This document shows positions 1-64,000 of a stretch of DNA of 64,000 nt, one piece after another. How positions within the stretch are numbered: the first letter of the stretch is position 1; each line of letters opens with the position of its first letter. The translations under genes were made by a program, and so were the position numbers. The notes under the pieces were generated by a model. The model had not been told where the DNA came from. It did no database searches and saw only the letters and a list, made by a program, of their open reading frames with translations. This DNA is from a virus, in the IMG/VR virus record IMGVR_UViG_3300049846_001128, positions 20,741-84,740 of that record. One strand, given 5' to 3'.

Positions 1-2
1 CA

Positions 3-344
3 AAATCTCGTCACATTGTTAAGCGTATTGCTGACTCTCTTCTTTGGGCTATGGATCAAGGATATGAGGACGCTACAGTTGAAGACGTTCTTCCAATGGT
101 TGAAAAGGAGTGGAGAGATGAGATGAGTAGGCTTATGGATGATTCTTCTGAGGATATTCTCGAGCAACTTATCGGGCAAAGAAACATTGAAAGACTTCGC
201 GCTAAGAGACTGGCTGGAATGAATCAAGCTCCTAAGACTGCTGCCGCTGTTAAATCTACAGCAGCTTCAATCCAAAAGCAAGAGCAAACTCCGGCTCAAA
301 AGATGAAACAGCGTGATTTTTTCCGCTCACTAGGCAAAAAATAA
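3..344 (+). CDS. Probable capsid scaffolding protein, C-terminal part (5' truncated by window)
   Basis: Frame is open from nt 3 (KSRHIVKRIADSLLWAM...); charged helical sequence with basic C-terminus, directly upstream of the major capsid gene. Confidence 0.6.
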   Translation, partial: KSRHIVKRIADSLLWAMDQGYEDATVEDVLPMVEKEWRDEMSRLMDDSSEDILEQLIGQRNIERLRAKRLAGMNQAPKTAAAVKSTAASIQKQEQTPAQKMKQRDFFRSLGKK

Positions 345-553
345 ATACTAGTAAGTATTTGAAATTAGGCTAATTATTAATTTTTATAGGTGCTAAGCTA
401 GGAAAATACTTGACTTAGCACCCTTATGTTATAGACGAGCATTTACTAACTTGTATGTCTCTGGAATATCGAAGGACTTCTAGACAAACTGCTAGCCAAA
501 GAATGTAAGGCTAAAAAAATAAACAAAACAAACAAAAACAAGGAAATCAATTT

Positions 554-1813
554 ATGTCACAACCAAATACCGTTACTACACTTGACGGTCACTTTAAAGA
601 AGTTTATGCTTCAAAAATCAAAGACCTAGTACCTGAAGGCATGAAAATGCTTAAGATGGCTGAATTCTCAGCTGCTGAAAAACTTCTTGGTAATCTTTAC
701 CACCAGCCAATCGTTCTTGGTTTAGAGCATGGCTTTACTTACGGCGGTTCAGCTGGGGATGCATTCCTTCTTAACGCTGCTATCGCTTCTCCAAACCGTG
801 ATGCTCAAGTTAAAGGTCACGAGCTAGTTCTAGTTTCTGCTATCTCAGTTGGTGCAGCTTCTCGTTCTATCTCTTCTAAAGGTGCTTTCGAGCAAGAAAC
901 TAAGCGTCTTGTTCAAAACATGCTTAAATCAACTCAAATCCGTATGGAAATTCAATTGATGTACGGTCAAGTTGGTATTGCTAAAGTTGAGTCAGTTTCT
1001 GGTAATATCATCGCTATCCACGCTCACGAGTGGGCTGCTGGTATCTGGTCTGGTTCTAAAAATGCTGCTCTAGAAATTCGCTCTTCTGCTGGTACTCTTC
1101 GCGGTTACTGTAACGTTGTTAAGCCAAATCTTACAGATAAGACTGTAGAAGTTGACCTAGTTCCAGTTGGTGTTTCTAGTGATTCTGATCCTGAGAACTC
1201 AGCTGCTGATATTATCTACTTCAAAGGTTCTTACAGCAAAGAATTCGCGGGTCTTCATAAGATGATTGAAAACACTGGCACAATCTTTAACGTAGATGCT
1301 TCTGAATTTGATCTTTTCAAAGGTAACACTTTAGAAATGGGAACAAACGCTCACTCTGGTCGTGCTGTTCTTACTTTCGCTAAAGTAGAAGAGTCTATCG
1401 CTGCTTCTATGGAAAAAGGTCTTACTGAAGAAGACGTAGTATGTCTAGTTAACCCTAAAGTTTGGTCTGCTCTTCTTGCTGAGCAAGCTGCTAAGCGTCA
1501 ATACGACAGCTCTTACAGCTCTGATAAAATGGAAAACGGTGCTAAGTCTCTAGTTTTCTACAGCCAGAATGGTAAGATTGAAATCCACGCTTCTTTATTC
1601 TGTAAAGAAGGTTATGCTTATGTATTCCCTCCAAGCGAGCTTGAGCGTATCGGTTCTTCTGACATTACTTTTGAAAGACCGGGCTTTCCGGGCAAATTCT
1701 TCAAAGAAATGGAATCTGCTAACGGATACGAACTTCGTTGTTACTCTGACCAAGCGTTGTTTTCTGCAGCAATTGGTAAATTGACAATGATCAAGTACAT
1801 TAAGCCATCTTAA
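554..1813 (+). CDS. Major capsid protein
   Basis: 419 aa, strongly biased codon usage, AAGGA RBS, follows scaffold-like gene and is followed by a terminator; N-term 'TLDGHFKEVY' resembles P22-coat-like capsid proteins. Confidence 0.8.
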   Translation: MSQPNTVTTLDGHFKEVYASKIKDLVPEGMKMLKMAEFSAAEKLLGNLYHQPIVLGLEHGFTYGGSAGDAFLLNAAIASPNRDAQVKGHELVLVSAISVGAASRSISSKGAFEQETKRLVQNMLKSTQIRMEIQLMYGQVGIAKVESVSGNIIAIHAHEWAAGIWSGSKNAALEIRSSAGTLRGYCNVVKPNLTDKTVEVDLVPVGVSSDSDPENSAADIIYFKGSYSKEFAGLHKMIENTGTIFNVDASEFDLFKGNTLEMGTNAHSGRAVLTFAKVEESIAASMEKGLTEEDVVCLVNPKVWSALLAEQAAKRQYDSSYSSDKMENGAKSLVFYSQNGKIEIHASLFCKEGYAYVFPPSELERIGSSDITFERPGFPGKFFKEMESANGYELRCYSDQALFSAAIGKLTMIKYIKPS

Positions 1814-1840
1814 TAGTATTTTCAGGTATTTATCCTACCA

Positions 1841-1867
1841 AGGGGAGCCATTCTGGCTCCCTTTTTT
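1841..1867 (+). terminator. Rho-independent terminator after capsid gene
   Basis: GGGGAGCCA-TTC-TGGCTCCC followed by T-run. Confidence 0.9.
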
Positions 1868-1891
1868 ATTTTAACTCTTTTGTTGAAATAA

Positions 1892-1905
1892 CAACCTTAT
1901 ATACT
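1892..1905 (+). promoter_or_regulatory. Candidate late promoter motif CAACCTTATA
   Basis: Same motif recurs just upstream of genes at 5823, 17132 and 23523; here it lies directly after a terminator. Confidence 0.55.
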
Positions 1906-1918
1906 AGGAGAGATTAAT

Positions 1919-2392
1919 ATGCCTAAAAATTTAACCGTCGGTAGTGAGGTTTTTGAATTCCCTCTAGAAGGAGAGAATGCGGGTTATGGCTCAGAGGTTA
2001 CAGATTGGGCTGAGGCAGTATCCGATGCTTTATCTACCGTTCAAAAACCAAATGATATTCTTCTAACAACAGCTTCAATTTCAAACAGTGCTACAAGCTT
2101 TACTAACATACCGGGATTTTCATTCTCGACTGCAGAAGTAAAAGCAATTCAGTGTAGATATTTTGTATCTAGAATTACAACAACTCCATCGGCTAATCTT
2201 ACAGAAGTAGGCTATATAGAAGGCTACTATGACGGAGCTAATTGGGGAATTTCTATTCGTACAACAGGTGACGCTAAAATATATTTACAAATTTTACCAT
2301 CAGGTCAAATGCAATATAAAGTTGATTCATTGCCGGGTGCAACTCACGTTGGACAGATAAAATTTGAAGCCAAAGTTATCAATAACACATAA
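1919..2392 (+). CDS. Virion structural protein (domain shared with C-terminus of 6410..7873)
   Basis: AGGAG RBS; ISNSATSFTNIPGFSF...GQMQY...GQIKFEA matches ITNNQASPASITGLAF...GQVQY...GAIKFRA. Confidence 0.6.
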   Translation: MPKNLTVGSEVFEFPLEGENAGYGSEVTDWAEAVSDALSTVQKPNDILLTTASISNSATSFTNIPGFSFSTAEVKAIQCRYFVSRITTTPSANLTEVGYIEGYYDGANWGISIRTTGDAKIYLQILPSGQMQYKVDSLPGATHVGQIKFEAKVINNT

Positions 2393-2403
2393 AGGATAGT
2401 GCC

Positions 2404-5397
2404 ATGTCATTAAAGAAAACTCGTTTTCGCAAGGGTGTAATTGTAGCTCCAGATACAGACGCTTTAGAGGGAATTGAAGGTGAAATTAAGGTAGATTCTG
2501 CTGATAAAAAAATAAAGACTACTTTAGACTCAGCTTCTAGAGAAATTGTTACTAACTCCCAAGCGCAAACTCTAACTAACAAGACATTAACATCTCCTGT
2601 TTTAAATGGAGACTTAACTGGCACAGCAATTGATACTGATACGTCCCTTTCTGCTAACTCTGACACTAAAGTTGCTTCTCAAAAAGCAGTTAAAGCTTAT
2701 ATTGACGCTGGCTTGGCTTCTCAAAACGATGCTTCTGAAATTGTAGTTGTCCCAGCTGGAACCATTGCTTCTACGAATGTGCAAGATGCGCTAGAGGAAC
2801 TTGATGGAGATATTCAAGCACACCTTTCAGATACTGTAGACGCGCACGACGCTTCTACTATTTCGATTGTTGACGCTGGCGGTAATTTCACAAGCACTGA
2901 AGTTGAAGGTGCTTTGGCTGAATCTATGGACGCAGCTCAAGCTGCTCAAGCAGATGCGACTCAGGCTATTGCCGACGCTGCTGCGGCTCAGTCTGACATT
3001 GACAATCACATTGCTGACATTTCTGACGCACATGACGCTTCTGCCATTTCAAATATCCCAGCAGGGAACTTAGCTGCTACTGACGTACAAGGAGCTTTAA
3101 ACGAGCTTCAAACTGACGTTGACGCAAGACAGCCAACAATAACTGGCGCGGCTACAACAATTACAAGTTCTGATTTAACAGCTTCAAGAGCAGTGGTTTC
3201 AGACGGCTCTGGTAAAATTGCAGCATCGTCTACCACCTCCACAGAAATTGGTTACGTTTCAGGTGTAACTTCAGCAATTCAAACACAATTAAACGCCAAA
3301 GTAAGTTCTTCTGGCGGAACTTTAACCAATGGATCTGTTGTAACTCCGACAAGGCTTGACGTAAAACAAGATACAAAAGCTAATTTACTCACTTACGCAG
3401 CGTCAGCAACAAACGGACAATTAGTTTTCGCAACTGATGAAAAGAAAATGTACCAAGTTGTGGACAACGCTCTTGTCTCTGTTGGCGGAGGTTCAGCCTC
3501 CTTGGAAACAATTTTCCAACTTTTAGCCGAGGAAGAAATTACAGACTGGGCTACTGGGGACAACGCTACGTTTCTTGGCGGAGGAACTCTCTCTGGTACG
3601 TTTGTAAAAAATACTACCAACCCGCTTCAGGGCGATGCCGATTATAAATACACTCAAGCTGCAGGTTCTTTAAACGACTACTTAGCTTCTCCGGCGCAGG
3701 ACGTTGATCCTCGCTTTCGTGGCAAAGAAGTTACTCTATTCTTCCCTTACACTTATGACGGAGCTAATGACGACATTGAAGTAATTTTCTACGATGTTAC
3801 AAACGCCGCTATAATTCCAAGCTCAGCTTACATTCAAGCTGCTGCAAGCGTTACAATGTTCAAAACTAATATTGTAATTCCTTCCACTTGTGCCAGCATT
3901 AGGGTGGGTTTCCAAGTTAAGGTATTAAACTCAACCAAGATATTTGTATTTGACTCGGTTCAACTAAGCTCAGACACTACAATCTACGCTGATATTGCTA
4001 ACATTTCAGATTGGGAAGCATACACTCCTACTTTAACAGGTTTTGGAACCGCTACGTCCGTAGAATTTGAATGGAGAAGAGTTGGAGATAGTATTGAAAT
4101 TAGAGGAAAGTGGACTTCTGGTACTTCAACCGCAACAGAAGCTAGGATTAGCTTACCTAATAGCTATACTTCCGCCAACACTATTAAAATACCTTCGTTA
4201 AAAATAGCAGGTTGGGGGGGACGCACTTCCACAAGTTCTACGTATTTTGGAAGTATTTCAACTTTAATTGAACCTAGTGTACAGTATTTAACGCTAGGGC
4301 ATGGCACTAGTTCAAACTCACCTTTAGGAAAACGCAATGGCTCAGACCTTATGAGTTCTGGACAGTCTGCCTCTATATTTGCCACAATTCCGGTAGCAGG
4401 ACTTATATCTTCTAACTCCAACATTCTAACAGCTCCTGAAACATTCTCTACCGACACAGCTCCGCTTACTTACGCAGGCTCTGGCTCATACACGCTTTCT
4501 ACTCTAGCTAATGCTCCAGTAGGTACGTACATTACATTTACGTATGCGATTAATACAAACACTAGAACGCAGACTACTACAGCGCCTACGCAAACTACTA
4601 GTGATATGAATACTAATGGTATTCTTTTGTATTCAAGACCATATAACGCTGCTAGTACAGCGGCTCAACCTACTGCGATTGCTATTCAGATTGGTAAGGG
4701 GTTAAAGGGCGTAAGTCTTAATCTATATAAAAGTACGGGAAAGACAACAAGTGGTACAATTGATTCTTTAGAATTGTCAACTGGTACTATCGCTTATGGT
4801 TTAGATTATAAAGATTACAATGAAAGTACGGGTATTTTAATTTTAGATGCTGGTGTAAACTCGACTGCAGTAACAAATAAAACCTTTAGATACTCCGATG
4901 TTACAACCCAAACCTCTGGCTATCTCGTAATCAACGCAAGCAAAAACCCCGCTTTAACTGGCTTGAATATTAATGCGGTAGGTGCTAGATATACAAGCAC
5001 TTCAGGTCAAGCTATTGGAAATTCTGCTACGCTAATTACGTATGAGACTAAAGTAGCAGATACTCACGGAGCTTATAATTCTGGGGTCTACACAGTTCCA
5101 GAGACTGGTTGGTATCAGATTAATGCAAGCTATCAGACAGGTACTTCGGTCACAATAAGCACCACGGCTTCTACCTTTATATGGATGTATATAGACGGTG
5201 CGAACTACAAGACTAGTTTCGTAAGGGGCAACGGCGCATCTACAACTTACGGTGTCCACATTAGTGAGAGTGTATATCTTAGGAAAAATCAAACAGTGTC
5301 TATTTACGGGTCTAGTAGCGTCGCCACTACCGCCTCCACAGGTATTTCAGCTAACGCTTTTTCAATTGTTAAGACATCTACAGGAACAGGTAACTAA
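2404..5397 (+). CDS. Tail fibre / long virion fibre protein
   Basis: 997 aa; 'QTLTNKTLTSP', 'NVQDALEEL', 'DAHDASAIS' fibre motifs; C-terminal C1q-like segment (GVYTVPETGWYQI). Confidence 0.75.
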   Translation: MSLKKTRFRKGVIVAPDTDALEGIEGEIKVDSADKKIKTTLDSASREIVTNSQAQTLTNKTLTSPVLNGDLTGTAIDTDTSLSANSDTKVASQKAVKAYIDAGLASQNDASEIVVVPAGTIASTNVQDALEELDGDIQAHLSDTVDAHDASTISIVDAGGNFTSTEVEGALAESMDAAQAAQADATQAIADAAAAQSDIDNHIADISDAHDASAISNIPAGNLAATDVQGALNELQTDVDARQPTITGAATTITSSDLTASRAVVSDGSGKIAASSTTSTEIGYVSGVTSAIQTQLNAKVSSSGGTLTNGSVVTPTRLDVKQDTKANLLTYAASATNGQLVFATDEKKMYQVVDNALVSVGGGSASLETIFQLLAEEEITDWATGDNATFLGGGTLSGTFVKNTTNPLQGDADYKYTQAAGSLNDYLASPAQDVDPRFRGKEVTLFFPYTYDGANDDIEVIFYDVTNAAIIPSSAYIQAAASVTMFKTNIVIPSTCASIRVGFQVKVLNSTKIFVFDSVQLSSDTTIYADIANISDWEAYTPTLTGFGTATSVEFEWRRVGDSIEIRGKWTSGTSTATEARISLPNSYTSANTIKIPSLKIAGWGGRTSTSSTYFGSISTLIEPSVQYLTLGHGTSSNSPLGKRNGSDLMSSGQSASIFATIPVAGLISSNSNILTAPETFSTDTAPLTYAGSGSYTLSTLANAPVGTYITFTYAINTNTRTQTTTAPTQTTSDMNTNGILLYSRPYNAASTAAQPTAIAIQIGKGLKGVSLNLYKSTGKTTSGTIDSLELSTGTIAYGLDYKDYNESTGILILDAGVNSTAVTNKTFRYSDVTTQTSGYLVINASKNPALTGLNINAVGARYTSTSGQAIGNSATLITYETKVADTHGAYNSGVYTVPETGWYQINASYQTGTSVTISTTASTFIWMYIDGANYKTSFVRGNGASTTYGVHISESVYLRKNQTVSIYGSSSVATTASTGISANAFSIVKTSTGTGN

Positions 5398-5399
5398 TT

Positions 5400-5807
5400 A
5401 TGATTAAAATATCCATCATCAAAAACGCACAAGTTACTAACCAAGCCTCTTTCCCAACCATGGAAGAGGCTCAAGCTTGGCTTGATAAGCACGAAGGAAT
5501 GGGAACGTTTGGTCAGAAAGCTCAAACTATTATGCAACAAGTTGAGATTTTTCCAGCTGTTGTGGATGAGTCGGGAAAAGAAATAAGTCCTGCTCAGTTT
5601 GAGACTCAATCTTTTGATATTCCAGGTTATGTTGTTGAAATTACTGATATAAGTGCTCAATTAAGTCAAGAAGCTATAAATAAAGAAGCTTTAGAGTATT
5701 TAGCAAATACAGACTGGATGGTAACTAGAAGCATGGAAACTGGCGTTGAAGTTCCTGCTGAAATTAAGGCAGAAAGGGCTGCGGCAAGGGCTAGAATTAT
5801 TCGCTAA
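5400..5807 (+). CDS. Tail fibre assembly chaperone-like protein
   Basis: C-term 'YLANTDWMVTRSMETGVEVPAEIKAERAAAR' is typical of phage fibre chaperones; follows the fibre gene. Confidence 0.6.
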   Translation: MIKISIIKNAQVTNQASFPTMEEAQAWLDKHEGMGTFGQKAQTIMQQVEIFPAVVDESGKEISPAQFETQSFDIPGYVVEITDISAQLSQEAINKEALEYLANTDWMVTRSMETGVEVPAEIKAERAAARARIIR

Positions 5808-5822
5808 TAATTACTTTCCCGG

Positions 5823-5836
5823 CAACCTTATAGTGT
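5823..5836 (+). promoter_or_regulatory. Candidate late promoter motif CAACCTTATAGTGT
   Basis: GCAACCTTATAGTGTA is identical to the copy at 23522; abuts the ATG of 5837 with no SD. Confidence 0.55.
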
Positions 5837-6103
5837 ATGAAAGCTTGGCTTCAAAAACTAATAAATGCAGCGCATGAAAAAGGACTACCACTACCAATGA
5901 TAAGAAATCATGGAGTTGGCTCAGTATCTTTAACCTTGCTATGGATTTCCAGTGTTTTTATTATACTAGCCTTGCTTCAAATCGGTAAGATTAGCTTTTG
6001 GGAAAGTTTAGCGTGGCATGTTACTTCGGCGGTACTTTATTATAACAGAAGTGCCAAGATTTCAAAAGATGGCATAGAACTTTCTGGAGAAACTAAAGAA
6101 TGA
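5837..6103 (+). CDS. Small membrane protein, possible holin
   Basis: 88 aa with one or two hydrophobic segments and a charged C-terminus. Confidence 0.45.
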   Translation: MKAWLQKLINAAHEKGLPLPMIRNHGVGSVSLTLLWISSVFIILALLQIGKISFWESLAWHVTSAVLYYNRSAKISKDGIELSGETKE

Positions 6104-6399
6104 GTATTTATAAAAAAGTAGGGTTTGGAGATAATGGTTCTAGTGGAGGCTCATCAACACCGTTCTCTTTTAACTTCTCTTCAACAGAATGGACTATTGA
6201 CGGTAGCTTGGCATATATAACAGTTGCACAAGCTACTCATTTAAAGGGTTTTTTTCCAACTGTTGAAGTGTATGAAATAGTTTCGTTTAACTTAGAAAAA
6301 ATAAACACAGAGGTTATTTTGAACGCCTCTGGAGATGTAACAATACAAGTATCATTCATACCAGACTTAAGATTTTCTGGTAAATTAATAATTTCATAG
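6100..6399 (+). CDS. Small virion-associated protein
   Basis: ORF within structural cluster; beta-rich 'H..G.FPTVEVYE' motif. Confidence 0.5.
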   Translation: MSIYKKVGFGDNGSSGGSSTPFSFNFSSTEWTIDGSLAYITVAQATHLKGFFPTVEVYEIVSFNLEKINTEVILNASGDVTIQVSFIPDLRFSGKLIIS

Positions 6400-6409
6400 G
6401 GAGAGAGAT

Positions 6410-7873
6410 ATGGCTGACCAAAAGTTTAAGAGTAAAGTTCGTTTACAAGGTGGGGTTGCTCTACCTACAGAAAGTATTAACCGCGCACTTTCAATTGATG
6501 CAAACGGCGAATTAAAATCAAGCGTTACCACAGATGCTGAATTAGCGCACTTATCGGGAGTTACTTCAAACGTTCAATCTCAAATTACAGACGCTCAAGC
6601 CGATGCTACACAAGCACTTGCTGACGCTGCTGCGGCTCAAGCAGACGCTACTCAAGCTCTTGCCGATGCAGCTGCTGCACAAGCTACTGCTGATGCTGCT
6701 ATTCCAAGCTCTGAAAAAGGTGTAGCTCTTGGAGTTGCTACTTTAGATGGCTCTGGTAAAGTTCCCGTGTCTCAACTTCCTTCTGCAATCATGACTTATG
6801 AAGGCGTATGGAATGCTTCTACTAACTCGCCAAGCTTAGCTGACGGTTCAGGCGACGCTGGTATGGTTTACCGTGTAGGTACTGCTGGCTCTCAAAACCT
6901 TGGCTCTGGTTCCATTTCATTTGAAGTTGGTGACTATGTAATCTATAACGGTTCTATCTGGGAAAAATCAGACACTACTGATGCAGTTGCTTCTGTATTT
7001 GGTCGTACTGGTATCGTTTCAGCTCAGTCTGGCGACTACTCAGCTTCTCAGATTACAAATACTCCGGCTGGTTCTATTGCAGCAACAGACGTTCAAGCTG
7101 CTATTAACGAGTTAGATGGTGATGTTCAAGCCGCTCAAGCTGACGCTACGCAAGCCTTGGCTGATGCCGCTGCAGCTCAAGCTGATATTGATGCTCACAT
7201 TGCACAAGCTACAGGTGCTCACGCCGCTACAGCAATTTCTATAGCTGATGTTTCTTCTCAGTTTACTTCTGCAAACGTAGAAGGTGCTTTAGATGAGGCT
7301 ATGGATGCAGCTCAAGCTGCCCAAGCAGACGCAACTCAGGCATTAGCAGATGCCGCAGCAGCTCAGGCAGATGTTGACGCTCTTGAACCAGATGTTGCTG
7401 ATTTAATCACTCTTTCTGGTGTTGCAGCTAACTCCTCTGACTTAGGAACATTTACTGGTACAATCATTCCAGATGCTTCTACTATCAAAGCTGCGTTACA
7501 AGCACTTGAGACTGAAGTTGAAGCTATGGTTGATGGCTCAGCTGGTGATATTGCTGAGACAAGTTTTTCAATTACTAACAACCAAGCTTCACCTGCAAGC
7601 ATTACAGGATTAGCTTTCTCTAACTCTGCAGTTAGAAGTTTTAAAGTCTTACTAAGTGTTGAAATTGATGCAACTCTTGATTTATTTGAGAGTTTTGAAC
7701 TTATTGGTATTAACAAAGCAGGTTCGTTTGAGATGGCTCAAAGCGCAGTTGGCGATGAGTCTGGAATTGTTCTAAGCATTACTGCTGCTGGACAAGTTCA
7801 ATACACAAGCGCAAACTACTCTGGTTTTGTGTCAGGCGCAATTAAGTTCAGAGCTATTACAACTAGTATTTAA
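6410..7873 (+). CDS. Fibre protein with Ala/Gln coiled-coil repeats
   Basis: Repeated AQADATQALADAAA; 'GVATLDGSGKVPVSQLP' and 'VASVFGRTG' fibre motifs. Confidence 0.75.
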   Translation: MADQKFKSKVRLQGGVALPTESINRALSIDANGELKSSVTTDAELAHLSGVTSNVQSQITDAQADATQALADAAAAQADATQALADAAAAQATADAAIPSSEKGVALGVATLDGSGKVPVSQLPSAIMTYEGVWNASTNSPSLADGSGDAGMVYRVGTAGSQNLGSGSISFEVGDYVIYNGSIWEKSDTTDAVASVFGRTGIVSAQSGDYSASQITNTPAGSIAATDVQAAINELDGDVQAAQADATQALADAAAAQADIDAHIAQATGAHAATAISIADVSSQFTSANVEGALDEAMDAAQAAQADATQALADAAAAQADVDALEPDVADLITLSGVAANSSDLGTFTGTIIPDASTIKAALQALETEVEAMVDGSAGDIAETSFSITNNQASPASITGLAFSNSAVRSFKVLLSVEIDATLDLFESFELIGINKAGSFEMAQSAVGDESGIVLSITAAGQVQYTSANYSGFVSGAIKFRAITTSI

Positions 7874-7888
7874 TTAAAAAATAAAGGG

Positions 7889-7916
7889 GAGGGGAAGTGA
7901 AAACTTCCCTTCTTTT
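7889..7916 (+). terminator. Probable Rho-independent terminator
   Basis: GAGGGGAAGT-GAAA-ACTTCCCTTC-TTTT. Confidence 0.75.
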
Positions 7917-7921
7917 CAAAC

Positions 7922-8236
7922 ATGAGTAAGCAAGTTTATAAAGTTGAACAAACTTATACAGCAAAAGCTACTAGTTTTAACACTGATGTTGTTAATATGG
8001 AAGGTTATTTTAACCTATCATGTCAGGTAAATCTAAACAATCCTTCAGGCTTTACAGGCTCTACGACAATTCAAGTTTCTAATGATTTGACAAATTGGAT
8101 TGACATGCCAGATTCTGAAGAAGATATTACTGACTGCGTGTTTTACGATATACAGTCTGCCGCAGCTTTTGTAAGAGTTAAGGTTGTTATATTAACTGGT
8201 AGTGCTGATTTTAATGTAGACTGGGTTCTATTATGA
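7922..8236 (+). CDS. Small beta-sandwich virion protein
   Basis: 'IQVSNDLTNWID...FVRV' motif common in phage structural proteins. Confidence 0.55.
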   Translation: MSKQVYKVEQTYTAKATSFNTDVVNMEGYFNLSCQVNLNNPSGFTGSTTIQVSNDLTNWIDMPDSEEDITDCVFYDIQSAAAFVRVKVVILTGSADFNVDWVLL

Positions 8237-9159
8237 TAAAAAAGCCTACTCCTTACGTAAACAATCCGGGGACAACCTCAGATCATGTTTTGCGTGATGT
8301 GTCTGATTTATATGGAAAAAGCCTTAGAGTTTCTGATGCCTCTTCTGTAGTTGATAAATACTACAGTCATTTCAGAGTTACTTATAGTGGCTTAAATCCA
8401 ACAAGAGTCAAGTACTATCATGGAGTGGAGGCTAGAAGAACTACGTTTACGTTAGGAATGGCTGATAGCCTAGATGGAAAGTATTTTAAAATATACACAG
8501 CCCCTGATAATCACTTACACACTGTGTGGTTTAACCTAGATGGAGCTAGTGCTCAACCTAGCGTACCAAACACACACGCTTATATTGAAATACCAGTTCA
8601 AACAGGAGATGATGCTGCTTTAGTTTGCATGGCTATAAAAATGACCTTGGATGGTCTTTATTCAAACTATTTCTATGCTTTTCCTAATGAATCTTATACT
8701 AAGATAGAGATTATTACCAGTCAAATGGGTGAGTGTTCCGCATCAGACTCAGGTACTACTGGTTTTCCAATGACTCAGATTGACGGAAAGCAGGATTTAG
8801 TTCAAGACATTGAGATTGAATACCAAGGTAATGACCCTTATTATAACGGAGAGTTACTTAAAGGCTATCAGTTTGATATTTATAGCGGTAAGTTTGTAAA
8901 GAATCCTATAATAAACATAGGACCAATTTCTACTGTAACAGTTACTCCTTCTGTCGATAATAATGTAGTGGGTCTAGATACTGTTTCTAAAAATAAATTA
9001 TTTAGCAAACCTTTAACTGGATTAGAGGTTTTATCAAAAGATGATGACGGAAACCCTTTAGAGGTTCAGTCATTGTATAACGGAACTCCGGTACAGCTTT
9101 TAACAATAACCTACGATACTGATGGTGACTTACTCTCAGCAATCGTAACGGACGTATAA
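8233..9159 (+). CDS. Virion protein sharing a module with the nozzle protein
   Basis: 'KYFKIYTAPD...VWFNLDG' resembles 'DYFTFDTPS...LWFDKTG' in 18712..22764. Confidence 0.55.
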   Translation: MIKKPTPYVNNPGTTSDHVLRDVSDLYGKSLRVSDASSVVDKYYSHFRVTYSGLNPTRVKYYHGVEARRTTFTLGMADSLDGKYFKIYTAPDNHLHTVWFNLDGASAQPSVPNTHAYIEIPVQTGDDAALVCMAIKMTLDGLYSNYFYAFPNESYTKIEIITSQMGECSASDSGTTGFPMTQIDGKQDLVQDIEIEYQGNDPYYNGELLKGYQFDIYSGKFVKNPIINIGPISTVTVTPSVDNNVVGLDTVSKNKLFSKPLTGLEVLSKDDDGNPLEVQSLYNGTPVQLLTITYDTDGDLLSAIVTDV

Positions 9160-9160
9160 A

Positions 9161-9370
9161 ATGGCAAAACCCGTTAAACCTAAGAAAAGAATTGTCATAA
9201 ATCCTATTGAAAGCACTTTAGATATTGTTACAGACAACAATTTCTCATACGAGAGTGTTCCAACTGGGAAAAGACTTCAAATTCCTGCTAACATGCAAAT
9301 GATTGTTGTTGAGGAGTTTGACGTAGAGGGTGAACTTATCCTCGACGGTTCTTTGATCGTGGAGGAATAA
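9161..9370 (+). CDS. Small virion protein
   Basis: 69-aa ORF tightly packed in operon. Confidence 0.5.
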   Translation: MAKPVKPKKRIVINPIESTLDIVTDNNFSYESVPTGKRLQIPANMQMIVVEEFDVEGELILDGSLIVEE

Positions 9371-10036
9371 ATGTCTACAATACGGTTAAGAAAAACTCCA
9401 CAGCCATCAGCTCCTTCAGTAGATAAGTCCAGACTTTACGTTGATCAAGCGGATAATCACTTAAAGCGCATATTAGATAACGGTACTATTGTAGATTATG
9501 ACAGTCCTGTTAGTGATGAGCAAATTCAAGATGCAATTGGTGCAATAGTAACGGATACCTCAACTATTGATCTTACTTATGATGACGGATTAAATGAATT
9601 AAAAGCAGATATAGTTCAAGAATCTATAAATGATTTCCATATTTATCAAATAAGTCCTACTAAAATAGGGAATGACAAATTTTCATATTTTGATGCTACG
9701 CTTAACACAGCTAATAATTCACTGGCTACTGCTTTTATTTTAGACTGCTCTACGGATGGTACTATGTTTATAGAAGTAGCAACTACTTGCTTTAGAACAG
9801 GTGGAATTAGTGGTAATCCGGGTGATGGAGCTTCTTTTAAAAGATCAATGAGAATTAAATCTATAGCAGGTACAGTTACAATTCATGACTTACAATCTGA
9901 CTACACTTCTAGAGATAATGTTAACATAAAAGTAGAATACATTATAGTAGGTACTGATTTATATTTCAGAGTTGGCGGATTAAACAATAATAATTTCAGA
10001 TGGAATTTAAACATTTCCATAAATAAGAATAGCTAA
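9371..10036 (+). CDS. Fibre-associated protein
   Basis: 'EQIQDAIGA..DTSTIDLTYDD' repeat and C-terminal domain shared with 10048..12135. Confidence 0.6.
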   Translation: MSTIRLRKTPQPSAPSVDKSRLYVDQADNHLKRILDNGTIVDYDSPVSDEQIQDAIGAIVTDTSTIDLTYDDGLNELKADIVQESINDFHIYQISPTKIGNDKFSYFDATLNTANNSLATAFILDCSTDGTMFIEVATTCFRTGGISGNPGDGASFKRSMRIKSIAGTVTIHDLQSDYTSRDNVNIKVEYIIVGTDLYFRVGGLNNNNFRWNLNISINKNS

Positions 10037-10047
10037 AGGAGGATTTC

Positions 10048-12135
10048 ATGGCTGTTTTATTAGATCAAATTACGGTAGGCGATTTAAAGATCGCAGTACT
10101 AGACTCGGCACCAGATTCTGGATTGGGGTTTGTAGCTCCTGTTGGATCATTGGCAATGGTTTCAGGGTCTTCTGGTATTTACCAAAAGGCAAACTCTGGG
10201 GACACAGACTGGGAAACTGCTACAGCTACCACTGAGCAGATTCAAGATGCTGTTGCTGCTTTATTGCAGAATAGTTCTACAATTGAATTTTCTTATAATG
10301 ATGTATCAAATGAATTAACTCCTTCCATTGTAGCCGAAAGTATTGATAACTCTCTAATCTCCCCAACTGCAGCTATTGACGCTTCAAAAATTGCAGATGG
10401 TTCGGTTTCTAATGCAGAGTTTCAATCTCTTAACGGAGTTACTTCAGGGATTCAAGGTCAATTAGACGGATTAGATAGCAGATTAGACACTATTGAAGCC
10501 GACTATGCAACTCAAACTTACGTAGACGCTACTTTCATCCCACTTTCGCAAAAAGGCGCTGCTAACGGTGTAGCAACTCTTGATGGCGGAGGGAAGGTTC
10601 CAGTTTCTCAATTGCCTAACGCAGTAATGACTTATGAAGGTATGTGGGATGCTTCACTAAACTCCCCAGCTTTGGTTGATGGCTCTGGTGATGCAGGTAT
10701 GGTTTATAGAGTATCTGTAGCCGGAACTCAAGATTTAGGCTCAGGCTCTATTAGTTTTTCAGTTGGTGATTATGTAATTTACAGTGGTTCAGTTTGGGAA
10801 AAATCAGACGGAACTGATGCCGTGAATTCTGTGTTCGGAAGAGTAGGAATTGTAACAGCTCAGTCTGGAGATTATACTGCTTCTCAAGTTACAAATGTCC
10901 CTGCTGGAAACATTGCCGCTACTACGGTTCAAGCTGCTATTAACGAATTAGATTCTGAAAAATTTGCTTCTGCTGACTTTGATTCTACTTTTGATGCAAG
11001 ACTTGCCACTAAAACTACGTCTGACTTAGCTGAAGGCTCTAACCTGTATTTTACAGATGAAAGAGCACAAGATGCAATCGGCGCAGCCTTACTAGATACA
11101 GCATCTATTGACTTAAGCTATGATGATTCTCTTAATCAAATTAGCGCGGTTGTATTGCCAGCCGGTGTTGATCATGATCAGTTGCAAAATTTTGTAGCAA
11201 ACGAGCATATTGATCACTCTACTGTTGAAATTCAAGCTGGCACAGGTTTAACTGGAGGCGGAGATATTACTGCCACTAGAACTATCTCTATGCCTAACGT
11301 TGGAACAGCGGGTACTTACGGTTCAGCAAGTTCAGTTCCAGTTATCACTACCGACACTCAAGGTCGCGTTTCTGCTGTAACTCCTACTGCTATTTCTATA
11401 AGTTCTTCTGCTATTACGGATTTTGCTGAAGCAGCTCAAGACGCAGTTGGTGGAGCATTGACTAATACAGCTACTGTTAACTTGTCATACAATGATGCTG
11501 GTGATGCTATTTCAGCAGACGTTATTCAAGCTGGTATTGATCATGGGTCTATTTCTGGATTAGCTGATGATGATCATACTCAATACGCACTCCTTGAAGG
11601 TAGAGCTGGCGGACAAATTCTTAAAGGTGGAACAGCTTCCGCTGAAAACCTTACTCTAAACTCAACAGCAAACGCTACTAAGGGTAAAATCCTTCTTGGT
11701 GCTAACTCTGCTTTAGACGAAGCTAATACTAGACTTGGTGTCGGTACAGCTTCTCCTGAGTCAGTGCTTGATCTTGTCGAGTCTAGTGTTCGTTTCAACA
11801 TCAAAAACTCTTCAGCTTCTACAGTTGGAGCGGTAACTGCAGCTTTGGCTACAATTACTCCGGCTTCTAATTCTGTTGAAATGTTAAAAGCTTTGGTGAC
11901 TGGTTTTAACGCCGCTAACAACCAATCTGTTGCTTATGAAAGAACAGTTAGAGTTAGAAACAATGGCGGAACAGTGACTTTAGGAACAGTTCAATCCGAC
12001 TACACAGATGAGGGCGCAGGTTTAAATACTGCAAACTGTACATTTGTTGTAAGTGGTTCTGATGTTCAGGTTCAAGTAACTGGAGTAAGTGCCGTTACAT
12101 TAAGTTGGAAGTGTGTTCTTCAAAGAATGAGATAA
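10048..12135 (+). CDS. Tail fibre protein
   Basis: 'TTSDLAEGSNLYFTDERAQDA', 'AGTGLTGGG', 'ITTDTQGRVS' fibre motifs. Confidence 0.75.
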   Translation: MAVLLDQITVGDLKIAVLDSAPDSGLGFVAPVGSLAMVSGSSGIYQKANSGDTDWETATATTEQIQDAVAALLQNSSTIEFSYNDVSNELTPSIVAESIDNSLISPTAAIDASKIADGSVSNAEFQSLNGVTSGIQGQLDGLDSRLDTIEADYATQTYVDATFIPLSQKGAANGVATLDGGGKVPVSQLPNAVMTYEGMWDASLNSPALVDGSGDAGMVYRVSVAGTQDLGSGSISFSVGDYVIYSGSVWEKSDGTDAVNSVFGRVGIVTAQSGDYTASQVTNVPAGNIAATTVQAAINELDSEKFASADFDSTFDARLATKTTSDLAEGSNLYFTDERAQDAIGAALLDTASIDLSYDDSLNQISAVVLPAGVDHDQLQNFVANEHIDHSTVEIQAGTGLTGGGDITATRTISMPNVGTAGTYGSASSVPVITTDTQGRVSAVTPTAISISSSAITDFAEAAQDAVGGALTNTATVNLSYNDAGDAISADVIQAGIDHGSISGLADDDHTQYALLEGRAGGQILKGGTASAENLTLNSTANATKGKILLGANSALDEANTRLGVGTASPESVLDLVESSVRFNIKNSSASTVGAVTAALATITPASNSVEMLKALVTGFNAANNQSVAYERTVRVRNNGGTVTLGTVQSDYTDEGAGLNTANCTFVVSGSDVQVQVTGVSAVTLSWKCVLQRMR

Positions 12136-12153
12136 TAACAAAAGGTTACTAAA

Positions 12154-15100
12154 ATGGCTAGAAAAGGTAGTATTACTCTAGAAGAAATCCAATTAATAGA
12201 AGTGGACTCTGACCCGTCGCAAGGCGGGTTGGAGGCTCCATCTGGCTCCTTGGCTATCCACACTGACTCTGGTATTATATATTCAAAAGCAGGGTCTGAA
12301 TGGATTAACTTAGGAGACAGTAAGAATATTAAGAGAGTTGCGCCAATTGGTGCTCCTTATTCGTCTATTACTGAGGCAATATCTTCTTGCGATACTCCTT
12401 CTTCTAGCAATCGTTATATCATTCTATTACAAGCCGGAACTTATGTTGAGAATCAAATCAATCTTCCGACATACATTTCTATTGTAGGTGTTGATGAAAA
12501 AGCTGTAGTTATACAACCTGCTGGAAATCATCACGTTATTAACTTAGAACATCCTTATAATTATCTTTCTTTCTTCTCCATACATGATGCTCCAGTTGGG
12601 TATTCTGCAATCAATTGCGTAAATGCTGATAATTATTCTATTGTTCATAAAGTACATATTCAAAATTGTAGCAACGGTATTTCAGTAACAGCGTCTACAA
12701 CAGATACCTACTTATATACAGAGTATTGTGATATTGAGGAATGTACTACATCAATTGTTGTAAACGGAAATGGCGCACTTGCCTATAGTCAAAATGAAAA
12801 TCTTTACATAGGTAACTACTCTAGTTCTCCTGCTGATGTAGCAATTACAGTTAGTGGAATGTCTGAGTATATTATGCAGTCTGGTAGTATTGAAAATATT
12901 GCCGCTCCAAATACCGGAGATGGGTTGCGCCTATTTGATGGTGGTAGTGTCAGGATTTCCAATACTAACATTGTAGGTTGGGATAATGCAATTATCGTTG
13001 AAAATACTGGATCAGCACCTAATCTAGAATTAAGAAATCCTATTTTTACAAACAATATAACTGATTTTAGTGTTCAACATCTAACTGCAACAGGGTATTT
13101 CTTAGGTTATTCTGAGTATTTAAAGCGATCTATAAATTCTACAAACTTTTTTATTGCTAACAAAGACGATGCAGTTGTAACTGTTGCTAAGAAAGGTGGA
13201 GATTTCTCTAGTATTAAAGCTGCAATTGATTCTATTACAGACAGCTCTAGTGCGAAGCCATACACGATAACTGTCGGTCCGGGGATATTCTCTGAGGATG
13301 AGATTATCTCAAAGCCATATATTGATATAAAAGGAACCGGACATAATGTTACAGTTGTAACCCCTAATGGAAATCACAGTGTTTTTAATCTTGATAAATA
13401 TAACAAAATATCAGATTTAACAATTAAAGATGTCTCCGCTGGATTTTATGCAGTGGTTTATGCTGATAAGGGAGAAACCGGAGCGCATCACTCACATTCC
13501 AGAATATCTAATATACACTTAGACGATTGTGACGGTGGTGTTTTTGTAACAGCAACCGATCCAGCTAAAGACACGCACTTATTTATTGACTTTATTAATA
13601 TAGAAGGTACTTTTTCCAGAGGTATTTACGTTCTTAATAACGGAGGAGATTGTGCTTGTGCTGATATTGTTCACTTAACAAGTACGTCATCAGTTACAAC
13701 CAGTATTGACTTAGAAGTTTCTGGAGTAGGCTCCGAGGTAATGCTACACGCCGCTATGTTAATCGGGAACGGAAGTAACACTGGTATTAAACTTCAGAAC
13801 GGAGTAGACGCTGATATTTCTGCTTCAGTTATATCAGGCTACGATAAAGGGTTAATAATTCCAAACAATGGAGCTATTTCTAACCTTGTATCATCAGGCT
13901 TATCTTTTAAAGAGTGTACTTCAGACCTTGAAATATTACGACCGGGAGTAACAGGTAGTTTAAGCATTACCGCTGACCGATCTAAGCTGACTGTTGTTGA
14001 CGGGGCGGAAGTTTCATTCCAAATCTTAGGAGTAACCTCTCCTGCTTTTACTACCGCTGGACCTATTTATTACGCTCAAACAGACTATTCTAAAACTTCA
14101 GACATTTCTCAGCTTTTAATGAACACTCCTGCGATGGGTGTTATTGATGGAGGACAGCTTTCCGCTGGAGCCGGACTTAGCTTGAATATTGCTTCAGGTT
14201 ACGGCTACCAAATGAACGGAACTCCTCCTCTTGATATTGCAACCAGAAGAGATTGGAATTCTACAAGCCTAACTCTTCCTGCCTCTAGCACTGTTTTTGT
14301 ATATTTCAACGAGAACTACGTTTTAACAAGTAACGTTGCCGAGCCTGACACTGAAGAGTGTATTTTATTAGGAAGAGTTACAACAGACGCTTCCTCTATT
14401 ATATATATCGAACAAACTGAGTTACGCTCTCACCATATGGGTAATACTCTAAGTAAAGCACTTAGAGATGCTATTGGTCCAGTTTATACTACAGGCTCTT
14501 TAGTAACAGAGGCTGGTACAAGGCAATTAAACGTAAGCTCAGGTAAGTATTATTTTGGAGAGCATATATTCTCTCCAACTGGTGCTACTCCTGTTAGTTT
14601 TGATACCTATTATCAATCTGCAACACCGGGACAGTGGGTTAGAACTGCTAACCAATCAACGGTGTCTAACACTCTTTATGACGACGATTCTGGAACTTTA
14701 GCGTCTATACCAACTGGGAAGTTTGTAAAGCATTTAGTTCTAGTTATGGGCGGTCCTTCTGAAAAATATATACTAGTTTATGGACAAGAGCTTTTTGACT
14801 CTGCTTCGTTGGCAGAGACTGGAGCTTTGCCTGTTATCCCAGAATTCATGGGAACTTACTCAAGCTTTGCTAAAGTTTGTTCTATTGTGACAGGACCGGA
14901 TTCTTCAACATTTAGCATGATTTTAGACGAAAGACCTAGAGTAGGGTTTTCAGCATCTTCCGTATCTGGAGGAGGTGGAGGAGTAACAGATCATGGCGAT
15001 TTAACAGGTCTAGCAGATGATGATCATACTCAATACATTTTAGCTAGTGGAGCTAGAGCTTTTACTGGGAACATTGATGTTGGTGGAAATCAAATAACAA

Positions 15101-16227
15101 ACGTTGGACTTGTTGACGGAGTTGATGTTTCAGCTCACGCTTCTAGACATTTGCCAAATGGTGCTGATCCTTTGACAACTGGAACTCCTTCTTCAATTGG
15201 AACTACTAATTCGGAAGGAATTGCTAACGCTTTTGCTCGTCAAGACCATATTCACAATCACGGAGTTCAAACTGACCCAGCTCATCACGCTGTTGCAACT
15301 GGTTCCGATAACGGCTTCATGTCATCTCTGGATAAAACAAAACTGGATGGAATAGAGGCAGGCGCTACAGCTTACACTGATGAAAAGGCTCAAGACGCAG
15401 TAGGTGCAGCTTTAAGCAACACAGCTACTATTAACTTAAGTTACAATGATGTACTTAACCAATTTTCTGCAGCGGTTAACGATGGCTCAATAACAGACTC
15501 TAAGCTTGCTTCTGGAATAGATGCTGCTAAGATTGACGGAGGAACTGTAACAAACACAGAGTTCGGATACCTTTCCAATGTCACAAGTGATATACAAGCT
15601 CAATTGGATGGAAAACAGCCAACTGGCGACTATATTACGGCATTAACTGGGGATGTAACTGCAGCAGGTCCGGGTTCAGCCGCCGCTACTTTAGCAAACT
15701 CTGGAGTTGTAGCCGGAACATACTCCTTAGTTACAGTTGATTCCAAAGGTAGGGTAACTTTTGGTAGCAATACTGGCTCAATTACAAGGTACTCGTATTT
15801 TACAACTTCTCCAAATGTCAACTCTAACGCTACTTACACTACTGTAGCGGAGTTAACAACAGCCTCTTTGCCGACGGGATTGTATCGAGTTTCATTCAGA
15901 GGCAGAGCGCAATCTGCTAGTACTACTAACGGTACTGGTGTTAGAATCTCAAACGGAACTGCGGTAGTATCTACTGTTGCGGTAAGTTGGGCAATCGCTC
16001 AAGGTGCTAACGGCGTTTCTCAGAAATATCAGTACGATCAGACTGCTGCTAATACTAACGTAACTTCGACATCAGCTAACGCTGCTAATACAGATTTCGC
16101 TATAACAGGGGATGGAGTAATTAGAATTACGTCAGCAGGTACATTGGTGATACAACTCCGTTCAGAATTAAACGGTACAGCATCAACGCTATTGGCTGAT
16201 TCATCTTTAGTTTTAGAATTATTATAA
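12154..16227 (+). CDS. Tailspike/receptor-binding protein with tandem pectin-lyase-like beta-helix domains
   Basis: Two pectinesterase-like starts ('YSSITEAI...AGTYVE', 'GGDFSSIKAAI...GPGIFSE'), then fibre repeats. Confidence 0.7.
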   Translation: MARKGSITLEEIQLIEVDSDPSQGGLEAPSGSLAIHTDSGIIYSKAGSEWINLGDSKNIKRVAPIGAPYSSITEAISSCDTPSSSNRYIILLQAGTYVENQINLPTYISIVGVDEKAVVIQPAGNHHVINLEHPYNYLSFFSIHDAPVGYSAINCVNADNYSIVHKVHIQNCSNGISVTASTTDTYLYTEYCDIEECTTSIVVNGNGALAYSQNENLYIGNYSSSPADVAITVSGMSEYIMQSGSIENIAAPNTGDGLRLFDGGSVRISNTNIVGWDNAIIVENTGSAPNLELRNPIFTNNITDFSVQHLTATGYFLGYSEYLKRSINSTNFFIANKDDAVVTVAKKGGDFSSIKAAIDSITDSSSAKPYTITVGPGIFSEDEIISKPYIDIKGTGHNVTVVTPNGNHSVFNLDKYNKISDLTIKDVSAGFYAVVYADKGETGAHHSHSRISNIHLDDCDGGVFVTATDPAKDTHLFIDFINIEGTFSRGIYVLNNGGDCACADIVHLTSTSSVTTSIDLEVSGVGSEVMLHAAMLIGNGSNTGIKLQNGVDADISASVISGYDKGLIIPNNGAISNLVSSGLSFKECTSDLEILRPGVTGSLSITADRSKLTVVDGAEVSFQILGVTSPAFTTAGPIYYAQTDYSKTSDISQLLMNTPAMGVIDGGQLSAGAGLSLNIASGYGYQMNGTPPLDIATRRDWNSTSLTLPASSTVFVYFNENYVLTSNVAEPDTEECILLGRVTTDASSIIYIEQTELRSHHMGNTLSKALRDAIGPVYTTGSLVTEAGTRQLNVSSGKYYFGEHIFSPTGATPVSFDTYYQSATPGQWVRTANQSTVSNTLYDDDSGTLASIPTGKFVKHLVLVMGGPSEKYILVYGQELFDSASLAETGALPVIPEFMGTYSSFAKVCSIVTGPDSSTFSMILDERPRVGFSASSVSGGGGGVTDHGDLTGLADDDHTQYILASGARAFTGNIDVGGNQITNVGLVDGVDVSAHASRHLPNGADPLTTGTPSSIGTTNSEGIANAFARQDHIHNHGVQTDPAHHAVATGSDNGFMSSLDKTKLDGIEAGATAYTDEKAQDAVGAALSNTATINLSYNDVLNQFSAAVNDGSITDSKLASGIDAAKIDGGTVTNTEFGYLSNVTSDIQAQLDGKQPTGDYITALTGDVTAAGPGSAAATLANSGVVAGTYSLVTVDSKGRVTFGSNTGSITRYSYFTTSPNVNSNATYTTVAELTTASLPTGLYRVSFRGRAQSASTTNGTGVRISNGTAVVSTVAVSWAIAQGANGVSQKYQYDQTAANTNVTSTSANAANTDFAITGDGVIRITSAGTLVIQLRSELNGTASTLLADSSLVLELL

Positions 16228-16236
16228 GAGGTATTT

Positions 16237-16653
16237 ATGTTTATTAATGGAACAGAAGTAACTACGATAGAAGAATTAGAAGTTTTAATAGCTTCAATGT
16301 CTGAAGACACTAAAACTTATCTCAGGAATATATTCAACGGAGTTCCGAACAGCTCCATTCTTAGTCAGAAAGAGGTTGATTTTCAGAAGTACCTTAAAAG
16401 AGCTTCAGTTAAGGATCAGATTATTGCAGAAATGGCTGCAGAGAATATGGAAAGAGTTAGAGCTGGAGTGTGGTCAGTGGTAGATTTAGTGGGATTAACT
16501 CAGGATGCAGAGTTGAAGCTGGTGTTGGATGATATTAACACTCTTAGCTTTGAATTAGCTCAATCAAAATTAAGCTCAGCTACAAACCCACTTTTAACAC
16601 AAGCTATAAAAACCGGCTGGATATTAAAACTCCAAGCCAATTTATTTAATTAA
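16237..16653 (+). CDS. Hypothetical protein (possible spike chaperone)
   Basis: ORF with GAGG RBS after the spike gene. Confidence 0.5.
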   Translation: MFINGTEVTTIEELEVLIASMSEDTKTYLRNIFNGVPNSSILSQKEVDFQKYLKRASVKDQIIAEMAAENMERVRAGVWSVVDLVGLTQDAELKLVLDDINTLSFELAQSKLSSATNPLLTQAIKTGWILKLQANLFN

Positions 16654-16654
16654 T

Positions 16655-17140
16655 ATGAAGACAATTACAATAGGATTTAGTAAGCCTAAGAATAGATTAT
16701 TGCCTATCGGTAGTTGGTTAATACGACTGTATCAAAAAACAGAATACTCTCATGTTTATTTAGAGTTTTATTCTGAGTCTACTAACCGAGGTCTAATTTA
16801 TGAGGCTGTTGGTTCGGGTATTAGATTTATAGGAACTAAGCAATGGGAATTACATGCTCAAGAAGTTAAATCTTTTACCATAAGTATAACTAACTGTAAT
16901 TACGTAGAATTAATGCAATTTTGTATTGATAACTCTGGGAATGAGTATGGTTTTTTACAAAATATTGGCATATTTATTGCCGACTTGTTTAACCTGAGTA
17001 AAAACCCTGTATCAAAAGGGATGAACTGTTCTGAAGTATTAGGTAAGATATTGAAATTAGAAGGTTATTTATTTGATAAAGAAGACAACCTTTTAACGCC
17101 AAAAGATATTGAATTAGCATTGGTTAATAAACAACCTTAA
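16655..17140 (+). CDS. Permuted papain-like (YaeF/YiiX, NlpC/P60) enzyme
   Basis: 'YSHVY' His precedes 'NCSEV' Cys, terminal 'LLTP' motif. Confidence 0.75.
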   Translation: MKTITIGFSKPKNRLLPIGSWLIRLYQKTEYSHVYLEFYSESTNRGLIYEAVGSGIRFIGTKQWELHAQEVKSFTISITNCNYVELMQFCIDNSGNEYGFLQNIGIFIADLFNLSKNPVSKGMNCSEVLGKILKLEGYLFDKEDNLLTPKDIELALVNKQP

Positions 17141-17146
17141 TATATA
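17132..17146 (+). promoter_or_regulatory. Candidate late promoter motif CAACCTTAATATATA
   Basis: Variant of the repeated motif, just upstream of the AAGGAG RBS of 17163. Confidence 0.45.
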
Positions 17147-17162
17147 GCAAAGGAGCTATAAA

Positions 17163-17501
17163 ATGGAAGGAATGTGTGGGGCTAAGAAAGCCATGTTAAA
17201 AGAGCTTTCTAAAGAAATGTCGAACGACGCTAACGAACCTCTTAAAGATGTCTTAAGCAAGAAAAAAGGTCTTAAAAAGGTTACAGTTGCTTCAGACTCT
17301 CCAGAAGGTCTTAAGAAAGGTCTTTCTATGGCTGAGAAACTCATGAAGCTTAAGTCTGAGCAGAATGGGGAAGAAATGGAGGATGAAGAGTCAGAAATGG
17401 CTGAGTCTCCAAAAATGGAAGCCGAAGAAGAGATGAGTGAAATGTCTGAAGAAGAGGCTATGGCTTTGTACGAGATGCTTAAAAAACGCTTTGAAGCGTA
17501 A
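17163..17501 (+). CDS. Hypothetical protein, basic N-half and acidic Glu/Met-rich C-half
   Basis: Strong RBS, low-complexity charged sequence. Confidence 0.6.
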   Translation: MEGMCGAKKAMLKELSKEMSNDANEPLKDVLSKKKGLKKVTVASDSPEGLKKGLSMAEKLMKLKSEQNGEEMEDEESEMAESPKMEAEEEMSEMSEEEAMALYEMLKKRFEA

Positions 17502-17511
17502 GAGGTCTTAG

Positions 17512-18708
17512 ATGTCTTCAATACTTAAATCAGGTGCTTTGATAAACACCATTCGTCGTCGTGCGTTCATTCCTAAAAGTCAGGAAACCTTTGTAGATAC
17601 TGACTTCTTAGAGATGGCTACCGAGGAAATAAACCTTGGTTTAGTACCTCTTATTCAAAAAATGCACGAAGAGCATTTAATTTATTTTGAAGAAATTCCA
17701 TTAAGTATTGACGTTTTGAAATATCCTATTCCGGCTAGAGCGCATGGTAATAAGCTTCGAGATATTTTCCTAGTTGATGAGAATGGAAACCTTTTTGAAA
17801 TGGCTCGTTATTCATTAGGAGAAATTGCTGAGTTTTCTAGCACTACCTCTTATATAAACAACCGTGGCTTTTATTTAGAAAATAATAATATCTGTTTAAC
17901 AAATTTTGAAGTTAATCAGAACTTTAAGCTGCGTGTTTATTTCTACATGCGACCGAATAAATTAGTCTCTGAAAATAGGGGAGCTATAGCTGAGACTATA
18001 AATACTACATTTGAACAGGATAATATAAACCCTAAATCGGGCACAATCTATTTGATTTCTGCAGCAACTTCTGCTGTTATTACAACTAGTGGTCACGGTT
18101 TACTCAATGGAGACACAGTTTTAATATCTGGAAGTGATTCCACTCCTAGCGTTGATGGCATTTATCCAGTAACTATAATAGACGCTAATACTTTCTCAGT
18201 GCCAGTAACTACTACGGTGTTAGGTACTGTTGGGGGTTGGTCTAAACAGTTACAAGTAGTACAAATTTCTCTAGACACTGTACCTGATAACTTTGCAGAC
18301 ACTCAATACTATGATGTTGTGCAAAATATTTCTCCAAATAAGATCGTACACTATGATCTTCAAGCAAATAGCTTAGATCAAACAACACTTAGTATAAGTT
18401 TTCCAGCCTCAGAAACCAATCAGCTTGTTAGTGGATTTTTTATAACAGCTGCCGAGGAAACAATAGTTCCTAATATTCCAACAGAACTCCACCCTATACT
18501 GGCACAAAGAGTTGCTATAGCCTGTTTAGAGGCAATGGGTGATGAGCAAAACAAGCAGTCAGCAGAGAGAAAGTTAAAGCAAATGGAAGATAACGCTATG
18601 ACTTTTTTAGACAATAGAGTTGAAGGTGCTCAGGTAAAAATTAAATCAAAAAGTTCTACATTAGTAAGCACGTTAAATCAATACGCAAGACGAAATAGAA
18701 GGTGGTAA
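17512..18708 (+). CDS. Head-tail adaptor (tail tubular protein A-like) with inserted FCCH-like domain
   Basis: Position before nozzle; 'IPTELHPILAQRVA' C-terminal helix; insert 'HGLLNGDTVLISG...DANTFSV'. Confidence 0.6.
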   Translation: MSSILKSGALINTIRRRAFIPKSQETFVDTDFLEMATEEINLGLVPLIQKMHEEHLIYFEEIPLSIDVLKYPIPARAHGNKLRDIFLVDENGNLFEMARYSLGEIAEFSSTTSYINNRGFYLENNNICLTNFEVNQNFKLRVYFYMRPNKLVSENRGAIAETINTTFEQDNINPKSGTIYLISAATSAVITTSGHGLLNGDTVLISGSDSTPSVDGIYPVTIIDANTFSVPVTTTVLGTVGGWSKQLQVVQISLDTVPDNFADTQYYDVVQNISPNKIVHYDLQANSLDQTTLSISFPASETNQLVSGFFITAAEETIVPNIPTELHPILAQRVAIACLEAMGDEQNKQSAERKLKQMEDNAMTFLDNRVEGAQVKIKSKSSTLVSTLNQYARRNRRW

Positions 18709-18711
18709 TAA

Positions 18712-21700
18712 ATGCCTAGCCTAACCGCAAGCCGTGGATTAATTACAAGTCCAAACGAGTTAGCTAGACCTGACGGAGCACTTGAAATAGCTGATAATGT
18801 TGTTATTGACTACGACAACACTATAGAACAACGTCGAGGTTTTGCTGAGTTTGGAGATGCTACTCCTGACGATGAGCAGATTAAACAATTATTAGTTTAT
18901 AAAGGTAGGATATTAAGGCATTATGCCGATAAGCTTGCGTTTGACTCTACTGGTTCAGGATCATTTGTAGAGTTTAATGGAAGTTATATGGAATTAGCCA
19001 CTAAGCTTCGTATTAAATATCTAGAGTCTAACGGAAACCTATATTTCACAACAACAGAAGGGATTAAAAAAATCTCTGCTCTTTCAGCATCTGATTTCAC
19101 ATCTAACGCGGGATATATCACAAACGCTGGTGGAGTTAAGGCTGTAGGATTAGAAGGTAAAATAAAACCAGAGGCATCTGGGTGGCTTCCGGCTCAGTCA
19201 AAAGTTGGCTACAGGATTGCTTGGGGAATAAAAGATGCTAATAATAACGTAATACGTGGTGTCCCAAGCTCTAGATTAGTTATTACAAACAGCTCTAGTG
19301 ATGTAAATATTGGTGAGAGATTTACTGTTACAGTATTGAATCATGCTGGTATTTCAGACTCTGACTATTTTACTTTTGACACTCCTTCAAACAAGTTTGC
19401 TTTGTGGTTTGATAAAACAGGTTCTGCTACAGCTCCTGTTGCTGCTGAACTTCTTAATCGCTCTCTCTATAAGGTTGACATTAAAAACTTAACCCTCGAC
19501 AACGATGTAGCTGCTCAAATTGCAGCAGTTTTATCAACTATATCAGATATTAGCGTTGAGATCAGTACGAATGAAGTAACTGTCAGCAACGTAGATGGTG
19601 GGGATGTTTTAGACGCGTCAAACGGTACTTTAGACCCTGCTGACGTAATAGTATCTACAATATATAACGGACAGACTGCGGTGGGTACTCCTGCTAATGT
19701 GCAGTTGACCTTCACAGTGCCTTACGGTGTTGATTCTGACTTATATTTCTATGAGGTTTATAGAACGGCAGTCACAACAGTAACAACTGGCGTTACATTG
19801 TCCGATCTTGATCCGGGCGATGAGTGTCAAAAAGTTTACGAGTCAGGCGTTACTCAAGCTGAAATTACTGCAGGGTCTGTAGTGGTTGATGACATCACTC
19901 CAGATACTTTCAGGGAAGGCGGAGCTTACTTATATACAAATCCTGTTACAGGAGAAGGTATATTACAAGCGAATGAAGCACCTCCTATTGCTAAAGATAT
20001 TGCCTTGTTTAAAGGCTCTGTTTTCTATGCAAACACGAAAGAAAGACACAGAAACCAGATAAACCTATTGTCAGTGTCTGACTTTATTTCAGGAAGCTCC
20101 AAAATACATATAGGTAATTCAAACGGAGTAAGAACGTACACATTTAGAGGCATTGCTGAGGTTTTGGATTTTACAGTTAAGCCCAAATCTGAAACGGTTG
20201 GAAATAGCTATGCTATCATTAACTCAGCTCAAGATAGGATTAAGTATAAAATATGGTTTGATAAAGGTGAGATTTACCATACGTTTAACTCAACAACAGA
20301 TGTTGATGATGCAACAGAAACCATCACCGTTGTTAATCATGGTTTCGCTGACGGGGACTCTGTTATAGCAGGAGGTGTTTTACCTACGGGATTAACCTCT
20401 GGTAATACTTACTATGTTATAAACAGAACCGCTAACACATTTCAACTATCTTCTATGGTTGGAGGGCTAGCTATAGATTTGACTGATGTGGTGGGAAATG
20501 GTACACTGACCCACCTCCCTATCGAACCTGTGGTAGCAGACACTATATCTCTTAGAGTAGCTCTGGAAACATACCCTGATACGCTTCAAGGCTCTGCAGA
20601 CGCTTTTGTTGATGCTTTTTTTGACATATCTGATTTCAGTCCAGAAGATCAAGGCTCTGGGTTGGTAAGAGTTTTCAACACAGACAACGGAGCATCTACT
20701 GACCCATCAGAATCCACCCCTGCTTCTAGCTGGACTATTAGTGTAAACACTCAAGGAGCTGGAGAAGACGCTGGCTTAGGCTATGTGTTATTGTCAGGAT
20801 TATCCTCTGTTGGTCAATCTGTTGAGGACACAGCTCGCTCTCTTGAGAGAGTCATAAACAAAGACCCTAATAGTTCGGTAAATGCATTTTACTTATCAGG
20901 TCCAACAGACCTTCCCGGTATTCTTCTCTTAGAGGCAAGAAGCTTGTCAGACACTGCGTTTTATGTGGCAGTTAACGACTCTACTATTTCAGATAAATGG
21001 AACCCTTCATTACCACTCTCTGCTACTATAACTGATATTCAAATAGTAGGAAACTTGTTCACTACCAGCTCCGCTCATAACTTCTCTACCGGAGATAAAG
21101 TTTACATTAACGACAATCCAAACGGTACTTCAGTGGAGTTTTCAGGAGTGTATACAGTAGCTACTACTCCAAGTGCTACAGAATTTACACTCGCTTCAAT
21201 TACTGTAACAATAAACCAATCTGCTATTAGTGGACTAGTGTTTGAAACAACAGTAGCTTCTGATAACTCTGCAAATCAGAACAGGGTTTATTTCTCTAAA
21301 CCTTACCAGCCTGAAGCTGTGCCTTTGGTTAATTACATAGACATTGGACCTAAAGATAAAGCCATTCAGAGAATATTGGCTCTGAGAGACTCTTTAATTG
21401 TTCTAAAAGAAGAAGGTGTTTACTTAATATCAGGTCCATCTGCTCCGGATTTTTCAGTAAGGCTTGTAGATAGCTCGGCTTTAACACTGGCTCCAGACAC
21501 GGCTGTTAACCTTAACAATCTTATATATGTCTTAACAACTCAAGGAGTAGTCACAGTCTCTGAAACTGGAGTTGGAGTATTATCTAGAAATATCGAGAAC
21601 AAAATTCAAGAAATTGCAAACTCTAAATATGACTACAAGCTTACCAGCTGGGGAGTGGCATCAGAGTCGGATCGTTGCTACATCATCTGGCTACCTTCTA

Positions 21701-22764
21701 AGCCATCGGACACTGTTGCAACACAGGCGTTTAGATATAACACGTTTACTCGAGCGTGGACTAGATGGACAAAACCGGCTAATTGTGGTCTAGTAAATCT
21801 CGAAGACGATAAGATTTATTTAGGAGATGCTTCTGGCAGATATTATGTACTAAGGGAAAGAAAAAATCTTGAACGACAGGACTACGCTGATCGCGACTTT
21901 ACGCTCCAGCTACCGACTGAATTCGTGAATGGTACAACTTATGATATTTCCTCAGCTATTGAAATTGAGGCAGGGGATGTGTTAGTTCAAGAACAGTATG
22001 TAGACATTAACAAGTTCAACAGAATGTTAAAAAAGTTAGACAGAGAAGTTGCTTTGTCTGGAACCTATTTGAGTGAGCTTGAAATGGTTATTGGCGATAA
22101 CATGGAAGTTTCAATACTTGCCTTGTGGAATAAACTCACCTCTGATGGAATTACGCTATCCCCTTTATCTGGAGGAAACACTGCAGTTCAACTACAAACT
22201 GACTTCAACTCCATAGTGTCAGTTTTAAACGATCCACTGTCAATAACTGGAGCTAAGGACTATAAAACAGCCGATGATTTGCTAGTTTACGAAACTCTAA
22301 TCTTGGACGTTAATATTCCTGCAAATCAAGTCACGGTAAAATTCAGCACTAACTTTCTAGTTGGAAACGTGCAAGTGTTTAAAGCCATTAAGAGTAAAGT
22401 TCAGTATGTTCCTCAGCATTTTGGAAAGCCTGAAACTACTAAGCAAATATCGGAAGGTACGTTTATATTTGACCAGACAAACTTCTGGGGAGGAACTGTT
22501 GGTTACTCAACAGACAGGTCTTATGACTTCTCCAGCATAAGCTTCACAGAGAAAGGACCGGGAAACTGGGCTGGCTTTGACTGGGGTAGTGCAGTCTGGG
22601 GAGGTGGAGGTAATGAAGTACCTGTTAGAGTTTTTGTGCCAAGAGAGAAGACTCGTTGCCGATATATTCATATCCAGTTCATGCACAGTAATGCAAGAGA
22701 GAAGTGGAGACTGTTAGGAGTATCTCTGGAACCTAGAGAAGTTTCTCCACGAGGGTACAGATAA
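18712..22764 (+). CDS. Tail nozzle / tail tubular protein B-like with inserted domains
   Basis: 1350 aa; 'ADNVVID...IEQRRGF' N-term, 'NRVYFSKPYQPEAVP' and propeller-like C-half typical of podovirus nozzles. Confidence 0.7.
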   Translation: MPSLTASRGLITSPNELARPDGALEIADNVVIDYDNTIEQRRGFAEFGDATPDDEQIKQLLVYKGRILRHYADKLAFDSTGSGSFVEFNGSYMELATKLRIKYLESNGNLYFTTTEGIKKISALSASDFTSNAGYITNAGGVKAVGLEGKIKPEASGWLPAQSKVGYRIAWGIKDANNNVIRGVPSSRLVITNSSSDVNIGERFTVTVLNHAGISDSDYFTFDTPSNKFALWFDKTGSATAPVAAELLNRSLYKVDIKNLTLDNDVAAQIAAVLSTISDISVEISTNEVTVSNVDGGDVLDASNGTLDPADVIVSTIYNGQTAVGTPANVQLTFTVPYGVDSDLYFYEVYRTAVTTVTTGVTLSDLDPGDECQKVYESGVTQAEITAGSVVVDDITPDTFREGGAYLYTNPVTGEGILQANEAPPIAKDIALFKGSVFYANTKERHRNQINLLSVSDFISGSSKIHIGNSNGVRTYTFRGIAEVLDFTVKPKSETVGNSYAIINSAQDRIKYKIWFDKGEIYHTFNSTTDVDDATETITVVNHGFADGDSVIAGGVLPTGLTSGNTYYVINRTANTFQLSSMVGGLAIDLTDVVGNGTLTHLPIEPVVADTISLRVALETYPDTLQGSADAFVDAFFDISDFSPEDQGSGLVRVFNTDNGASTDPSESTPASSWTISVNTQGAGEDAGLGYVLLSGLSSVGQSVEDTARSLERVINKDPNSSVNAFYLSGPTDLPGILLLEARSLSDTAFYVAVNDSTISDKWNPSLPLSATITDIQIVGNLFTTSSAHNFSTGDKVYINDNPNGTSVEFSGVYTVATTPSATEFTLASITVTINQSAISGLVFETTVASDNSANQNRVYFSKPYQPEAVPLVNYIDIGPKDKAIQRILALRDSLIVLKEEGVYLISGPSAPDFSVRLVDSSALTLAPDTAVNLNNLIYVLTTQGVVTVSETGVGVLSRNIENKIQEIANSKYDYKLTSWGVASESDRCYIIWLPSKPSDTVATQAFRYNTFTRAWTRWTKPANCGLVNLEDDKIYLGDASGRYYVLRERKNLERQDYADRDFTLQLPTEFVNGTTYDISSAIEIEAGDVLVQEQYVDINKFNRMLKKLDREVALSGTYLSELEMVIGDNMEVSILALWNKLTSDGITLSPLSGGNTAVQLQTDFNSIVSVLNDPLSITGAKDYKTADDLLVYETLILDVNIPANQVTVKFSTNFLVGNVQVFKAIKSKVQYVPQHFGKPETTKQISEGTFIFDQTNFWGGTVGYSTDRSYDFSSISFTEKGPGNWAGFDWGSAVWGGGGNEVPVRVFVPREKTRCRYIHIQFMHSNAREKWRLLGVSLEPREVSPRGYR

Positions 22765-23174
22765 TGGCTAAGCTCTCCGACATTAGAAGAATTATACCAG
22801 AAGACTTTGCAAAAGAAGACAGAGATGCTGCTGAGAAAATAGCTGGCTCTTATAACGAGTTCGCTGACGAGGTTTATCAGCTTATAAACGGGAACTTAGA
22901 CTTTTCCAATCTGGCAAGAAACAAAGTAACTGTTGATGTTACTTTTAAAACAGATGGCACACCCAACGTTCCAACAAATATTGGAACAACACTGTCTTCA
23001 GTCTCCATGATTCACATTGGGAATGTTCAAAACATGACCAATTCATCCGAGAGACTTACGTCCACTCCTTTTATATCGTGGACTTTTATAGGCAGTGGCA
23101 TTGTTAAGCTCAATTATGGCATTGGATTTACAGCTGGAAGAAAATATAGGTTAACGCTTGAGCTGGTTAAATAA
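22764..23174 (+). CDS. Small tail protein
   Basis: Coupled to nozzle gene; 'LINGNLDFSNL' motif. Confidence 0.55.
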   Translation: MAKLSDIRRIIPEDFAKEDRDAAEKIAGSYNEFADEVYQLINGNLDFSNLARNKVTVDVTFKTDGTPNVPTNIGTTLSSVSMIHIGNVQNMTNSSERLTSTPFISWTFIGSGIVKLNYGIGFTAGRKYRLTLELVK

Positions 23175-23189
23175 GCAATTTTAGACATA

Positions 23190-23470
23190 GCTTTACTTAT
23201 ACAGAACAATTGTTCCTTGAAAGTAAAACCAGTCGCTTGCGAGCAAATTGGGCGAAAGGCTTGGGCTTTTAACCTAAATTTCTCTCTTCTTCAGTGGTCC
23301 AAGTTAGAAGTAACACTGATACTAGCTGGCTTTCCGCTGGGTACTTAGTGGCTTTGCGACACCCAGATGACTATTTCGTTTCCTACGCCGGGTCATACAT
23401 CGGATTCACTTGTAAATCCTCTATTTCACGGTCCAAACTAGCGAAGATAAGTCCTTGATTTCTCAAAGAC
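23190..23470 (-). ncRNA. Putative structured non-coding RNA of unknown family (~280 nt)
   Basis: Intergenic, downstream of a near-consensus sigma70 promoter; several stems whose G-U pairs work only on the - strand; GAAA-capped 5' hairpin at the predicted +1. Confidence 0.6.
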
Positions 23471-23476
23471 TCTAAT

Positions 23477-23505
23477 AGTATAAAGTATTTGGTAGCTTTT
23501 GTCAA
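23477..23505 (-). promoter_or_regulatory. Sigma70-type promoter
   Basis: TTGACA-17 nt-TATACT on the - strand. Confidence 0.8.
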
Positions 23506-23522
23506 TAGAAATAGTAAATTAG

Positions 23523-23537
23523 CAACCTTATAGTGTA
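23523..23537 (+). promoter_or_regulatory. Candidate late promoter motif CAACCTTATAGTGTA
   Basis: Repeated motif upstream of the RBS of 23550. Confidence 0.55.
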
Positions 23538-23549
23538 GGTGAGGGCATA

Positions 23550-26147
23550 ATGGCATATCTACAAGATGACGAACAAGACGAGAACGCGCAAGGGTTAAAT
23601 CAAACCTTAGCACCTAGTCAAACAGCTCAGCCTGAACAAGAGCAACAACCTGCTCAACCTCAGCAAACATCGCAACCCGCCACTATCGGGTCTTCCGCTA
23701 GTCCTACCACACAAGCATCAAGCTCCCCAACACAAGTTAATCAAAAGGCTGGATCAGGTACTTTTACTAATCTTAAGAAATATTTACAAGCTAATCAGGG
23801 TAATAGAATTGCTTCTGCTGCAACTCAAAAAGTTGCCAATTTAGGAACTGGGGCGCAAAGAGGTATTCAAACCGCTCAAACTGGTTTCGGTCAGAAGGTT
23901 GAACAAGGTACTTTAAAAGACAGGCAAAAAGCTGTTCAAGACGTTACTGCCACAACTCAAGCCGCTCGTCAAGTTCAAGCTCAACAGCCTCAACAACAGC
24001 AAGGAGTTTTAGACGTTAACACTCCGACTGCCAATGCTGCTGCCACTGCCGCTCCAGCTCCTACACCTCAAGTGACTCAACCACAGTACTTAACTGATGA
24101 GCAAAAAAATCGTTTTGCTGAGGTTATTAACGCACAATACGAAGGACCGGAATCTATTCGACAAGCTGGGCTTTTACAACCAGCTCTAGAGAGAGTGCAG
24201 GAAGCAAGTCGTCAAATAAGAAACACGCAATCTACTCAAGGTCGTGAAGAGTTACTCAGATCAATGTTTGCCAAGAACCGAGACTACACTCAAGGTCAAA
24301 GCAAGCTAGACGCGTTACTTCTCAACACTTCTCAGCAGGGTGTGAATCAGTTACAACAGGCTGCAAAAGCTGGAGGAAATCTTCAACAGCAGCTTCAACA
24401 GGCTGAGAATCTGTCCCAAAACTTGGCGAAAAATCGTGCTCAGGAAATTGCTGGAATTCGCGAACAAGCTAGGAATGTTTTTACTGGCGAAAGAACTGCC
24501 GAAGAGCAAGCCACTGAGCAAAGAATTACAGACCTTATCGAAACTCCAGCAAAAGACGAGGGCGGAAATCCAATACCTAAGCTCGATGCTAAAGGAAATG
24601 CTGTACTAGACCCTGAAGGGAAACCTGTATATCTAACAGAATGGGAAAGACTTCCTGAGCATTTTCGTCAATCCTTGATGAATAAAAGTAAGTCCAACAA
24701 AGTTATCAAAGCCGAACAGATAGCAGGTCTTAAAGAGCAATATGCACCGCAGATACAAGCGTATAATGCAGCTAAAGTAAACGTAGATAATTTGCAGAAA
24801 CAGGCAAGCGATTTAAATCGCAGAATAGTTCAGGCTAGTTTTAAGATTTCAGAAGATAATGCAAATGGCGGCCCCATTGATTCAGCAGCCGAGAGGAAGT
24901 TCTTAGAAAAAGCTGCTCCAAATTTGGAAAAACTTAAGCAGCAATTAAATCAAAGTAAGAAAGAGCTATTGTCTATTGAAAAATCACCTGAGTATAAACA
25001 ATATCAAGCTCAGGTAGCTCAAGCTAATAAAATGAACATGAATCAGTGGGTGCTTTCTCCAGAAGAGGCGGCAATTCTTGGCGTTGCTTCAGGTGAAGGC
25101 TTGTATAACATGCGCCCAGATGACATTCGCACAGTTCAGGCTGAGCGTGAAAAATTAATCACTCAGGATGAATTTGCCAGACAACAAGCTCTGGCTCAAT
25201 TAGCTGGACTTGACGCTGCAAAATTACTACAAAAAGATTTAAAGTATAAAGATCAATCAAAAGCAGGAACTCAGAATTTAATGAGTGCCTTAGATACTGA
25301 AGCGTTTAGAAACCAGCTCAATGAAGCCCAAAGACTTTTTGAAGAAAGCGCAGAAGGAGCAACTCTAACAGGAGTCGGTAAGAAGAAAGTATCTCGCGGA
25401 AATATGTTTGGTAAGAAAACAAAGACTTACAAAGCTCAAGTTAAAGGCAATGTTGCTGACATGCTTAAACAAGCTGGTTACGATATTGACAAGATTGACC
25501 CCGGACAAGCTCAATCAATCCTAACAGATGAAGACATGCTTAGCCGATTTCTCGGAGCCACAGACACACAAAGAGCGGAACAGGGAAATGTAGGTTTTAG
25601 CGGAGCTGAAGGTTCCGTAACAGGAGCTGGTGTAGGCACAACAGTAGGCTCTGCCGTACCGGGAGTTGGGACAGGAATCGGAGCTGCAATTGGGGCAGGA
25701 GTGGGTGGAGCTGTTGGAACTAATAGTAGTCTTGACAATCTGCAATATACATCAGACATGCTCAAAGAACTTGAAGAAAAGTTTGGAATTAAAGGAGCTG
25801 GAGCGATAGGTCAAGCTATTCAAACAGGAAGATCAAAAGCTGGGGATTTAGCCGGAACTTACTTACAATTAAATCCATTCACTAATGTTGTGGATGATGT
25901 TGGTAAGAAATTAGGGCTTGGTTCTTTATCGAGTGGAATTGCTGGAGCCATCGGTGGAATTGATACTGGAGCTATGAAAGCCTACGGAAGTGCTATTGCC
26001 AAAAGAAACGCCATTATGGATTTAGAGAAGAAGTACGCCAATTATTTGAAAGGTCAAGGTTTTGCAAATCGTGCCAATATCGCAGACACCGAGACAACTC
26101 GCGCTAGAACCCAAGCACTTCTTGATTTATTAAGCAGGAAGGGTTAA
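23550..26147 (+). CDS. Internal virion (ejection) protein
   Basis: Gln/Ala-rich helical protein with a glycine-zipper hydrophobic segment; position after the nozzle. Confidence 0.6.
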   Translation: MAYLQDDEQDENAQGLNQTLAPSQTAQPEQEQQPAQPQQTSQPATIGSSASPTTQASSSPTQVNQKAGSGTFTNLKKYLQANQGNRIASAATQKVANLGTGAQRGIQTAQTGFGQKVEQGTLKDRQKAVQDVTATTQAARQVQAQQPQQQQGVLDVNTPTANAAATAAPAPTPQVTQPQYLTDEQKNRFAEVINAQYEGPESIRQAGLLQPALERVQEASRQIRNTQSTQGREELLRSMFAKNRDYTQGQSKLDALLLNTSQQGVNQLQQAAKAGGNLQQQLQQAENLSQNLAKNRAQEIAGIREQARNVFTGERTAEEQATEQRITDLIETPAKDEGGNPIPKLDAKGNAVLDPEGKPVYLTEWERLPEHFRQSLMNKSKSNKVIKAEQIAGLKEQYAPQIQAYNAAKVNVDNLQKQASDLNRRIVQASFKISEDNANGGPIDSAAERKFLEKAAPNLEKLKQQLNQSKKELLSIEKSPEYKQYQAQVAQANKMNMNQWVLSPEEAAILGVASGEGLYNMRPDDIRTVQAEREKLITQDEFARQQALAQLAGLDAAKLLQKDLKYKDQSKAGTQNLMSALDTEAFRNQLNEAQRLFEESAEGATLTGVGKKKVSRGNMFGKKTKTYKAQVKGNVADMLKQAGYDIDKIDPGQAQSILTDEDMLSRFLGATDTQRAEQGNVGFSGAEGSVTGAGVGTTVGSAVPGVGTGIGAAIGAGVGGAVGTNSSLDNLQYTSDMLKELEEKFGIKGAGAIGQAIQTGRSKAGDLAGTYLQLNPFTNVVDDVGKKLGLGSLSSGIAGAIGGIDTGAMKAYGSAIAKRNAIMDLEKKYANYLKGQGFANRANIADTETTRARTQALLDLLSRKG

Positions 26148-26150
26148 GTC

Positions 26151-26513
26151 GTGAAGAATCCTTCACTCTACGCTGATTTTGTTAAAGAGACAGTTGGTTG
26201 GGAAACTTTAGAAGATTCTAACAGTTTTGTAACCTATGAAATACAGAAGATTAAAGGTATTCACAACCTTAAAGTTATAGAAATGTTCATCTCCAAAGAA
26301 GCCCGTGGACAAAGAAAATGGGAAGATTTGATGGACAAGATTGAGCAAGTTGCCAAAGAGAATGAGTGTAAAACTATTTCTGCCCAAATCTCTAAAAGCA
26401 CTAGCGAATTTACGCAGCAAAGAACTGCACACTTATGCAGACTTAACGGAATGCAAAAAACATACGAAGATATTTACCAAATTATCTACAGTAGAGGAAT
26501 AAGAAATGAGTAA
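26151..26513 (+). CDS. GNAT-fold acetyltransferase-like protein
   Basis: 'EMFISKEARGQR...AKENECK' motif A-like; GNATs commonly sit among podovirus ejection genes. Confidence 0.65.
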   Translation: MKNPSLYADFVKETVGWETLEDSNSFVTYEIQKIKGIHNLKVIEMFISKEARGQRKWEDLMDKIEQVAKENECKTISAQISKSTSEFTQQRTAHLCRLNGMQKTYEDIYQIIYSRGIRNE

Positions 26514-27369
26514 GAACGCCGGAAAATCGGAAATGTCAGAATCAAATGACTTAATGCGAGCAAACATTGCCCGTCTTGAAGCCATTGGAATTCCAACCAT
26601 TGAGGCGCAAAAAATAGCACTTCAAAACCCTGAATTAGTTGAGCCATTAATCGCTGAACAGCTTGGTGCTTCTGCAATGCAAGACGTTCAAATGGACCCT
26701 CGCCTTATGGCGGCTCAACGAGCTGCTTTGGACGAAATGACTGGGTTAGGGCAGACAGGTCTTGGTGCTGAGGATAGAACTGCTTTTAACCAGCTAAGAA
26801 GACAAGCCGCAGCCGCTGCTGAGGCTCAACAAGCTTCTACCTTGCAAGAAATGGCTTCTCGTGGTATGCTCGACTCTGGTGCAAATCTTGCAGCTCAGTT
26901 AGCAGCAGGACAAGCTCAGGCTGACAGAATGAGTCAGGAAGGTGATAGAATTGCAGCTTCTGCCGCTGAGGCAAGAAGAGCAGCTTTAGGACAGCAAGCA
27001 AATATGGCAAGTCAAATGTCAGCTCAAGACATTGGCTTAAAAACAGGCAAGGCTTCAGCAGCTGACACTATTGCTCAGTTTAATGCTCAGCAAAGAGCCG
27101 GTGTAGGCGCAGCTAATAAAGCGTACGAGCAGCAAAGAGCCAACCAACTTGCAGGTCTTAGACAGCAAGAGGAAATACATAACAGAGGACTTGTTCAGCA
27201 GCAGTTCCAAAATAAGATTCAAAAAGCTGGGGGAGTTGCTCAGCAGCAAAGCCAAATGGCTGCTAATCTTCAGAACCAAGCAGCTGCAGCTCAACAGGCT
27301 CAGCAAGCAATGACTTCTGGATTATTAAACCTTGGCGGAACTTTAGGAGCCGCAGCTATAAAAAAGTAG
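26506..27369 (+). CDS. Internal virion (ejection) protein; probable -1 frameshift extension to 27449
   Basis: Ala/Gln-rich, 'ASRGMLDSG' motif, hydrophobic Gly-rich C-end. Confidence 0.65.
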   Translation: MSKNAGKSEMSESNDLMRANIARLEAIGIPTIEAQKIALQNPELVEPLIAEQLGASAMQDVQMDPRLMAAQRAALDEMTGLGQTGLGAEDRTAFNQLRRQAAAAAEAQQASTLQEMASRGMLDSGANLAAQLAAGQAQADRMSQEGDRIAASAAEARRAALGQQANMASQMSAQDIGLKTGKASAADTIAQFNAQQRAGVGAANKAYEQQRANQLAGLRQQEEIHNRGLVQQQFQNKIQKAGGVAQQQSQMAANLQNQAAAAQQAQQAMTSGLLNLGGTLGAAAIKK

Positions 27370-27406
27370 ATAGCAGTGGTCCAGACGCAGCTGGTGGAAC
27401 TACTGC
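27345..27406 (+). other. Programmed -1 ribosomal frameshift signal (SD + A_AAA_AAG + hairpin)
   Basis: AGGAG 27345-49, in-frame A AAA AAG 27360-66, hairpin 27373-27406. Confidence 0.65.
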
Positions 27407-27450
27407 ATACAGCACAGATTATTTAAACGGTAATACAGGAAAATATTAGC

Positions 27451-28806
27451 ATGAGTAATCCATTTTTAGATGAATTATTAAAACAACAAAACGTTATTGA
27501 CGAAGTAGCTTTGGAAGATTATCAACGCAATGCTAACAGTCCAGAAGCTGATAAAAAACAAATTAACCCATACCTACCGTATGAGGTAAATCCTATGCAG
27601 GAAGATGATAGGTCTAATGCTCAGCGACTATCTGATAATATGAAAAGTCCGTTGATGGTTGCACCTGAGTATTTAGGAAAATTAGGAATAGACGCAATGC
27701 CTATACAACAACCAGAGGTTGTCGACAAGCAAACTCCGGCTGTAAATGAACCTAATTTTACACAATCTACTAAAGATGGGACTAGTCAACAAGATCAACC
27801 ACCAAAAATGGATAAAACTGAAATACAGCAAGCCAATGCTACTTTAGACACTTTACCAATGTCTCCGCAAGAAAAGCTTTTAGCTGAGTTTAAAGCTATG
27901 CAAGAGCGGGATCAAAAAGCCTTGGATGAAGCCCGTTCTTCAGACAGAATGCTTAAGATGGGCGGAGCTATTGGGGACGCTTTAGCCACAGTTTTGAACG
28001 CTCGTGGACAAATGAATGTAAAAGCACCCGGAGCTGGAGTTAAAGAAGGTGCAGGACTTGGTAAAGTTGCGGATATGTTTCAAACTTCTCCAGAAATTGC
28101 TGCTGATTTAAAAAGAAAAAGAGAGGACTTACTCGCTCAATTCAAGACTTTGAAAAACAGCGGCGAAATGACTCCGTATCAAAAAGCTTATCTTGAAATG
28201 AAAATCAGAGATCAAGAATTACGAGAGCAATCTCAGCAAGGAGTGCAAGGCAGACATGAGGATACTTTAGGTCTTAAACGAGAAGAGAAGGGTCAATTGA
28301 GTGATAAAGTTGCTACTTCTTTCGCTGACATGCAAACAGCTAAACAAGAAGCCGCTAGACTTCTTCCTAGAGTTAAAGAAGCTGGTCTTGGAATTTTAGG
28401 AACTCCTTATCAAAAAGGTAGAGCAGCAATCGGTCTACCTACTAAAGAATTTCAAGCACTAGAGTCTGACTATGCTGGAATTAGAAACACAATCAGAAAT
28501 GCATTATTTGGTTCTGCCTTGACTGGACCTGAGATTAGTGCTTTCGAGAAAGAGTTGAATGATATTTCAATATCTCAATCAGGATTTGAAGACAACCTTT
28601 CTAATTTTATAGACAGAGTTGACCGTAAAATGACCGAAAGAGCTAAAGCTATGGCAAAGGCTCAGCCTTTGAAAGAAAAAGCTCTTAAGCAGTTTATGGC
28701 TCCAGAAAGTAACCAAAACACTGGACCATATGGCGACACTGTTGAAAGAAATGGTAAAACTTATAAATGGAACCCAGCGGTTGGTAAATACCAGCCAGTA
28801 GGATAA
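27451..28806 (+). CDS. Internal virion (ejection) protein
   Basis: Helical Gln/Lys/Glu-rich, 'MTPYQKA' motif, synteny. Confidence 0.55.
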   Translation: MSNPFLDELLKQQNVIDEVALEDYQRNANSPEADKKQINPYLPYEVNPMQEDDRSNAQRLSDNMKSPLMVAPEYLGKLGIDAMPIQQPEVVDKQTPAVNEPNFTQSTKDGTSQQDQPPKMDKTEIQQANATLDTLPMSPQEKLLAEFKAMQERDQKALDEARSSDRMLKMGGAIGDALATVLNARGQMNVKAPGAGVKEGAGLGKVADMFQTSPEIAADLKRKREDLLAQFKTLKNSGEMTPYQKAYLEMKIRDQELREQSQQGVQGRHEDTLGLKREEKGQLSDKVATSFADMQTAKQEAARLLPRVKEAGLGILGTPYQKGRAAIGLPTKEFQALESDYAGIRNTIRNALFGSALTGPEISAFEKELNDISISQSGFEDNLSNFIDRVDRKMTERAKAMAKAQPLKEKALKQFMAPESNQNTGPYGDTVERNGKTYKWNPAVGKYQPVG

Positions 28807-28807
28807 T

Positions 28808-30793
28808 ATGGACGATAATTTATTTGACGACGAAAATATCCATCCCCAAGCTTTAGAAACAACTCAAGCTATGGACGATTCTTTGTTTGATGATAGTCAA
28901 ACATTCCAAGAATCTGCGCCACAAGGTTCAGATACTACCATGTCTTACGCTCCAGCAAGAGTTATAACAGAAACCGTGGCAAAAGCCGGAGCAGCTATTC
29001 CCGAGTTGGCTGATAAAGCTCTGACAAAAACTGCGGCAGCATTAGGACCATTTACTGAAGGTCAGCTTGAACTTGTTAAACAAAATAGAGACCAATTTAA
29101 AGCAATTCAGCCACAAGAATCGCTTTCTAAACTGGAAGAATCTTTCCGAGGAATTAACCGAAATGTTGACGAGCTTGGAAAACAAGCCATTGGTAGTCTT
29201 GAACAAGGTCTTACTCCTCAACAGTTGAAAGAAATGGTCGGTCAAACTACTGAGCAATTCTCAAGACCAGTTAATTTAGAAGACCCAACAATTAAAGCCC
29301 AAATGGCGGCAGAAGAGTCTCGACTTACACAAGAGTTTGCGGAAAAAGCTCAGAGAGGAATGGAAAAGTCTTCAATTAAACAAGCCCAAGAATTTGCCGC
29401 ACAGAAAGCAGAAGAGGCTGTTAACCAAGCCAAAGCTGCTAACATGGGAAGTATTTCTGACGAAGCTGCGGACGCAATTCGCTCCAGCACCATCGAAACA
29501 ATCATGGCTGCGCCAGAAAAAGCTGGTTTTAAACCACAACAGACAGAAGAAATGCTCGCTCAATTTCGTGCTTTAAAAGAAGCTCAAGCTAATATTCCAA
29601 AGAAAACAATTGAAAGCCTACAGTCACCACTGGCAAAAACATTTCCTCAGTTAGAGGGAAGAGTTTTAACAACAGCTAAGCCGAGTGAGTTTACTCGTGC
29701 AGCTTCATTACTTCCAGAAGGAACTTTACCTATGACTGGTGAAGAATCTTGGAACATGCTTCGTCAGCTTAGAGAAGAGGCTTACAAGCCAACTGGTGAA
29801 GTTAGTAAAGAAGTGGCGAAAGCTGTAAGTCAGAATGTAAGAAATTATGTCGAGCAAACTTCTCCGGCTGCTTCTGATTTATTTCGTCAACAAAGCGCAG
29901 AGATTGAACGGCTTAAAAAACTTCAGAAAGAAGGTTTGCTTACCCGTGAAAAAGGTATTTCAAAACACGCACCAGAGTCTGTAAAAGTTGGAGAGAAAGA
30001 AGCCAAGAGATTGTTCAACGACATGCTTGGTGGAAAGGTTCAATTGACTGATGATGTTGCCCAAAAGATTGCCGTTCTTAGAGAAAATATTGATCCTAAA
30101 TTGTTTGATGAACTAAGACTTGCCGCAATCAAAGCCGCAGCAGAAGACCCAACAAAAGCTTTTAACATTAAACCGTTTGAAGCGGTTATGGGTTTAAGTG
30201 GAATTGGTTCTTTACCAACAGCTGGATATATGGGAGTTAAGTACGCAAAAACGCCAGAAGGTGCTTTAAAAATTGGTGACTTAGTAAATACCGTTTCTAG
30301 TGCAATTCCAGCGGGGATTAAATCTGCAGCAAAGACTACAGGAAAAGTTTTAGGAGAAGCTTTGCCAATTCTAGGAGCCGGAGCCGGAGCAGCAATGGGC
30401 TATCAAGAGGCTACCGAGGCTGGTTTTGACCCTTGGGAAAAAGCCGCCTATACAGCGTTTGAAGCCGTAAACCCGGTTCCAGTGTCTGGGATTGAAATGG
30501 CTAAACAGTATCAAAAGAGTAGCCAAACTACATCAAAAGCTAATATTAATGACTATAGCGCACAGTTTAGAACTCCAGACTATAGATTCAAGTCAACAGA
30601 CAGTGCCAATATGCAAAACTTAGCAGATAGATTGGCTGAGTTCCAAGGTAATAAAGCTGCCCAAATGTGGGCTAAAGAATTATCAGACGTTTCCACTCAG
30701 TCAGAGGCGCAAAAAGACGCTACACTGGCAAGACTTAACCAGTTGAAAGAGTTCAGAGAGCTTGTGAGAAGAACCAAGGGGATTAAAGAGTGA
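28808..30793 (+). CDS. Internal virion (ejection) protein
   Basis: Helical protein with hydrophobic Gly/Ala segments, synteny. Confidence 0.55.
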   Translation: MDDNLFDDENIHPQALETTQAMDDSLFDDSQTFQESAPQGSDTTMSYAPARVITETVAKAGAAIPELADKALTKTAAALGPFTEGQLELVKQNRDQFKAIQPQESLSKLEESFRGINRNVDELGKQAIGSLEQGLTPQQLKEMVGQTTEQFSRPVNLEDPTIKAQMAAEESRLTQEFAEKAQRGMEKSSIKQAQEFAAQKAEEAVNQAKAANMGSISDEAADAIRSSTIETIMAAPEKAGFKPQQTEEMLAQFRALKEAQANIPKKTIESLQSPLAKTFPQLEGRVLTTAKPSEFTRAASLLPEGTLPMTGEESWNMLRQLREEAYKPTGEVSKEVAKAVSQNVRNYVEQTSPAASDLFRQQSAEIERLKKLQKEGLLTREKGISKHAPESVKVGEKEAKRLFNDMLGGKVQLTDDVAQKIAVLRENIDPKLFDELRLAAIKAAAEDPTKAFNIKPFEAVMGLSGIGSLPTAGYMGVKYAKTPEGALKIGDLVNTVSSAIPAGIKSAAKTTGKVLGEALPILGAGAGAAMGYQEATEAGFDPWEKAAYTAFEAVNPVPVSGIEMAKQYQKSSQTTSKANINDYSAQFRTPDYRFKSTDSANMQNLADRLAEFQGNKAAQMWAKELSDVSTQSEAQKDATLARLNQLKEFRELVRRTKGIKE

Positions 30794-31416
30794 AAAATCT
30801 GCTTGACGCTTTAAAACAAATGGACGAAATGCCTCAAGACAACTATGTTGAGGCTCCACAAGCCCCAATTGAGTCTGGAGTTGACTGGAAAACTATTGAT
30901 CAGTTTGAAGGTGGAAATCAGCAAAAGGGCTACGTCCCAAAATCTGGCAAGTCTGGCGTTACTGTTTCTACAGGTTTTGATGTAGGGCAAAGACAGAACT
31001 TAGAAGGTCTTTCTCCAGAGGTTCAAGTCAAACTACAGCCGTTTGTAGGAGCAAAAAGGGATGAAGCTCAAAGAAGATTAGCTAGTATGGGAGGAGTTGA
31101 ATTAACTCCAGAGCAAGCCCAAGAAGTAGCCGGTTTTGCTAAGAATGAAACAGAGCAGAAAATGAGAGATGAGTGGGCAAAAATGTCTGATATTCCTTTT
31201 GACAGCCTTACTCCTGCTCAGAAAACAGTTATGGCGAGTATTATACACCAGTACGGCACTTTTAAACGCGCACCAAGATTTTCCCAGTTTGCAGGAAAAG
31301 GTCAGTGGGAAAAAGTTGTTAACGAGCTTAGAAATTTTAATGATGAATATAAGACAAGAAGAAACCGAGAGGCGGATTATTTGCAAAAGTCCTTAAACAA
31401 GTTGGCTAAAAATTAA
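30790..31416 (+). CDS. Pesticin C-terminal-type muramidase (lysozyme)
   Basis: 'FEGG...GYVP...SGVTVSTGFDVGQ...QYG...RRNREADYL'. Confidence 0.8.
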   Translation: MKNLLDALKQMDEMPQDNYVEAPQAPIESGVDWKTIDQFEGGNQQKGYVPKSGKSGVTVSTGFDVGQRQNLEGLSPEVQVKLQPFVGAKRDEAQRRLASMGGVELTPEQAQEVAGFAKNETEQKMRDEWAKMSDIPFDSLTPAQKTVMASIIHQYGTFKRAPRFSQFAGKGQWEKVVNELRNFNDEYKTRRNREADYLQKSLNKLAKN

Positions 31417-31426
31417 AAGGTGAGTT

Positions 31427-31696
31427 ATGTCTGAAAGAATTAAGAATCTCGAAGAAAAAGTTGACAAAGTTGATGAGAAGCTGGAGAAGATCGTAGAGAA
31501 GATTAGTGCTATTGACGTAACGTTAGCTGTAAACACAGAATCCTTAGTGGAACATATTAAGCGCACAAACTTGCTTGAGCAAGAACTAAAGCCAGTTTCA
31601 AAGCACGTAGCAATGATGGAAGGAGCTTTTAAAGTTATTGGAATACTGGCTTCAGTCGCTGCTTTCGCCGCCGGTATTGCTAAGATGTTCTTTTAA
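31427..31696 (+). CDS. Coiled-coil protein with C-terminal TM helix (holin/XhlA-like)
   Basis: Heptad N-terminus, hydrophobic C-terminus, next to muramidase. Confidence 0.5.
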   Translation: MSERIKNLEEKVDKVDEKLEKIVEKISAIDVTLAVNTESLVEHIKRTNLLEQELKPVSKHVAMMEGAFKVIGILASVAAFAAGIAKMFF

Positions 31697-31816
31697 ACCA
31701 TATAATAAAAAGATTGGAATAACAGCAAAAGCCGCAGTCATTTCTGCAAAGCTATCCAAAACAGCCATTGCTCTTAAGCATAAAAAAATTCCAACAATCG
31801 CTATAAAAATTCTCAT
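31652..31816 (-). CDS. Small membrane protein (54 aa, not in ORF track)
   Basis: MRIFIAIVGIFLCLRAMAV...; ATGA overlap with upstream gene. Confidence 0.45.
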   Translation of the reverse strand: MRIFIAIVGIFLCLRAMAVLDSFAEMTAAFAVIPIFLLYGLKEHLSNTGGESSD

Positions 31817-32163
31817 TTTTTCCAACCTCTACATTCATCCAACCATTTTTGTTTTGCTTTGTTATAATTATCTACAAAATTCTCATCAAATTTTATCTCA
31901 GGAAACAAGACTCCATCGTAATATTCATCACCCTCCGAACCATACTCAAAGGTAATACTACAAAGATGTAGAATACTTTGCCCACTCAATTGAGGATTTT
32001 TTTTAGTAGAATACCACTTACCTTCGATATACATATCACCTCCTCCATCATAATACCAAGGGAGAGAGTCTAGGTATATCCTATTAGACCCTTCTATAAA
32101 AACTTCACAATCTCCATACTTTTTCTGTTCTTCCAGTAGACTAATTAGTTCTGAAATTTTCAC
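31813..32163 (-). CDS. Hypothetical protein
   Basis: 'MKISELISLLEEQKKYGDCEV' N-term common in phage early proteins. Confidence 0.55.
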   Translation of the reverse strand: MKISELISLLEEQKKYGDCEVFIEGSNRIYLDSLPWYYDGGGDMYIEGKWYSTKKNPQLSGQSILHLCSITFEYGSEGDEYYDGVLFPEIKFDENFVDNYNKAKQKWLDECRGWKK

Positions 32164-32709
32164 CTATTCCTCACTCTCTGTAATTAAATCCTCAATCTCT
32201 GTGTCGGACTTTTCTTCCATATTATGAAACTCTTGCAAATCTTCATAACTCAGGTAATTGTACTCTCTTTTTATCTTATTTTCAACATCAAACCCGCGCT
32301 TATAATCGTCCGAATTAATATCTTTTTGCTGCCAAAATCCGTGTAAATTGCCAAGTTTTTTAGTAACCTTGTCAAAGTCTTCGATTAAGTTCTCAACCTC
32401 AACCGGATAAAATCCATTCTCTTCAAAAAATTCTTGATTATCAGCAAGTAAAGCGTTTATTTTCTTAAACAATGCTTTAGACTCTTCACTTGTCTTAAAC
32501 GTAGCGTGATGATATTCCTTGTAAAAATTAGCCAAGTATTTTTTCTCATGCTCATTCATAGCTCGAATCAAGATATTTCCTTCGTGATCTCTAACCCCGT
32601 CTTGGTAATCAGAGTCCATGAATTCTCTACGTTTCGTCCTCGACCCGCTCTTCGATAGATGGCGAAATTCTTTTTTGTGCTTCTTTTTTACCCCAGTATT
32701 GTCTGTCAT
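32164..32709 (-). CDS. Hypothetical protein
   Basis: ORF in tightly packed operon. Confidence 0.55.
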   Translation of the reverse strand: MTDNTGVKKKHKKEFRHLSKSGSRTKRREFMDSDYQDGVRDHEGNILIRAMNEHEKKYLANFYKEYHHATFKTSEESKALFKKINALLADNQEFFEENGFYPVEVENLIEDFDKVTKKLGNLHGFWQQKDINSDDYKRGFDVENKIKREYNYLSYEDLQEFHNMEEKSDTEIEDLITESEE

Positions 32710-33040
32710 ATAACTCCGCTTGCTTTAAAATTTCCTCGTTAACATCAAAAATTCCCTCCTTAATCATGTAAAATCTCTGCTTTCCGTGTCGATAATCTGG
32801 TAAATGCTTTCCAAAAGTTTGGAAGAAAGTAATTTTCTTAGCCTTACCCTTCTCCTGATCCAACTTCCAAATTCTTCGATAAACGTAAAAGATTAGATAG
32901 TTTGGAACAGCGTGAGTGCCAGCTTCAATTCCCATATCTTGGATAAAGTTCATGACACTCTTGTTATCTTCGGGAGCCTTCCTTCCGGTTGACTCCCTTG
33001 ATTGAACTAACTTAAGCAATTCTTCAATTGACTTACTCAT
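32627..33040 (-). CDS. Hypothetical protein
   Basis: TAATG overlap with the ClpP-like gene. Confidence 0.55.
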   Translation of the reverse strand: MSKSIEELLKLVQSRESTGRKAPEDNKSVMNFIQDMGIEAGTHAVPNYLIFYVYRRIWKLDQEKGKAKKITFFQTFGKHLPDYRHGKQRFYMIKEGIFDVNEEILKQAELYDRQYWGKKEAQKRISPSIEERVEDET

Positions 33041-33810
33041 TAGAACTCCAGTTTTACCTGACGAGTGGCTCGTTTAATAGCTCTTGCGCCAATGCTATTT
33101 CCCGCGATTTTCTTACCATTCAGCGAAAAGCCAATCGGCATAGAAATTAGTGGGCATTTTGAGTACTCAACGCTAGCAGGTCCAAAGATTGTGGCAACGT
33201 CCTCAGTGTAAGTTCCAGAGAGAGATTTGTCGCAGATTACAGAAGCAACTTCATCGGCATGTTTTTGATTAACAGCGGCTTGTCCACCAATCCAAAGCTC
33301 ATTAATAATAGCGTTCTGGTAAGCTTCTACAGACATTCCGACTCTCTTAGCAGCCTTTACATTCATTTCATCAAGCACATCCTGAATCATTTTCAGGCGT
33401 TGGTTGGCTTCTCCCGGCACTTGTCCAGAAAGACCTGAGATAGCACCTCGGTGAGACATAAGCATTCCAGAAGAAATAATGTAACGTTTTCCAAGCTCTT
33501 GAGTAATTTGGTAGCCCATTGATGCGGCAAAAATTACAACAGTGTGAACTGGGCGATCAAGGCTCTTCACAAAGTCAATAAAGTTATTCCCAGCCATAAC
33601 AGAACCGCCGGGAGTGTCTAGTACTAAATAAATAGGTTGAGTTTTAGGAAGGGCTTGGTGCTTGATTAGAATTTCAAGTTGCTTCTTAGCAACGTAGTCT
33701 TCTTTCACTGGCTGGTTAAAAGCCACTGAGTTATTTTCAGACAAAGTAATAGTAGCCGAGTTGGCGTTTAGTGATGCAGCAAGAAAAGCTGCGGTAACGA
33801 ATTTAAACAT
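33040..33810 (-). CDS. ClpP-family serine protease with N-terminal signal peptide
   Basis: 'DTPGGSV', catalytic 'AASMG', 'MSHRG'; N-term MFKFVTAAFLAASLNANS. Confidence 0.8.
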   Translation of the reverse strand: MFKFVTAAFLAASLNANSATITLSENNSVAFNQPVKEDYVAKKQLEILIKHQALPKTQPIYLVLDTPGGSVMAGNNFIDFVKSLDRPVHTVVIFAASMGYQITQELGKRYIISSGMLMSHRGAISGLSGQVPGEANQRLKMIQDVLDEMNVKAAKRVGMSVEAYQNAIINELWIGGQAAVNQKHADEVASVICDKSLSGTYTEDVATIFGPASVEYSKCPLISMPIGFSLNGKKIAGNSIGARAIKRATRQVKLEF

Positions 33811-33838
33811 AAATCTCCAAAGTTAATGTGTTAGTTAC

Positions 33839-33867
33839 ACAATATCAAATGGAAATTATTTTGTCAA
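33839..33867 (-). promoter_or_regulatory. Sigma70-type promoter for the ClpP-like gene
   Basis: TTGACA-17 nt-TATTGT in intergenic gap. Confidence 0.7.
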
Positions 33868-33869
33868 CA

Positions 33870-34229
33870 TTATTTTTTAAATATTTTAAGAAAACTGTTT
33901 TTATCAGAAGCCACAGACTCGTAACCTGAATTATTAATAGCTTGTATTGATTTAACCTTATAAGGCTGGTCTTCAAAAAAGTTTACAATAAATCCAGTAT
34001 AAAGTCTACCATTAGGATAAATAGGGTAAGTAGCTAGAAACTCTTCCTTTGTAAAATTTCCCCAAAATACTAACTCAGACATATCCCATTTTTCAGGACT
34101 ACGCCTTCTTTTGGCTTTAAAACTAAAATAAGCCTCATAAATTATATAACAAGGCGTGTATACAAAAAATAAAAATAAAAAAATATAAGCAATAAAATTA
34201 ATCATAAGTTTATTTTTTACAAGGTCCAA
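33870..34229 (-). CDS. Hypothetical membrane protein
   Basis: N-terminal hydrophobic helix; AT-rich. Confidence 0.5.
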   Translation of the reverse strand: MDLVKNKLMINFIAYIFLFLFFVYTPCYIIYEAYFSFKAKRRRSPEKWDMSELVFWGNFTKEEFLATYPIYPNGRLYTGFIVNFFEDQPYKVKSIQAINNSGYESVASDKNSFLKIFKK

Positions 34230-34524
34230 CTAAAACGATTTTTTCAGTAAATCCGCCACGTTGGCTAAACTTTTTTTCTCTAGCTTCAAACACAGATTCT
34301 TCAAATCCATGAGCTTTACACACTGCAGCAAATACCTCAAGAACATCTGCTAGCTCTTCAAGCAAGTTTTCTGGAGAAGCTGATAAAACTTCGTTGGCCT
34401 CTTCCACAAGCTTTTCTTTTAAAAGCTGCAAATATTCAGATTGCTCAGCAATGTAAGTGTCCATAGCTCTGCCTTCTTTTTCTAAAACCATGGCAGGAAG
34501 TTTATCTCGAATAAGTTTTTTCAT
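34210..34524 (-). CDS. MazG-like nucleoside triphosphate pyrophosphohydrolase
   Basis: 'KLIRDK...KLVEEANEV...EELADVLEV...K..RGGF'. Confidence 0.85.
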   Translation of the reverse strand: MKKLIRDKLPAMVLEKEGRAMDTYIAEQSEYLQLLKEKLVEEANEVLSASPENLLEELADVLEVFAAVCKAHGFEESVFEAREKKFSQRGGFTEKIVLVGPCKK

Positions 34525-34736
34525 ACAAGTGCCTTAAGTAGTGGAGTTAATAATATAAATGCGTCTTCTTCCAGCTGTTTACAATTATCATATAGTCTTT
34601 CAGAGTAACCATAGTGTCCTCCAAAGTCAATGAAAACTCTATAGCCGCCATCATTGGTAACTTCCGATATTTCAGCAAAGTCAGGAATTTGCTCGTGGTA
34701 GTAGCGAATGAATTTATCGCCAAGTTTGTACTTCAA
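34521..34736 (-). CDS. Tag-family SH3-like small protein
   Basis: KYKLGDK...LLTPLLKALV*. Confidence 0.75.
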   Translation of the reverse strand: MKYKLGDKFIRYYHEQIPDFAEISEVTNDGGYRVFIDFGGHYGYSERLYDNCKQLEEDAFILLTPLLKALV

Positions 34737-34912
34737 AATAAAGCCTTCGTTAAATCCGTTAGTTTCACAACTTCACTTGGTCGGCATTTATAGATACAGT
34801 CATAAAAAGTAACGTAAGTAGGAGTTACTTCCTTAATTGTATAAACCTTGCCTTCAAATACACTATAACTAGGAACTATAACTTCGTCGCCAACTTTAAT
34901 TTCTTTTTCCAT
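34733..34912 (-). CDS. Tag-family SH3-like small protein (59 aa, not in ORF track)
   Basis: MEKEIKVGDEVIV...VKLTDLTKALF*. Confidence 0.75.
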   Translation of the reverse strand: MEKEIKVGDEVIVPSYSVFEGKVYTIKEVTPTYVTFYDCIYKCRPSEVVKLTDLTKALF

Positions 34913-35280
34913 TCATTCCTCTGGGCATTTTCCGCCAGTGTTTTACTTAAATGGCAACCAGACTTACACAAAGCCTGTAAGTTATCTTCGCCGCAGAATA
35001 GTCTTTTAAAATGCACGTTCCAGTCTCTGTTGCCTTGCACATCTAAAGGCACAACTGGGTCAATATGATCGACCTCAATCTTGTCTACAATAGCTGTAGG
35101 ATGGTCTAACTTTATAACGTCGATAGACCTTGCTCCAGAGTAGACAATTTGCCCACAACCTTCACACTTATAAAGTTCAGGTCCGATCTTTGCTCTTGCC
35201 TTTACGTTTTTTATCGGTTGCCACTGCCTCGCTAGTTTCCTCAAGGCTGTGTCCACCTTCGCTTGAAATCTTTTGTCCAC
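34876..35280 (-). CDS. HNH endonuclease
   Basis: CEGC...EVDHIDP...NLQALCKSGCH..KT. Confidence 0.85.
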   Translation of the reverse strand: MDKRFQAKVDTALRKLARQWQPIKNVKARAKIGPELYKCEGCGQIVYSGARSIDVIKLDHPTAIVDKIEVDHIDPVVPLDVQGNRDWNVHFKRLFCGEDNLQALCKSGCHLSKTLAENAQRNEWKKKLKLATKL

Positions 35281-35641
35281 GGAATATTTCCTTCATTAAG
35301 TCTTTTTTAAGAACTGTTAAGCCAACTTGATTGAGCTGATCAAAAGCATCAACCTGCGGCAAAGTGTTATCGCCATACCTGTGCCATTCGCCTTGCACAC
35401 AAATATAGTATGTGCCAGCTTGGTCTTGTAACAACGCTCCAGCATTAAAGGCTAGCATGGTGGCTTTAACTGGAACAATCATAAAAGTGTTGGCAGAATC
35501 GGACGGATGTCCGTTCAAAACTATCTCCAAGCTTGTTTTAACGGCTCTTATTGGTCTTTTCACGCTTTTCTCCAAGTTGGTAATGCCTAATGGCTTGTTG
35601 AATTTCTTTAACAGAAGTAAACTCCACTCTACTTTCCGCAA
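35177..35641 (-). CDS. Hypothetical protein (true start probably downstream)
   Basis: ORF track; overlaps neighbours. Confidence 0.4.
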   Translation of the reverse strand: MRKVEWSLLLLKKFNKPLGITNLEKSVKRPIRAVKTSLEIVLNGHPSDSANTFMIVPVKATMLAFNAGALLQDQAGTYYICVQGEWHRYGDNTLPQVDAFDQLNQVGLTVLKKDLMKEIFRGQKISSEGGHSLEETSEAVATDKKRKGKSKDRT

Positions 35642-35936
35642 ACAAAGTACACTCTAGGTTATAATAGTATGTGTTAATTCCAGACTCTCGCTCAAGTTGA
35701 TCGCAAAAATACTCAAACTGAGCTTGCCTTTCTTTTCGCTCATTCTCTCTTTCTAAGTAGTTCAAATATTTAGTTCTTTTATCCAGTATAGTAACGTTAT
35801 TATCAAGAGCTATTCCTAGCACTATAGTTGAGATAAAGAAGCAAATAAATAAACCACCGAAAAAATTTGCAGCTTCATCACAATTTTTTAACCGTTGCTC
35901 TAAATTTTTAATAATGTCATCTTTTGTCTTTTTCAT
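35538..35936 (-). CDS. Hypothetical membrane protein
   Basis: Single TM segment. Confidence 0.5.
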   Translation of the reverse strand: MKKTKDDIIKNLEQRLKNCDEAANFFGGLFICFFISTIVLGIALDNNVTILDKRTKYLNYLERENERKERQAQFEYFCDQLERESGINTYYYNLECTLFAESRVEFTSVKEIQQAIRHYQLGEKREKTNKSR

Positions 35937-36256
35937 TTTTTCCTCATCGCTCTATAGCCACAGGCTGATTCGCAAAGCTCCAAAGTACCAACTGGTAATT
36001 CAGACTCTTTAACTTTTGCGCCACACTTAGGGCATTCTTTATGTTGAGGCTTTACCAACTTTGGTTTTGCCACTGGTTCTTTTTTATCATGTTTTTCAAC
36101 TTCACGTAACTTCTTTTTTAACTTAGCAATTTCATTTTTTAAATCAGCTATTTCTCGTTCCAAAGCGTATTCATGCTCTAAATTTGCTTTGCGGCGGCTC
36201 ATCCTAGTCCTTTGTTGAATCTGTGATTGTGTTTCTTGACGCAGTAATCTGAACAA
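35933..36256 (-). CDS. Coiled-coil protein with C-terminal zinc ribbon
   Basis: CPKCG...CESACGY. Confidence 0.55.
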   Translation of the reverse strand: MFRLLRQETQSQIQQRTRMSRRKANLEHEYALEREIADLKNEIAKLKKKLREVEKHDKKEPVAKPKLVKPQHKECPKCGAKVKESELPVGTLELCESACGYRAMRKK

Positions 36257-36462
36257 TAAACCACTGCTGTTCCAGAATTAGACTCATAAATAAATCTATC
36301 AGTGTGTAAGTAGCTATAAATAGTAAAAGCTGCATCTTTAATTCCTAATGGTGCAATCTCAGGCTGGTTGAATACTTTGCCACATTTTGAACAAGTTACA
36401 ACTCCAGAAAGTCTGATGCTAGGAGCTTGATTGGATACTTTTCCTTCTAATATTTTGCTCAT
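36199..36462 (-). CDS. Zinc-finger protein
   Basis: CSKCGK...YCSDYC. Confidence 0.55.
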   Translation of the reverse strand: MSKILEGKVSNQAPSIRLSGVVTCSKCGKVFNQPEIAPLGIKDAAFTIYSYLHTDRFIYESNSGTAVVYCSDYCVKKHNHRFNKGLG

Positions 36463-36968
36463 TTAAATTTATACCCCTGTTCGTCAATTCTATGCTCTTC
36501 AAATCTTACCTTACCTTCAGAAATTAGTCTACGAATATTTCTCTGATTCTCACTTAATTGAGAAGTACCCATTTTCATTTCAATAAAAACAATGGATTCG
36601 TCGCCAAAATAAATGTAGTCCACGGGCTGGAATAAGGGCTTAAGCTTTTTATAATCATAAGGAAATTCAGCGTGGAATGGTAAAACTTGCTCAGATATTT
36701 GCCCAAGTCTTACAGCCTTACTTTGCTGCTCCCCTTTGAGTTTTTCAAAGTTGGCAGAAGTTTGTTCTAGTTTGTGAATAAGAGAATTGATTTCAGCCTC
36801 TTTTTTGTCTACAACCTCTCTGAAATGACTCATAGGAATTGTAGTTCCGGGCTGAGGAATTTGCCTCATTAACTCAGCCATTTGTTGAGCCTGATCTGGC
36901 TTAGCCGAAAAGAAATGCGTATATAAGGCGTAAATTAATAAGATAACTATAGCAATCGTGCTAATCAT
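36459..36968 (-). CDS. Holliday-junction-resolvase-like endonuclease (Endonuc_Holl type) with N-terminal TM
   Basis: 'GQISEQVLPF...PVDYIYF...IVFIEMKMG.SQLS..QR.IR'. Confidence 0.8.
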   Translation of the reverse strand: MISTIAIVILLIYALYTHFFSAKPDQAQQMAELMRQIPQPGTTIPMSHFREVVDKKEAEINSLIHKLEQTSANFEKLKGEQQSKAVRLGQISEQVLPFHAEFPYDYKKLKPLFQPVDYIYFGDESIVFIEMKMGTSQLSENQRNIRRLISEGKVRFEEHRIDEQGYKFK

Positions 36969-37147
36969 AATAAAGCCTCAAGTAGCGGAGTTGGACGAAT
37001 AAAATTTGTGGGATATGATAAATAAAATGTTTCTTTAAATGTAACTCGGTTTTTAGTAATTTCTTCAATAGTATAAATTGTACCAATATCAAACCAAGGA
37101 TACATGTTTACTAAAACCTTGTCACCAACTTTAAAACTACTCTGCAT
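36965..37147 (-). CDS. Tag-family SH3-like small protein
   Basis: MQSSFKVGDKV...RPTPLLEALL* (start re-assigned). Confidence 0.75.
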   Translation of the reverse strand: MQSSFKVGDKVLVNMYPWFDIGTIYTIEEITKNRVTFKETFYLSYPTNFIRPTPLLEALL

Positions 37148-37505
37148 ACACAGCCAAAGGCTCGTAAAAAAATAAGTCAAGCTGTAAGTAAAAAGTACCA
37201 AGATTAATATGTTTCTTGTCTAAATCTGGATTAACGTAGCTAACCACTACAACATCCCCTTCTCTTTTAGCTTCAAAAATTTCACCAGTTAAAAAGGAAT
37301 AGTATATTCCATCAACAGGGCTATAATTTACCGGCTTAGCAAATACTTGTAGAATAAAGTATTTACAAAAAAAGTAAAGGTCAATGGTTTTGGTTGCCGC
37401 CTCTACCACCGTTGCCGTTGTCACTTCCTTCACCTTCGTCCCCGTCATCGTCAGCCTCGCTACCAAGCCCTGCAAAGTACTCTTCAAGTTCGTTTTCAAA
37501 ATCAA
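37137..37505 (-). CDS. Hypothetical protein (start uncertain)
   Basis: Fills the gap between neighbours. Confidence 0.4.
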   Translation of the reverse strand: MILKTNLKSTLQGLVARLTMTGTKVKEVTTATVVEAATKTIDLYFFCKYFILQVFAKPVNYSPVDGIYYSFLTGEIFEAKREGDVVVVSYVNPDLDKKHINLGTFYLQLDLFFYEPLAVYAE

Positions 37506-37671
37506 CCTCCATCTGTTTTAAATCAATTAAAGCAAACTTCATTCCACCAAGGTCAAAGCCTGACGCAATGAGGAATTTTTCAAACTCAGCCACAACTTCT
37601 TCCAAACTTTCCGTACTGAAGTTAATAGCAGCTTCGCCTTGTTTGTCTTTTTTCTTAAATGTAAATTTCAT
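37381..37671 (-). CDS. Hypothetical protein with acidic tail
   Basis: 'LEEVVAEFEKFLIASGF' motif seen in phage proteins. Confidence 0.55.
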   Translation of the reverse strand: MKFTFKKKDKQGEAAINFSTESLEEVVAEFEKFLIASGFDLGGMKFALIDLKQMEVDFENELEEYFAGLGSEADDDGDEGEGSDNGNGGRGGNQNH

Positions 37672-37844
37672 TAGTTAGCCTTTTTACAAGTATATCGCTC
37701 ACCATCTACAATAACATGCTGAGTTGTTAAAGAAGCTTTTGCAACAAAGCCTTGGTAGAGGATAACACTAAAAATAGAAAATGACAACAAAATAGTTATG
37801 TAAGCTCCGATTAAAAAACTACTAAAACATTTAATAAATTTCAT
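37671..37844 (-). CDS. Small membrane protein
   Basis: ATGA-coupled to upstream tag gene; TM helix. Confidence 0.5.
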   Translation of the reverse strand: MKFIKCFSSFLIGAYITILLSFSIFSVILYQGFVAKASLTTQHVIVDGERYTCKKAN

Positions 37845-38029
37845 TCCAAAGCCTCGATTAAAGGAGTAACTGGAATGGCATGTTTTGGAAGAAAAGCCCA
37901 ATCGTAAACTTCTCCAAAATAATAATGCATTCCATCAAAACTGTTTATTCTCTGAATAGTTCCATTGAAATAAGATAAACCATAATCAGTAGCAGTAATT
38001 AAAACTCTGTCGCCAACATTGAATTTCAT
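37841..38029 (-). CDS. Tag-family SH3-like small protein
   Basis: MKFNVGDRV...PVTPLIEALE*. Confidence 0.75.
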   Translation of the reverse strand: MKFNVGDRVLITATDYGLSYFNGTIQRINSFDGMHYYFGEVYDWAFLPKHAIPVTPLIEALE

Positions 38030-38412
38030 TTCTTCGATTCTCTTTCAATTAATTTGTCTAAATAAATTTTAGCTTTTTGCAAATCCTTTACCCCGTCTTT
38101 TTCTTTATATCGCCAGATGTATTTGAAAATATTTCCTTCCAAAAAGTCCATCTCTTGGTCTAAAATAACGTCCCAACACTCAAGCTTACCCTTCTTGTTG
38201 TAACGCTTAGGCTTTTCAATGTCTTCAGAACTAGTGACAGGAATTAAAGGTTCAGCCAACTCCAAGTCACCTACATCAAAAGCTATAGTATGGCAACCAG
38301 TCATATCACACATGTAAACCATGAATTGATTCTTTTCTGGAATATATGATTTAATAACTCCACTTCTAGGGAATACTTCTCTTGTTTTAACATTATCACC
38401 AACTTTAAACAT
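38026..38412 (-). CDS. KVGD SH3-like domain fused to DUF3310-like domain
   Basis: MFKVGDNV...; 'P.RY...ECWD...FLEGNIFKYIWR...K.G..DL.KA..YL'. Confidence 0.75.
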   Translation of the reverse strand: MFKVGDNVKTREVFPRSGVIKSYIPEKNQFMVYMCDMTGCHTIAFDVGDLELAEPLIPVTSSEDIEKPKRYNKKGKLECWDVILDQEMDFLEGNIFKYIWRYKEKDGVKDLQKAKIYLDKLIERESKK

Positions 38413-38633
38413 TATTCAACTCCTAGACAAATAATAGTCAATAATTGTCTAACTCTTTCTGAACTTAAACCCACAGCGTTTGCTGTTTCTTCAATATTAT
38501 AGCCGCAAAGATAAAGCATTGCAACTCTATATTTTAAAGGATTTTTTGCCCTACCTGCGTACAAAGCCTTTTGAACATGCGCTCGACAAGGGTAGTCATA
38601 TAGTTTCTTATGTAGCCAGAAAATGAACTTCAC
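38412..38633 (-). CDS. Sigma-70 region-4-like HTH protein
   Basis: 'YNIEETANAVGLSSERVRQL'. Confidence 0.65.
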   Translation of the reverse strand: MKFIFWLHKKLYDYPCRAHVQKALYAGRAKNPLKYRVAMLYLCGYNIEETANAVGLSSERVRQLLTIICLGVE

Positions 38634-38809
38634 AACAAAGCCTCCATTAAAGGTGTTAAAGGTATTAATCTATCCAGCTCACAGTACCAAGTTAAGCCAG
38701 TGTAATAACTTGTTACAACAACCCAGCCAGATTTATCACTACTAGTAGGAAAATACTCCACAATCTCAGGAATCATGTCTGAGTGAAGTGGGAGGTAAAC
38801 CATTTTCAT
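38630..38809 (-). CDS. Tag-family small protein (59 aa, not in ORF track)
   Basis: MKMVYLPLHS...LIPLTPLMEALL*. Confidence 0.7.
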   Translation of the reverse strand: MKMVYLPLHSDMIPEIVEYFPTSSDKSGWVVVTSYYTGLTWYCELDRLIPLTPLMEALL

Positions 38810-39141
38810 TACTCGCTCTGAAACTTTTCGGCAATCCTATCCGACCATACGATAATGTCTGGAACATGGTATCCGATAATACTACACATCGTTTCTTCAA
38901 CCTGATCTGGCGTTAAGTCACTGCTTGTAGTTAAAGACATGTGATATAATACATGTCCAAGTTCATGTCGAATATCTATTAAAGTCCAGTCTGATTTTCT
39001 AAAATGCACTTCATAATTAGGAGGCATCGTAACTCCCGGTCGATCCCCGCCATCTCCGTTATGTAGCTTATTAAACTTAGCATCAGAAAGAAGTTTAAAC
39101 TTCCAATCTCTACCTTTTATATTAAGCGTTATTTCTTTCAT
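38809..39141 (-). CDS. Zincin-like metallopeptidase domain protein
   Basis: HELGH...EE. Confidence 0.65.
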   Translation of the reverse strand: MKEITLNIKGRDWKFKLLSDAKFNKLHNGDGGDRPGVTMPPNYEVHFRKSDWTLIDIRHELGHVLYHMSLTTSSDLTPDQVEETMCSIIGYHVPDIIVWSDRIAEKFQSE

Positions 39142-39142
39142 A

Positions 39143-39952
39143 CTATTTCTTCTTTTTTTGTGCAGCCTCGTAAGCCCTAACTGCAGAAGCTACAACTTCA
39201 GTCTTATCAAATTTAGCCAAGTTTAGGAAAAGTTCTTCAGTGGCTAACACATCAAAATTATTGTAGCGTTCCATTGATTTCCACGCTTTGATATTACCTT
39301 TCAAGCATTCGTCCCAAAGCTTAAACCCAGAAAACTCCTCATGATCTTGTTTCTTGTATTTAGTGTTAAACTTCTTAGACATGTACTCAAGCTTGTTTGA
39401 AGTAAATGCAAAGTGTTTTTTAGCCAGTAGGTAAGTATCTATCTTTTTATACTCACTTGGAACTCCTAAACCATTCTCCAAAAACTTAGCGTTGAGTTTC
39501 TTTAAATCGAAAGCCGTGGAGTTTTGCCCCAAGATTATATCAGCCTCGTCCATAAGTTTCCACAAAGGCTTTAGCAAATCTTTGTCATTTTGAATAGAGT
39601 CGCCTTTTTTTGACCTTTGATCTTTATACATAACTTTGTCGTTGTGTAACCATTTAGCTGTCCAAGAGAGTACAAACCAGTCCCGCTTAATCATGTTCAA
39701 AGGAATAGATTGATCGTATAGTCCCCAATGATAGGAAATCATTGGAGCGGTTTCAATGTCTAAAACTAGAACTTTAGGCAAGTCCTTTTCAATTTCCATA
39801 CCGTGAGTGTCAATACAGTGCTTTATAGAATCTGGAGTTCTTTTTTGCTGAAACTTGGCATTAAAAGCCTTAGCTATTTCAAACCTAGAATAGCCTTTTT
39901 TATATTGCTTTAGAACAAACTTTATCTCTCTAGGGTTCCAAGGTTGTTTCAT
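39143..39952 (-). CDS. RNase H-like (DnaQ/RNase_H_2) exonuclease with N-terminal HTH
   Basis: 'LDIET', 'QNSTAFD', 'SNKLEY', 'YNNFDV'. Confidence 0.8.
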   Translation of the reverse strand: MKQPWNPREIKFVLKQYKKGYSRFEIAKAFNAKFQQKRTPDSIKHCIDTHGMEIEKDLPKVLVLDIETAPMISYHWGLYDQSIPLNMIKRDWFVLSWTAKWLHNDKVMYKDQRSKKGDSIQNDKDLLKPLWKLMDEADIILGQNSTAFDLKKLNAKFLENGLGVPSEYKKIDTYLLAKKHFAFTSNKLEYMSKKFNTKYKKQDHEEFSGFKLWDECLKGNIKAWKSMERYNNFDVLATEELFLNLAKFDKTEVVASAVRAYEAAQKKKK

Positions 39953-39960
39953 TTGTTTCC

Positions 39961-40260
39961 TTATAATAAAGATTTTAATAAATCCGAAATTGGCTTAAGC
40001 CTTTTTTGCGGATAGTAGTTGTAGTATATGTTAGTATTATTTTTATTTAATGGCAAGCATAAATATTCATAAGGCTTTGCTTTTGGTGAAATATGAATAA
40101 CTTCACACATTTCCCCATCTAGTAATACAATGTCCCCGAGTTTATATTTAGGCTTTATGAGTTTCTTATAAAGCCAGTAGTAAGCTTCTCTTAAAGGTCT
40201 GTAATGGACTGCTATAATATTAACCAAGAGTAAAATGGCTGTAAGATGGAGAATGTTCAA
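39961..40260 (-). CDS. Tag-family SH3-like protein with N-terminal TM helix
   Basis: TM...KYKLGDIV...PISDLLKSLL*. Confidence 0.7.
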   Translation of the reverse strand: MNILHLTAILLLVNIIAVHYRPLREAYYWLYKKLIKPKYKLGDIVLLDGEMCEVIHISPKAKPYEYLCLPLNKNNTNIYYNYYPQKRLKPISDLLKSLL

Positions 40261-40387
40261 AGCTTATTCCCCAATAGAGTTAAAGTGGCAAGAAGCGTAA
40301 TGGCTTGAATTACAACCTGAGCAAATTGTAACTTTGCTTGGAACTTTTGGAGCTTGACCCTTTCTGACTGGTAATCGTGATGTTCCA

Positions 40388-40597
40388 TTATAGTAAAGCC
40401 TCCATCAAAGGAGTTAGAGGAATCCAAGGTTCTGATAAAAATGTCTCAACTACCCAACTAAGGTTTGTTACGGCTCCATAATTATAGCACAGTTTGAAAT
40501 CTACCACTGTAGTGCGTAAAGCAGTTATAACACAAGTGTCTATAGCTTTAGTTTGCGAGTTAACCCTATAATAACGTTTTCCAACTAATAATTCCAT
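40388..40597 (-). CDS. Tag-family SH3-like small protein
   Basis: MELLVGKRYY...IPLTPLMEALL*. Confidence 0.75.
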   Translation of the reverse strand: MELLVGKRYYRVNSQTKAIDTCVITALRTTVVDFKLCYNYGAVTNLSWVVETFLSEPWIPLTPLMEALL

Positions 40598-40971
40598 CTT
40601 CGCTTCTTCCCAACTCTTAAGTCAACGTGGACAAATCCTTTATTCCGTCCGTCACCAACGGCTTCAAAGTATTTTTCGCACAATAAATATAATTTGTCAA
40701 GCTTTTCTTTTGAGCTTACTGTTGGGCGAATGTCAACGGCTTTTCCAAGGCAATGCTGACTGGAAGGTGCTCCACCAATTTGCTTATTGTAAGCAGGAGA
40801 GCGATAACCAGAGGTAATTGTTAGAGACTCCCCGAATTCTTCTCTAAGTTTATCAAGTTTGTCAATCAGCTCTTGCTCAATGAAAAACTCTTTGTCAGAG
40901 CCGTTTTCAAACTCTTTGGTTGAGAAGTATTTTCCAAGTTTTTTATACTGACCTTTTTTCCAACAAATCAT
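40585..40971 (-). CDS. Peptidase M15 family (endolysin-like)
   Basis: 'ITSGYRS..YN..IGGA.SSQH..GKAVD...FVHVD'. Confidence 0.9.
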   Translation of the reverse strand: MICWKKGQYKKLGKYFSTKEFENGSDKEFFIEQELIDKLDKLREEFGESLTITSGYRSPAYNKQIGGAPSSQHCLGKAVDIRPTVSSKEKLDKLYLLCEKYFEAVGDGRNKGFVHVDLRVGKKRRWNY

Positions 40972-41156
40972 ACCAATGTCTCAATTAATGGAGTAGCTAA
41001 TATAAATCTGTGAATGTTCCAATTAGATTCTACTTCAACTAAGCTAATTAATTCATATTCCTCACTAAACACGCTTTCAATTGTATATACTTCTCCTAAA
41101 AATAAATAAGTATTGTGTGGTTTTATACAAATTACTCTATCTCCGACTTTGAACAT
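40968..41156 (-). CDS. Tag-family SH3-like small protein
   Basis: MFKVGDRV...LATPLIETLV*. Confidence 0.75.
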   Translation of the reverse strand: MFKVGDRVICIKPHNTYLFLGEVYTIESVFSEEYELISLVEVESNWNIHRFILATPLIETLV

Positions 41157-42018
41157 CTTTAAGTATCCTATGAAATGGGTGATTTTCTGGGTAATAAGCC
41201 TTAAAAAGCTCTACCTCCCAACTCTCTCCTAGCCTGTTGTTATTTGTGTAATTATAAAATTGTTTTGCCAGTTTTGTCAAGAAAGTTTCTGTCTCTGTTA
41301 ACTCAAGGAATCTAAACCGAAACCACCAGAGAACTTTTGTTGAAGTATTATCTTTCTTAACACTGGCTAAGAAGGCTGCGAGAAAGAAAGCCACAGACTG
41401 TATAAAAGAACACTTCCTACCAATGCCACTAAGATAGATAACAAAATTAGTGACAGAATGCTTAAAAAAGATAGGGTAAAACCTAGGATGGTTTCTAACA
41501 GCTTTCCTAAGCCCTGTTTCCAGCTTTTCATAAGAACGAGCCTCCGTAAAATATGCTTTTAAATCCTTCCAAAAACCAGCCTTAAAAACGCTTGCCGAGC
41601 TATCTATAAGTTCATAGCCGGGAACGTCACAAAAGCGGTTATTGGTCATTTGTGCGTGTTCTACAATATGTTCGTTAGACTTTAAATCCCCAGCGCACCA
41701 GTTGGTGAAGCAAGCCCCAGTTATTTCGTCAAAAGAAACTGGAACAAAGTTAGGCTTACCGTCCTTTTGTTTGAATCGGTACGGAACTGGATGGCGAGAG
41801 TAAAGCCCGGGATAGTTATCAACTTGGCAGGAAGAAATTGCCTTACGCAATGAGTCAAAGTCTGAGCTTTGAAAATTCCCAATAAGCCTCTGAAGAATGG
41901 CTAATTCTCCAGTGTAGAGTAGTTGATTATTAGTAGAAGCTTCTCCACCATTAACAGGCTTTAAATCCATTCTTCCAAGGTTGTCTTTATAGTATTCAAT
42001 AGTTGTTTCTAAGTCCAT
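41137..42018 (-). CDS. Hypothetical protein
   Basis: AGGA RBS before MDLE; no motif recognised. Confidence 0.55.
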   Translation of the reverse strand: MDLETTIEYYKDNLGRMDLKPVNGGEASTNNQLLYTGELAILQRLIGNFQSSDFDSLRKAISSCQVDNYPGLYSRHPVPYRFKQKDGKPNFVPVSFDEITGACFTNWCAGDLKSNEHIVEHAQMTNNRFCDVPGYELIDSSASVFKAGFWKDLKAYFTEARSYEKLETGLRKAVRNHPRFYPIFFKHSVTNFVIYLSGIGRKCSFIQSVAFFLAAFLASVKKDNTSTKVLWWFRFRFLELTETETFLTKLAKQFYNYTNNNRLGESWEVELFKAYYPENHPFHRILKDVQSRR

Positions 42019-42025
42019 AAATTCC

Positions 42026-42229
42026 TTAAAGAAGAGCCTTTTCAAGGTCAGAAAGCTCTCTAACTTTGGTGTCACTTCTAGTGGAGCTGAGTGGAATAAC
42101 TGTATCTAAATGATAAGGTTTAGGACGTCCTAGCCACTCTATAACATACATGTCTTCTTTTTGTATTTCTAAAATGACATACTCAATATGGTGTGCAGCG
42201 CATAGATAAACTTCTCCGACTTTTTTCAT
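42026..42229 (-). CDS. Tag-family SH3-like small protein
   Basis: MKKVGEVY...ELSDLEKALL*. Confidence 0.75.
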   Translation of the reverse strand: MKKVGEVYLCAAHHIEYVILEIQKEDMYVIEWLGRPKPYHLDTVIPLSSTRSDTKVRELSDLEKALL

Positions 42230-42237
42230 AAGCCCTC

Positions 42238-42444
42238 CTAAATCAATGCTAGCATAAGTTCAGAAGCTTGTCCAACATATTTGTCGTATTGCATGGCATG
42301 AACTGGGAATTGCTCAGCTCCAACATCCATTGTCCAATAGACTGTAACCCAGCCGTTTAGTTCGTCAATGTCTAAAACAATGTACTCGCCAATAACTTCT
42401 CCGTCAAAAGTCTCTTGGTAAATCCCGTGTAAAATTGGTTTCAC
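42238..42444 (-). CDS. Tag-family small protein
   Basis: ...GIY...QASELMLALI*. Confidence 0.65.
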   Translation of the reverse strand: MKPILHGIYQETFDGEVIGEYIVLDIDELNGWVTVYWTMDVGAEQFPVHAMQYDKYVGQASELMLALI

Positions 42445-42866
42445 TAAAACTCCAAAGCTAAGCCAAGTCCGACTTGCTTCTTAGTGTTAACACTTCCAGC
42501 AATACTAAGGTTGCCGAAAAATGGCACAATTGCTACGGCTTCTGCGTGAGTTTGACTTAATGCGTCAATATCTTTCACGGCAAGTAAGCCAAGAGTTACA
42601 CCTTTTCCAGACTTTGCCACGATTGATTTGTCAGTCTTAGTTTCTTTCTTTGTAGAAGTGTCTTCTGTAATAGTTGTGTCAGTGATTTCAGTTCCATCAG
42701 GCTTTTTAGTTTTCTTACTCACGACTTTCTTCTTGGTTTCTTTTTTCTCAACTTCTACACGTTTTTCTACAACTTTAGTAATAACTTTCGGAGATGGTTG
42801 TAGTACATAACGTCCAACAAGAAGAGAGACAGCGGCAATAATTGCGTAGACTTTTAAGTTTTTCAT
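42444..42866 (-). CDS. Exported protein with C-terminal beta-strands ending in Phe
   Basis: N-terminal hydrophobic segment; ends GLGLALEF. Confidence 0.55.
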   Translation of the reverse strand: MKNLKVYAIIAAVSLLVGRYVLQPSPKVITKVVEKRVEVEKKETKKKVVSKKTKKPDGTEITDTTITEDTSTKKETKTDKSIVAKSGKGVTLGLLAVKDIDALSQTHAEAVAIVPFFGNLSIAGSVNTKKQVGLGLALEF

Positions 42867-43276
42867 AAATTCTCCAAATAATATTCTTTGTTTGGGATAA
42901 AGCAATCCCTAACTTCCCAAGGTGCCAAAACTCTCCAAAACATTAAAGAGTGTGGACAACCAGCAGTATAACCGGGATCGTGTCCTAAGTCAAGCTCGCA
43001 ATGTCCAAGTTCGTGCCACAGGGTAATTTGCTTTTGTTCTTCAGAATACAAATTCCACCAATACGGATTAATTGTTATTTCTTTATAACCGTCCGAGCGT
43101 TTCTCACAAAACCCAGCAAAGCCTTTATCCATTTTCTTAAAAATTATAGAACTTCTAATATTAAGGTTATAAGTTTGCTCAAACTGCTCAGCGTAAGAAG
43201 AAAAGGCTGGATCAATTTTCTGCTTTGGTATTTTAGTACCGCAACTTGCTATAAGAATAATTGCCAGCCATTTCAT
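42863..43276 (-). CDS. Lipoprotein with zinc metallopeptidase motif
   Basis: Lipobox-like LIASC; HELGHCELDLGH...SLM. Confidence 0.7.
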   Translation of the reverse strand: MKWLAIILIASCGTKIPKQKIDPAFSSYAEQFEQTYNLNIRSSIIFKKMDKGFAGFCEKRSDGYKEITINPYWWNLYSEEQKQITLWHELGHCELDLGHDPGYTAGCPHSLMFWRVLAPWEVRDCFIPNKEYYLENL

Positions 43277-43780
43277 TTAAAAATCCAATCCGATGCTTAA
43301 CAAGCCAGTTTTGTTAGTTTGACCCTGAACTCCAACAGAAATTCTGTCATTCAAAAGTCTTTGATATTGCAAGCCTCCAACGGCTCCAACTCTAGACTCA
43401 ATTTCAACTTTACCCGGAGTTACTTCCTTTGTCAAGCCTTCTTTTGCTCCACGCCCGCCAAGAATAGAAACTCTGTTCTTAAACTCTCTGCTTTGTTGGC
43501 AAGTCTTAAGGGTATTTGTCGCAACTTTTGTAATTAGTCTTTCCTGCTTTCTTGGCACAACTTTGAATTTCTCAGCTGGAACCGCAGACTTTTTACCGTC
43601 GGCTTGAACAATGATGATAATTGCGCCTTTTAGGTGACTCGGAACGTCGGTAGAAATTACCTTAGTTTCTTGAACTTCCTCTTGCTGGCTGGAAGTTACG
43701 CATTGCTCAGAAGAGTGCGCGAGACTTGCAGTAAGGTAAATAAAAGCTCCGGTCAAAAATCCCAGTATAAAATATCTCAT
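43277..43780 (-). CDS. Exported protein with C-terminal beta-strands ending in Phe
   Basis: Signal peptide; GGLQYQR...ISVGVQGQ...LLSIGLDF. Confidence 0.6.
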   Translation of the reverse strand: MRYFILGFLTGAFIYLTASLAHSSEQCVTSSQQEEVQETKVISTDVPSHLKGAIIIIVQADGKKSAVPAEKFKVVPRKQERLITKVATNTLKTCQQSREFKNRVSILGGRGAKEGLTKEVTPGKVEIESRVGAVGGLQYQRLLNDRISVGVQGQTNKTGLLSIGLDF

Positions 43781-43788
43781 TTTAACTC

Positions 43789-44343
43789 CTAATTATTTGA
43801 AGGATTTGTAGAGTCAGTAAAAATCGCAGAAGTACTTCCGCAAGTAATTTGGTACTTATTGCCTTTATTTCCCTGATTACCAATGAAAGTAAGTGTGCAG
43901 CCGTTGGCGTTAATTCCAGCCGGACCTTGCGCTCCAGTAGCTCCGTCTTCCCCATCCGTTCCATCCTCTCCGTCTAACCCATCCTGCCCGTCAAACACAA
44001 CTTGAGAAGTTTCTCCACAAGTAACGGTTACAAATGTTTTTCCTGATTCTCTAGAGATTGAGCAAGAATTTCCCGGTAAGCCATTAATTCCATCTGCGCC
44101 ATCAGCTCCGTTTTGCCCGTCAGAGCCGTTTAAAACAATCTGGCTAGAACCGTCGCCACAAGAAATCAAAGCTCCAATAACTTCATTCTCATCGCTCAGA
44201 GCTTCGGAAACAGAACAAGAAGTGCCGTTCCTTCCGTCACTACCATCTTTCCCATCTTTGCCTTGGTAAATTGTAGCAGACTCTTTAGCTGGACCGCAAG
44301 ACACAAGAAAGAATAGTGTAAATAAAATTGCTTTAGTTTTCAT
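43789..44343 (-). CDS. Collagen-like repeat lipoprotein
   Basis: Lipobox LVSC; G-X-D/N triplet runs alternating with Cys-containing beta hairpins. Confidence 0.75.
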   Translation of the reverse strand: MKTKAILFTLFFLVSCGPAKESATIYQGKDGKDGSDGRNGTSCSVSEALSDENEVIGALISCGDGSSQIVLNGSDGQNGADGADGINGLPGNSCSISRESGKTFVTVTCGETSQVVFDGQDGLDGEDGTDGEDGATGAQGPAGINANGCTLTFIGNQGNKGNKYQITCGSTSAIFTDSTNPSNN

Positions 44344-44476
44344 TTTCCTCCAATCTGGCTGAAAATAGCTCCAACCAATAATGTCAATGCTACCACAAGT
44401 GCCATTCCAAGTAAAGAACTTAGTTGATGCTTTTTTGTAAATTTTGCTGTTTGCCAGCCAATTACAAGTGCTAAAG

Positions 44477-44782
44477 CTAGTTGAACAATGTCGAGCATAT
44501 TTTCTCCCAGAGAGTTAAAGGTCTAATGTCGCCAATTTCATACCAATGCGTTGAGTAGAAGTAAACTCCGCTATGAGAAAGTTTCCAGCGTATTTTAAAA
44601 CAATCTTCCTCTTTGTCTATAACTTCGCCGACCCCCATTATAGAAAGCATGGAGCAAACAAGCTCTGGAACATCGCGCTCTTCTAATTTACCACAGCGTC
44701 TAAATCCGTCAATTCTGTATTCCAAGTTGTGGTAATACTGGAAACCCTGCTTTGTCATTTTTACTTTGTCACCAATTTTCAT
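44477..44782 (-). CDS. KIGD SH3-like protein with variant tail
   Basis: MKIGDKV...IRPLTLWEKICSTLFN. Confidence 0.6.
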   Translation of the reverse strand: MKIGDKVKMTKQGFQYYHNLEYRIDGFRRCGKLEERDVPELVCSMLSIMGVGEVIDKEEDCFKIRWKLSHSGVYFYSTHWYEIGDIRPLTLWEKICSTLFN

Positions 44783-44976
44783 CTTAGCTTAACCTCCGCT
44801 CCGTCAATTTCCACAGTTGGAGCTGACAAATACTCAATGCCAATGATTTGTCCGTTAGCATCAAGGTCAATATAATACTTGCCCATTTCTATTGTTTTGT
44901 CAACAAATTCGCCTTTCTTAAGCTCTCGCAAAGTTACATAGGTGGCGTTGCCTGTTGAGGAGTATTCGATTTTCAT
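44779..44976 (-). CDS. DUF2283-like protein
   Basis: 'IEYS...ATYV.L...IDLDANGQIIGIE'. Confidence 0.75.
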   Translation of the reverse strand: MKIEYSSTGNATYVTLRELKKGEFVDKTIEMGKYYIDLDANGQIIGIEYLSAPTVEIDGAEVKLR

Positions 44977-45173
44977 TTCTTAGCCTTTAATTTTTCATAA
45001 GCATAATTCACAATTTCCCCTATCATTATAATTAAACATATTATAGCTCCTAGCCCACAAAGGCCAATAGCAACTACACATACAGTAGAGATTATATCTA
45101 ATGGACTACCATAATACTCAGCCAATAGAACTAATAGTGAGAAAGGAATTAGCCCAATTAAAAAATTTCTCAT
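44973..45173 (-). CDS. Small membrane protein
   Basis: Two hydrophobic segments. Confidence 0.5.
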   Translation of the reverse strand: MRNFLIGLIPFSLLVLLAEYYGSPLDIISTVCVVAIGLCGLGAIICLIIMIGEIVNYAYEKLKAKK

Positions 45174-45400
45174 TCCAAAGCCTTTAATAATGGCGAAAGT
45201 TCTTCGCGCAGTTCTTTAGCCAAAGCTTGTACCAAGGCTTTTCTTAAGTTTGGTTCAGCTAGAAGTTCAGCAACTATCTCCTGCCCATAAGATACATAAG
45301 CTTGGGCGGGAATTAAACCCGAAGGAATTAGAGTTACATTAGTAGAAGAACTAGCTATGGCTACTCCTGATGAAGATGCTACGGTATGTGATTTTATCAT
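45170..45400 (-). CDS. Tag-bearing protein without SH3-like domain
   Basis: ...EELSPLLKALE*. Confidence 0.6.
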   Translation of the reverse strand: MIKSHTVASSSGVAIASSSTNVTLIPSGLIPAQAYVSYGQEIVAELLAEPNLRKALVQALAKELREELSPLLKALE

Positions 45401-47853
45401 ATTAAGCCCCTATTCTTAGGTCTAGAATAATCTATGAATTGTTCCATGTCAAGAACATTCTCTAAAATACTAACCGTGGCATAAACCCGACTTAAGTAAT
45501 GCTCCTTATCGTAATTCCCGTCAAAATTGTCAACGTTTCTTAAAACATGGTTGGCTTCCATCTTAGGTCTTCCGTCTTTGTAGAACTGAAGTTCACCTTT
45601 AACTTCCTTTTGGACCTCTCCATCAATAGCGTTGTAAACCCAGACTTTATCACCTTCTCTAGCGTCTTTTCCTAAAGCTTCTAATACTTTAGTTTCATTC
45701 TTTCTTGTGCCGTTTAAAAGCTTCTTTGTCACAGATTTTTTAACAGCCCAGCGTTTTATGTCGGAAATGTTTAAGGCTTCTTTGCAGTATTGTTTGTAAA
45801 CATCTAGGGCATTATTCTTATTGAACACTAAGCTATCAACTAATTCTTCCAACATTTCAAGCAAAGCCGGTTCTTTTTTAGAGTCGGTAAGACTGGAGCC
45901 TTTAATCTTTAACTTTTTCTCACCCTTGGCGAGCAAAACGTAGTTCTTAGCTTTGAGAACAATAACTCGGGAATACTCACCGTCGTCTTCCCAGTTGCAG
46001 TACATTATCTGGTTTAACTCTCGCTCAAGTTGTTCCTTCTCTTCTTCCGAGAACTCAGAGTCGTCTGCCTTGCAAAAAGAAAGCGAGTCGGTGTCAAGGT
46101 TTACTAGCTTGAAATCTCTTCTAGGCATTTCTGAAAAAGACATTTTTGCCACAGTGTCAATATGGGAGAAATCTTGATAGTCTTGTTCCTCTTCATAGTC
46201 GCTCCACCATTGTTTTATGTCTTTTCCTGTCGCCCAGATTACAGCCTTTTGCAACCCCGCTCTACAGCAGCGAGTAATTTCTGCTGCATGTTCAAACGAG
46301 TTAAAGTTCAGTCCAGATGTTCCCAAAACTCCGTAACTGGAGTTAATGAAAATTTTACCAGCAGCCTGTAAATCGTCGTAGTACTTATCGCCAGTGTCTT
46401 TAAAAAGCTTTTTGTTCTTCAGTCGAGCTTCAGTAAAGTATTTCACAGTTTTGACAAAAAGATTCTCAGGGTCTTTCTCAGGGTTATGAATGTTGAACTT
46501 CAAGATTGTACTCGGGTAATAACTAGCCGCGTCGTATTTCAAAACGTTGGAATAAATACCCGGAATTCCATAGCTCATACCTCCAGCCACTCTTTGAGGC
46601 TCAGAAGCTTTAGGAATAGATTTACCCTGCTGTAAATAACCCCGAATTAGCACAGAATTAACCCATTTACCAGTGGCTCCCTGCATCATTTCTTCAAACG
46701 GCATAGCAACAGAAACTGCTGTATAAAAGTAAGAGGTAATCATTCTGAAGTATAAGTTAATAGTGTCTTCAGAGTCATCAATACCGTACTTAATAATTTT
46801 CTCTCTTTCTTCAGGAATGTGCCAATTGTCACGAATCTTTGAAGCGTCATAGAACTGTCGGTCTGATGTAACGAATCCCTCAGCTTCAGCAATAGGTTTC
46901 AGTCCCCAGCTAGGATAACCCTTCCCTACTCCGTAGTTTAACGCCACAAACTGACCGTCTATAATCTGACGACCAAAGATATGAGCTTTATAGTAGTCCC
47001 AGCTTGTATTCCCATCCACTCGTTTTTGTGAAGGCTTCTTTTTAAACTCAACATCTTCTCCATTTCTGCCAAGAGTCAGTGTAGTTCCATAAAGCTTTGC
47101 AACATGGTTTAAATAAGGAAGATCATAACCGTAGCCGTTCCAGAAGTTGATAATATCAGGATCAATTTGTCTAACCCAGTTGCACCAAACATCAATAAGT
47201 TCACCACAGTCAAAATGCTCGTCAAGTCTAAAATGCTTTTTAATTACAACGTCGCCTTTTCTGTAACTGTTGGTAATTAGAAAAACTTTACTTTCACTGG
47301 TTTGAGTTAAACCATCAGACTCAATGTCGAAAGCAAGAACTCCAATATCGCTAGGCTTAAGTCCTTTATAAAGGGTAATTCCTTCGTGAACCATGAATTG
47401 TTCGCGAGCGTTCCATATTCCAAAAACGTCATGCTTCTGAGAAGTGTAGAGCTGCATATACTTAGCAAAGTCTTGATAACTATTGAAATACTGAATATAT
47501 TTATAGTGTAAATTTCCCTGTAAACGCTTAAACTTAAGGCTTATTTGTTTGTTAGCCAGAAGCCAGTATTTAGCTGGACGAGTTTCGATACTTCCATCAA
47601 TCTTAAAAAGTAAAGCCTGATTATTAACAATTTCTACAGCAACAATCCCTAGAGTCTTGTCTTTTCCAAAAATAAGGTCGTCTTTATACTCAAGCTCCTT
47701 CAAGAAGGGTTTATAATCTTCTGCCAGTGTAAACTCGTAGCTATTTGTTTGTATTTTGTCAGGGAGAAGTTCAAAAGGCTCATTGTCTTCAAGAATTAAA
47801 GAGCGAAGTTCAGAGTAAGCTACAGAATCTTCAATATGGTAATGTTCTTTCAT
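45397..47853 (-). CDS. DNA polymerase family B with 3'-5' exonuclease
   Basis: ExoI FDIES, ExoII WNGYGYDLPYL, motif A YDAASYYPS, motif B KIFINSSYG, motif C DTDS, KNY; start re-assigned to ATGA overlap. Confidence 0.92.
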   Translation of the reverse strand: MKEHYHIEDSVAYSELRSLILEDNEPFELLPDKIQTNSYEFTLAEDYKPFLKELEYKDDLIFGKDKTLGIVAVEIVNNQALLFKIDGSIETRPAKYWLLANKQISLKFKRLQGNLHYKYIQYFNSYQDFAKYMQLYTSQKHDVFGIWNAREQFMVHEGITLYKGLKPSDIGVLAFDIESDGLTQTSESKVFLITNSYRKGDVVIKKHFRLDEHFDCGELIDVWCNWVRQIDPDIINFWNGYGYDLPYLNHVAKLYGTTLTLGRNGEDVEFKKKPSQKRVDGNTSWDYYKAHIFGRQIIDGQFVALNYGVGKGYPSWGLKPIAEAEGFVTSDRQFYDASKIRDNWHIPEEREKIIKYGIDDSEDTINLYFRMITSYFYTAVSVAMPFEEMMQGATGKWVNSVLIRGYLQQGKSIPKASEPQRVAGGMSYGIPGIYSNVLKYDAASYYPSTILKFNIHNPEKDPENLFVKTVKYFTEARLKNKKLFKDTGDKYYDDLQAAGKIFINSSYGVLGTSGLNFNSFEHAAEITRCCRAGLQKAVIWATGKDIKQWWSDYEEEQDYQDFSHIDTVAKMSFSEMPRRDFKLVNLDTDSLSFCKADDSEFSEEEKEQLERELNQIMYCNWEDDGEYSRVIVLKAKNYVLLAKGEKKLKIKGSSLTDSKKEPALLEMLEELVDSLVFNKNNALDVYKQYCKEALNISDIKRWAVKKSVTKKLLNGTRKNETKVLEALGKDAREGDKVWVYNAIDGEVQKEVKGELQFYKDGRPKMEANHVLRNVDNFDGNYDKEHYLSRVYATVSILENVLDMEQFIDYSRPKNRGLI

Positions 47854-48062
47854 AACAAGCTCTCCATTAACGGCGTTAGTAATCTCCAATCTGTTTGGAA
47901 ATCCCGTATTTCCCAAATCCTCGGAAGATCATACCACCCTCCAGACTCGCTTGTAAACAAAAACTTAACTCTTGTATCAACTAAACCAGTAATAACTGCG
48001 GTTTGAATTAACTTAGTGCTTCTTATATATCGGTAGTACTTCTGCCCAACCTCTAAGTTCAC
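47850..48062 (-). CDS. Tag-family SH3-like small protein
   Basis: MNLEVGQKYY...LLTPLMESLL*. Confidence 0.75.
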   Translation of the reverse strand: MNLEVGQKYYRYIRSTKLIQTAVITGLVDTRVKFLFTSESGGWYDLPRIWEIRDFQTDWRLLTPLMESLL

Positions 48063-48265
48063 AGCAAAGCCTCTATCAGAGGAGTGGCTTTTATTGTATA
48101 ATATTTTTTAAACCCACCAATGGAACGAAAACTACCTCGATTTTCAAAGTCAAATGAAATGCCTTTAGCATTATAGATAACTAAATCATTGGTCACTTCT
48201 ATAATTACACAACTATATTTACAATCATGAGATAAATAAATATCTCCCGGTTTTAACTTTGCCAT
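48059..48265 (-). CDS. Tag-family SH3-like small protein
   Basis: MAKLKPGDIY...KATPLIEALL*. Confidence 0.75.
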   Translation of the reverse strand: MAKLKPGDIYLSHDCKYSCVIIEVTNDLVIYNAKGISFDFENRGSFRSIGGFKKYYTIKATPLIEALL

Positions 48266-48501
48266 CCAAACTCCCCATAAGCTAGTACGTAAAACCCAAT
48301 TGCCTGTTCTCTTTGCTCAGGAGTCAGTTCTCCTTTCTTAAAGTAAGATGAAATTATTTTATCCATAGTTGGACTTCGTAAATTAGAAGTCAAAACATGA
48401 TTACACTCTTCAATCAAACTATCGTCGTTCATTCCTTCAATTTCCATTTTCAGGGTAGAAATTTCATAAGAAATGTCGTTATAGTCAATTAAAGTAGCCA
48501 T
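48253..48501 (-). CDS. Hypothetical protein
   Basis: TAATG-coupled ORF. Confidence 0.55.
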   Translation of the reverse strand: MATLIDYNDISYEISTLKMEIEGMNDDSLIEECNHVLTSNLRSPTMDKIISSYFKKGELTPEQREQAIGFYVLAYGEFGWQS

Positions 48502-48719
48502 TAAAATAATGCCTTTATTAAATCAGTGGCGTGAATCAAATCCTCTGGAAGTTGAGCTACTCCCATTACATAGCCACCATATTCTGTAGCAGAATTTCCA
48601 CACCAAATATAATTTTGGTCAATTCTTATAATCTTCATAATTCCGTATTGTTTTCCCCAAGTAAAAATGTTCAAAACTTCATCTCCAACTTTAAAGCTCT
48701 TCTCTGTGTCTTTTTCCAT
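48501..48719 (-). CDS. Tag-family SH3-like small protein
   Basis: MEKDTEKSFKVGDEV...HATDLIKALF*. Confidence 0.75.
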   Translation of the reverse strand: MEKDTEKSFKVGDEVLNIFTWGKQYGIMKIIRIDQNYIWCGNSATEYGGYVMGVAQLPEDLIHATDLIKALF

Positions 48720-49542
48720 CTCTGATAGCCCTTTTAATCTGGTACTCGTCGGACTTAGTAAGAGGTTCTGGCGCAATCTGCTCCATAACTTCCCAAATTA
48801 TTGTATCATCAACTCCGGACAAAGCCAAGGAGAAAACGCAGGCATTAAGCGAGTTAGTCCAAAGTCCATGCAAGCCAGTGTGGGCGTTGCTGAGGAAAAA
48901 CTCCACAGCCTCTGGGCAAGTTTCTCGCTCTTTTCCGTACAAAAGCTTGACAATTTCTTTCTGCTCTTCGGGAACAATTACTTGAGCTTGGCTTAAGTCG
49001 TAGATTTGCTTTTCCTCTTCTTTGGCTTTTTGCGGAACGAGAAACTCCCCGTCTTGCCAAAAACCGTCGCCAAGCTTTGAAGGCGCATACCATCGTGCCT
49101 CATCCGAGCATTGCTTGTCCAACTCTGGGAATTTCTCCAAAAGCCAGTCCCAAGTTGCGTCAAAGTCAGCGTGGCTGAGTATTGTTTTAGCCAGTGGGAA
49201 AACTAAACGAAATTTATTGTGTTCCTCCGTGTGGCTCGGACTTGGCAAACAAAGGCAAGCCAAACCAAGCTCCTGCGCTCGTTTTTCAGCCTGAGAAATG
49301 GTTAAGCCGTTGTCAACGTCAATGCCCATAAAGTCGGCAGAAACGAAGTTCTCGTCAAGCCTAACGCCTGAGAAAACGCTCGGACTCCAAGCGTAGGAAG
49401 AAATGGCTTCAATAAGCTCTTCCTCGGTATTGACTTCAATGACTTCTGGAACGTTTGGGTTAGAGGTTAAGTACGACATTCGGACTTTCTCTTCTTTAGA
49501 GGAAGGTACATAGTTTGCTTTTTTATAAACGCTAAGCTTCAT
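48691..49542 (-). CDS. Primase (AEP/PrimPol-like)
   Basis: 'WSPSVF...FMGIDVDNG...SPSH....KFRLVFPL...DKQCSD.AR'. Confidence 0.75.
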   Translation of the reverse strand: MKLSVYKKANYVPSSKEEKVRMSYLTSNPNVPEVIEVNTEEELIEAISSYAWSPSVFSGVRLDENFVSADFMGIDVDNGLTISQAEKRAQELGLACLCLPSPSHTEEHNKFRLVFPLAKTILSHADFDATWDWLLEKFPELDKQCSDEARWYAPSKLGDGFWQDGEFLVPQKAKEEEKQIYDLSQAQVIVPEEQKEIVKLLYGKERETCPEAVEFFLSNAHTGLHGLWTNSLNACVFSLALSGVDDTIIWEVMEQIAPEPLTKSDEYQIKRAIRDGKRHREEL

Positions 49543-49560
49543 GCTTTTCCTTTTGAAATA

Positions 49561-49776
49561 TCAAAGCAACGCCTTTTCTAAGTCTGTAAGAACTAGATGG
49601 TGTCCGGAATGTACTGTTATCCATATTGACTGATGAGGGTCTACGTAATCTTCACCATTGGAGTCTTTAATAATGTTAATTCGATAACTATTAGGCATAT
49701 ATCTATGAATTTCTAAGATTATAAACACTTGTTTATCGTATTTATTTCTTAAATAATCACCTACTTGGAAACTCAT
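49561..49776 (-). CDS. Tag-family SH3-like small protein
   Basis: MSFQVGDY...VLTDLEKALL*. Confidence 0.75.
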   Translation of the reverse strand: MSFQVGDYLRNKYDKQVFIILEIHRYMPNSYRINIIKDSNGEDYVDPHQSIWITVHSGHHLVLTDLEKALL

Positions 49777-49896
49777 GTATCTTCTCCATCTGTGCTGAGT
49801 ATAACTTATGACAAGCTAAAAAGCCAACAGAAAATCCAAGAAACATCGCAAAAAGCACTGTGGAAGTTGACCAACGACCATTTCTATCATAATTTC

Positions 49897-50130
49897 TCAA
49901 GCTAATGCCTTTTCTAGTTCAGTGGCTTTACGAAGAACCCAGCTAGTAGAATTAATAAGACACTCGCCGGTTTTTCTATTTGGGAGAAATCCTTCAACTT
50001 TACCATTAGTTCCTACAACTCTAGCGTAACGACTTTCGTCGCTTCCCTTCTCTAATTTATGACAATTACCTCCAGCAATAGGGTTAGTGAGAATGTAATA
50101 CTCGCCAAATTCAATTTCTTCCAAGCTCAA
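49897..50130 (-). CDS. Tag-family small protein
   Basis: ...IEFGEYY...KATELEKALA*. Confidence 0.7.
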   Translation of the reverse strand: MSLEEIEFGEYYILTNPIAGGNCHKLEKGSDESRYARVVGTNGKVEGFLPNRKTGECLINSTSWVLRKATELEKALA

Positions 50131-50348
50131 AGTAAAGCTCCTATTAAGTCTGTGTAAATGTAAATATTTTCCAAGTCATCGTTGTCAAAAGATATAGGTC
50201 CCGGCTTAACGACATTTATAGGAACTGAGCATTTTAAACAGGTGTAGTGTATTGTTATTTCATCAAGTACAGCGTCAACACGGAATACAATGAAATCCTT
50301 GCTCAACTCAGCAAAGTAAACTTTTCCCACTTCAAACTTATCAATCAT
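50127..50348 (-). CDS. Tag-family SH3-like small protein
   Basis: KFEVGKVY...IYTDLIGALL*. Confidence 0.75.
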   Translation of the reverse strand: MIDKFEVGKVYFAELSKDFIVFRVDAVLDEITIHYTCLKCSVPINVVKPGPISFDNDDLENIYIYTDLIGALL

Positions 50349-50382
50349 GTTTTACCTTTAGGTAAAAAAGCAGCTTTGAGAA

Positions 50383-50598
50383 TCAAAGTAGTGCCTTTTC
50401 TAACTCAGAAAGTTTAACAACCCATTCAGGGTCTAAGCTAACCCAAATCATAGTGCGAGTATCTTCACAAGGCTCACCCTTTTGATCGATGATTATCTTA
50501 GTTCTATAGTTATACTCTTCACTATCCCTTACAGCAATAACTATGGAAATTTGCTTACTTCCAACATGTCTAACAATATCACCAACTTTAAACTGCAC
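50383..50598 (-). CDS. Tag-family SH3-like small protein
   Basis: MQFKVGDIV...KLSELEKALL*. Confidence 0.75.
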   Translation of the reverse strand: MQFKVGDIVRHVGSKQISIVIAVRDSEEYNYRTKIIIDQKGEPCEDTRTMIWVSLDPEWVVKLSELEKALL

Positions 50599-51608
50599 TA
50601 TAAATCCCCTGCCGAGTCGCCTGAGAATTTTTCAGTAATAATTACTACTTTTCCATTCGGACTAACAACTTCTTTTACTAAATCATAAGTATGTGCTTTA
50701 TGCTTTTCCTCAGCCGACTTCATTTCTAACAGCTGATTGTAGTACATTTTAAAAGTGCTATACTCTTGTGTTGACATTTTCCTAAAGCCACGAGTTTCAA
50801 TGTCGTAAGCCAAAAGCTTGTTTTGCCCTCGCTTAACCTTATCAGCCTTATCAGCCTCGCGAATTTTACAATAACCCCAACCCATTACACTTATACCAGC
50901 TTCTTCTTCCAGACGCAATATAGGTCTATGAATCTGAATAATATCTGAGCAAATGTATTTAAACTGGCTACAACCAAGTACTGCATCAGAGTCGAGCGGA
51001 ACTTCACCCTTTTGTCCAGCGCCTTTATTAACCTGAGCCATTGCAATTCCAAAAGCATTAAGTTCTACAGCCATTTCTTTAAGGGAAATCATAATTGAGT
51101 TAAGAGTTGATGGATCGTTCTCACCGAGACAATGGATGTGGTCAATCGCAAAGGTTGCAACGTCACCAATCACCTCTCTATACTTCATAAGTTCTCTTTT
51201 AATCCAGCCCATTGACACTTCTCTGGATTTTCCCGTTTCGTCGTAGCGAGAAATTACGTAAAGTCTTTCCGAAACCTCGGGACAGTCTTCAGTTAACTTA
51301 AACCACCTTTGGGAAATCTTTTCGTCTGTCATTTCCAAGGAAACATAAACAGCACAAGACTTTGGATTATTCTTAAGAATTTCTTTGAAAAAACTTAACA
51401 CAACTTCTGACTTACCCACACCAGAGTCTCCCACAACTCCAAGAACTTCTTGCCTACTCCACTGGTTTCTCAAGCAGTCGAACTCTTTAGGACCATTAAC
51501 AAATAAGGCTGTGTTTAGCCCGCCAGTGACTTTTCCAGAGCGGCGTAAATCTGCCATTGACCGAACGCCCATCTGTTTTTTTCTCTTATCATCAAATGTC
51601 ATTTCCAT
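50598..51608 (-). CDS. DnaB-like (SF4) replicative helicase
   Basis: Walker A GDSGVGKS, 'YVSLEM', Walker B 'IDHIH', 'MAQVN', 'KIR'. Confidence 0.85.
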   Translation of the reverse strand: MEMTFDDKRKKQMGVRSMADLRRSGKVTGGLNTALFVNGPKEFDCLRNQWSRQEVLGVVGDSGVGKSEVVLSFFKEILKNNPKSCAVYVSLEMTDEKISQRWFKLTEDCPEVSERLYVISRYDETGKSREVSMGWIKRELMKYREVIGDVATFAIDHIHCLGENDPSTLNSIMISLKEMAVELNAFGIAMAQVNKGAGQKGEVPLDSDAVLGCSQFKYICSDIIQIHRPILRLEEEAGISVMGWGYCKIREADKADKVKRGQNKLLAYDIETRGFRKMSTQEYSTFKMYYNQLLEMKSAEEKHKAHTYDLVKEVVSPNGKVVIITEKFSGDSAGDL

Positions 51609-51618
51609 ATTTCTCCTG

Positions 51619-51861
51619 TTAATTTAATGCTGTAAGTAATTCTGATTTAATAATGTAACCTAAGTCTATCTCTTTTTTAAAAGAATCCGAGGGTCTAGAA
51701 AAACCATGTTCCGGTTTTACTACTTGATCGCCATAACAGTAACTAACTCTATTACCTTTTACTTGAAGTATAATTATAGTTTTAAAATTATTCAAAAGAT
51801 TACTACCGCTATCAATTTTCTTAGCTCTAATAAAAACATCGCCAACTTTAATCTCTGACAT
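51619..51861 (-). CDS. Tag-family SH3-like small protein
   Basis: MSEIKVGDVF...IKSELLTALN*. Confidence 0.7.
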   Translation of the reverse strand: MSEIKVGDVFIRAKKIDSGSNLLNNFKTIIILQVKGNRVSYCYGDQVVKPEHGFSRPSDSFKKEIDLGYIIKSELLTALN

Positions 51862-52078
51862 TTTCCACCCCGTAGAACAGTTTAACATTCTCCACTCTCT
51901 TTGTCAATTCCTTATCGTTAGGGTATTTCTCAAGGCAAAACCAATACGCTGCTAAAACTGGGCAGAAGGAACAAGCGCAGTACAAGGCTAAAGCGTTTGG
52001 TCCAGCTTCTTCATAAAGCTCAAGCACTTTCTCTTGATGAGCCAGTCTATAAGGGTTAACGTCAAAGGTTTTGTTCAA
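51848..52078 (-). CDS. Hypothetical protein
   Basis: GGAG RBS, TTG start. Confidence 0.5.
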   Translation of the reverse strand: MNKTFDVNPYRLAHQEKVLELYEEAGPNALALYCACSFCPVLAAYWFCLEKYPNDKELTKRVENVKLFYGVENVRD

Positions 52079-52095
52079 ACAAGAGTCTCCAAAAG

Positions 52096-52120
52096 AAAAA
52101 AAGGGAAGCTAACGCTTCCC
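52096..52120 (-). terminator. Rho-independent terminator
   Basis: - strand GGGAAGC-GTTA-GCTTCCC-TTTTTTT. Confidence 0.85.
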
Positions 52121-52144
52121 CTTAAATTAGCATTTAATTAGCTT

Positions 52145-52489
52145 TTAGTCAAGCTTAGCAGTGATTTCAAACTGAGAGTATTCAAACTTACCACCCGGTC
52201 CATGCTCTTCCAACTTCTGATCGTACTCTTCTTGCTGGATAATGCCGTTCTGAAGTTTACGGTTAAGAGAGTCTTCAGTTCTGGCTACGTAAAGCGTTTT
52301 ACCAGTCATGTCAACTCCGTCAATGGTAACTTTTACGTTCTTAGAAAGCTTAATAGCGTAAGTCTTTCTGCCTTTATCATCAAGCTTATACTTGCCTTGA
52401 ATTGGCTTTCCATCCTCATCAAACTCACTTTGCCAGATTAAGTTTCCAACAGTTCGGTAATTACTCTTCTTTTTTTTCTGCTGACTCAT
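52145..52489 (-). CDS. Possible single-stranded DNA-binding protein
   Basis: Beta-rich basic protein near the ERF gene, followed by a terminator. Confidence 0.35.
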   Translation of the reverse strand: MSQQKKKKSNYRTVGNLIWQSEFDEDGKPIQGKYKLDDKGRKTYAIKLSKNVKVTIDGVDMTGKTLYVARTEDSLNRKLQNGIIQQEEYDQKLEEHGPGGKFEYSQFEITAKLD

Positions 52490-52799
52490 TTACGTCTCCC
52501 TCTTGTTTTGGTTGTTGAATACTGTTTAAAATGCCTTCGATAGCTGCTTCTGTTCCAAGTGCCACAAGGCTGTCGCTAATACGTTTCCAAGTTGCCATTG
52601 CCACACGAAGCTCTGGCTCAGACTCATCGAAAGTAATGTCTTGAATTGGGTACTCACACATTGCTTCTAAAAGCCTATTCTTTTGTCCGTGTTTTAAAAG
52701 CCCAACAGAGGCTTTAAACTCTTGCTGGTCTTGTAGCAACCCTCCAAGAAGGTTTTGTGTTACTTCTTCACGAGAAATAACTTTTTGCTGGCTTTCCAT
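52461..52799 (-). CDS. Hypothetical protein
   Basis: Coupled ORF. Confidence 0.55.
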   Translation of the reverse strand: MESQQKVISREEVTQNLLGGLLQDQQEFKASVGLLKHGQKNRLLEAMCEYPIQDITFDESEPELRVAMATWKRISDSLVALGTEAAIEGILNSIQQPKQEGDVNESAEKKEE

Positions 52800-53425
52800 T
52801 ATAAATCTCCTGAAGGAATGTTAGCCGCAACCGCTGGAGCTGCGTTTTTACGGAATGAGCCTCTGTTAGCTGGTGCAGAAACTGCTTCAGCCTTTGTGGA
52901 AGTTACTGAAACCTGAATGTTGCCATTTCCTACCGCTGACTGAGAAGAAACTGGCTTGTGATTCTTTTCAAAATCACGAGATTCTTCCTCATCCGTAGAC
53001 TCAAGCAACAAGTTTTTTAAGTAAATGTACTTAACAGCCATTGAAGCAGCCTTTCCAACAGCTTTGTCGCTGGAGTCAAGAGCGTAAGCGTAGCCTTTTA
53101 CAGCAAAACGCTCATCTGGGTTGTCAATGTTAACAAAAGTAGCTTGAACAGTAACTTCTGCCAAGTAGCTAGTCTTTGTTTGTTGCTTTCCTTGATACTC
53201 AGAAACTGTCTCCATTGGAGTTAGCTTTGACTCAAGAATGTCAATTTCAACAAACAAGCCGTTGCGAACAAGTGGCATGTGAATTAGTCGAGTTACGTCG
53301 TCATGAGAAACTGCTGAGTAAGAGCGGTTTCCACCCATAGAAACTTCAGTGCCTTTAAACACAGAAGTAACTTCGTGCATAACTTGGTTAAGTCTTTGGT
53401 AAAGATTTTTAGTTGAGTTGCCCAT
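52799..53425 (-). CDS. ERF-family ssDNA annealing protein
   Basis: 'FVNIDNPDERF...ALDSSDKAVGKAASMAVKY.YLK.LL'. Confidence 0.8.
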   Translation of the reverse strand: MGNSTKNLYQRLNQVMHEVTSVFKGTEVSMGGNRSYSAVSHDDVTRLIHMPLVRNGLFVEIDILESKLTPMETVSEYQGKQQTKTSYLAEVTVQATFVNIDNPDERFAVKGYAYALDSSDKAVGKAASMAVKYIYLKNLLLESTDEEESRDFEKNHKPVSSQSAVGNGNIQVSVTSTKAEAVSAPANRGSFRKNAAPAVAANIPSGDL

Positions 53426-53627
53426 GAACTTCCTCCATTTCTTTAGTTAGTTTCTCATTTCTTGCCACATAATTGTCGCCAAACTTAATAATGTTTCTGC
53501 GAGAAGCTCTAAATCCAGCCATAGTAGGAACTACAATAAGACCTACTATGTAGCCAACTACCAAAAAAGGCACAGTGTAGAGAATGTAAGCACTTCCAAT
53601 AAACAATTCCTTTAACAGTTTTCCCAT
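53409..53627 (-). CDS. Small membrane protein
   Basis: Hydrophobic N-half. Confidence 0.5.
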   Translation of the reverse strand: MGKLLKELFIGSAYILYTVPFLVVGYIVGLIVVPTMAGFRASRRNIIKFGDNYVARNEKLTKEMEEVHGQLN

Positions 53628-53628
53628 C

Positions 53629-53880
53629 TTACACCCCCAAAAGAGTTAGTGCGCCCTCAAGAGCTTGCACGTTAGCAGCTTCCAAAGAGTCAGAGATAGC
53701 TGGGAAAGTGATTTTCTTCAAAATCGTCGGAGACTTGCCTTCAGCCGCTGGTCCAAAAATAACCAAGCTCAAAGTTGTAGCAGCCTTTCCAACTGGGGCA
53801 GAAGTAATTCCAAAACTAATGTCAAATCCACCTTGCTCAGGAATAAGTTTAGCGAGGCGTTTAGATAAATTCTTGTCCAT
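53629..53880 (-). CDS. Hypothetical protein
   Basis: AGGAG RBS. Confidence 0.55.
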   Translation of the reverse strand: MDKNLSKRLAKLIPEQGGFDISFGITSAPVGKAATTLSLVIFGPAAEGKSPTILKKITFPAISDSLEAANVQALEGALTLLGV

Positions 53881-53881
53881 T

Positions 53882-54217
53882 TTATTTCTCCTTTCTCAAA
53901 TGGTCTAAGTTATTTGCGTGTAACACTTTATCGAACAAAGTCATTTTAGCACGATGAGCAGCAATTGCATAGTCTTTTGTTGATAAATCTTCAATTTTCT
54001 CTACTTTCGCGGCTTTAGAAGCTGAATCGAAGGCAATTTCTACCAACTGGTAAGTTCCTTCTGCGTTTCGTACAACAGAAAAGCCAAAGCCGGGAAGGTT
54101 GCTTTCACTGGCTTCTTGCTTGGCTTCAACGCCTTGCATTTCCACAAGCTTTGCTTGGAGTTGCTCAATAATTGAGACAAGCTCCTTCTTGTTTTTTGAT
54201 TCTAAGTCTTTACTCAT
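53882..54217 (-). CDS. Hypothetical protein
   Basis: AAGGAG RBS. Confidence 0.55.
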   Translation of the reverse strand: MSKDLESKNKKELVSIIEQLQAKLVEMQGVEAKQEASESNLPGFGFSVVRNAEGTYQLVEIAFDSASKAAKVEKIEDLSTKDYAIAAHRAKMTLFDKVLHANNLDHLRKEK

Positions 54218-54230
54218 ATTTCTCCTTTGC

Positions 54231-54428
54231 TCAACTAAGAGCTTTTTCCAATTCTGTTGCTAAGCGAAATCTTGCTTGGTCGTACCAATCTGAAACTTCT
54301 ACAATAAAGACTGAATTAACTCCTACCAAACTTTCGACAGTGTATACATTACCAAGCTGTAAAGAAGGACTGTAGGCTCCTGTTGTTGGAATAACACAAA
54401 CCACTTTGTCACCGCTTTTGAAGTCCAC
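54231..54428 (-). CDS. Tag-family SH3-like small protein
   Basis: (GTG)DFKSGDKVVC...LATELEKALS*; paralog of 40968..41156. Confidence 0.75.
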   Translation of the reverse strand: MDFKSGDKVVCVIPTTGAYSPSLQLGNVYTVESLVGVNSVFIVEVSDWYDQARFRLATELEKALS

Positions 54429-55398
54429 TCGAATCTCCTCTCCAGCATAAATTAAAGAACTCACAAGGCTTTCCAAAGAAATGGCACTCTTTTGGAGAGC
54501 TTTTCTTCTGGAATTTCCTCTCGGCTATATTATGCAACACTTCATCAATTTCTGCAAATATTATTTCTTTTAAATCGTCATAAGTTTCATCTTTTAAGAT
54601 TTGCGTTCTAATCCTTGGCTCTTTGATTCTAATTTTCTTCTCCAGAACAATGTAAGAAGCTCTAGGAATATCTTCTGCTTCGCAGTAAATGTTAAGCTGA
54701 GGAGAGCGAGACACACTGTTTTCAGGGTAGGCTTTTGAGCTTGTTTTAAGATCGCAGACGAATTGAAGCTCAGGAGCGTCCGTAAAACTTGCAATAAAGT
54801 CAATTTTCCCATTTAACTCATCTCCGGCAGAGTTTGTCAACTGAATTTCTTTCTGAATGGCGTAAACCTTATGAATTTGTGGCAAAATGTCTGTCTCAAA
54901 AGCCTTTAGAAGCAATTCTCCCTTTCGGTAAAGGCTTAGCCAGTTTAGCTGGTTAAAAACAATCCTCGTCGATTCTGACAATGGTTTGTCGGCTTGAATT
55001 GCTTTGTTAGTCCTTTCCCAGAAGTCAAAGAAGTCAGAAATTCCGGGGTTTTGCCTTTGTAAATGAAGCAAGTCTTCGGCTTTTAAAATGCTCGGCTCAA
55101 AGTCTGATGCAAAATAGTCGCACAAAGGGTTTCTTTCCAGCAAAACTCCGTTCTGTTCGCGCATAGTTTTGTCGAAAACGGAATAAGCGTCGTCGGTCAG
55201 CATTAAAGAAAGCTCTCGCTCGGTTAGTTCTTCTTTCTTTTTAAGAAGGAAAAGCTCAACAGCGTTATCAATAGCAGTTCCAAAGAATAATGGAGAGTTG
55301 ATTAAAACGCCAGACAAACGCTCTTCTGAGTAAAGCCTGTAGGATTCAGAGCATTGCTTGTAGCGTTCAATTCTTGAGTGAGATATTTTTAAGGTCAA
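54409..55398 (-). CDS. PD-(D/E)XK (Cas4/RecB-like) exonuclease
   Basis: 'SHSRIERYKQC', 'GKIDF...DLKTS', 'QLNIY', C-terminal 'C...PCEF..LC'. Confidence 0.85.
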   Translation of the reverse strand: MTLKISHSRIERYKQCSESYRLYSEERLSGVLINSPLFFGTAIDNAVELFLLKKKEELTERELSLMLTDDAYSVFDKTMREQNGVLLERNPLCDYFASDFEPSILKAEDLLHLQRQNPGISDFFDFWERTNKAIQADKPLSESTRIVFNQLNWLSLYRKGELLLKAFETDILPQIHKVYAIQKEIQLTNSAGDELNGKIDFIASFTDAPELQFVCDLKTSSKAYPENSVSRSPQLNIYCEAEDIPRASYIVLEKKIRIKEPRIRTQILKDETYDDLKEIIFAEIDEVLHNIAERKFQKKSSPKECHFFGKPCEFFNLCWRGDSSGLQKR

Positions 55399-55625
55399 AT
55401 TAAAGCCTTTTCAAGATCAGTTAATTTGTGAAAAGAGTTCTGTATTTTTGTAAATTCATTTTCACTTAGTATAAATTTTTTAGGTCTTAAGTCATTCTGC
55501 CATTCGTATTCTATAATAGAGCTTGTTTTGCTAACAACAATTGCATAATGTTCACGATTGCTGCTGTAAAACATATCTCCAACTTTTATCTGGCTGAATC
55601 TGACATTTAACTCCAGCTTATCCAT
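55395..55625 (-). CDS. Tag-family SH3-like small protein
   Basis: IKVGDMF...KLTDLEKALI*. Confidence 0.75.
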   Translation of the reverse strand: MDKLELNVRFSQIKVGDMFYSSNREHYAIVVSKTSSIIEYEWQNDLRPKKFILSENEFTKIQNSFHKLTDLEKALI

Positions 55626-55972
55626 TCTCCAACCTCTCTTGTGTCAAAGTCTACCAAAAAGGCATATTTCTTGCTTTCTAGTAATTTGAATTTATAGGTA
55701 AAAGCTCCGTCCGTCAAGTAAAAGTAGCTTTTTTCTCCAATATTTTCCAAGCCAACTACAGTCAGTTTTTTAATCTTGGCTTTTTGTGACCGACGAAGCT
55801 TTCTGTTGAACTCTGTGACACTGTGCATTACAGACTTCTCGAAAAAATCACCAAGGGCAAAACTTTTTGCAAGCCAAGTAGGAATTTTATCAATGCCAAT
55901 GGATTGTTCTAGCTTGTGCTTAAAAATCACTTGGAAAATCCTAAAATAGTTGTTAAAACCCAAACGTACCAA
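55607..55972 (-). CDS. Hypothetical protein (start uncertain)
   Basis: ORF track. Confidence 0.45.
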   Translation of the reverse strand: MVRLGFNNYFRIFQVIFKHKLEQSIGIDKIPTWLAKSFALGDFFEKSVMHSVTEFNRKLRRSQKAKIKKLTVVGLENIGEKSYFYLTDGAFTYKFKLLESKKYAFLVDFDTREVGEWISWS

Positions 55973-56024
55973 GGGTAATTTATTTTGTCAAAAAGCATAC
56001 AACATAGAAGAACTAAATAAAGCA

Positions 56025-56210
56025 TTATAACTCCTTGACTTTGCTAGCGTCAATCATCAGTTGCAAAGTTCCGTTAATAACTTCTCCGTTAGCTAAGCTT
56101 AACACATCTTGCAGAGCTTGTCTATAGCCTTCGTTGTAAATGTCAATTACATCTTGGCGAGTGTATGGAAGAGAGTATTGGTATTTGTCGGCAAGTTCTT
56201 CAGCTTTCAC
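56025..56210 (-). CDS. Hypothetical protein
   Basis: GTGA-coupled to tag gene (MKAEELADKY...). Confidence 0.5.
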   Translation of the reverse strand: MKAEELADKYQYSLPYTRQDVIDIYNEGYRQALQDVLSLANGEVINGTLQLMIDASKVKEL

Positions 56211-56428
56211 ATTAAAGCCTTTATTAATTCTGTTGGCTCTGCTAATTCTTCTTCGTAAGCACAACCGTAGGCAATTTTATCATACTTATGTTTTAAATCA
56301 TACAAATAAGTTTGTCTAATTTTTGAAATAAGTACAACTTGCATAAGTTTTCCTATACAGTCTTTGTAAATTCCCGACTTACGGTTGCTAGTTATTAAAA
56401 CCCAGTCTCCTATTTGGAACTTACTCAC
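56207..56428 (-). CDS. Tag-family SH3-like small protein
   Basis: MSKFQIGDWV...EPTELIKALM*. Confidence 0.75.
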   Translation of the reverse strand: MSKFQIGDWVLITSNRKSGIYKDCIGKLMQVVLISKIRQTYLYDLKHKYDKIAYGCAYEEELAEPTELIKALM

Positions 56429-56544
56429 CTAGTCTGTCCCTGCTCTGGAATTTGTTTTTCTTGCTGCTTAACTGGAACTTCCTGTAGAGAAGAGCAAGAG
56501 CTTGAGATTAAAAATGCAAGAGCTAGAATAATTGGAATAATCAT
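56425..56544 (-). CDS. 39-aa probable lipoprotein (not in ORF track)
   Basis: AGGAG RBS; MIIPIILALAFLISSSC-SSLQEVP... Confidence 0.5.
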   Translation of the reverse strand: MIIPIILALAFLISSSCSSLQEVPVKQQEKQIPEQGQTR

Positions 56545-56554
56545 AAATTCTCCT

Positions 56555-58264
56555 TTAACCTTCACAGGCAGCGCATTGGTCTTTTGTATAATCGCTAACA
56601 GTTCCTTTTAAAACTGTCTCACTTCTTAAGTAGTATAGCCCTTTTAATCCTTTTTGCCAAGCCTCTAAATGCACTTCGTTAATATATTTTGTCGAACTTC
56701 CAGAAGTAAAGAAAAGATTAATACTCTGGCTTTGGTCAATAAACTTCTGACGCTGTGCAGCCTGATTAATAATGGCAAACTGGTTTATTTCCCTAGCCGT
56801 TTTAAAGATTTCCTTCTCTTCGCTGGTTAAGAATTTTAAGCCTTGTACTGAGCCTTGAGCCTTAATAATTTCGTCCCAAACTTCCACCGTGTTCTTACCT
56901 TTCATTTCAAGCAAAAGCTCAAGCTGTTTATTCTTGCGAATGAAAACACCCTTGGCTCCTTTAAGAGCGTAGGCGTTTGAAGTCATTGGCTCGATTGAAG
57001 CTGAATCCCCGCCACAAATAGCGGCGTTGCTAACCGTTGGCGCAAGAGCCATTGTGTGAGTGTTTCGCATTCCAAAGCCTTTGCACCATTCAGGCTCTCC
57101 AAACTCCTTAGCCATGTTTCGACTGGCTTTATAGCTTTCTTCTTTAATGAATTTAAAAATCTGAGCGTTAAGCATCATTGATTGGAACGAGTCAAAAGCA
57201 AAACCCTTGCTTTGAAGCAAAGAGTGCCAGCCCATAACTCCTAACCCAAGCATCCTTGACTTAACTGCAAATCTTACCGAAGCCTCGAAGCCTTCAATAA
57301 ACTGCGCTCTGTCAATAAACTCTTGCAAAACTCCGTCCAGAAACCAAGTGGCAAGTTCTGGGAGTGTCATACCGTTTCCAAAAACATAACTTTTCCACTC
57401 TTTCCACTTAGCCAGAGCCAATGAAGAAAGGCAACAGACAAAAGTGTGGTCTTTGTCAGTGTGTGCCACAATTTCGTTGCAAATGTTGCTCGTTTTAACG
57501 CTCAAGCCGTTTGCAGCGTAGCAAGGCGGGTTTTGATTGTTAACATTGTCAGTAAACAAAAGATAAGGCTCACCAAGCTCAACTCTGGCTTGTAGAAGCT
57601 TTTTCCAGCGGTTTCTAAGGATTGTGTCGCCGCCAATAATAGCCTTCATTTCTTCGTCAGTAATTGTTACAGCGTTGTGAATGTAGTTAACTCGTCGATT
57701 AACGTCACCAGTGGCTCTTCTAATGTCAATAAACTCATCAGCGTCTTTGTGACCAAAAGGTAAGTATAAAGCCGAGGCTCCTTTCCTAACGCCTCCCTGA
57801 CTCACAGCCAGCGTTGTAGCGTCAAAGCACTTAGCCCATGGTACAATTCCTTCAGACTTACCGTTGCCACTAATTCCATCCCCTCTTCCGCGAATATCTC
57901 CGAGGTAAATACCAACTCCCCCGCCATTCTTAGAAAGCATTGCAAGCTCGTGCTGCTTCTTAAAAATTCCAGAAACTGAATCTTCACAATGGTTTGAAAA
58001 ACAAGAAATCGGCAAGCCTCTAGTCGTTCCCATGTTGCTCAACACTGGAGAAGCTCCACCAAGCCAGCCTTTCCAAAACATTTCAAAGAAGTATGGCGCA
58101 AGTTCGGGCTTTTTTAGCCTAGCCGCAGAAGCCTCAGAAACTCGTTTCCACATAACTCTGGGAGTTTCGTTTTCGATTAAATAGCCGTTTGAAAGAATGG
58201 AAAAGCTTTCCTCTCCCATCCAAGCCGGAGCCTCGTCTTTTTCTTTAAGCTGTTCTAAAGTCAT
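56555..58264 (-). CDS. nrdA: Ribonucleotide reductase class Ia alpha subunit
   Basis: 'PISCF', 'GGGVG', 'SNICNE', 'APTVS', 'KGLYY', C-terminal CAAC. Confidence 0.95.
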   Translation of the reverse strand: MTLEQLKEKDEAPAWMGEESFSILSNGYLIENETPRVMWKRVSEASAARLKKPELAPYFFEMFWKGWLGGASPVLSNMGTTRGLPISCFSNHCEDSVSGIFKKQHELAMLSKNGGGVGIYLGDIRGRGDGISGNGKSEGIVPWAKCFDATTLAVSQGGVRKGASALYLPFGHKDADEFIDIRRATGDVNRRVNYIHNAVTITDEEMKAIIGGDTILRNRWKKLLQARVELGEPYLLFTDNVNNQNPPCYAANGLSVKTSNICNEIVAHTDKDHTFVCCLSSLALAKWKEWKSYVFGNGMTLPELATWFLDGVLQEFIDRAQFIEGFEASVRFAVKSRMLGLGVMGWHSLLQSKGFAFDSFQSMMLNAQIFKFIKEESYKASRNMAKEFGEPEWCKGFGMRNTHTMALAPTVSNAAICGGDSASIEPMTSNAYALKGAKGVFIRKNKQLELLLEMKGKNTVEVWDEIIKAQGSVQGLKFLTSEEKEIFKTAREINQFAIINQAAQRQKFIDQSQSINLFFTSGSSTKYINEVHLEAWQKGLKGLYYLRSETVLKGTVSDYTKDQCAACEG

Positions 58265-58266
58265 AA

Positions 58267-59229
58267 TTACTCCCACATTTTATCCCAGTCTAAATTACCT
58301 TTAGAATAATTCGTTTCTCTTTGAGCGAAAAAGTCTTGCTGAGTAGAGCCTTCCGTCATAACCGTAAACCATTGTAGCCTGTCTAAAGCCTCTTTGTCAA
58401 GGTTTTTCCAGTTAGACTTTAGCCCCAGCTCTTGAAGCTTAATGTTGGCTCGGTTTCTAATAAAGTTCTTCATTTCGTGCAGCGTTAATCCCTGAACGTC
58501 CCCGTCTTTGAAAGCGTTTTCCAAGAAAGCGTCTTCCAGCTCAATTGTTAGTCTTGCAGCCTCGTAAATGTCTTTCTTAAACTCGTCGGTGAAAATCTCT
58601 GGGTTTTCTTTAACGATAACTCGGAAAAGCTCACAGCCAGCTTTTGAATGCAAATCTTCATCAAGGCAAGACCAAGCGATAATTTGCCCCATTCCTTTCA
58701 TCTTGTTAAACCGGCTAAAGTTTAAAAGCACAGCAAAGCTTGAGAAAAGAGCAACTCCCTCGTTAAAAGCGGAAAAAATTGCAATAGCTTTCGCAGTGTC
58801 GGCAATTGTTTTAGCCTTGACATTCATAAGTCGATCAATCTTGGCTTTTACCGTTGGCTCGTGAAGAAATGCTTCGTAATCCTCAAGACCTAGCGATTGG
58901 TCAAGGTAGCTGTAACCATTGGCGTGAATCGCTTCAAAAGCGGCAAAAGTGGCAAACATCATTTGAAGTTCTGGCTTTTTTACTTGCTTGAGTAATCTTC
59001 CAGACCAAAAGTCATTGCCAATAAACACCTCAGTCTGAGTAAATCCTTTCAAGATTGAGCCAATTAAGTGCTTTTCTTTTTCGGTAAGGTTTACTTTCCA
59101 GTCATTAATGTCAGAAGCCATACTAACTTCTGTGTGAATCCAGTGAGATTGATTGGCTTTTAGCCAGTATTCATGGAACTGAGGATACTCGAACGGCATA
59201 AAAGCCGCTCTAGGCTTGAAAATTGACAT
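58267..59229 (-). CDS. nrdB: Ribonucleotide reductase class Ia beta subunit
   Basis: 'EAIHANGYS', 'EGVALFSSF', 'DEDLH', 'DFF..RETNY'. Confidence 0.95.
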   Translation of the reverse strand: MSIFKPRAAFMPFEYPQFHEYWLKANQSHWIHTEVSMASDINDWKVNLTEKEKHLIGSILKGFTQTEVFIGNDFWSGRLLKQVKKPELQMMFATFAAFEAIHANGYSYLDQSLGLEDYEAFLHEPTVKAKIDRLMNVKAKTIADTAKAIAIFSAFNEGVALFSSFAVLLNFSRFNKMKGMGQIIAWSCLDEDLHSKAGCELFRVIVKENPEIFTDEFKKDIYEAARLTIELEDAFLENAFKDGDVQGLTLHEMKNFIRNRANIKLQELGLKSNWKNLDKEALDRLQWFTVMTEGSTQQDFFAQRETNYSKGNLDWDKMWE

Positions 59230-59236
59230 ATCCCTC

Positions 59237-59512
59237 CTATTCTAAAGCTTTTTCCAACTCTGTCTCTTTTACCACTCTCACTATTTTATCAGGGTTTTTA
59301 TAATTTTCAATCTTTTTTAGCACTTCCTTTAACGATTCCAATGACTTTTGTTTACAATCTCTGTGGACATATACCTGAACACTTAACCAATTATAAGTGT
59401 AAAAGCTCGTCGGATTAAGGTCCAAATAAGCTGGAACAGGAATAAACCCAAGCAAAAGCCTTTGATAGCCATAAGTTCCATCTCCAAACTGGACAATTCT
59501 TCCTTTTTTCAC
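59237..59512 (-). CDS. Tag-bearing protein with non-KVGD domain
   Basis: (GTG)KKGRIVQF...VKETELEKALE*. Confidence 0.6.
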   Translation of the reverse strand: MKKGRIVQFGDGTYGYQRLLLGFIPVPAYLDLNPTSFYTYNWLSVQVYVHRDCKQKSLESLKEVLKKIENYKNPDKIVRVVKETELEKALE

Positions 59513-59739
59513 AGCAGTGCCTTTGTTAAGTCTGTAAGCCTTGACCAGCCCCATTTGTTGAAGTTTTCTTCTGTGGCAGAAGTTATAGCTATCGTGCTTG
59601 GGTTTTGTGGACTCCACTTCGCTTCTCGAATGCTTTCCCATTTATAGGCGATAAACCCATCCCTCACAGAAACAACAGTGGCTACAAAATCCCTGCCTGA
59701 GTTAAACCATTGGTCGCCAACTTGTATTTTCCAACTCAT
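59509..59739 (-). CDS. Tag-family SH3-like small protein
   Basis: IQVGDQW...RLTDLTKALL*. Confidence 0.75.
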   Translation of the reverse strand: MSWKIQVGDQWFNSGRDFVATVVSVRDGFIAYKWESIREAKWSPQNPSTIAITSATEENFNKWGWSRLTDLTKALL

Positions 59740-59773
59740 AGGTTTTTCCTTTTGAAAAACTCAGCTTTGAGTA

Positions 59774-60193
59774 TCAAAGCAAAGCCTTTCCAAGCTCAGT
59801 TCTGCTTAGCATAAACTCCGTTTTGTCCTTGTATCTCACTCCGGCTACGAAATAGCCTCTCATAGATGAACTACTGAAACTAAAATACCAAACTGAAGGG
59901 TCATTCTTTACTTTATCCAAATCAACCAGCCTCTCGTAACTTTTCCAAGCTTCTATTGGATTTCCTTTAATGCCGACAATGCTCTCTTTGTTTAGGGTAA
60001 ATCCAGCCGCTTCTAGCCTAGCCTTTGTTTCCTCTGACTCGTCGTGTTTTAAGAGCCTATAAACTTTTGCACAATAATAAGTGTAAGTTCCGACCACAGG
60101 CTTCCCAATTAAATCCTTACAAACTGGAACTTCCCTTTTCTCTAGGAATTTGTCAAGGGAAGATTTATTAGTTTTATATGGTTTTTCTTTCAT
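59774..60193 (-). CDS. Tag-bearing protein (139 aa)
   Basis: ...LSRTELGKALL*. Confidence 0.7.
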   Translation of the reverse strand: MKEKPYKTNKSSLDKFLEKREVPVCKDLIGKPVVGTYTYYCAKVYRLLKHDESEETKARLEAAGFTLNKESIVGIKGNPIEAWKSYERLVDLDKVKNDPSVWYFSFSSSSMRGYFVAGVRYKDKTEFMLSRTELGKALL

Positions 60194-60227
60194 AGGTTTT
60201 TCCTTTTGAAAAGCAAGGCTTTTATTC

Positions 60228-60458
60228 TCAAAGTAGAGCCTTTAATAGTGGAGTTATTCTTATCCATCCTGCATTGGCTAGTCTTTCGTCGTCAAAATCA
60301 TAAAATTTCTCAGCGTAATTTGCAAATTCATCTCCATTGTCTACTCTATACCATTTCCATGAGAATGAACTTTTAGTTACCTCAGTCACAACTCCCTTAA
60401 ACTTTCGAGACTCGTCAAGGAAACAGTCTCCAACCTTCAACTCTCTAATCCAGTTCAC
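60228..60458 (-). CDS. Tag-family SH3-like small protein
   Basis: LKVGDCF...RITPLLKALL*. Confidence 0.75.
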   Translation of the reverse strand: MNWIRELKVGDCFLDESRKFKGVVTEVTKSSFSWKWYRVDNGDEFANYAEKFYDFDDERLANAGWIRITPLLKALL

Positions 60459-60700
60459 AGTAAAGCCTCGGTCAATTCAGTTAGTGGGATTAATTGAGCA
60501 GAAACTTCTTCCCATATAATAGCTGAAACTAAGCTGTGCCAGCCTAAGCCTCGGTACATATCATTGGAACTTCCTCTGCGTTCAGAATATTCGTAGTGAA
60601 TGATATAATTGTCAATTTTGGTTATTGCTAAGGTACTGTAGTCAGTGTCGAAGTATTTCATTCCTTCAACTACGTAAAACCTATCTCCTACTTTTGGCAT
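60455..60700 (-). CDS. Tag-family SH3-like small protein
   Basis: MPKVGDRF...PLTELTEALL*. Confidence 0.75.
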   Translation of the reverse strand: MPKVGDRFYVVEGMKYFDTDYSTLAITKIDNYIIHYEYSERRGSSNDMYRGLGWHSLVSAIIWEEVSAQLIPLTELTEALL

Positions 60701-60780
60701 AACTCTCCAATTTACTAAGGACAAATCCCTTAGCCACGGCTAATAATAGCACAAGTATGACAAACAGTGCAAGAGAAATC

Positions 60781-60978
60781 TTAGTAAAGAGCTTGTATAA
60801 GTTCCGTAGCGCGGATGAAATCCAGTTTGAAAGTTTCAAGCCTAACTGATGAATTGAGTCCGAAGTTATACTCATAGAAAATATAATTATCCCTTATTAA
60901 AGTTATTCTAACAGGCTGGTTTTGGCATGAAGGAGCATAGCGTTCACCAATGTTTATATAAATATCTCCAACTTTCAT
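60781..60978 (-). CDS. Tag-family SH3-like small protein
   Basis: MKVGDIY...RATELIQALY*. Confidence 0.75.
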   Translation of the reverse strand: MKVGDIYINIGERYAPSCQNQPVRITLIRDNYIFYEYNFGLNSSVRLETFKLDFIRATELIQALY

Positions 60979-61181
60979 AACAAAGCTCGCATTAATTCTG
61001 TGGCTAAAGTAGCGTCAGTAACGGGAATTTCTTTGTCTTTTAAGTCGCCATCGAGAAATTTAACCTTGTACTTATTTTGAAAATTTTTATTACCTCTAAC
61101 TTCAGTAACTACCGCTAGCTTATTGTCAAAGCTTTTAAAGTACTTATCCTTAGTAATTACAAAATCGCCAACTTTAATCAT
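60975..61181 (-). CDS. Tag-family SH3-like small protein
   Basis: MIKVGDFV...LATELMRALL*. Confidence 0.75.
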   Translation of the reverse strand: MIKVGDFVITKDKYFKSFDNKLAVVTEVRGNKNFQNKYKVKFLDGDLKDKEIPVTDATLATELMRALL

Positions 61182-61393
61182 AAAAGAGCCTCTATTAGAG
61201 GAGTTACTTGTATTAAACGATTATCATAGTAAATCTTCGATTTATAACCTACAAGTGAATCATGTTTTGATGCTATTAAATAACAGAAATTGTAGCATTT
61301 CTTAATCTCATCATACCCTGTTATCTCAATTAAAACAATTTCACCATCATGTCCCCAGTGAGGGTCTAGGTACTTCTTACCTATTTCTAGCAT
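61178..61393 (-). CDS. Tag-family SH3-like small protein
   Basis: MLEIGKKY...QVTPLIEALL*. Confidence 0.75.
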   Translation of the reverse strand: MLEIGKKYLDPHWGHDGEIVLIEITGYDEIKKCYNFCYLIASKHDSLVGYKSKIYYDNRLIQVTPLIEALL

Positions 61394-62202
61394 TCTTTGT
61401 CCTTAATATAAATAGCTTTTTTCATGTTATGTTTTGGACAATATGTTTTGTGTATACTGAAAAGTTTAAACTTTCGATCAAGGTAAATACTAGAATCTTT
61501 GTATATATAATCCAAGAATGCCAAGAACGATCTACCTGTATATTTTATAGACATTCCTTTTTTATTAAAATAAGCTATAATATTTGCTTTATGGTAAATT
61601 CCCAAAAGCATATCAATAGAATTAGTGGTATAGCCACAACTAGGAATACCGTGATGATCTAGTGACTTAGCTACCCAACCATCTCCATCGAAAAAACCTC
61701 TTATAAAATGCCTATAGTTCTCTTCTGAAAGACCTAAAGGAAATTTTATACTATGACTTTTCTTATGAGATTTTGAATTATAATCTATACCTAACAATAA
61801 GCATAAATCTTGACACATACGCTTAGATGATATCGTTAATTCACAAAAATTCCCCTCTATCATTTTTATTGGAGATTCTATACTTAAATAGTGCTTTAAT
61901 TTTTCTAAAATGTCAATATCTTTTTTGTTAATTTTTATGACAATTTGCCTTTTTCTAACATGTCCATCCGAAGCTATAAAGCCTAAAAAATATGAAGAAT
62001 ACTCATTCAAGTTAGAAGCATCAGAAAACATCAAATCATCTAAACTTTTAAATAAACATGAAGGATTATTCCTCCCAGCTCTTTTACCTATACTATATTT
62101 AATCTTACAAGCATTCCCACAAAAATGATCTTTATACATTGCTAACCGAGATGGTTTTCGATGAATTTCTTTGCTACAACTTGAACAGTTAATAATTGGC
62201 AT
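61387..62202 (-). mobile_element. Free-standing LAGLIDADG homing endonuclease with N-terminal zinc finger
   Basis: 'YFLGFIASDG' and 'HFIRGFFDGDG'; CxxC...CGNAC; markedly AT-rich. Confidence 0.85.
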
Positions 62203-63410
62203 TACGGTCTATCCTGTATTCTTATTACCTTTCCAAAATCAGCAGGAGCCGGAGAGTTACGAACCAATGCCCAAAGAAACGGAATTTTAGGGTCTTCTGG
62301 TCTATCTGCACAGTCACCATCTCCAAAATATAATATACCATCAACCTTCAACGATTTGGCATGTTTTATTGGACCATTGTAGGCTGTTCCACCTCTCCCT
62401 TTAAAGTCAGGCTGCTTCTTTGAGTCAAACTCATAAACATTCTTAACGTCACAGTCAGCCTCAATAACAGTTATTTTAACCCCACACTTATGAATGGCTT
62501 CCATCTCTGTCCAAAACATTGCCAACTCTTTGTCGGAAACTGAGCCGGAAGTGTCAACACAAAGCCCTAAATGAAGCTCAGGCTTGCGTTTTGAGCCGGG
62601 CTGTAGGATTCCATAGCGACGGTTTCTGCGCTTTCTCGTAGCCATTTTTAGGCTCTTCTGAGTATTAACGTAAAACTGTCTTAGCTGTTGCTTCCAGTTT
62701 ACTTGGCTTTCATTAAGCTTTGCTACAATGGCTGCAATGTCACCAGAAACATTACCAATTCCACCAGCGTTTTTAACGGCTTTGTTCACAGCGTCTTTGA
62801 TAACTTCTTTTTGAACCTCGGCAGAGCCTTCTGACTTCTCCCATTGGCTATGGTCGTCGGCAGTTTCTCCCATTCCATCCCCTGATTGAGGTAAGAGGTC
62901 TTGGTTTTGTTCGGCAAATTCATTAATTTTATTGTAATAATACTCTGCCAATTCTCCTTCAGTCATGGGAGAGAAAGTTCTTTGATCAGCTTTATTCTCA
63001 GGCTTTTGATTATGCTCGTCAACCATTGACTTAAGCTTTTCATTAAGCTTTGCAACAGTAACCCCTCCAACAGTGTTGGTGAAATCTATTAAGTCGTTTC
63101 TGTTAATAGTGGCATCGGTTGAAATATTAAATCGCTTGTGTAGTTCTTTTGAAGTTGCACCAATTTGCTTAGCTCTTGAAATATGTTCGCGGAAAATATG
63201 TTCACACTCATGCTTTAAAAGCTTACAAGCGTGGTTAAGGCTTAAATTATTAACAAAGTCAGGGTTATAAACCATGTTTACTTTGTCAGTTATATAAACT
63301 CCAGCAGAGGGACAAGTTTTATCAACAGTAATTTTCATGTTTAATAGTAAATGCCCGTAAAAAGGCTCAGCGTGAGTTAGGGCGATGATTGCTTCTCTAA
63401 GTCTGTTCAT
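62202..63410 (-). CDS. DUF2201-type metallopeptidase + VWA-like domain protein
   Basis: 'HECEH' HExxH, 'DDHSQW', MIDAS 'DTSGS', 'GRGGT', 'FGDG'. Confidence 0.85.
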   Translation of the reverse strand: MNRLREAIIALTHAEPFYGHLLLNMKITVDKTCPSAGVYITDKVNMVYNPDFVNNLSLNHACKLLKHECEHIFREHISRAKQIGATSKELHKRFNISTDATINRNDLIDFTNTVGGVTVAKLNEKLKSMVDEHNQKPENKADQRTFSPMTEGELAEYYYNKINEFAEQNQDLLPQSGDGMGETADDHSQWEKSEGSAEVQKEVIKDAVNKAVKNAGGIGNVSGDIAAIVAKLNESQVNWKQQLRQFYVNTQKSLKMATRKRRNRRYGILQPGSKRKPELHLGLCVDTSGSVSDKELAMFWTEMEAIHKCGVKITVIEADCDVKNVYEFDSKKQPDFKGRGGTAYNGPIKHAKSLKVDGILYFGDGDCADRPEDPKIPFLWALVRNSPAPADFGKVIRIQDRP

Positions 63411-63418
63411 AAATACTC

Positions 63419-64000
63419 CTACAAAAGAGATAGGTTAAGTAAAGTTTCAGCAGTGACTCCGTGAGATGCGTAAATTCCGTACCCATCTCGGTACTCCAAA
63501 GCCTTAAGCTCATTATGATGCAATTTGCCATCTTTGTCAATGGAAATTCTCATGGGAAAGTCAGAAAGAATTGCAATTTCTGGAAACAAATAACTGTGGT
63601 GAAATTCCTTAGAATGTTCACAATACTCTGAAAAAAGACCAAAATCTTTTATACTATTTGGGAATAACTCATTCAGTAAAAAGTCATAATACCAATAATA
63701 GGATTGATTCCAGTTTGAAATAGCTTCCCAAACAAGTTGGCTATCAAGTTGGCTATCAAGTTGGCTATAAAGTTGGCTATCAAGTTGGCTATCAAGTTGG
63801 CTATAAAGTTGGCTATCAAGTTGGCTATAAAGTTGGCTACGAAGTCGGCTATAAAGTTGGCTATCAAGTTGGCTATCAAGTTGGCTATAAAGTTGGCTAT
63901 CAAGTTGGCTATCAAGTTGGCTATAAAGTTGGCTATCAAGTTGGCTATAAAGTTGGCTACGAAGTCGGCTATAAAGTCGGCTATCAAGTTGGCTATCAAG
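63419..64000 (-). CDS. DUF6745-like protein with (L-D/Y/R-S-Q/R)n repeat (5' truncated; not in ORF track)
   Basis: Open frame LDSQLDSRLYSRLRSQ...then 'SDFPMRISIDKDGKLHHNELKALEYRDGYGIYASHGV', ends ETLLNLSLL*. Confidence 0.75.
   Translation of the reverse strand, partial: LDSQLDSRLYSRLRSQLYSQLDSQLYSQLDSQLDSQLYSQLDSQLDSQLYSRLRSQLYSQLDSQLYSQLDSQLDSQLYSQLDSQLDSQLVWEAISNWNQSYYWYYDFLLNELFPNSIKDFGLFSEYCEHSKEFHHSYLFPEIAILSDFPMRISIDKDGKLHHNELKALEYRDGYGIYASHGVTAETLLNLSLL
63734..64000. repeat. 12-bp tandem repeat (AAGTTGGCTATC/A), about 22 copies, with 120-bp higher-order period
   Basis: Direct reading; 63781-63840 is identical to 63901-63960. Confidence 0.95.

Follow-up and report, generated by a model that had tools for sequence, protein, structure and literature searches.

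The late genes of this phage are tightly packed, and a 375-bp gap (23175-23549) with plus-strand open reading frames on both sides raises the question of what the DNA between them encodes. The window, the whole stretch of 64,000 nucleotides that was analysed, comprises bases 20741-84740 of an 84,740-bp IMG/VR virus record that is estimated to be complete. A preliminary description of the window had pointed out the gap, which we found as described, and had proposed that it holds an unannotated structured RNA of about 280 nt, transcribed from the minus strand by its own sigma70-type promoter. This core proposal is supported by covariation among homologues, the strand bias of G-U pairs, a promoter in 16 of 16 homologues and zero matches in Rfam. 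We are highly confident that the gap is a minus-strand gene for a structured non-coding RNA of about 290 nt.

The source phage is uncultured and has a genome of about 85 kb, and DNA runs in which the region occurs are labelled freshwater. Its late arm consists of plus-strand genes over 40 kb (genome 11970-52436), with products that include terminase, a P22-type portal, a major head protein, tail proteins and internal-virion-like proteins; the large terminase carries a T4-type N-terminal domain (E = 1.5e-12). The remaining genes, on the minus strand, form the early and replication arm, which encodes a family B polymerase, ribonucleotide reductase, a DnaB-like helicase, ERF and ClpP. An Sm-like WYL_2 protein is encoded at genome 4507-4788 and is a candidate partner for the RNA. 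Searches of the GenBank phage collection gave no match by blastn for the RNA region or by tblastn for the 865-aa protein encoded downstream of it, and the polymerase had only distant matches there, at most 28% identical, to Salinibacter phages. By these comparisons, no cultured phage in that collection resembles the source phage. PDB sequence searches with the two proteins that flank the gap, of 136 aa and 865 aa, returned no useful match. The features of the locus are as follows.

22764-23174, plus strand: upstream late gene of 136 aa, without a family; it closes a long late operon, which is convergent with the RNA gene.
23183-23470, minus strand: structured non-coding RNA of about 290 nt; its 5' end is predicted about 7 nt past the -10 box, and its 3' end was set at a conserved CUAUGUC after the last helix.
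23477-23505, minus strand: sigma70-type promoter of the RNA, with the -35 box TTGACA at 23505-23500, a 17-nt spacer and the -10 box TATACT at 23482-23477.
23522-23532, plus strand: late-promoter-like motif GCAACCTTATA; it precedes the ATG of the 865-aa gene by 18 nt and stands back-to-back with the promoter of the RNA.
23550-26147, plus strand: downstream late gene of 865 aa, Gln- and Gly-rich and without a family; it served as bait for relatives.

The conserved structured part (23183-23470) showed no overlap with open reading frames. Sixteen distinct homologous sequences were assembled from related uncultured freshwater phages, all of them in the same slot; ten were retrieved via neighbouring proteins, independently of the RNA sequence, and six via an RNA motif. 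The 865-aa protein has 104 metagenome homologues, and an alignment of 28 of these led to 12 viral-contig loci; the same scan of viral contigs with a single protein instead of the alignment found no relatives. At 8 of the 12 loci the DNA was 75-84% identical to the gap, with a flanking protein 40-51% identical. The scan of metagenome contigs with the RNA motif gave 12 loci, and after removal of identical copies (L010 = L009, L033 = L024, L026 = L004, L025 = L006, L027 = L008 and L022 = L029 = L002) 21 rows were reduced to 14 distinct sequences. A further scan with an alignment of the 136-aa protein added L043 and the divergent L049, which scored 50.5 bits (E = 1.4e-11) against a core covariance model of 172 positions. 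The exact RNA motif had no match in bacterial and archaeal genomes, and contigs of four DNA runs over the region yielded near-identical fragments with no new variants.

Folding of the minus strand (23475-23175) gave -83.4 kcal/mol, with z = -2.93 and 1 of 100 shuffles as good, as against z = -1.01 and 15 of 100 shuffles for the plus strand. The RNAalifold consensus comprises 79 pairs in 14 helices, and the fold is branched, with three branch points in the core model. The coordinates of the parts below are those of the aligned consensus, except that P1 was taken from the minimum free energy (MFE) fold of the window.

23449-23472, minus strand: P1, the 5'-terminal hairpin of the MFE fold, with a GAAA loop in the window; helix 1 changes on both sides in 3 of 5 pairs.
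23449-23443 with 23289-23283, minus strand: P2, a long-range helix of the consensus fold that encloses the central domain and P9.
23321-23442, minus strand: central domain, in which P3 and P4 close a junction with P5, P6/P7 and P8; the most conserved part.
23319-23291, minus strand: P9 hairpin, with changes on both sides in 6 of 7 pairs (16 sequences).
23264-23274, minus strand: P10, a small hairpin GGUU-AAA-AGCC whose 5' strand could alternatively pair with the P8 loop.
Minus strand: P11/12, a variable helix, with TTGCT-CGCA-AGCGA as the version in the window.
23188-23231, minus strand: P13/P14, the A+U-rich 3'-terminal hairpin of the consensus fold, with no U run behind it and no terminator call.

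The stems named in the preliminary description were all recovered. The 5' GAAA hairpin (P1), GCTAGTTTGG/CCAGCTAGT (P3), GGATTTAC/GTGAATCC (P5), ATGAC/GTCAT (P6), CTGGGT/ACCCAG (P8), TCAGTG/CACTGA (P9) and GGTTTTACTT/AAGTAAAGCT (P13) are present in the MFE fold, and compensatory changes preserve them in relatives; TTGCT-CGCA-AGCGA is likewise present, as the window's form of the variable helix P11/12. In P1 the sequence varies among relatives and the hairpin shape is kept. In the 16 sequences, 28 of the 79 pairs carried double compensatory changes, as against 2-10 in six slid controls, and in the 14-sequence alignment 26 pairs were changed on both sides, as against 3-7. The consensus structure was derived from the same sequences as were tested, and because these form about six lineages, the cell counts overstate the number of independent compensatory events. 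The covariation score was reached by none of 500 shuffles, in the 14- and 16-sequence alignments alike. Pairing was kept in 96.8% of 1226 pair cells over 16 sequences and in 97.5% over 14, and helices 3-8 were 98-100% paired.

The strand was read from the G-U pairs, which make up 147 cells and include four pairs that are G-U in every sequence; these invariant pairs place the RNA on the minus strand. Standard pairing accounted for 96.8% of cells on the minus strand vs 85.8% on the plus strand, in agreement with the preference for the minus strand that had been claimed. Among the 14 sequences, the central domain has 50 unpaired columns, 44 of them invariant, and 72 paired columns, 52 of them invariant; this apparent invariance is inflated at 24 loop and junction positions because six of the 16 sequences were fetched by the RNA motif. 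RNAs that form tertiary contacts or carry binding sites typically have unpaired positions more conserved than paired ones. The P8 loop may pair with the 5' strand of P10 to give a possible pseudoknot, in competition with the local hairpin P10. The loop reads AACC (AGCC in the window and L008) opposite GGUU in 15 sequences and AAGG opposite CCUU in L049, a covariation that comes from a single lineage and is therefore suggestive only. An all-against-all scan of column covariation for pseudoknots was too noisy, a few lineages dominating it.

Conservation at the DNA level is also higher in the RNA than around it. In seven of eight relatives the RNA was 72-76% identical to the window, vs 62-69% and 55-62% for the flanking genes; the exception was L049, with an RNA 54% identical. 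This divergent sequence keeps P3, with compensatory changes, together with the CCGUGAAAUAGAG junction, P8 and GCGGAAGGC; its P5 is cut to a GAAA-capped stub, P6/P7 are changed and P9 is missing.

A small late protein gene on the plus strand was considered as an alternative, since an open frame of about 50-60 codons crosses the core in every homologue. This frame, oriented like the flanking late genes, is uninterrupted in all 14 aligned sequences and, though shifted, in L049 and L043, and its variable columns by codon position (8, 9 and 13) show a slight third-position excess. However, it contains no ATG; the version in the window is an open reading frame at 23294-23458 with a GTG start, and the relatives share no conserved start, the frame opening just past a stop. 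Non-synonymous codon differences exceeded synonymous ones in all five pairs compared (e.g. 11 vs 6 and 14 vs 4), and changes come as compensatory pairs. Moreover, the spacing of two conserved nucleotide blocks is 66 nt in L049 vs the usual 80 nt, so that the second block lies in another frame with its nucleotides unchanged. With no conserved start, no synonymous bias and a frame that is not kept across the L049 indel, we rejected a coding gene, which we regard as extremely improbable; the open plus-strand frame is best seen as a by-product of nucleotide conservation.

We also compared the locus with known RNA families, as the preliminary description had advised, and found none that matched. 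Rfam 15 (4227 models) gave no match in the whole window at gathering thresholds, none in 23000-23700 at E up to 10, and none at E up to 1 in the loci of six relatives, which covered type-1, type-2 and L013-type slots (see below). ARAGORN found no tRNA or tmRNA in the window. The gap contains no tandem repeats and no direct repeats of at least 12 nt; the suggested antitoxin mimic thus lacks support in the ToxI sense, and a ToxI-like type III antitoxin RNA, which is recognised by tandem repeats of a short unit, was rejected. Full-text literature searches found no description of the RNA or the phage clade, though publication elsewhere is possible. Judged by the Rfam 15 comparison, the RNA is a new family. 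The locus shows what marks a structured non-coding RNA gene in general, namely compensatory changes beyond controls and a positionally conserved, predicted promoter.

The claimed leftward promoter TTGACA-N17-TATACT was found at 23505-23477 with a score of 11/12. All 16 homologues carry a counterpart (TTGnnn, 16-17 nt, TAnnnT) at the same aligned position, 15 of them located by script and that of L049 by reading of the sequence. An extended -10 (TGn) occurs in 15 of the 16 homologues; the window has better hexamers instead. Of the 16 sites that score at least 11/12 in a genome-wide scan, 14 are on the minus strand and 11 lie in the early region (genome 444-10750, plus 84280), and the RNA promoter was the only such site in the 40-kb late plus-strand arm. 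Its sequence is of the host sigma70 type and puts it in one class with the early promoters of the phage, and by promoter type the RNA gene belongs to the early class. The gene lies at the boundary of two late operons and points against both. The late-promoter motif said to lie back-to-back with the RNA promoter was also confirmed: GCAACCTTATA has five exact copies in the genome (11957, 17529, 22633, 26564 and 44264), all on the plus strand and each just upstream of a late gene. The last of these is the one beside the RNA promoter, and relatives conserve a counterpart of it. The phage thus appears to use consensus sigma70 promoters for early genes and the distinct GCAACCTTATA for late genes, which aids annotation of the clade; the use of sigma70 promoters also narrows the host to bacteria with canonical promoters of this type. 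No intrinsic terminator was found in 22000-25000, and the nearest minus-strand terminator-like site is a weak one at 20016, about 3.2 kb downstream of the RNA. Because no terminator follows it, the RNA may be the 5' part of a longer antisense transcript, and read-through into the 136-aa gene is possible.

We then compared what occupies the slot in 14 relatives. Ten of them (L002, L004, L005, L006, L008, L009, L010, L011, L043 and L049) carry the RNA described above, here called type 1. Two others, L003 and L012, have a different conserved sequence of about 330 nt (type 2), which agrees with type 1 in its strand and in the kind of promoter that precedes it; it shows nine doubly changed pairs, in a comparison of two sequences only, and many G-U pairs. 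No relation between type 2 and type 1 was detectable by the core model, with a best E of 1.6 with filters off. In L012 an open reading frame for a 180-aa DUF559/Vsr-like endonuclease lies between the promoter and the type-2 RNA, which indicates that the unit is read on the minus strand. L013 has a perfect minus-strand TTGACA-17-TATAAT followed by about 150 nt, and the fold of its slot was no better than shuffles (z = 0.05). The gap in L007 is only about 50 nt, without an RNA unit at the site. The core model found no type-1 copy elsewhere in the records of L003, L007, L012 and L013, which are 31-50% complete. The type 1 RNA is therefore accessory: ten of 14 relatives have it, two have a different structured RNA, one has another sequence and one has no gap.

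What the RNA does is less certain than that it exists. The reading we favour, to which we give a little less than an even chance, is that it is an early, stable RNA acting in trans by binding a protein or ligand. Unmodified host RNA polymerase would make it early in infection, and its terminal hairpins would keep it stable. It would then act as a fold that binds a host or phage protein or a small ligand, whether as a decoy, a sponge, a scaffold or a component of a ribonucleoprotein; simple base pairing would not be the mode. Later, convergent late transcription from the upstream operon would silence it, and this would limit its action to the early phase. A trans-acting fold is favoured by the fact that unpaired nucleotides are the most constrained, by the lack of gene overlap, by the 5' hairpin, whose shape is constant despite its variable sequence, and by the accessory distribution, which resembles that of host-interaction genes and serves as a pointer in that direction. 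A different structured RNA in the slot of two relatives, however, fits a position-dependent role in cis at least as well. Going further, the clade might have a dedicated early-RNA locus in the slot that separates the 136-aa virion gene from the 865-aa one. Two or more unrelated ornate RNAs would serve there as RNA-only effectors, in taking over the host or countering its defences, until convergent late transcription switches them off; we consider this possible but doubtful. Such effectors might act as decoys of a nucleic-acid sensor or nuclease of the host, might reprogramme host RNA polymerase, or might be a new ribozyme or self-assembling RNA.

The position-dependent role would be that of a cis-acting element against late genes, in which the fold is the structured leader of a long antisense transcript from the early promoter. 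Such a leader would stabilise the transcript or make RNA polymerase resistant to termination, and leaky late expression would be silenced early by transcriptional interference or duplex formation. The promoter fits this role, being the only strong one of the sigma70 type in the late arm and aimed against late genes, as do the absence of an intrinsic terminator before the weak site about 3.2 kb downstream and the non-homologous structured RNA that L003 and L012 have in this slot, in the same orientation, the unit in L012 being read on the minus strand with an endonuclease frame inside it. There is also a precedent in phage PAK_P3, in which 15 of 20 early antisense RNAs lie in the structural region (PMC4933390). 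The structured part, however, lies clear of genes, and neither simple antisense action nor interference would require unpaired nucleotides to be near-invariant (44 of 50); moreover, L007 has no such unit at the site, and continuation of transcription into the 136-aa gene is itself only a possibility. We hold this role, the main rival of the favoured reading, to be rather unlikely. A catalytic or self-assembling RNA, that is, a new ribozyme or an RNA-only multimer, is improbable in our judgement, though it would account for the multi-helix junction and its highly conserved unpaired nucleotides, and the possible P8 loop-loop pairing (AACC/GGUU changed to AAGG/CCUU in L049) could be intra- or intermolecular. 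Ornate phage-linked RNAs are known from lakes (bioRxiv 10.1101/2024.12.08.627333). Against such an RNA, no ribozyme family and neither GOLLD nor ROOL matched in Rfam at E up to 10, the putative kissing pair comes from one lineage and is explained equally well by the local hairpin P10, and about 290 nt is far below the size of GOLLD and ROOL.

Priming of DNA synthesis by a persistent hybrid of a host-polymerase transcript is known from T4 oriF/oriG and ColE1 RNA II, and a replication-primer RNA had been among the functions proposed for the locus. An early host-type promoter that reads into a non-coding structured tract would suit a replication origin, as would a family B polymerase and a DnaB-like helicase encoded by the phage itself. 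The distribution argues against it, the RNA being missing in one and replaced in three of the 14 relatives; the composition profile showed no local change at the RNA site, and the cumulative GC skew follows gene orientation. The covariation includes G-U pairs, so that what is conserved is an RNA fold and not a hybrid-forming tract. A primer is accordingly disfavoured and appears very unlikely. Less probable still is a packaging RNA like the pRNA of phi29, as part of the DNA-packaging motor: a host-promoter-driven structured RNA with a junction, in a phage with a family B polymerase and located inside the block of virion genes, invites the comparison, but the phage encodes a large terminase of the classical kind, T4-type in its N-terminal domain, together with a P22-type portal; four of 14 relatives lack the RNA or have something else in its place, and the RNA is predicted to be early, not late. 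No Rfam match was found either, and Rfam presumably includes a pRNA model. A phi29-type pRNA was rejected on the terminase-type packaging and the missing Rfam match.

Whatever its function, the RNA is a well-supported new family from an uncultured freshwater phage clade without a cultured relative, and it belongs with the orphan structured RNAs that phages carry. It is unusual in two ways: its early host-type promoter faces backwards where two late operons meet, and alternative RNAs occur in its slot. To our knowledge, few structured RNAs of phages have a known role, and each characterised one (pRNA, put RNA and anti-CRISPR RNAs) opened a field. The RNA is short enough for synthesis, probing, pull-down and imaging, and the relatives with another RNA or none in the slot form a natural comparison set.

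Among known systems, the 6S RNA is one long helix with a central bubble. The new RNA, which like 6S would be abundant and stable, could likewise bind a host protein such as RNA polymerase, but it is branched with 14 helices and has no 6S match in Rfam, and a 6S RNA was therefore rejected. The pRNA of phi29 is phage-encoded, transcribed by host polymerase, stable and built on a helical junction, and the new RNA is predicted to share these traits as a stable phage RNA around a helical junction made by host polymerase. It differs from pRNA in coming from a terminase-type phage, in being larger and not universal in relatives, and in having no Rfam match. The put RNAs of HK022, of about 70 nt with two stem-loops, belong to the cis-acting processive antitermination RNAs and make RNA polymerase resistant to termination. 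In the new RNA, too, a structured RNA comes right after a host-type promoter without a terminator and could act on its own polymerase, but it has 14 helices vs two stem-loops, and the type-2 RNA of L012 lies behind an open reading frame and not directly behind the promoter.

GOLLD and ROOL are several hundred nucleotides larger than the roughly 290 nt of the new RNA. Like them, it is a large, conserved, multi-helix non-coding RNA of phages known from environmental sequence including lakes, with highly conserved loops and junctions. It has no sequence or structure match to either in Rfam 15, does not lie beside tRNA genes (the window contains no tRNA), and has an early sigma70-type promoter of its own, which points backwards from the junction of two late operons. 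GOLLD and ROOL are phage-associated ornate RNAs that have recently been shown to form RNA-only multimers. The early antisense RNAs of PAK_P3 are similar in position, as minus-sense units inside a structural block that are made early (a prediction for the new RNA), and their proposed role is to keep late genes off early in infection (PMC4933390). All but one of those 20 antisense RNAs lie within genes, and the sections consulted describe no conserved fold for them (PMC4933390). The new RNA is wholly intergenic and has a covariation-supported fold of 14 helices with near-invariant loops.

In the type 1 RNA, the structured non-coding RNA of ~290 nt, a loop-to-strand pairing is possible between P8, a helix of the central domain, and the small hairpin P10.

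Window 23337-23366 and 23264-23274, - strand: possible pairing of the P8 loop with a strand of P10

The AACC/GGUU pair at this contact becomes AAGG/CCUU in L049, the divergent homologue. Such a contact might form a pseudoknot or, between two molecules, a kissing interaction. A + strand frame (window 23294-23458) stays open through the RNA core in every homologue; it carries no coding signature, and in L049 it shifts from one conserved block to another. A small early protein is a conceivable candidate RNA-binding partner of the type 1 RNA.

Genome 4507-4788 (outside the window), - strand: 93-aa protein; domain: WYL_2, an Sm-like beta-barrel (E = 1.5e-10)

On the minus strand, amid small early ORFs, lies a cluster of 11 sigma70-type promoters with 11-12/12 matches. 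From these it is probable that the host uses canonical TTGACA/TATAAT promoters. The motif GCAACCTTATA occurs five times, always on the + strand, with each copy ~13-32 nt upstream of a late-gene start codon; the major head gene is preceded by a variant, TAGCACCCTTATG, near window 420. GCAACCTTATA is probably the late promoter of the phage, with a -10-like element only.

Genome 444-10750 and 84280 (the last at window 63540, the others outside the window), - strand: early sigma70-type promoter cluster
Window 1893-1901, 5824-5832 and 23524-23532, + strand: GCAACCTTATA
Genome 11957 and 17529 (outside the window), + strand: GCAACCTTATA

The slot that houses the type 1 RNA was also compared among related freshwater phages. 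In L003 and L012, it holds a second conserved structured RNA of ~330 nt on the same strand (type 2), with 9 doubly changed pairs between these two sequences. No relation of type 2 to type 1 was detectable, and Rfam gave 0 matches to type 2. In L012, a 180-aa ORF sits between the minus-strand promoter and the type 2 RNA, and looks like a free-standing homing endonuclease inserted into the slot. In L013, a perfect promoter is followed by ~150 nt that are unrelated to either RNA and fold no better than shuffles (z = 0.05).

L003:2555-2885 and L012:1985-2315, - strand: type 2 RNA
L012:2323-2865, - strand: 180-aa ORF; domains: DUF559/Vsr-like nuclease, zinc ribbon
L013:2694-2885, - strand: TTGACA-17-TATAAT, then ~150 nt

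At each end, the record is made up of 12-nt tandem repeats (GGCTATAAAGTT-like) that lie within an ORF; the assembly probably broke inside a repeat, and the genome is probably circularly permuted or circular. A DUF2201 metallopeptidase/VWA protein gene, adjoined by a LAGLIDADG endonuclease-like ORF, lies across the record ends from a MoxR-type AAA ATPase gene.

Window 63673-64000 and genome 1-150: terminal 12-nt tandem repeats
Window 61387-62202, - strand: LAGLIDADG endonuclease-like ORF
Window 62202-63410, - strand: DUF2201 metallopeptidase/VWA protein
Genome 445-1617, - strand: MoxR-type AAA ATPase

The ATPase and the DUF2201/VWA protein look like a MoxR-VWA pair of the early arm.

What the first reader, a model, noticed from the sequence alone, without database searches (positions are those of the whole stretch)
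34521..61393. About 30 dispersed, hypervariable small genes share one C-terminal octapeptide tag: candidate modular adaptor/effector system
Seen: I count 30 minus-strand ORFs (mostly 59-91 aa, up to 139), two missed by the ORF track (34733..34912, 38630..38809), ending exactly in [T/S]-[P/D/E]-L-x-[E/K mostly]-[A mostly]-L-x-stop. Examples: TPLLKALV, TDLTKALF, TPLLEALL, TPLIEALE, TPLMEALL, SDLEKALL, TPLMESLL, TELEKALA, TDLIGALL, TELIKALM, TELMRALL. Most begin with F/I/L-K-V-G-D-x-hydrophobic and have a short beta-strand pattern, but their middles are largely unalignable. They sit singly or in short runs between core genes (polymerase, primase, helicase, exonuclease, RNR). Knowledge: the 'KVGD.V' start is typical of SH3/KOW/Tudor-like barrels. 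Inference: a variable binding domain plus a constant terminal amphipathic helix is the logic of an adaptor library (compare F-box/SOCS-box). Each protein could bind a different host target such as a defence protein while the tag docks on a common hub: a host protease reading hydrophobic C-termini (ssrA ends in ALAA), a phage AAA/VWA machine, or a virion-loading factor. I know of no described phage system like this.
Basis: partly seen in the sequence, partly recalled or inferred. Interest (0 to 1): 0.92.

Follow-up and report, generated by a model that had tools for sequence, protein, structure and literature searches.

The report
Shared C-terminal tag on phage early proteins
About a third of the early genes of an uncultured freshwater phage end in the same eight-residue helix, which sits on unrelated protein bodies, also encodes the ribosome-binding site of the next gene, and looks like an undescribed address label whose reader is still unknown.

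Summary
Thirty minus-strand ORFs in the window end in [T/S]-[P/D/E]-L-x-x-x-L-x-stop. The whole 84.7-kb phage genome has 35 by the strict pattern and 37 by a looser one, against 0.2 expected by shuffling. All lie in the early/replication strand; none of 46 late genes carries it.

Codon analysis shows two overlaid constraints. T, L, A and L are held at the amino-acid level. The K/E-A pair is held as RAG-GCN, the Shine-Dalgarno of the next gene, whose start overlaps the stop.

Related phages carry the same device in lineage-specific versions: SSLExELL, SPLYQALL, TEMDKALEGL, HPILVKLWRLD.

Most bodies are predicted KOW/SH3-like barrels. The tag also sits on a predicted all-alpha protein. In relatives it follows a Gly-rich linker on a roughly 220-aa nucleotidyltransferase-like protein, whose homologues in tag-less phages lack it or end in an SSB-like DDIPF tail.

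Tagged genes turn over far faster than untagged small genes.

My best reading (about 0.5) is a portable docking peptide for one shared partner, not identified. A MoxR/VWA-zincin pair is a candidate but also occurs without tags. The main rival is a structural helix frozen by the coupling junction.

Earlier notes of this scan report analogous tags in other phages.

The parts
34521..34736 (-). tagged ORF, 71 aa, KLGD start, ends TPLLKALV
   Evidence: start TTG overlaps stop of upstream tagged gene
34733..34912 (-). tagged ORF, 59 aa, KVGD start, ends TDLTKALF; folded
   Evidence: AF2 pLDDT 87.5, small barrel plus helix 53-58; KOW/SH3-like by Foldseek
36965..37201 (-). tagged ORF, ends TPLLEALL (78 aa as longest ORF; likely 60 aa from ATG at 37147)
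   Evidence: the 60-aa form is on record as P0021
37841..38029 (-). tagged ORF, 62 aa, NVGD start, ends TPLIEALE
38630..38809 (-). tagged ORF, 59 aa, no KVGD motif, ends TPLMEALL
39961..40260 (-). tagged ORF, 99 aa, hydrophobic N-terminus then KLGD, ends SDLLKSLL; orthologues in G3/G4 end TGLLKELE, in G1 TKMEKALE
40388..40597 (-). tagged ORF, 69 aa, ends TPLMEALL
   Evidence: paralogue of 47850-48062
40968..41156 (-). tagged ORF, 62 aa, KVGD start, ends TPLIETLV
42026..42229 (-). tagged ORF, 67 aa, ends SDLEKALL; next gene not coupled, tag kept
42238..42444 (-). tagged ORF, 68 aa, ends SELMLALI (no SD in tag; next gene has its own GAGGG)
45170..45400 (-). tagged ORF, 76 aa, Ser/Ala-rich then helical-looking body, ends SPLLKALE
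47850..48062 (-). tagged ORF, 70 aa, ends TPLMESLL; its stop overlaps the ATG of the DNA polymerase (MKEHYHIE)
48059..48265 (-). tagged ORF, 68 aa, ends TPLIEALL
48501..48776 (-). tagged ORF, ends TDLIKALF (91 aa longest; likely 72 aa from ATG at 48719)
49561..49776 (-). tagged ORF, 71 aa, QVGD start, ends TDLEKALL
49897..50130 (-). tagged ORF, 77 aa, ends TELEKALA
50127..50348 (-). tagged ORF, 73 aa, EVGK start, ends TDLIGALL
50383..50598 (-). tagged ORF, 71 aa, KVGD start, ends SELEKALL; paralogue of 49561-49776
51619..51888 (-). tagged ORF, ends SELLTALN (89 aa longest; likely 80 aa), just upstream of the DnaB-like helicase
54231..54476 (-). tagged ORF, ends TELEKALS (81 aa longest); homologue in G1 ends TEMDKALEGL
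55395..55625 (-). tagged ORF, 76 aa, ends TDLEKALI
56207..56428 (-). tagged ORF, 73 aa, QIGD start, ends TELIKALM
59237..59641 (-). tagged ORF, ends TELEKALE (134 aa longest; likely 91 aa from the GTG at 59512 that overlaps the stop of 59509-59739)
59509..59739 (-). tagged ORF, 76 aa, QVGD start, ends TDLTKALL
59774..60193 (-). tagged ORF, 139 aa, body not SH3-like by sequence; ends TELGKALL; a 43%-identical homologue (P0155) ends SELGRELL; tag codons form the 5' arm of a terminator-like hairpin
60228..60458 (-). tagged ORF, 76 aa, KVGD, ends TPLLKALL
60455..60724 (-). tagged ORF, ends TELTEALL (89 aa longest; 81-aa form on record as P0059)
60781..60978 (-). tagged ORF, 65 aa, MKVGD start, ends TELIQALY
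60975..61181 (-). tagged ORF, 68 aa, KVGD start, ends TELMRALL
61178..61393 (-). tagged ORF, 71 aa, ends TPLIEALL; first tagged gene downstream of the VWA-zincin gene (a LAGLIDADG gene lies between)
62202..63410 (-). context, candidate reader only: DUF2201_N zincin-like (HExxH kept) plus VWA-like (DxSxS kept) protein, 402 aa; its MoxR-type AAA_5 partner lies at genome 445-1617, outside the window

Best explanation
The eight-residue end [T/S]-[P/D/E]-L-x-[K/E]-A-L-x is a short, N-capped amphipathic helix. It works as a portable C-terminal docking peptide, that is, an address label. It is attached to roughly a third of the early and middle proteins of this phage. Most of these are small, fast-evolving KOW/SH3-like barrels, but some have unrelated bodies. 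In this reading all of them are brought to one shared partner, phage or host, which I could not identify.

The same 24 nucleotides are dual-coding. Codons -4/-3 (RAG GCN) are the Shine-Dalgarno of the next cistron, and the last codon plus TGA contains its start (ATGA, GTGA or TTGA). Each tagged gene is therefore also a translational-coupling cassette.

Shown: the motif, its enrichment, protein-level selection, the SD overlay, lineage-specific versions, presence on different predicted folds, and rapid turnover of the carriers.

Inferred: that the helix binds a common partner, and what that achieves.
For: 1. Enrichment and strict placement: 35 observed against 0.21 expected; a cluster of 37 at the C-terminus against 1 at internal offsets.

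2. Protein-level selection. At codons -8, -6, -3 and -2, information is high at codon positions 1 and 2 (1.0-2.0 bits) and low at position 3 (0.33-0.71). Leu uses TTA, TTG, CTT, CTA, CTG and CTC, yet it is Leu in 35 of 35 at both positions, never I, V, M or F. Exact residue identity across bodies that cannot be aligned with one another is more typical of a motif read by one partner than of a helix packing on 30 different barrels (inference).

3. Different bodies:
- AF2 gives a barrel plus terminal helix for 34733-34912 (pLDDT 87.5).
- AF2 gives an all-alpha protein, with the tag as a separate last helix, for genome 10277-10528 (best model pLDDT 87.4).
- In the relative L056 and 22 further homologues, a roughly 220-aa protein with a PolyA_pol-head match carries the tag after a Gly-rich, length-variable linker (23 of 23).
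- Its homologue in the tag-less phage G5 lacks the tag, as do the homologues in the 13 distant loci I examined of 20 returned.
- In 2 of those 13 loci it ends ...SDDIPF instead. In G1 it ends DMFKAL-GNGNK-DEFPF. So a tail resembling the SSB docking tail (recalled: E. coli SSB ends DDDIPF) takes the tag's place or stands beside it.

4. The tag follows the genome, not the protein family. Each lineage has its own version:
- G0: T[PDE]LxKALL
- G3/G4/L050-52: SSLExELL
- L056: SPLYQALL
- G1: TEMDKALEGL
- G2: HPILVKLWRLD
. In five sequence-detectable homologue pairs the tag has the flavour of its own genome.

5. The tag is kept where no coupling is needed. Twelve tagged genes are followed by a gap or terminator, for example 50383-50598, 59774-60193 and 60228-60458.

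6. Coupled untagged genes encode their SD with other peptides such as GDL and GGK. Fourteen of 18 have an SD-like tetramer in their tail. The SD alone therefore does not force this peptide.

7. Carriers are the fast-evolving fraction: 2 of 37 tagged against 29 of 60 untagged small minus-strand genes have a reciprocal best hit in G4, which is 95% complete with 79% polymerase identity (Fisher p = 5e-6).
Against: - No partner was found.

- Part of the motif and most of the lineage 'flavour' at positions 5-6 are explained by the SD rather than by a protein partner: RAGGC, NNG-GAG, GAGGG, TGGAGA and CAGGC.

- The helix has high pLDDT (about 88) in a monomer model, which fits packing on its own barrel. 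I could not see coordinates.

- Generic KVGD SH3-like repeats without the tag end in a similar T-E-x-E-L stretch (P0002 and P0005). The untagged SH3-DUF3310 fusion at 38026-38412 keeps 'GDLELAEP' at the same place. So the first half of the tag may be an ancestral part of this barrel family.

- In the all-alpha orthologue pair the tag is less conserved than the body.

- The three loosest tags (TELLEAID, CPLRKALD, RPLLKALL) all sit on bodies that lack the N-terminal KVGD motif. This is what a decaying relic would look like.

- Within-genome body similarity exceeds between-genome similarity (28 against 3 blastp pairs). Lineage-specific expansion can therefore explain part of the shared flavour.

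- The second AF2 model rests on 2 sequences, and its other four models score 49-70.
Confidence: 0.5

Rival explanations
1. There is no shared partner. The tag is the ancestral C-terminal helix of one lineage-expanded KOW/SH3-like family. It is frozen because the same nucleotides carry the Shine-Dalgarno and start of the next gene. Other bodies acquired it passively when genes were replaced or inserted upstream of a conserved coupling junction (cassette turnover).
For: - SD overlay in G0: AAG/GAG 24 against AAA/GAA 3 at codon -4, while the genome prefers AAA/GAA (1344:794), binomial p = 4e-8.
- Coupled genes are 15 of 15 G-ending, against 4 of 8 in uncoupled ones, p = 0.008.
- The same rule holds in L056: 5 of 5 against 1 of 5.
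- In G2, W-R is TGGAGA and the D codon supplies the ATG.
- Generic KVGD repeats and the SH3-DUF3310 fusion end in a T/G-D/E-L-E-like stretch.
- The helix is confident in a monomer model.
- Bodies are more alike within genomes than between them.
- The loosest tags sit on bodies without the KVGD motif.
Against: - Third codon positions and Leu first positions vary freely, so the DNA junction is not conserved enough to act as a recombination site or RNA signal.
- Exact Leu and Thr identity is kept in genes with no coupled downstream gene.
- The nucleotidyltransferase-like family keeps the tag in 23 of 23 homologues at 43-63% identity, behind a variable Gly-rich linker. That does not look like a packed structural element.
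- Other coupled genes use other end peptides.
- The G1-wide L-to-M change at position 3 has no SD explanation.
Confidence: 0.27
2. The reader of the tag is the phage's own MoxR AAA+ ATPase together with the fused zincin-VWA protein (DUF2201). The VWA or peptidase domain captures or trims the C-terminal peptide and MoxR remodels the client. This is a special case of the docking reading and is counted inside its 0.5.
For: - G0 encodes both proteins. HExxH and the VWA DxSxS motif are invariant in 8 homologues.
- In G0, G2, G4, L050-52 and L056 the pair sits among tagged genes. In G2 and G4 a tagged gene lies between the two. In L056 four tagged genes follow directly.
- The two complete relatives without the pair (G5, G6) have no tag family.
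- Passages and section 24 of Kaur et al. 2020 (PMC7159879) say that vWA domains capture a peptide that MoxR then remodels. They also describe zincin peptidases paired with small, rapidly diverging proteins whose C-terminal peptide is the conserved part.
Against: - All tag-bearing genomes here are one clade, so the co-occurrence is effectively one observation.
- G7 has the pair (DUF2201 at 24% identity) but no tag family: largest C-terminal cluster 3 of 173.
- The N4-like phage Pollock has N4 gp24/gp25-like genes and no tag family: largest cluster 2 of 67. tblastn finds this protein in 363 phage records, mostly N4-like, where I know of no such tags (the last clause is recalled).
- No radical-SAM/SPASM or VMAP component was seen among the proteins I scanned.
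Confidence: 0.15
3. The tag is a C-terminal degron. Its hydrophobic end (…ALL, …ALV) is read by a host AAA+ protease, so early proteins are removed on schedule.
For: - The last three residues are mostly non-polar (A-L-L/V/F/I/M in 23 of 35). This recalls ssrA …ALAA and the rule that non-polar C-termini destabilise proteins (recalled).
- All carriers are early or middle genes.
- The phage has a ClpP-family gene at 33040-33810.
Against: - The last residue is not conserved: E, S, A, N, C, Y and M also occur.
- In G2 the motif is followed by 1-8 mostly charged residues, and in G1 by E-G-L. A free-end reader would not see the same signal.
- The conserved part is the N-cap and first turn, not the extreme end.
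- The ClpP-like protein matches PHROG head-maturation proteases, and no other protease was found in the late operon.
Confidence: 0.08

Closest known systems
C-terminal docking tails that gather many proteins on one hub, e.g. the SSB C-terminal tip (…DDDIPF) and sliding-clamp-binding tails (recalled from the literature)
   Same: It is a short conserved peptide at the very end of otherwise unrelated proteins. In one family it sits behind a flexible linker. On the nucleotidyltransferase-like family, an SSB-like …DDIPF tail replaces the tag in other phages, or stands beside it.
   Different: The sequence is unrelated: it has no acidic run plus IPF, and no QLxLF. It sits on about a third of the early proteome rather than a handful of replisome proteins. 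No hub is known. The same nucleotides also encode the next gene's SD and start.
Zincin metallopeptidase plus small rapidly diverging 'FxSxx-COOH'-type proteins attached to vWA-MoxR systems (Kaur et al. 2020, PMC7159879; I read passages and section 24)
   Same: The small proteins have variable bodies, and the conserved part is a C-terminal peptide. A zincin-like peptidase, a VWA domain and a MoxR ATPase are encoded in the same genome, near many carriers.
   Different: Here the zincin and VWA domains are fused (DUF2201), as in N4 gp25-like proteins. There are dozens of carriers rather than one precursor. No radical-SAM, VMAP or AP-ATPase partner was seen. The motif is unrelated. The pair also occurs in phages without tags. 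Cleavage is untested.
KOW / SH3-like / Tudor-like small barrels (NusG and Spt5 KOW, ribosomal L24 family)
   Same: The predicted fold of the commonest body matches: Foldseek TM 0.6-0.75 to NusG, Spt5 and L24-type chains and to many small uncharacterised phage proteins. The N-terminal K-V-G-D-x-V strand is shared with generic tandem SH3-like repeats.
   Different: No Pfam SH3 or KOW model reaches its cut-off and all Foldseek E-values are 0.002 or worse. The exact terminal helix motif occurs only in this phage clade among the whole-length hits I read: 30 small proteins fetched of the 150 best listed.
Translational coupling with the Shine-Dalgarno inside the upstream gene and ATGA-type stop/start overlap (textbook)
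   Same: RAGG lies 7 nt before an overlapping ATG, GTG or TTG. G-ending codons are chosen only where the next gene is coupled.
   Different: The SD fixes only two codons. The rest of the peptide is held at the amino-acid level and persists without coupling.
Phage T4 capsid-targeting sequence on internal proteins; poxvirus ankyrin/PRANC (F-box-like) families (both recalled)
   Same: The logic is the same: variable proteins share one short terminal module that plugs them into a common machine.
   Different: The T4 signal is N-terminal, sits on a few late proteins and is cleaved. PRANC is a roughly 40-residue domain that binds a known host ligase. Here the element is an 8-residue C-terminal helix on early proteins, with no known receptor.

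Membership tests
KOW/SH3-like barrel superfamily (fold level) | Small five-stranded beta-barrel recognisable by structure comparison | tested here: inconclusive
   The AF2 model of 34733-34912 has pLDDT 87.5 and DSSP shows only short strands. Best Foldseek matches are NusG, Spt5 KOW and L24-type chains with TM 0.55-0.75 but E of 0.018 or worse. In BFVD the best E is 0.0024.
KOW/SH3-like barrel superfamily (sequence families) | A Pfam SH3, KOW or Tudor model above its gathering score | tested here: not met
   In 10 of 10 tagged proteins scanned, no family reached its cut-off. The best were Phage_ProQ_C_like at 19.7 bits (cut-off 27) and SH3_13 at 18.5 (cut-off 41). PHROGs gave only weak hits to unknown-function families.
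FxSxx-COOH-type peptide-processing modules of vWA-MoxR systems | Zincin-like metallopeptidase encoded with the small variable protein | tested here: met
   DUF2201_N (E 1.6e-24) with invariant HExxH, in the same genome and next to a run of tagged genes.
FxSxx-COOH-type peptide-processing modules of vWA-MoxR systems | One of the described C-terminal motif types (FxSxx, RxD, acidic, FtsH-associated), and for FxSxx a radical-SAM/SPASM gene | tested here: not met
   The motif here is [TS][PDE]LxKALx. No radical-SAM hit appeared among the 55 G0 proteins I scanned with Pfam; not every gene was scanned. The motif types come from section 24 of PMC7159879.
FxSxx-COOH-type peptide-processing modules of vWA-MoxR systems | Cleavage of the C-terminal peptide by the peptidase | not testable with these tools
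   This needs biochemistry or mass spectrometry.
ssrA-like C-terminal degrons of AAA+ proteases | Signal read from the free C-terminus with conserved last residues (…LAA-COOH; recalled) | tested here: not met
   The last residue varies: L, V, F, E, A, S, N, C, Y, M and I. In G2 the homologous motif is followed by 1-8 further residues, and in G1 by EGL.
SSB-C-terminal-tail mimics | Acidic run followed by I/F-P-F at the end (recalled) | tested here: not met
   No G0 protein ends this way: 0 of 159 called. Such tails occur on MoxR and on the nucleotidyltransferase-like protein in relatives.
Sliding-clamp-binding motifs | QL[SD]LF or PIP-box QxxLxxFF consensus (recalled) | tested here: not met
   The tag has no Gln at the first position and no aromatic pair.

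The most novel reading that the evidence does not exclude
A clade of roughly 80-kb freshwater phages labels a third of its early proteome with one genome-specific C-terminal peptide. The labelled proteins are fast-evolving barrels, helical proteins and at least one enzyme. A single hub reads the label, so the phage can route, time, remodel or concentrate a whole arsenal of host-takeover proteins through one interface. The label co-evolves with that hub in each lineage. Earlier notes of this scan report analogous but different tags in unrelated phages. Taken together, this would be a general, undescribed organising principle of phage early gene expression. It is also written so that the label's codons double as the translational coupling signal, making every labelled gene a self-contained, shuffle-ready cassette.
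Probability: 0.35. Interest if true: 0.9.

Novelty: new variant of a known kind. Interest (0 to 1): 0.72.

Why it matters
Most phage early genes are small orphans with no handle for study. If a third of them share one address label, a single pull-down with the tag peptide could reveal the machine through which the phage deploys its host-takeover or counter-defence proteins. The label itself would become a sequence rule for finding such genes in metagenomes.

The dual use of the same 24 nucleotides is a clean natural example of overlapping constraints. They act as a protein motif and also as the Shine-Dalgarno plus start of the next gene. This may explain how such gene cassettes multiply and swap bodies while staying expressed.

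The lineage-specific versions give a ready-made set of natural variants for testing specificity.

Tried and rejected
- Pfam and PHROGs on tagged proteins gave nothing above threshold.

- Word-based homologue search of 49561-49776 found only itself. For 59774-60193 it found one homologue.

- ESM Atlas for 59774-60193 gave no usable hit. The Atlas's own model is poor, with pLDDT 0.45.

- megablast of the polymerase against named phages found no match. tblastn found only distant Salinibacter and Nostoc phage polymerases at 28% identity or less. The phage has no named relative.

- An iterative HMM on bodies without tails joined only 5 members.

- Foldseek of the all-alpha model against the PDB found nothing better than E = 1.5.

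- Complex prediction of the DUF2201 protein (alignment A4) with tagged protein 34733-34912 (alignment A1) gave no verdict: score 0.00, mark 0.32, controls not run. I do not use it as evidence either way.

- Sequencing runs: no RNA holder is listed. Three DNA runs with large shares, from freshwater and freshwater-sediment metagenomes, hold the stretch. One of them may be the source. I did not lay reads.

- The flexible C-terminal clustering at offsets chained unrelated Lys-rich tails and was too noisy to use for G5-G7. I rely on the anchored version.

- SD-sequestering hairpin idea: P-type tags pair CCUCU with AGAGG more often, with mean paired probability 0.65 against 0.48, but p = 0.07. I have not adopted it.

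- RNA-signal or recombination-site reading of the tag DNA: rejected because third codon positions vary.

- Membrane-targeting helix, clamp-binding motif and SET-methyltransferase substrate were considered from the sequence only and dropped. The tags are acidic in G1, lack Q or aromatic pairs, and the Lys is not invariant.

- Literature searches for a published description of shared C-terminal tags on phage early proteins returned nothing relevant in the listings. One search, on SD and coupling constraints, listed only general papers, and I read none of them. Figure 1-source data of PMC7159879 may list phage MoxR-VWA systems that I could not see.

Full report
WHAT IS THERE.

The window is bases 20741-84740 of an 84,740-bp virus record. 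Late structural genes (terminase, portal, major head protein) lie on the plus strand. Early and replication genes lie on the minus strand. These include family-B polymerase, DnaB-like helicase, a weak primase match, ERF, PD-(D/E)XK nuclease and ribonucleotide reductase.

A mechanical scan of all 469 ORFs of 30 aa or more with [TS][PDE]L...L.$ returns 30 ORFs.

In the whole genome there are 35 of 618 ORFs. Two hundred shuffles give a mean of 0.21 and a maximum of 2. Only 7 of 44,058 internal octamers match.

Three looser ends (TELLEAID, CPLRKALD, RPLLKALL) lie in a run at genome 9221-11610. That run is the first stretch of the leftward block, next to the divergent late genes.

Without any motif, clustering the last eight residues gives one cluster of 37 of 158 proteins and nothing at internal offsets. 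Thirty-seven of 113 called minus-strand genes carry the tag, and 0 of 46 plus-strand genes do.

TWO CODES IN ONE STRETCH.

At the Thr, Leu, Ala and Leu codons the second base is invariant or nearly so, the first is partly free (Leu uses both TTR and CTN), and the third is nearly free (0.33-0.71 bits). This is the signature of amino-acid selection.

Codon -4 is the exception. Its third base is its most conserved (1.13 bits). It is AAG or GAG 24 times and AAA or GAA about 3 times, although minus-strand genes prefer AAA/GAA 1344:794 (binomial p = 4e-8).

With the following GCN this spells RAGG, 7 nt before an ATG, GTG or TTG that overlaps the TGA stop.

Where the stop overlaps or abuts the next called start, K/E codons are G-ending in 15 of 15 genes. 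Where a gap follows they are G-ending in 4 of 8 (p = 0.008). In several gap cases the residue is not K/E at all and the next gene has its own GGAG or GAGG.

The relative L056 obeys the same rule: CAG, AAG or GAG in 5 of 5 coupled tags, and CAA or AAA in 4 of 5 uncoupled ones. In G2 the W-R of the tag is TGGAGA and the D codon supplies the ATG of the next gene. The 'extra' residues after the tag there are the next gene read out of frame.

Untagged coupled genes carry their SD in other end peptides: 14 of 18 have an SD-like tetramer. So the K/E-A pair is largely an RNA-level requirement, and the rest of the peptide is not.

RELATIVES.

Polymerase-based and DUF2201-based scans of IMG/VR found a clade of roughly 80-kb contigs. 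Members with 69-79% polymerase identity or 43-67% DUF2201 identity all have tagged small genes, each with its own version:
- G1: [T/P]-E-M-x-K-A-L-E-G-L, 11 genes in a half genome.
- G2: H-P-[I/T]-L-V-K-L-W-R-L-D…, 15 genes.
- G3, G4 and L050-52: S-[S/P]-L-x-x-E-L-L, 10 in G4 and 11 in the 21-kb L051.
- L056: S-P-L-Y-Q-A-L-L, 10 in 20 kb.
.

Relatives at 40-49% polymerase identity that are complete (G5, G6, G7) have no such family; their largest anchored cluster is 3.

A profile of 46 SH3-type members was searched against 1.84 billion representatives. It found 500 proteins at E of 0.001 or better. I read 30 small whole-length hits from the 150 listed. All come from this clade and carry a version of the tag. 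The long hits match only the N-terminal half and are tandem 'KFKVGD' SH3-like repeats without the helix.

BODIES.

The 59-aa protein 34733-34912, folded with the 46-row alignment, gives pLDDT 87.5, short strands and a terminal helix at residues 53-58. The nearest structures are KOW and SH3-type barrels and many small unnamed phage proteins, all at weak E-values.

Twenty-three of 37 tagged proteins have the N-terminal K-V-G-D-like strand and 14 do not.

One of the latter, genome 10277-10528, has a 53%-identical orthologue in G4. It folds as all-alpha, with the tag as a separate last helix after a break (best model pLDDT 87.4, the other four 49-70).

Another carrier has a hydrophobic N-terminus (39961-40260). 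A third is a 139-aa protein (59774-60193) whose 43%-identical homologue also ends in a tag.

In L056 a 221-aa protein directly after the DUF2201 gene ends SPLCKALL. Its 22 database homologues (43-63% identity; three of four scanned give a weak PolyA_pol-head match) all end in the same kind of peptide. The peptide follows a Gly-rich stretch and a linker with insertions and deletions.

The homologue in the tag-less phage G5 has no tag. The one in G1 ends DMFKAL-GNGNK-DEFPF. I examined 13 of the 20 more distant viral loci returned. None has the tag or a tag family, and two end …SDDIPF. On this enzyme the tag therefore behaves as an exchangeable tail that goes with the genome. In some phages its place is taken by a tail resembling the known SSB docking tip (the resemblance is recalled).

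EVOLUTION.

Only 2 of 37 tagged genes have a reciprocal best hit in the 95%-complete G4, against 29 of 60 untagged small minus-strand genes. A third orthologue, for genome 10277-10528, was found by phmmer on raw ORFs. For G2 the figures are 0 of 37 against 18 of 60 (p = 5e-6 and 8e-5).

Genes at matching map positions often cannot be aligned at all, for example the tagged gene just upstream of the helicase. Bodies resemble each other more within a genome than between genomes (28 against 3 blastp pairs).

In the five homologue pairs that can be recognised, the tag has the flavour of its own genome:
- TELGRALL / TSLGKELN
- SDLLKSLL / TGLLKELE / TKMEKALE
- TELGKALL / SELGRELL
- TELEKALS / TEMDKALEGL
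- CPLRKALD / TGLGKQLF
.

The change at position 6 (A to E) improves the SD (AGGC to AGGA or GGAG), so it needs no protein partner. The G1-wide Leu-to-Met change at position 3 has no such explanation.

WHO READS IT?

The genome encodes a MoxR-type AAA_5 ATPase (genome 445-1617) and a fused zincin-VWA protein (window 62202-63410). The catalytic and MIDAS-type motifs are conserved in eight homologues. In every tag-bearing relative I could check, the pair lies among tagged genes. The complete relatives G5 and G6 lack both pair and tags.

Published analysis holds that vWA domains capture a peptide which MoxR then remodels. It also describes zincin peptidases paired with small, rapidly diverging proteins whose conserved part is a C-terminal peptide (PMC7159879, passages and section 24).

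Against this, G7 and the N4-like coliphage Pollock have the pair without any tag family, and the protein occurs in 363 named phage records. The pair is therefore at best necessary, and the link is one phylogenetic observation.

The ClpP-family gene at 33040-33810 matches head-maturation proteases, and no other protease was found in the late operon.

VERDICT.

The tag is a real, protein-level, strictly terminal element in this genome. It is overlaid on a translational-coupling signal, shared in lineage-specific versions by a phage clade, borne by proteins of different predicted folds, and concentrated in the fastest-evolving genes.

I favour a portable docking peptide for a single partner (0.5). 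A structural helix frozen by the coupling junction is the main rival (0.27). Neither is proven, because no partner was found and I could not inspect model coordinates.

Earlier notes of this scan describe comparable shared tails in other uncultured phages. These are unchecked AI notes, but they suggest this is one instance of a wider pattern. My three literature searches on shared phage tags found no published description.

Noticed in passing
relatives: G4 5797-6954 (in L054), L050:8736-9914, L051:8720-9907; L001:7478-8137; L060/L061 homologues; G5 2898-3215 and 38842-39285: Tails like the SSB C-terminal tip (D-[D/E]-[I/F]-P-F) sit on non-SSB proteins. These are the MoxR ATPase of three relatives, a nucleotidyltransferase-like protein, and two G5 proteins. 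No G0 protein ends this way. This looks like a second, known-type docking tail used in the same phage group.
   Followed up: partly
window tags, e.g. 61189-61201 and 48070-48082 (minus strand): Within the tag, Pro at -7 goes with Glu at -4 (8:3) and Asp/Glu with Lys (15:1), Fisher p = 6e-4. P-type tags can fold a CCUCU…AGAGG hairpin over the SD (mean pairing probability 0.65 against 0.48, p = 0.07). This is either an intrahelical salt-bridge rule or an SD-masking stem that enforces coupling.
   Followed up: partly
window 59764-59780 (minus strand); also downstream of 50383 and 60228: Terminator-like hairpins followed by T-runs use the A-L codons of the tag (GCT TTG) as their 5' arm. They are followed by a repeated 'caaaaggaaaa' SD region.
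   Followed up: partly
window 61387-62202 (minus strand): A LAGLIDADG homing-endonuclease gene sits between the zincin-VWA gene and the run of tagged genes. An HNH-like ORF lies at 34876-35280.
   Followed up: no
This may be a separate targeting signal.
   Followed up: no
window 58267-59229 versus G2 57173-58129: The ribonucleotide reductase small subunit is 92% identical between G0 and G2, while their polymerases are 69% identical. This suggests recent exchange of the RNR genes.
   Followed up: no
genome 7514-7915 and 6033-6575 (before the window), minus strand: A SET-domain protein (PF00856, E 6e-16) and a DUF7178 protein are encoded among the early genes.
   Followed up: no
window 38026-38412 and 44477-44782 (minus strand): There are two untagged proteins with the same K-V/I-G-D start. 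One is fused to DUF3310 and keeps 'GDLELAEP' where the tag would be. The other ends RPLTLWEKICSTLFN.
   Followed up: partly
window 45397-50397: This stretch is held by DNA runs labelled freshwater sediment metagenome and freshwater metagenome (three runs with shares 0.67-1.00 from two studies, one possibly the source). No named phage relative was found.
   Followed up: partly

Follow-up and report, generated by a model that had tools for sequence, protein, structure and literature searches.

The window, the whole 64,000-nt stretch analysed here, belongs to an 84.7-kb phage record that carries a set of small, early-region genes, packed head to tail, whose products end in a short C-terminal helix motif (the tag). 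When stop-to-stop frames of at least 40 codons were scanned over the whole record, the strict tag T/S-[P/D/E]-L-x-x-A-L-x-stop was found in 35 of 397 minus-strand frames and in 0 of 348 plus-strand frames. All 35 tag genes are therefore on the minus strand, 30 of them inside the window, and 26 of these 30 encode an SH3-like barrel with K-V-G-D near the N-terminus. With all gene starts predicted from geometry and ORF length, the next start lies at -7, -4, -1 or 0 relative to the stop end at 24 of the 35 tags, ATG, GTG or TTG overlapping the stop as NTGA or TAATG, and 7 to 56 nt downstream at the other 11. The features of the window are as follows (codons are numbered back from the stop; spacers in nt).

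34521..34547, minus strand: tag TPLLKALV-stop; codon -4 AAG; AAGG, spacer 7; ATGA overlap opens gene 34210-34524
34733..34759, minus strand: tag TDLTKALF-stop; AAG; AAGG, spacer 7; TTGA overlap opens tag gene 34521-34736
36965..36991, minus strand: tag TPLLEALL-stop; GAG; GAGG, spacer 7; ATGA overlap opens gene 36459-36968
37841..37867, minus strand: tag TPLIEALE-stop; GAG; GAGG, spacer 7; ATGA overlap opens ORF 37671-37844
38630..38656, minus strand: tag TPLMEALL-stop; GAG; GGAGG, spacer 7; GTGA overlap opens gene 38412-38633
39961..39987, minus strand: tag SDLLKSLL-stop (TAA); AAA; own AAGGAA site, ATG 8 nt downstream, gene 39143-39952
40388..40414, minus strand: tag TPLMEALL-stop (TAA); GAG; GGAGG, spacer 10; TAATG overlap opens 43-codon ORF 40257-40388
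40968..40994, minus strand: tag TPLIETLV-stop; GAG ACA, no 4-nt core; ATGA overlap opens gene 40585-40971
42026..42052, minus strand: tag SDLEKALL-stop (TAA); AAG; own AAGGAA site, ATG 7 nt downstream, gene 41137-42018
42238..42264, minus strand: tag SELMLALI-stop (TAG); CTA; separate AGGAGG site, ATG 8 nt downstream, tag gene 42026-42229
45170..45196, minus strand: tag SPLLKALE-stop of a non-SH3, helical-looking protein; AAG; ATGA overlap opens gene 44973-45173
47850..47876, minus strand: tag TPLMESLL-stop; GAG AGC; GGAG, spacer 8; ATGA opens family-B DNA polymerase 45397-47853
48059..48085, minus strand: tag TPLIEALL-stop; GAG; GTGA overlap opens tag gene 47850-48062
48501..48527, minus strand: tag TDLIKALF-stop (TAA); AAG; AAGG, spacer 10; TAATG overlap opens gene 48253-48501
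49543..50598, minus strand: variable array, helicase to 283-aa gene; here four tag genes and one 47-codon ORF
49561..49587, minus strand: tag TDLEKALL-stop; AAG; own AAAGGAAAA site, ATG 18 nt downstream, gene 48691-49542
49897..49923, minus strand: tag TELEKALA-stop; AAG; TTGA overlap opens 47-codon ORF 49757-49900 (uncertain gene)
50127..50153, minus strand: tag TDLIGALL-stop; GGA GCT giving AGGAG; TTGA overlap opens tag gene 49897-50130
50383..50409, minus strand: tag SELEKALL-stop; AAG; 34-nt spacer (hairpin and T-run), own site, ATG, tag gene 50127-50348; repeat D6
51619..51645, minus strand: tag SELLTALN-stop (TAA); ACA; separate AGGAG, ATG 10 nt downstream, DnaB-like helicase 50598-51608
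52799..53425, minus strand: Erf-family single-strand annealing protein (context only)
54231..54257, minus strand: tag TELEKALS-stop; AAA; separate AAAGGAG site, ATG 13 nt downstream, gene 53882-54217
55395..55421, minus strand: tag TDLEKALI-stop; AAG; TTGA overlap opens PD-(D/E)XK nuclease 54409-55398
56207..56233, minus strand: tag TELIKALM-stop; AAG; GTGA overlap opens ORF 56025-56210
59237..59263, minus strand: tag TELEKALE-stop (TAG); AAA; separate AGGAGG, ATG 7 nt downstream, ribonucleotide reductase small chain 58267-59229
59509..59535, minus strand: tag TDLTKALL-stop; AAG; GTGA overlap opens tag gene 59237-59512
59774..59800, minus strand: tag TELGKALL-stop of a 139-aa non-SH3 protein; AAG; terminator-like hairpin; ATG 34 nt downstream
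60228..60254, minus strand: tag TPLLKALL-stop; AAG; 34-nt spacer, own site, ATG, gene 59774-60193; repeat D6
60455..60481, minus strand: tag TELTEALL-stop; GAG; GTGA overlap opens tag gene 60228-60458
60781..60807, minus strand: tag TELIQALY-stop (TAA); CAA; no overlapping start, next candidate TTG 56 nt downstream
60975..61001, minus strand: tag TELMRALL-stop; CGA, no core; ATGA overlap opens tag gene 60781-60978
61178..61204, minus strand: tag TPLIEALL-stop; GAG; ATGA overlap opens tag gene 60975-61181

All twelve coordinates and codon strings of a first-pass annotation are present in the sequence as written, and the genes that it placed behind the tags at 47850 and 55395 are indeed the polymerase and the nuclease (its exonuclease). 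The conserved N-terminus coincides with the overlapping start in the polymerase (818 codons counted from that ATG, the same start residue in relatives L004 and L005), in the nuclease (aligned with the ATG start in L003) and in one tag subfamily (relatives of tag gene 60228-60458 from other sources start with Met at the same residue). At the peptide level, Leu is found at -6 and at -2 in 35/35 tags, spelled with five and six codons, respectively; Thr/Ser at -8 uses six codons, and Ala occupies -3 in 32/35. Because both invariant Leu positions vary over five or six codons, the tag peptide is, on the codon evidence, selected in its own right. Outside the tag a detectable paralogue was found for 13/35 proteins (29-45% identity); the paralogues in this genome are not adjacent and, judging from the 33-39% identity of the main pairs, are old.

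The first-pass annotation also placed GAGG, AAGG or GGAG about 7 nt before the next start, and a GAGG/AAGG/GGAG/AGGA core does lie 3 to 11 nt before the start at 21/24 overlapping tags, with a 7-nt spacer in 17 of the 21; the same core occurs at 11.4% (7239/63732) of random internal positions. The three tags without a 4-nt core are those at 40968 and 60975 and one upstream of the window. Codon -4 at the 24 overlapping tags is GAG (9) or AAG (10), never GAA or AAA, the others being GGA, CGA, AGA, GTG, and GTA. Glu/Lys codons there are thus G-ending in 19/19 cases, against 1305/3715 (35%) in the background (binomial p = 2e-9; this and the following p-values are optimistic, because the paralogues and orthologues counted are not independent samples), 93/312 (30%) before Ala codons in gene bodies (p = 1e-10) and 22% before any G-starting codon, so that the bias which the annotation had named as a check exists. 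Glu residues at -7 and -5 of these tags, which serve as an internal control, are encoded by GAA 17 times and by GAG 6 times, and two of these six GAG codons form GAGG with a following GTN, the motif there being shifted by one codon.

At the 11 tags followed by a separate site, codon -4 is AAG (5), AAA (3), CAA, ACA, or CTA. The earlier statement that such members use AAA, CTA, or ACA instead therefore holds at its five sites, but AAG is kept at 42026, 49561, 50383, 59774, and 60228. Since AAG accounts for 5/8 Glu/Lys codons where the site is separate, no different from background (p = 0.11), the contrast between overlapping and separate junctions within this genome alone is modest (Fisher p = 0.019). 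Nor is the embedded site special to the tag: untagged overlapping genes embed one at 28/43 junctions, and a ribosome site within the upstream gene is described as general in prokaryotes (PMC6728339, PMC4943179). It follows that the embedded site gives no account of the tag's existence.

The association was reproduced in relatives. When five related genomes were pooled, an SD-like 4-mer was present in the last seven codons at 49/59 overlapping vs. 7/21 separate junctions (p = 5e-5). Codon -4 ended in G at 44/57 overlapping (in another base at 13/57) vs. 0/8 separate junctions (p = 4e-5) in an independent set of 68 unique tags drawn from 22 metagenome loci, where Glu/Lys/Arg(AGR) codons at -4 were G-ending in 27/33 vs. 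0/5 cases, with a background of 37%. The tag at 39961 has AAA and a separate site in the window, while its homologues in L005 and L004 have AAG and an NTGA overlap; that at 54231, likewise AAA with a separate site, corresponds to a same-place tag with AGG GAG and a GTGA overlap in L004 and L005. Relatives bear their own tag dialects (…KELL, …ALEGL, …KLWRLDE), which diverge at the positions overlying the ribosome site: [E/K]-A in the window, [E/K/R]-E (AAGGAG, GAGGAG) in L004 and L005, L-E-G-L (GGAGGG) in L002 and W-R-L-D (TGGAGA, then ATG from GAT-G) in L003. L003 has an overlapping ATG at 7/8 W-R(AGR) tags, and distant starts at 3/3 W-Q(CAA) tags. The proposal of selection on both peptide and ribosome site is borne out by the Leu/Thr/Ser codon variety together with a -4 bias found only at overlapping starts and recurring in relatives.

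The first-pass annotation had further described each gene as a plug-in cassette and suggested looking for presence/absence variation in related phages. The variation is strong, with boundaries at NTGA junctions where genes have been added, removed and replaced. Among 16 relatives, the junction between the helicase and the 283-aa gene is occupied by 0, 1, 2, 3, 4, or 7 tag genes, and the number ahead of the polymerase is two in the window, one in L004 and L005 and zero in L002 and L003. Two single-gene indels span exactly NTGA to NTGA, one of them the single tag gene, from GTGA to ATGA, that L005 has and L004 lacks. L036 and L037 are 96% identical (43/45) through the second gene's tag and its ATGA and 31% identical (25/80) directly after it, and in one tag gene the part between the similar 5' end and the tag has been exchanged (46% identity). 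Cassette behaviour of the tag genes is thus supported by genome comparison and, with dual selection, is the part of the earlier reading that stands.

The junction anatomy, the codon statistics with their recurrence in relatives, and the boundaries of indels and mosaics are observations. The ribosome site at codon -4 very probably reflects ordinary translational coupling superimposed on a real peptide motif, by reinitiation or by initiation close by at a Shine-Dalgarno site within the upstream gene. A start that overlaps the stop must have its ribosome-binding site inside the tag. This site would be spelled by codon -4 together with the G that opens the Ala codon at -3 (GAG-GCN giving GAGG, AAG-GCN giving AAGG), usually 7 nt before the start. 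Because -4 is variable in the helix, selection for downstream translation could set both its residue (Glu, Lys, or Gly as GGA) and the G-ending synonymous codon, the Thr/Ser and Leu positions being kept by peptide selection; a separate site after the stop would leave -4 free. We infer that the motifs act as ribosome sites and that translation is coupled. As a tag gene ends with a ready ribosome site and start codon, genes could be added, removed or replaced at NTGA junctions with downstream expression intact, and this design would make gene gain and loss tolerable.

An extension compatible with this coupling is that the tag DNA itself is a recombination substrate, a possibility that we lean slightly against. 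Short imperfect homology of tag ends and K-V-G-D starts would let Erf and the nuclease, or host functions, exchange, duplicate or delete whole genes and homogenise the 3' half of the tags in any one genome; the lineage dialects would follow from this. In T4-type phages, PeSL-mediated shuffling of cassettes is documented (PMC2839356), and the tags would be its counterpart within coding sequence. Repeat families D2-D11 (24-39 nt, 65-88% identity) coincide with tag ends, homologous or same-place tag genes bear the dialect of their own genome, and the Erf protein and the nuclease 54409-55398, given here as context, would be the phage's own recombination functions. The exact indels and the L036/L037 body swap fit as well, but exact boundaries are expected under any mechanism if selection keeps only junction-preserving events. 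Moreover, homologous recombination would have only low tag DNA identity to work with, the paralogues are old and not adjacent, and tag-to-tag joints were seen in none of the contigs of four runs from two samples, contigs from which rare variants are dropped.

We consider it unlikely that the tag serves only at the nucleotide level, as a ribosome site, start, terminator arm or recombination site, and that the peptide has no function and is conserved only as a side effect. Lineage differences do fall on ribosome-site codons, and the 3' end of the tag at 59774 doubles as the 5' arm of a terminator-like hairpin (-22.4 kcal/mol, z -3.5, 0/200 shuffles folding equally well); the fold at 60228 was not significant. 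However, conservation is highest at residues that the SD core does not cover (Thr/Ser -8, Leu -6, Leu -2), and these are kept through synonymous and TTR/CTN changes, also where the junction has its own ribosome site. A profile search of 1.84 billion representatives returned 78 small proteins, about 50 of them from outside this genome, nearly all with the same terminal helix, and in an AlphaFold model residues 56-61 belong to a terminal helix predicted with confidence.

Inheritance of the GAG/AAG excess from one founder tag with a G-ending codon, junctions copied along, agrees with the genes being paralogues and tag DNA forming repeat families, but it is largely refuted and very improbable: synonymous codons at neighbouring positions are mixed (Leu with five to six and Thr/Ser with six codons; Glu at -7/-5 mostly GAA), AAA occurs in 3/8 separate vs. 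0/19 overlapping junctions, same-place genes change codon together with junction type, and the association recurs in a different dialect at the 22 other loci. We give just as little credence to SD-like cores that act mainly outside initiation, for example by an elongation pause before termination or by mRNA structure that masks the site and is opened by translation of the upstream gene, since although tags 61189-61201 and 48070-48082 can pair their Pro-Leu codons (CCTCT) with AGAGG, predicted mean unpaired probability of the SD region is alike across classes (tagged, 0.53 overlapping and 0.47 separate; untagged, 0.47 and 0.54) and the core keeps a fixed canonical distance from the start codon of a conserved ORF.

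Within the tags, the residue at -4 follows that at -7 (Glu with Pro, Lys with Asp/Glu), so the choice between Glu and Lys may partly be a peptide-level matter.

The first-pass annotation had proposed that the DNA of the C-terminal tag is dual-coding, giving both a peptide and the Shine-Dalgarno (SD) sequence and start codon of the gene that follows, and this observation is genuine, with strong statistical support, and can be reproduced in relatives; the codon strings and coordinates on which it was based are all correct in the sequence. The motif [T/S]-[P/D/E]-L-x-x-[A/S/T/G]-L-x-stop (positions numbered back from the stop, -8 to -1) ends 35 of 397 minus-strand frames but 0 of 348 plus-strand frames of the whole record (stop-to-stop frames of at least 40 codons), and 30 of the 35 strict tags lie inside the window, between 34521 and 61393, with four or five looser variants besides. 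When junctions were classed by geometry, ignoring SD sequences, from the first ATG/GTG/TTG close to the stop with an open frame of 38 or more codons, 24 were overlapping (start at -7, -4, -1, or 0) and 11 separate, with the start further downstream. Codon -4, which together with the Ala codon at -3 can spell GAGG or AAGG, is GAG in nine and AAG in 10 of the overlapping junctions and GAA or AAA in none; the remaining five are GGA (yielding AGGAG), CGA, AGA, and two GTN codons, which follow GAG and so place GAGG one codon earlier. At the separate junctions the codon is AAG (five), AAA (three), CAA, ACA, or CTA.

The bias relative to the genome background that the dual-coding claim entails is thus present: Glu and Lys codons at -4 of overlapping junctions end in G in 19/19 cases, while the G-ending share of these codons is 35% (1305/3715) over the whole genome, 30% where an Ala codon follows, and 22% where the next codon starts with G (p = 2e-9 to 1e-10). 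GAGG and AAGG are avoided inside the genes of this genome, which makes the 19/19 more striking and suggests a host strongly dependent on SD sites. Glu at -7 and -5 of the same tags is spelled GAA 17 times and GAG six times. The contrast between overlapping and separate junctions in this genome alone is modest (p = 0.019), and codon -4 of separate junctions does not differ from background (p = 0.11). An SD core is present at 21 of the 24 overlapping tags, against a background of 11.4%, and stands 7 nt before the start in 17 of these 21. By reading, Glu at -4 accompanies Pro at -7 (8/12) and Lys at -4 accompanies Asp or Glu at -7; Pro-type tags are at overlapping junctions in 11/12 cases vs. 13/23 for the Asp/Glu type (p = 0.055). 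In addition, CCTCT can pair with AGAGG in two tags.

The full virus record is linear and 84,740 bp long (the window being bases 20741-84740). No near relative was found among 50,697 deposited phage records, and the family-B DNA polymerase shares no more than about 28% identity with its counterparts in deposited phages. The minus-strand block at 31.8-64 kb carries replication, recombination, and accessory genes, including the polymerase, a DnaB-like helicase, an Erf annealing protein, a PD-(D/E)XK nuclease, both ribonucleotide reductase chains, a LAGLIDADG endonuclease, and a DUF2201 peptidase/VWA protein. The block resumes, again on the minus strand, at the record's other end, so a circularly permuted genome would probably have one unbroken early region. 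At its upstream end the tag-gene block holds the LAGLIDADG homing-endonuclease gene (61387-62202) and the DUF2201 metallopeptidase/VWA gene (62202-63410), and at the extreme end of the record (63673-63996) a 12-nt unit is repeated in tandem at least 17 times (copies 66-100% identical to the reference one), forming a repetitive open frame when read on the minus strand.

A polymerase search of viral contigs gave four relatives, L002 (71% identity), L003 (69%), L004 (78%), and L005 (80%), whose gene order is collinear with that of the window. Tag genes of L004 and L005 end in S-[S/P]-L-x-[E/K/R]-E-L-x, with AAG GAG, GAG GAG, or AGG GAG at overlapping starts and GAA GAA before a separate TAGGAG site. 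The ending of L002 is …E-M-x-x-A-L-E-G-L, spelled TTG GAG GGN and followed by NTGA at overlaps, and GAA GGT at two close but non-overlapping junctions. In L003, which ends in …P-[I/T]-L-[V/I]-K-L-W-R-L-D-x, GGAGA comes from TGG AGA and ATG from GAT-G, 8 to 20 nt ahead of the stop; the overlapping ATG is present in seven of the eight W-R(AGR) tags, while for the three W-Q(CAA) tags the next start lies 18-28 nt downstream. All lineages share the front half of the motif, [T/S/H]-x-[L/I/M], and comparison of the endings and codons of the window and L002-L005 therefore places the lineage differences on the residues overlying the ribosome site. Homologous or same-place genes end in the dialect of their own genome, as in the following pairs.

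Homologous or same-place tag genes of the window and a relative, each ending in the dialect of its own genome
Window 39961 and L005 15958-16257: 33% identity over 93 residues
Window 48501 and L005 9239-9538
Window 54231 and L002 9088-9351

Likewise, members of the N-W-I-[R/K]-E-L-K-V-G-D subfamily end in …ALL, …ELL, or …VLL. With the five genomes pooled, leaving out five tags without a downstream ORF, an SD-like 4-mer occurs in the last seven codons at 49/59 overlapping vs. 7/21 separate junctions (p = 5e-5), a conservative count because the AGGTG of Q-V-L-S endings was not scored as SD. No shared ending was found at the distant loci L021, L022, L023, L024, L026, and L028 (six of the 11 new polymerase-profile loci, with polymerases 40-50% identical) among ORFs of at most 140 residues with G-[DEKQN] near the N-terminus.

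The same pattern was found in metagenomes. Searching metagenome contigs with the helicase gave 23 loci, of which L034 was dropped as the L005 record; the other 22 contain 76 tags with the …E-L-x dialect (68 unique contexts of 75 nt, 57 of them with stop-start overlap). Codon -4 has G as its third base at 44/57 overlapping vs. 0/8 separate junctions (p = 4e-5), leaving 13 overlapping junctions off-pattern. Considering only Glu, Lys, and Arg(AGR) codons, the G-ending form is used at 27/33 overlapping vs. 0/5 separate junctions (p = 9e-4), the background being 37% (1640/4430), and an SD 4-mer is present at 39/57 vs. 0/8 (p = 3e-4).

The next gene's needs are visible at position -4, where K, E, V, R, L, G, T, and Q all occur. 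Leu at -6 and -2 is invariant (35/35 tags) and is spelled with five and six codons, respectively, of both TTR and CTN kinds; six codons are in use for Thr/Ser at -8, and 32/35 tags have Ala at -3. When the last nine residues are removed, only 13 of the 35 tag proteins match any other, at 29-45% identity (33-39% in the main pairs). Because the invariant Leu residues use many codons and the proteins without their tags rarely match, the peptide is held by protein-level selection rather than as a by-product of a conserved nucleotide element. Recent tandem duplication was rejected as the source of the array, the main pairs being only 33-39% identical with tags trimmed and non-adjacent.

A K-V-G-D-like motif near the N-terminus was recognized by reading in 26 of the 30 window tag proteins, the exceptions being 38630, 42238, 45170, and 59774. 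An alignment of 23 members was used for the AlphaFold model of the 37841-38029 protein (pLDDT 87), which shows five strands plus a terminal helix formed by residues 56-61; its best fold matches include NdhS/Ssl0352, PsaE, KOW domains, and uncharacterized phage proteins (TM about 0.6-0.75). These SH3/KOW-like matches are weak in Foldseek (best E 0.018 in PDB and 0.003 in BFVD, none reaching E 0.001). No Pfam or PHROG family was hit above cut-off, with sub-threshold SH3-like matches only, for 10 tag proteins, and the protein atlas returned unnamed viral clusters only. The five-stranded model with its terminal helix may resemble the small SH3-like/KOW-like beta-barrel proteins of phages kept in 'hypothetical' clusters, although the proteins of four of the 30 window tags lack the N-terminal K-V-G-D-like motif. 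When 1.84 billion representatives were searched with a profile, there were 150 matches at E <= 0.001, of which 78 are small proteins, nearly all with a terminal helix of the tag type; since about 50 of these come from outside this genome, the family is widespread yet unnamed. In C-terminal address or degradation tags, such as ssrA-like degrons and clamp-binding C-termini, the C-terminal peptide is bound by a defined reader protein. Neither this protein family nor a peptide tag doubling as a ribosome site was found described in the literature, to which the supplements of PMC6728339 and PMC4943179 could add per-genome detail.

An SD embedded in the end of the upstream gene is not special to tags. 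An SD-like core 3-11 nt before the start is present at 28/43 untagged overlapping junctions vs. 21/24 tagged ones (Fisher p = 0.08; internal positions 11.4%), and such embedding is an established pattern. Diwan and Agashe describe SD-like hexamers as avoided inside genes and enriched at C-terminal ends, notably before closely following genes (Diwan and Agashe, 2016; PMC4943179), and overlapping gene pairs with an intragenic SD are described as translationally coupled by termination-reinitiation (Huber et al., 2019; PMC6728339). The tag junctions resemble such pairs in their ATGA, GTGA, TTGA, or TAATG overlaps and in an SD at canonical spacing in the last codons of the upstream gene (PMC6728339; PMC4943179), and SD-like strings are likewise avoided inside the genes of this phage (G-ending Glu/Lys codons 22% before G-starting codons vs. 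35% overall) and enriched at gene ends. Unlike generic coupled pairs, the SD codons here occupy a fixed place in a peptide motif of about 35 genes of one genome, and the motif ending of each related lineage spells its own SD. Judging from sequence, the mechanism would be ordinary translational coupling laid over a genuine peptide motif; dual coding leaves the existence of the tag unexplained. Masking of the SD by a hairpin until the upstream gene is translated was rejected as a general mechanism, predicted SD accessibility being equal in the tagged, untagged, overlapping, and separate classes.

The annotation had further claimed that each tag gene is a plug-in cassette that can land at a gene junction without polar effects. 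Its expectation of presence/absence variation at junctions of related phages was borne out, with 0 to 7 tag genes at one place, between the helicase and a conserved 283-aa gene.

Tag genes between the helicase and the conserved 283-aa gene in viral contigs (L002-L005), metagenome loci (L031-L047), and the window
0: L031, L039, L005
1: L032, L033, L038, L004, L003
2: L036, L047
3: L002, L040, L046
4: window
7: L035, all joined by 4-nt overlaps

Unrelated untagged ORFs occur in the same hot spot in L004 (7725-8294), L002 (1945-2601), and L047 (807-1088), of 189, 218, and 93 codons, respectively. Ahead of the polymerase the window carries two tag genes, L004 and L005 carry one each, and L002 and L003 carry none. 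L005 has exactly one tag gene more than L004, the extra DNA running from just past GTGA to ATGA. L036 and L037 are 95% identical (140/147) through the helicase end, 46% (69/149) across the first tag gene's body, 85% across the second gene, and 96% (43/45) over the second gene's tag and ATGA, after which identity drops directly to 31% (25/80). Same-place tag genes are 35-50% identical or unrecognizable, while an untagged 83-aa neighbor is 44-84% identical. Indels and replacements between close relatives (L005/L004, window/L004/L005, and L036/L037) are bounded by tag repeats, and tag junctions are the seams of a hyperplastic region. These boundaries are silent on mechanism, because selection would keep only junction-preserving events.

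The tag-end repeat families D2-D11 are 24-39 nt long and 65-88% identical, and such DNA is poor homology for recombination. No tag-to-tag joint was supported in the contigs of four sequencing runs (X1-X4, two samples with the phage), contigs being prone to drop rare variants; X4 has a weak joint between 52079 and 60196 (side 23, depth 2.8) and X1 has three joints with no assigned intervening sequence, all of them away from tag ends. In the likely source run and an independent sample, two alternative 118-nt contigs with 16 differences cover 54014-54131, and a low-depth X1 contig replaces or skips 54212-54562, which includes the 3' end of the nuclease gene as well as tag gene 54231-54476; both look like strain heterogeneity around one tag gene. 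The cassette claim thus held for whole-gene indels, the 0-7-gene variation, and the seams at tag junctions, with which it is consistent as far as comparison of genomes goes; its mechanism and the claimed freedom from polar effects are conjectural.

PeSL cassettes are reportedly treated by Comeau and colleagues in a 2014 paper cited alongside the 2010 study. The repeat in PeSL-mediated modular shuffling of T4-type phages is an intergenic promoter-terminator, and recombination between repeats and mini-circles were shown there (PMC2839356). This shuffling is the closest published counterpart of the tag junctions. Both have a short repeated expression signal bordering small non-essential genes in hyperplastic regions, and insertions, deletions, and replacements between related phages that end at the repeats; unlike the intergenic, transcription-acting PeSLs, the tag repeat is coding sequence and a predicted translation signal. 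The tag repeat is not an intergenic sigma-70 promoter with terminator stem-loop of the PeSL type, the only intergenic hairpins being in three copies of a 73-nt repeat (family D6; 62-100% identity), in which the end of a tag is followed by a 34-nt spacer and by the ribosome site for the next gene.

Copies of the 73-nt repeat
50345-50417: weaker fold at 50383 (z -1.65)
59736-59808: significant fold at 59774 (-22.4 kcal/mol, z -3.5), the tag's last codons forming the 5' arm of a terminator-like hairpin followed by a T-run
60190-60262: fold at 60228 not significant

As a guess, a hairpin role may explain the retention of AAG at some separate junctions. We regard it as possible, and on balance rather doubtful, that the tag works as a junction module that propagates itself, with its N-terminal half a peptide signal for some partner, its C-terminal half moulded by and co-evolving with the next gene's ribosome-binding needs, and the whole 25-40 nt a homology patch that shuffles, duplicates, and homogenizes accessory genes. 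If so, the dialects …KALL, …KELL, …ALEGL, and …KLWRLDE would reflect recombination-driven concerted evolution at a translational signal, and the tag would be a coding-sequence counterpart of PeSL cassettes, building 0-to-7-gene arrays at hot spots.

The tags are a clean natural case of a ribosome-binding site visibly moulding a protein motif, in which synonymous codon, residue, and even the length of the shared ending shift with the position and strength of the next start. They offer a plain architectural explanation of how phage accessory genes that are small and evolve fast can be piled up in variable arrays, because each gene carries the expression signals of its successor. For annotation, GTG and TTG starts overlapping the preceding stop should be trusted in such phages, and the peptide-selected part of a conserved C-terminal 'motif' should be separated from the RBS-selected part before function is inferred.

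Two features of the relatives deserve mention. In L004 and the window the polymerase is a single ORF (about 820 codons), but in L005 (10001-12465) it is split into ORFs of 469 and 307 codons with ~130 nt between them, which may reflect a frameshift, an intervening element, or an assembly error. Among the tag genes of L003, a 64-codon ORF (3522-3716) consists almost wholly of a repeated M/R/K-V-S-S peptide.
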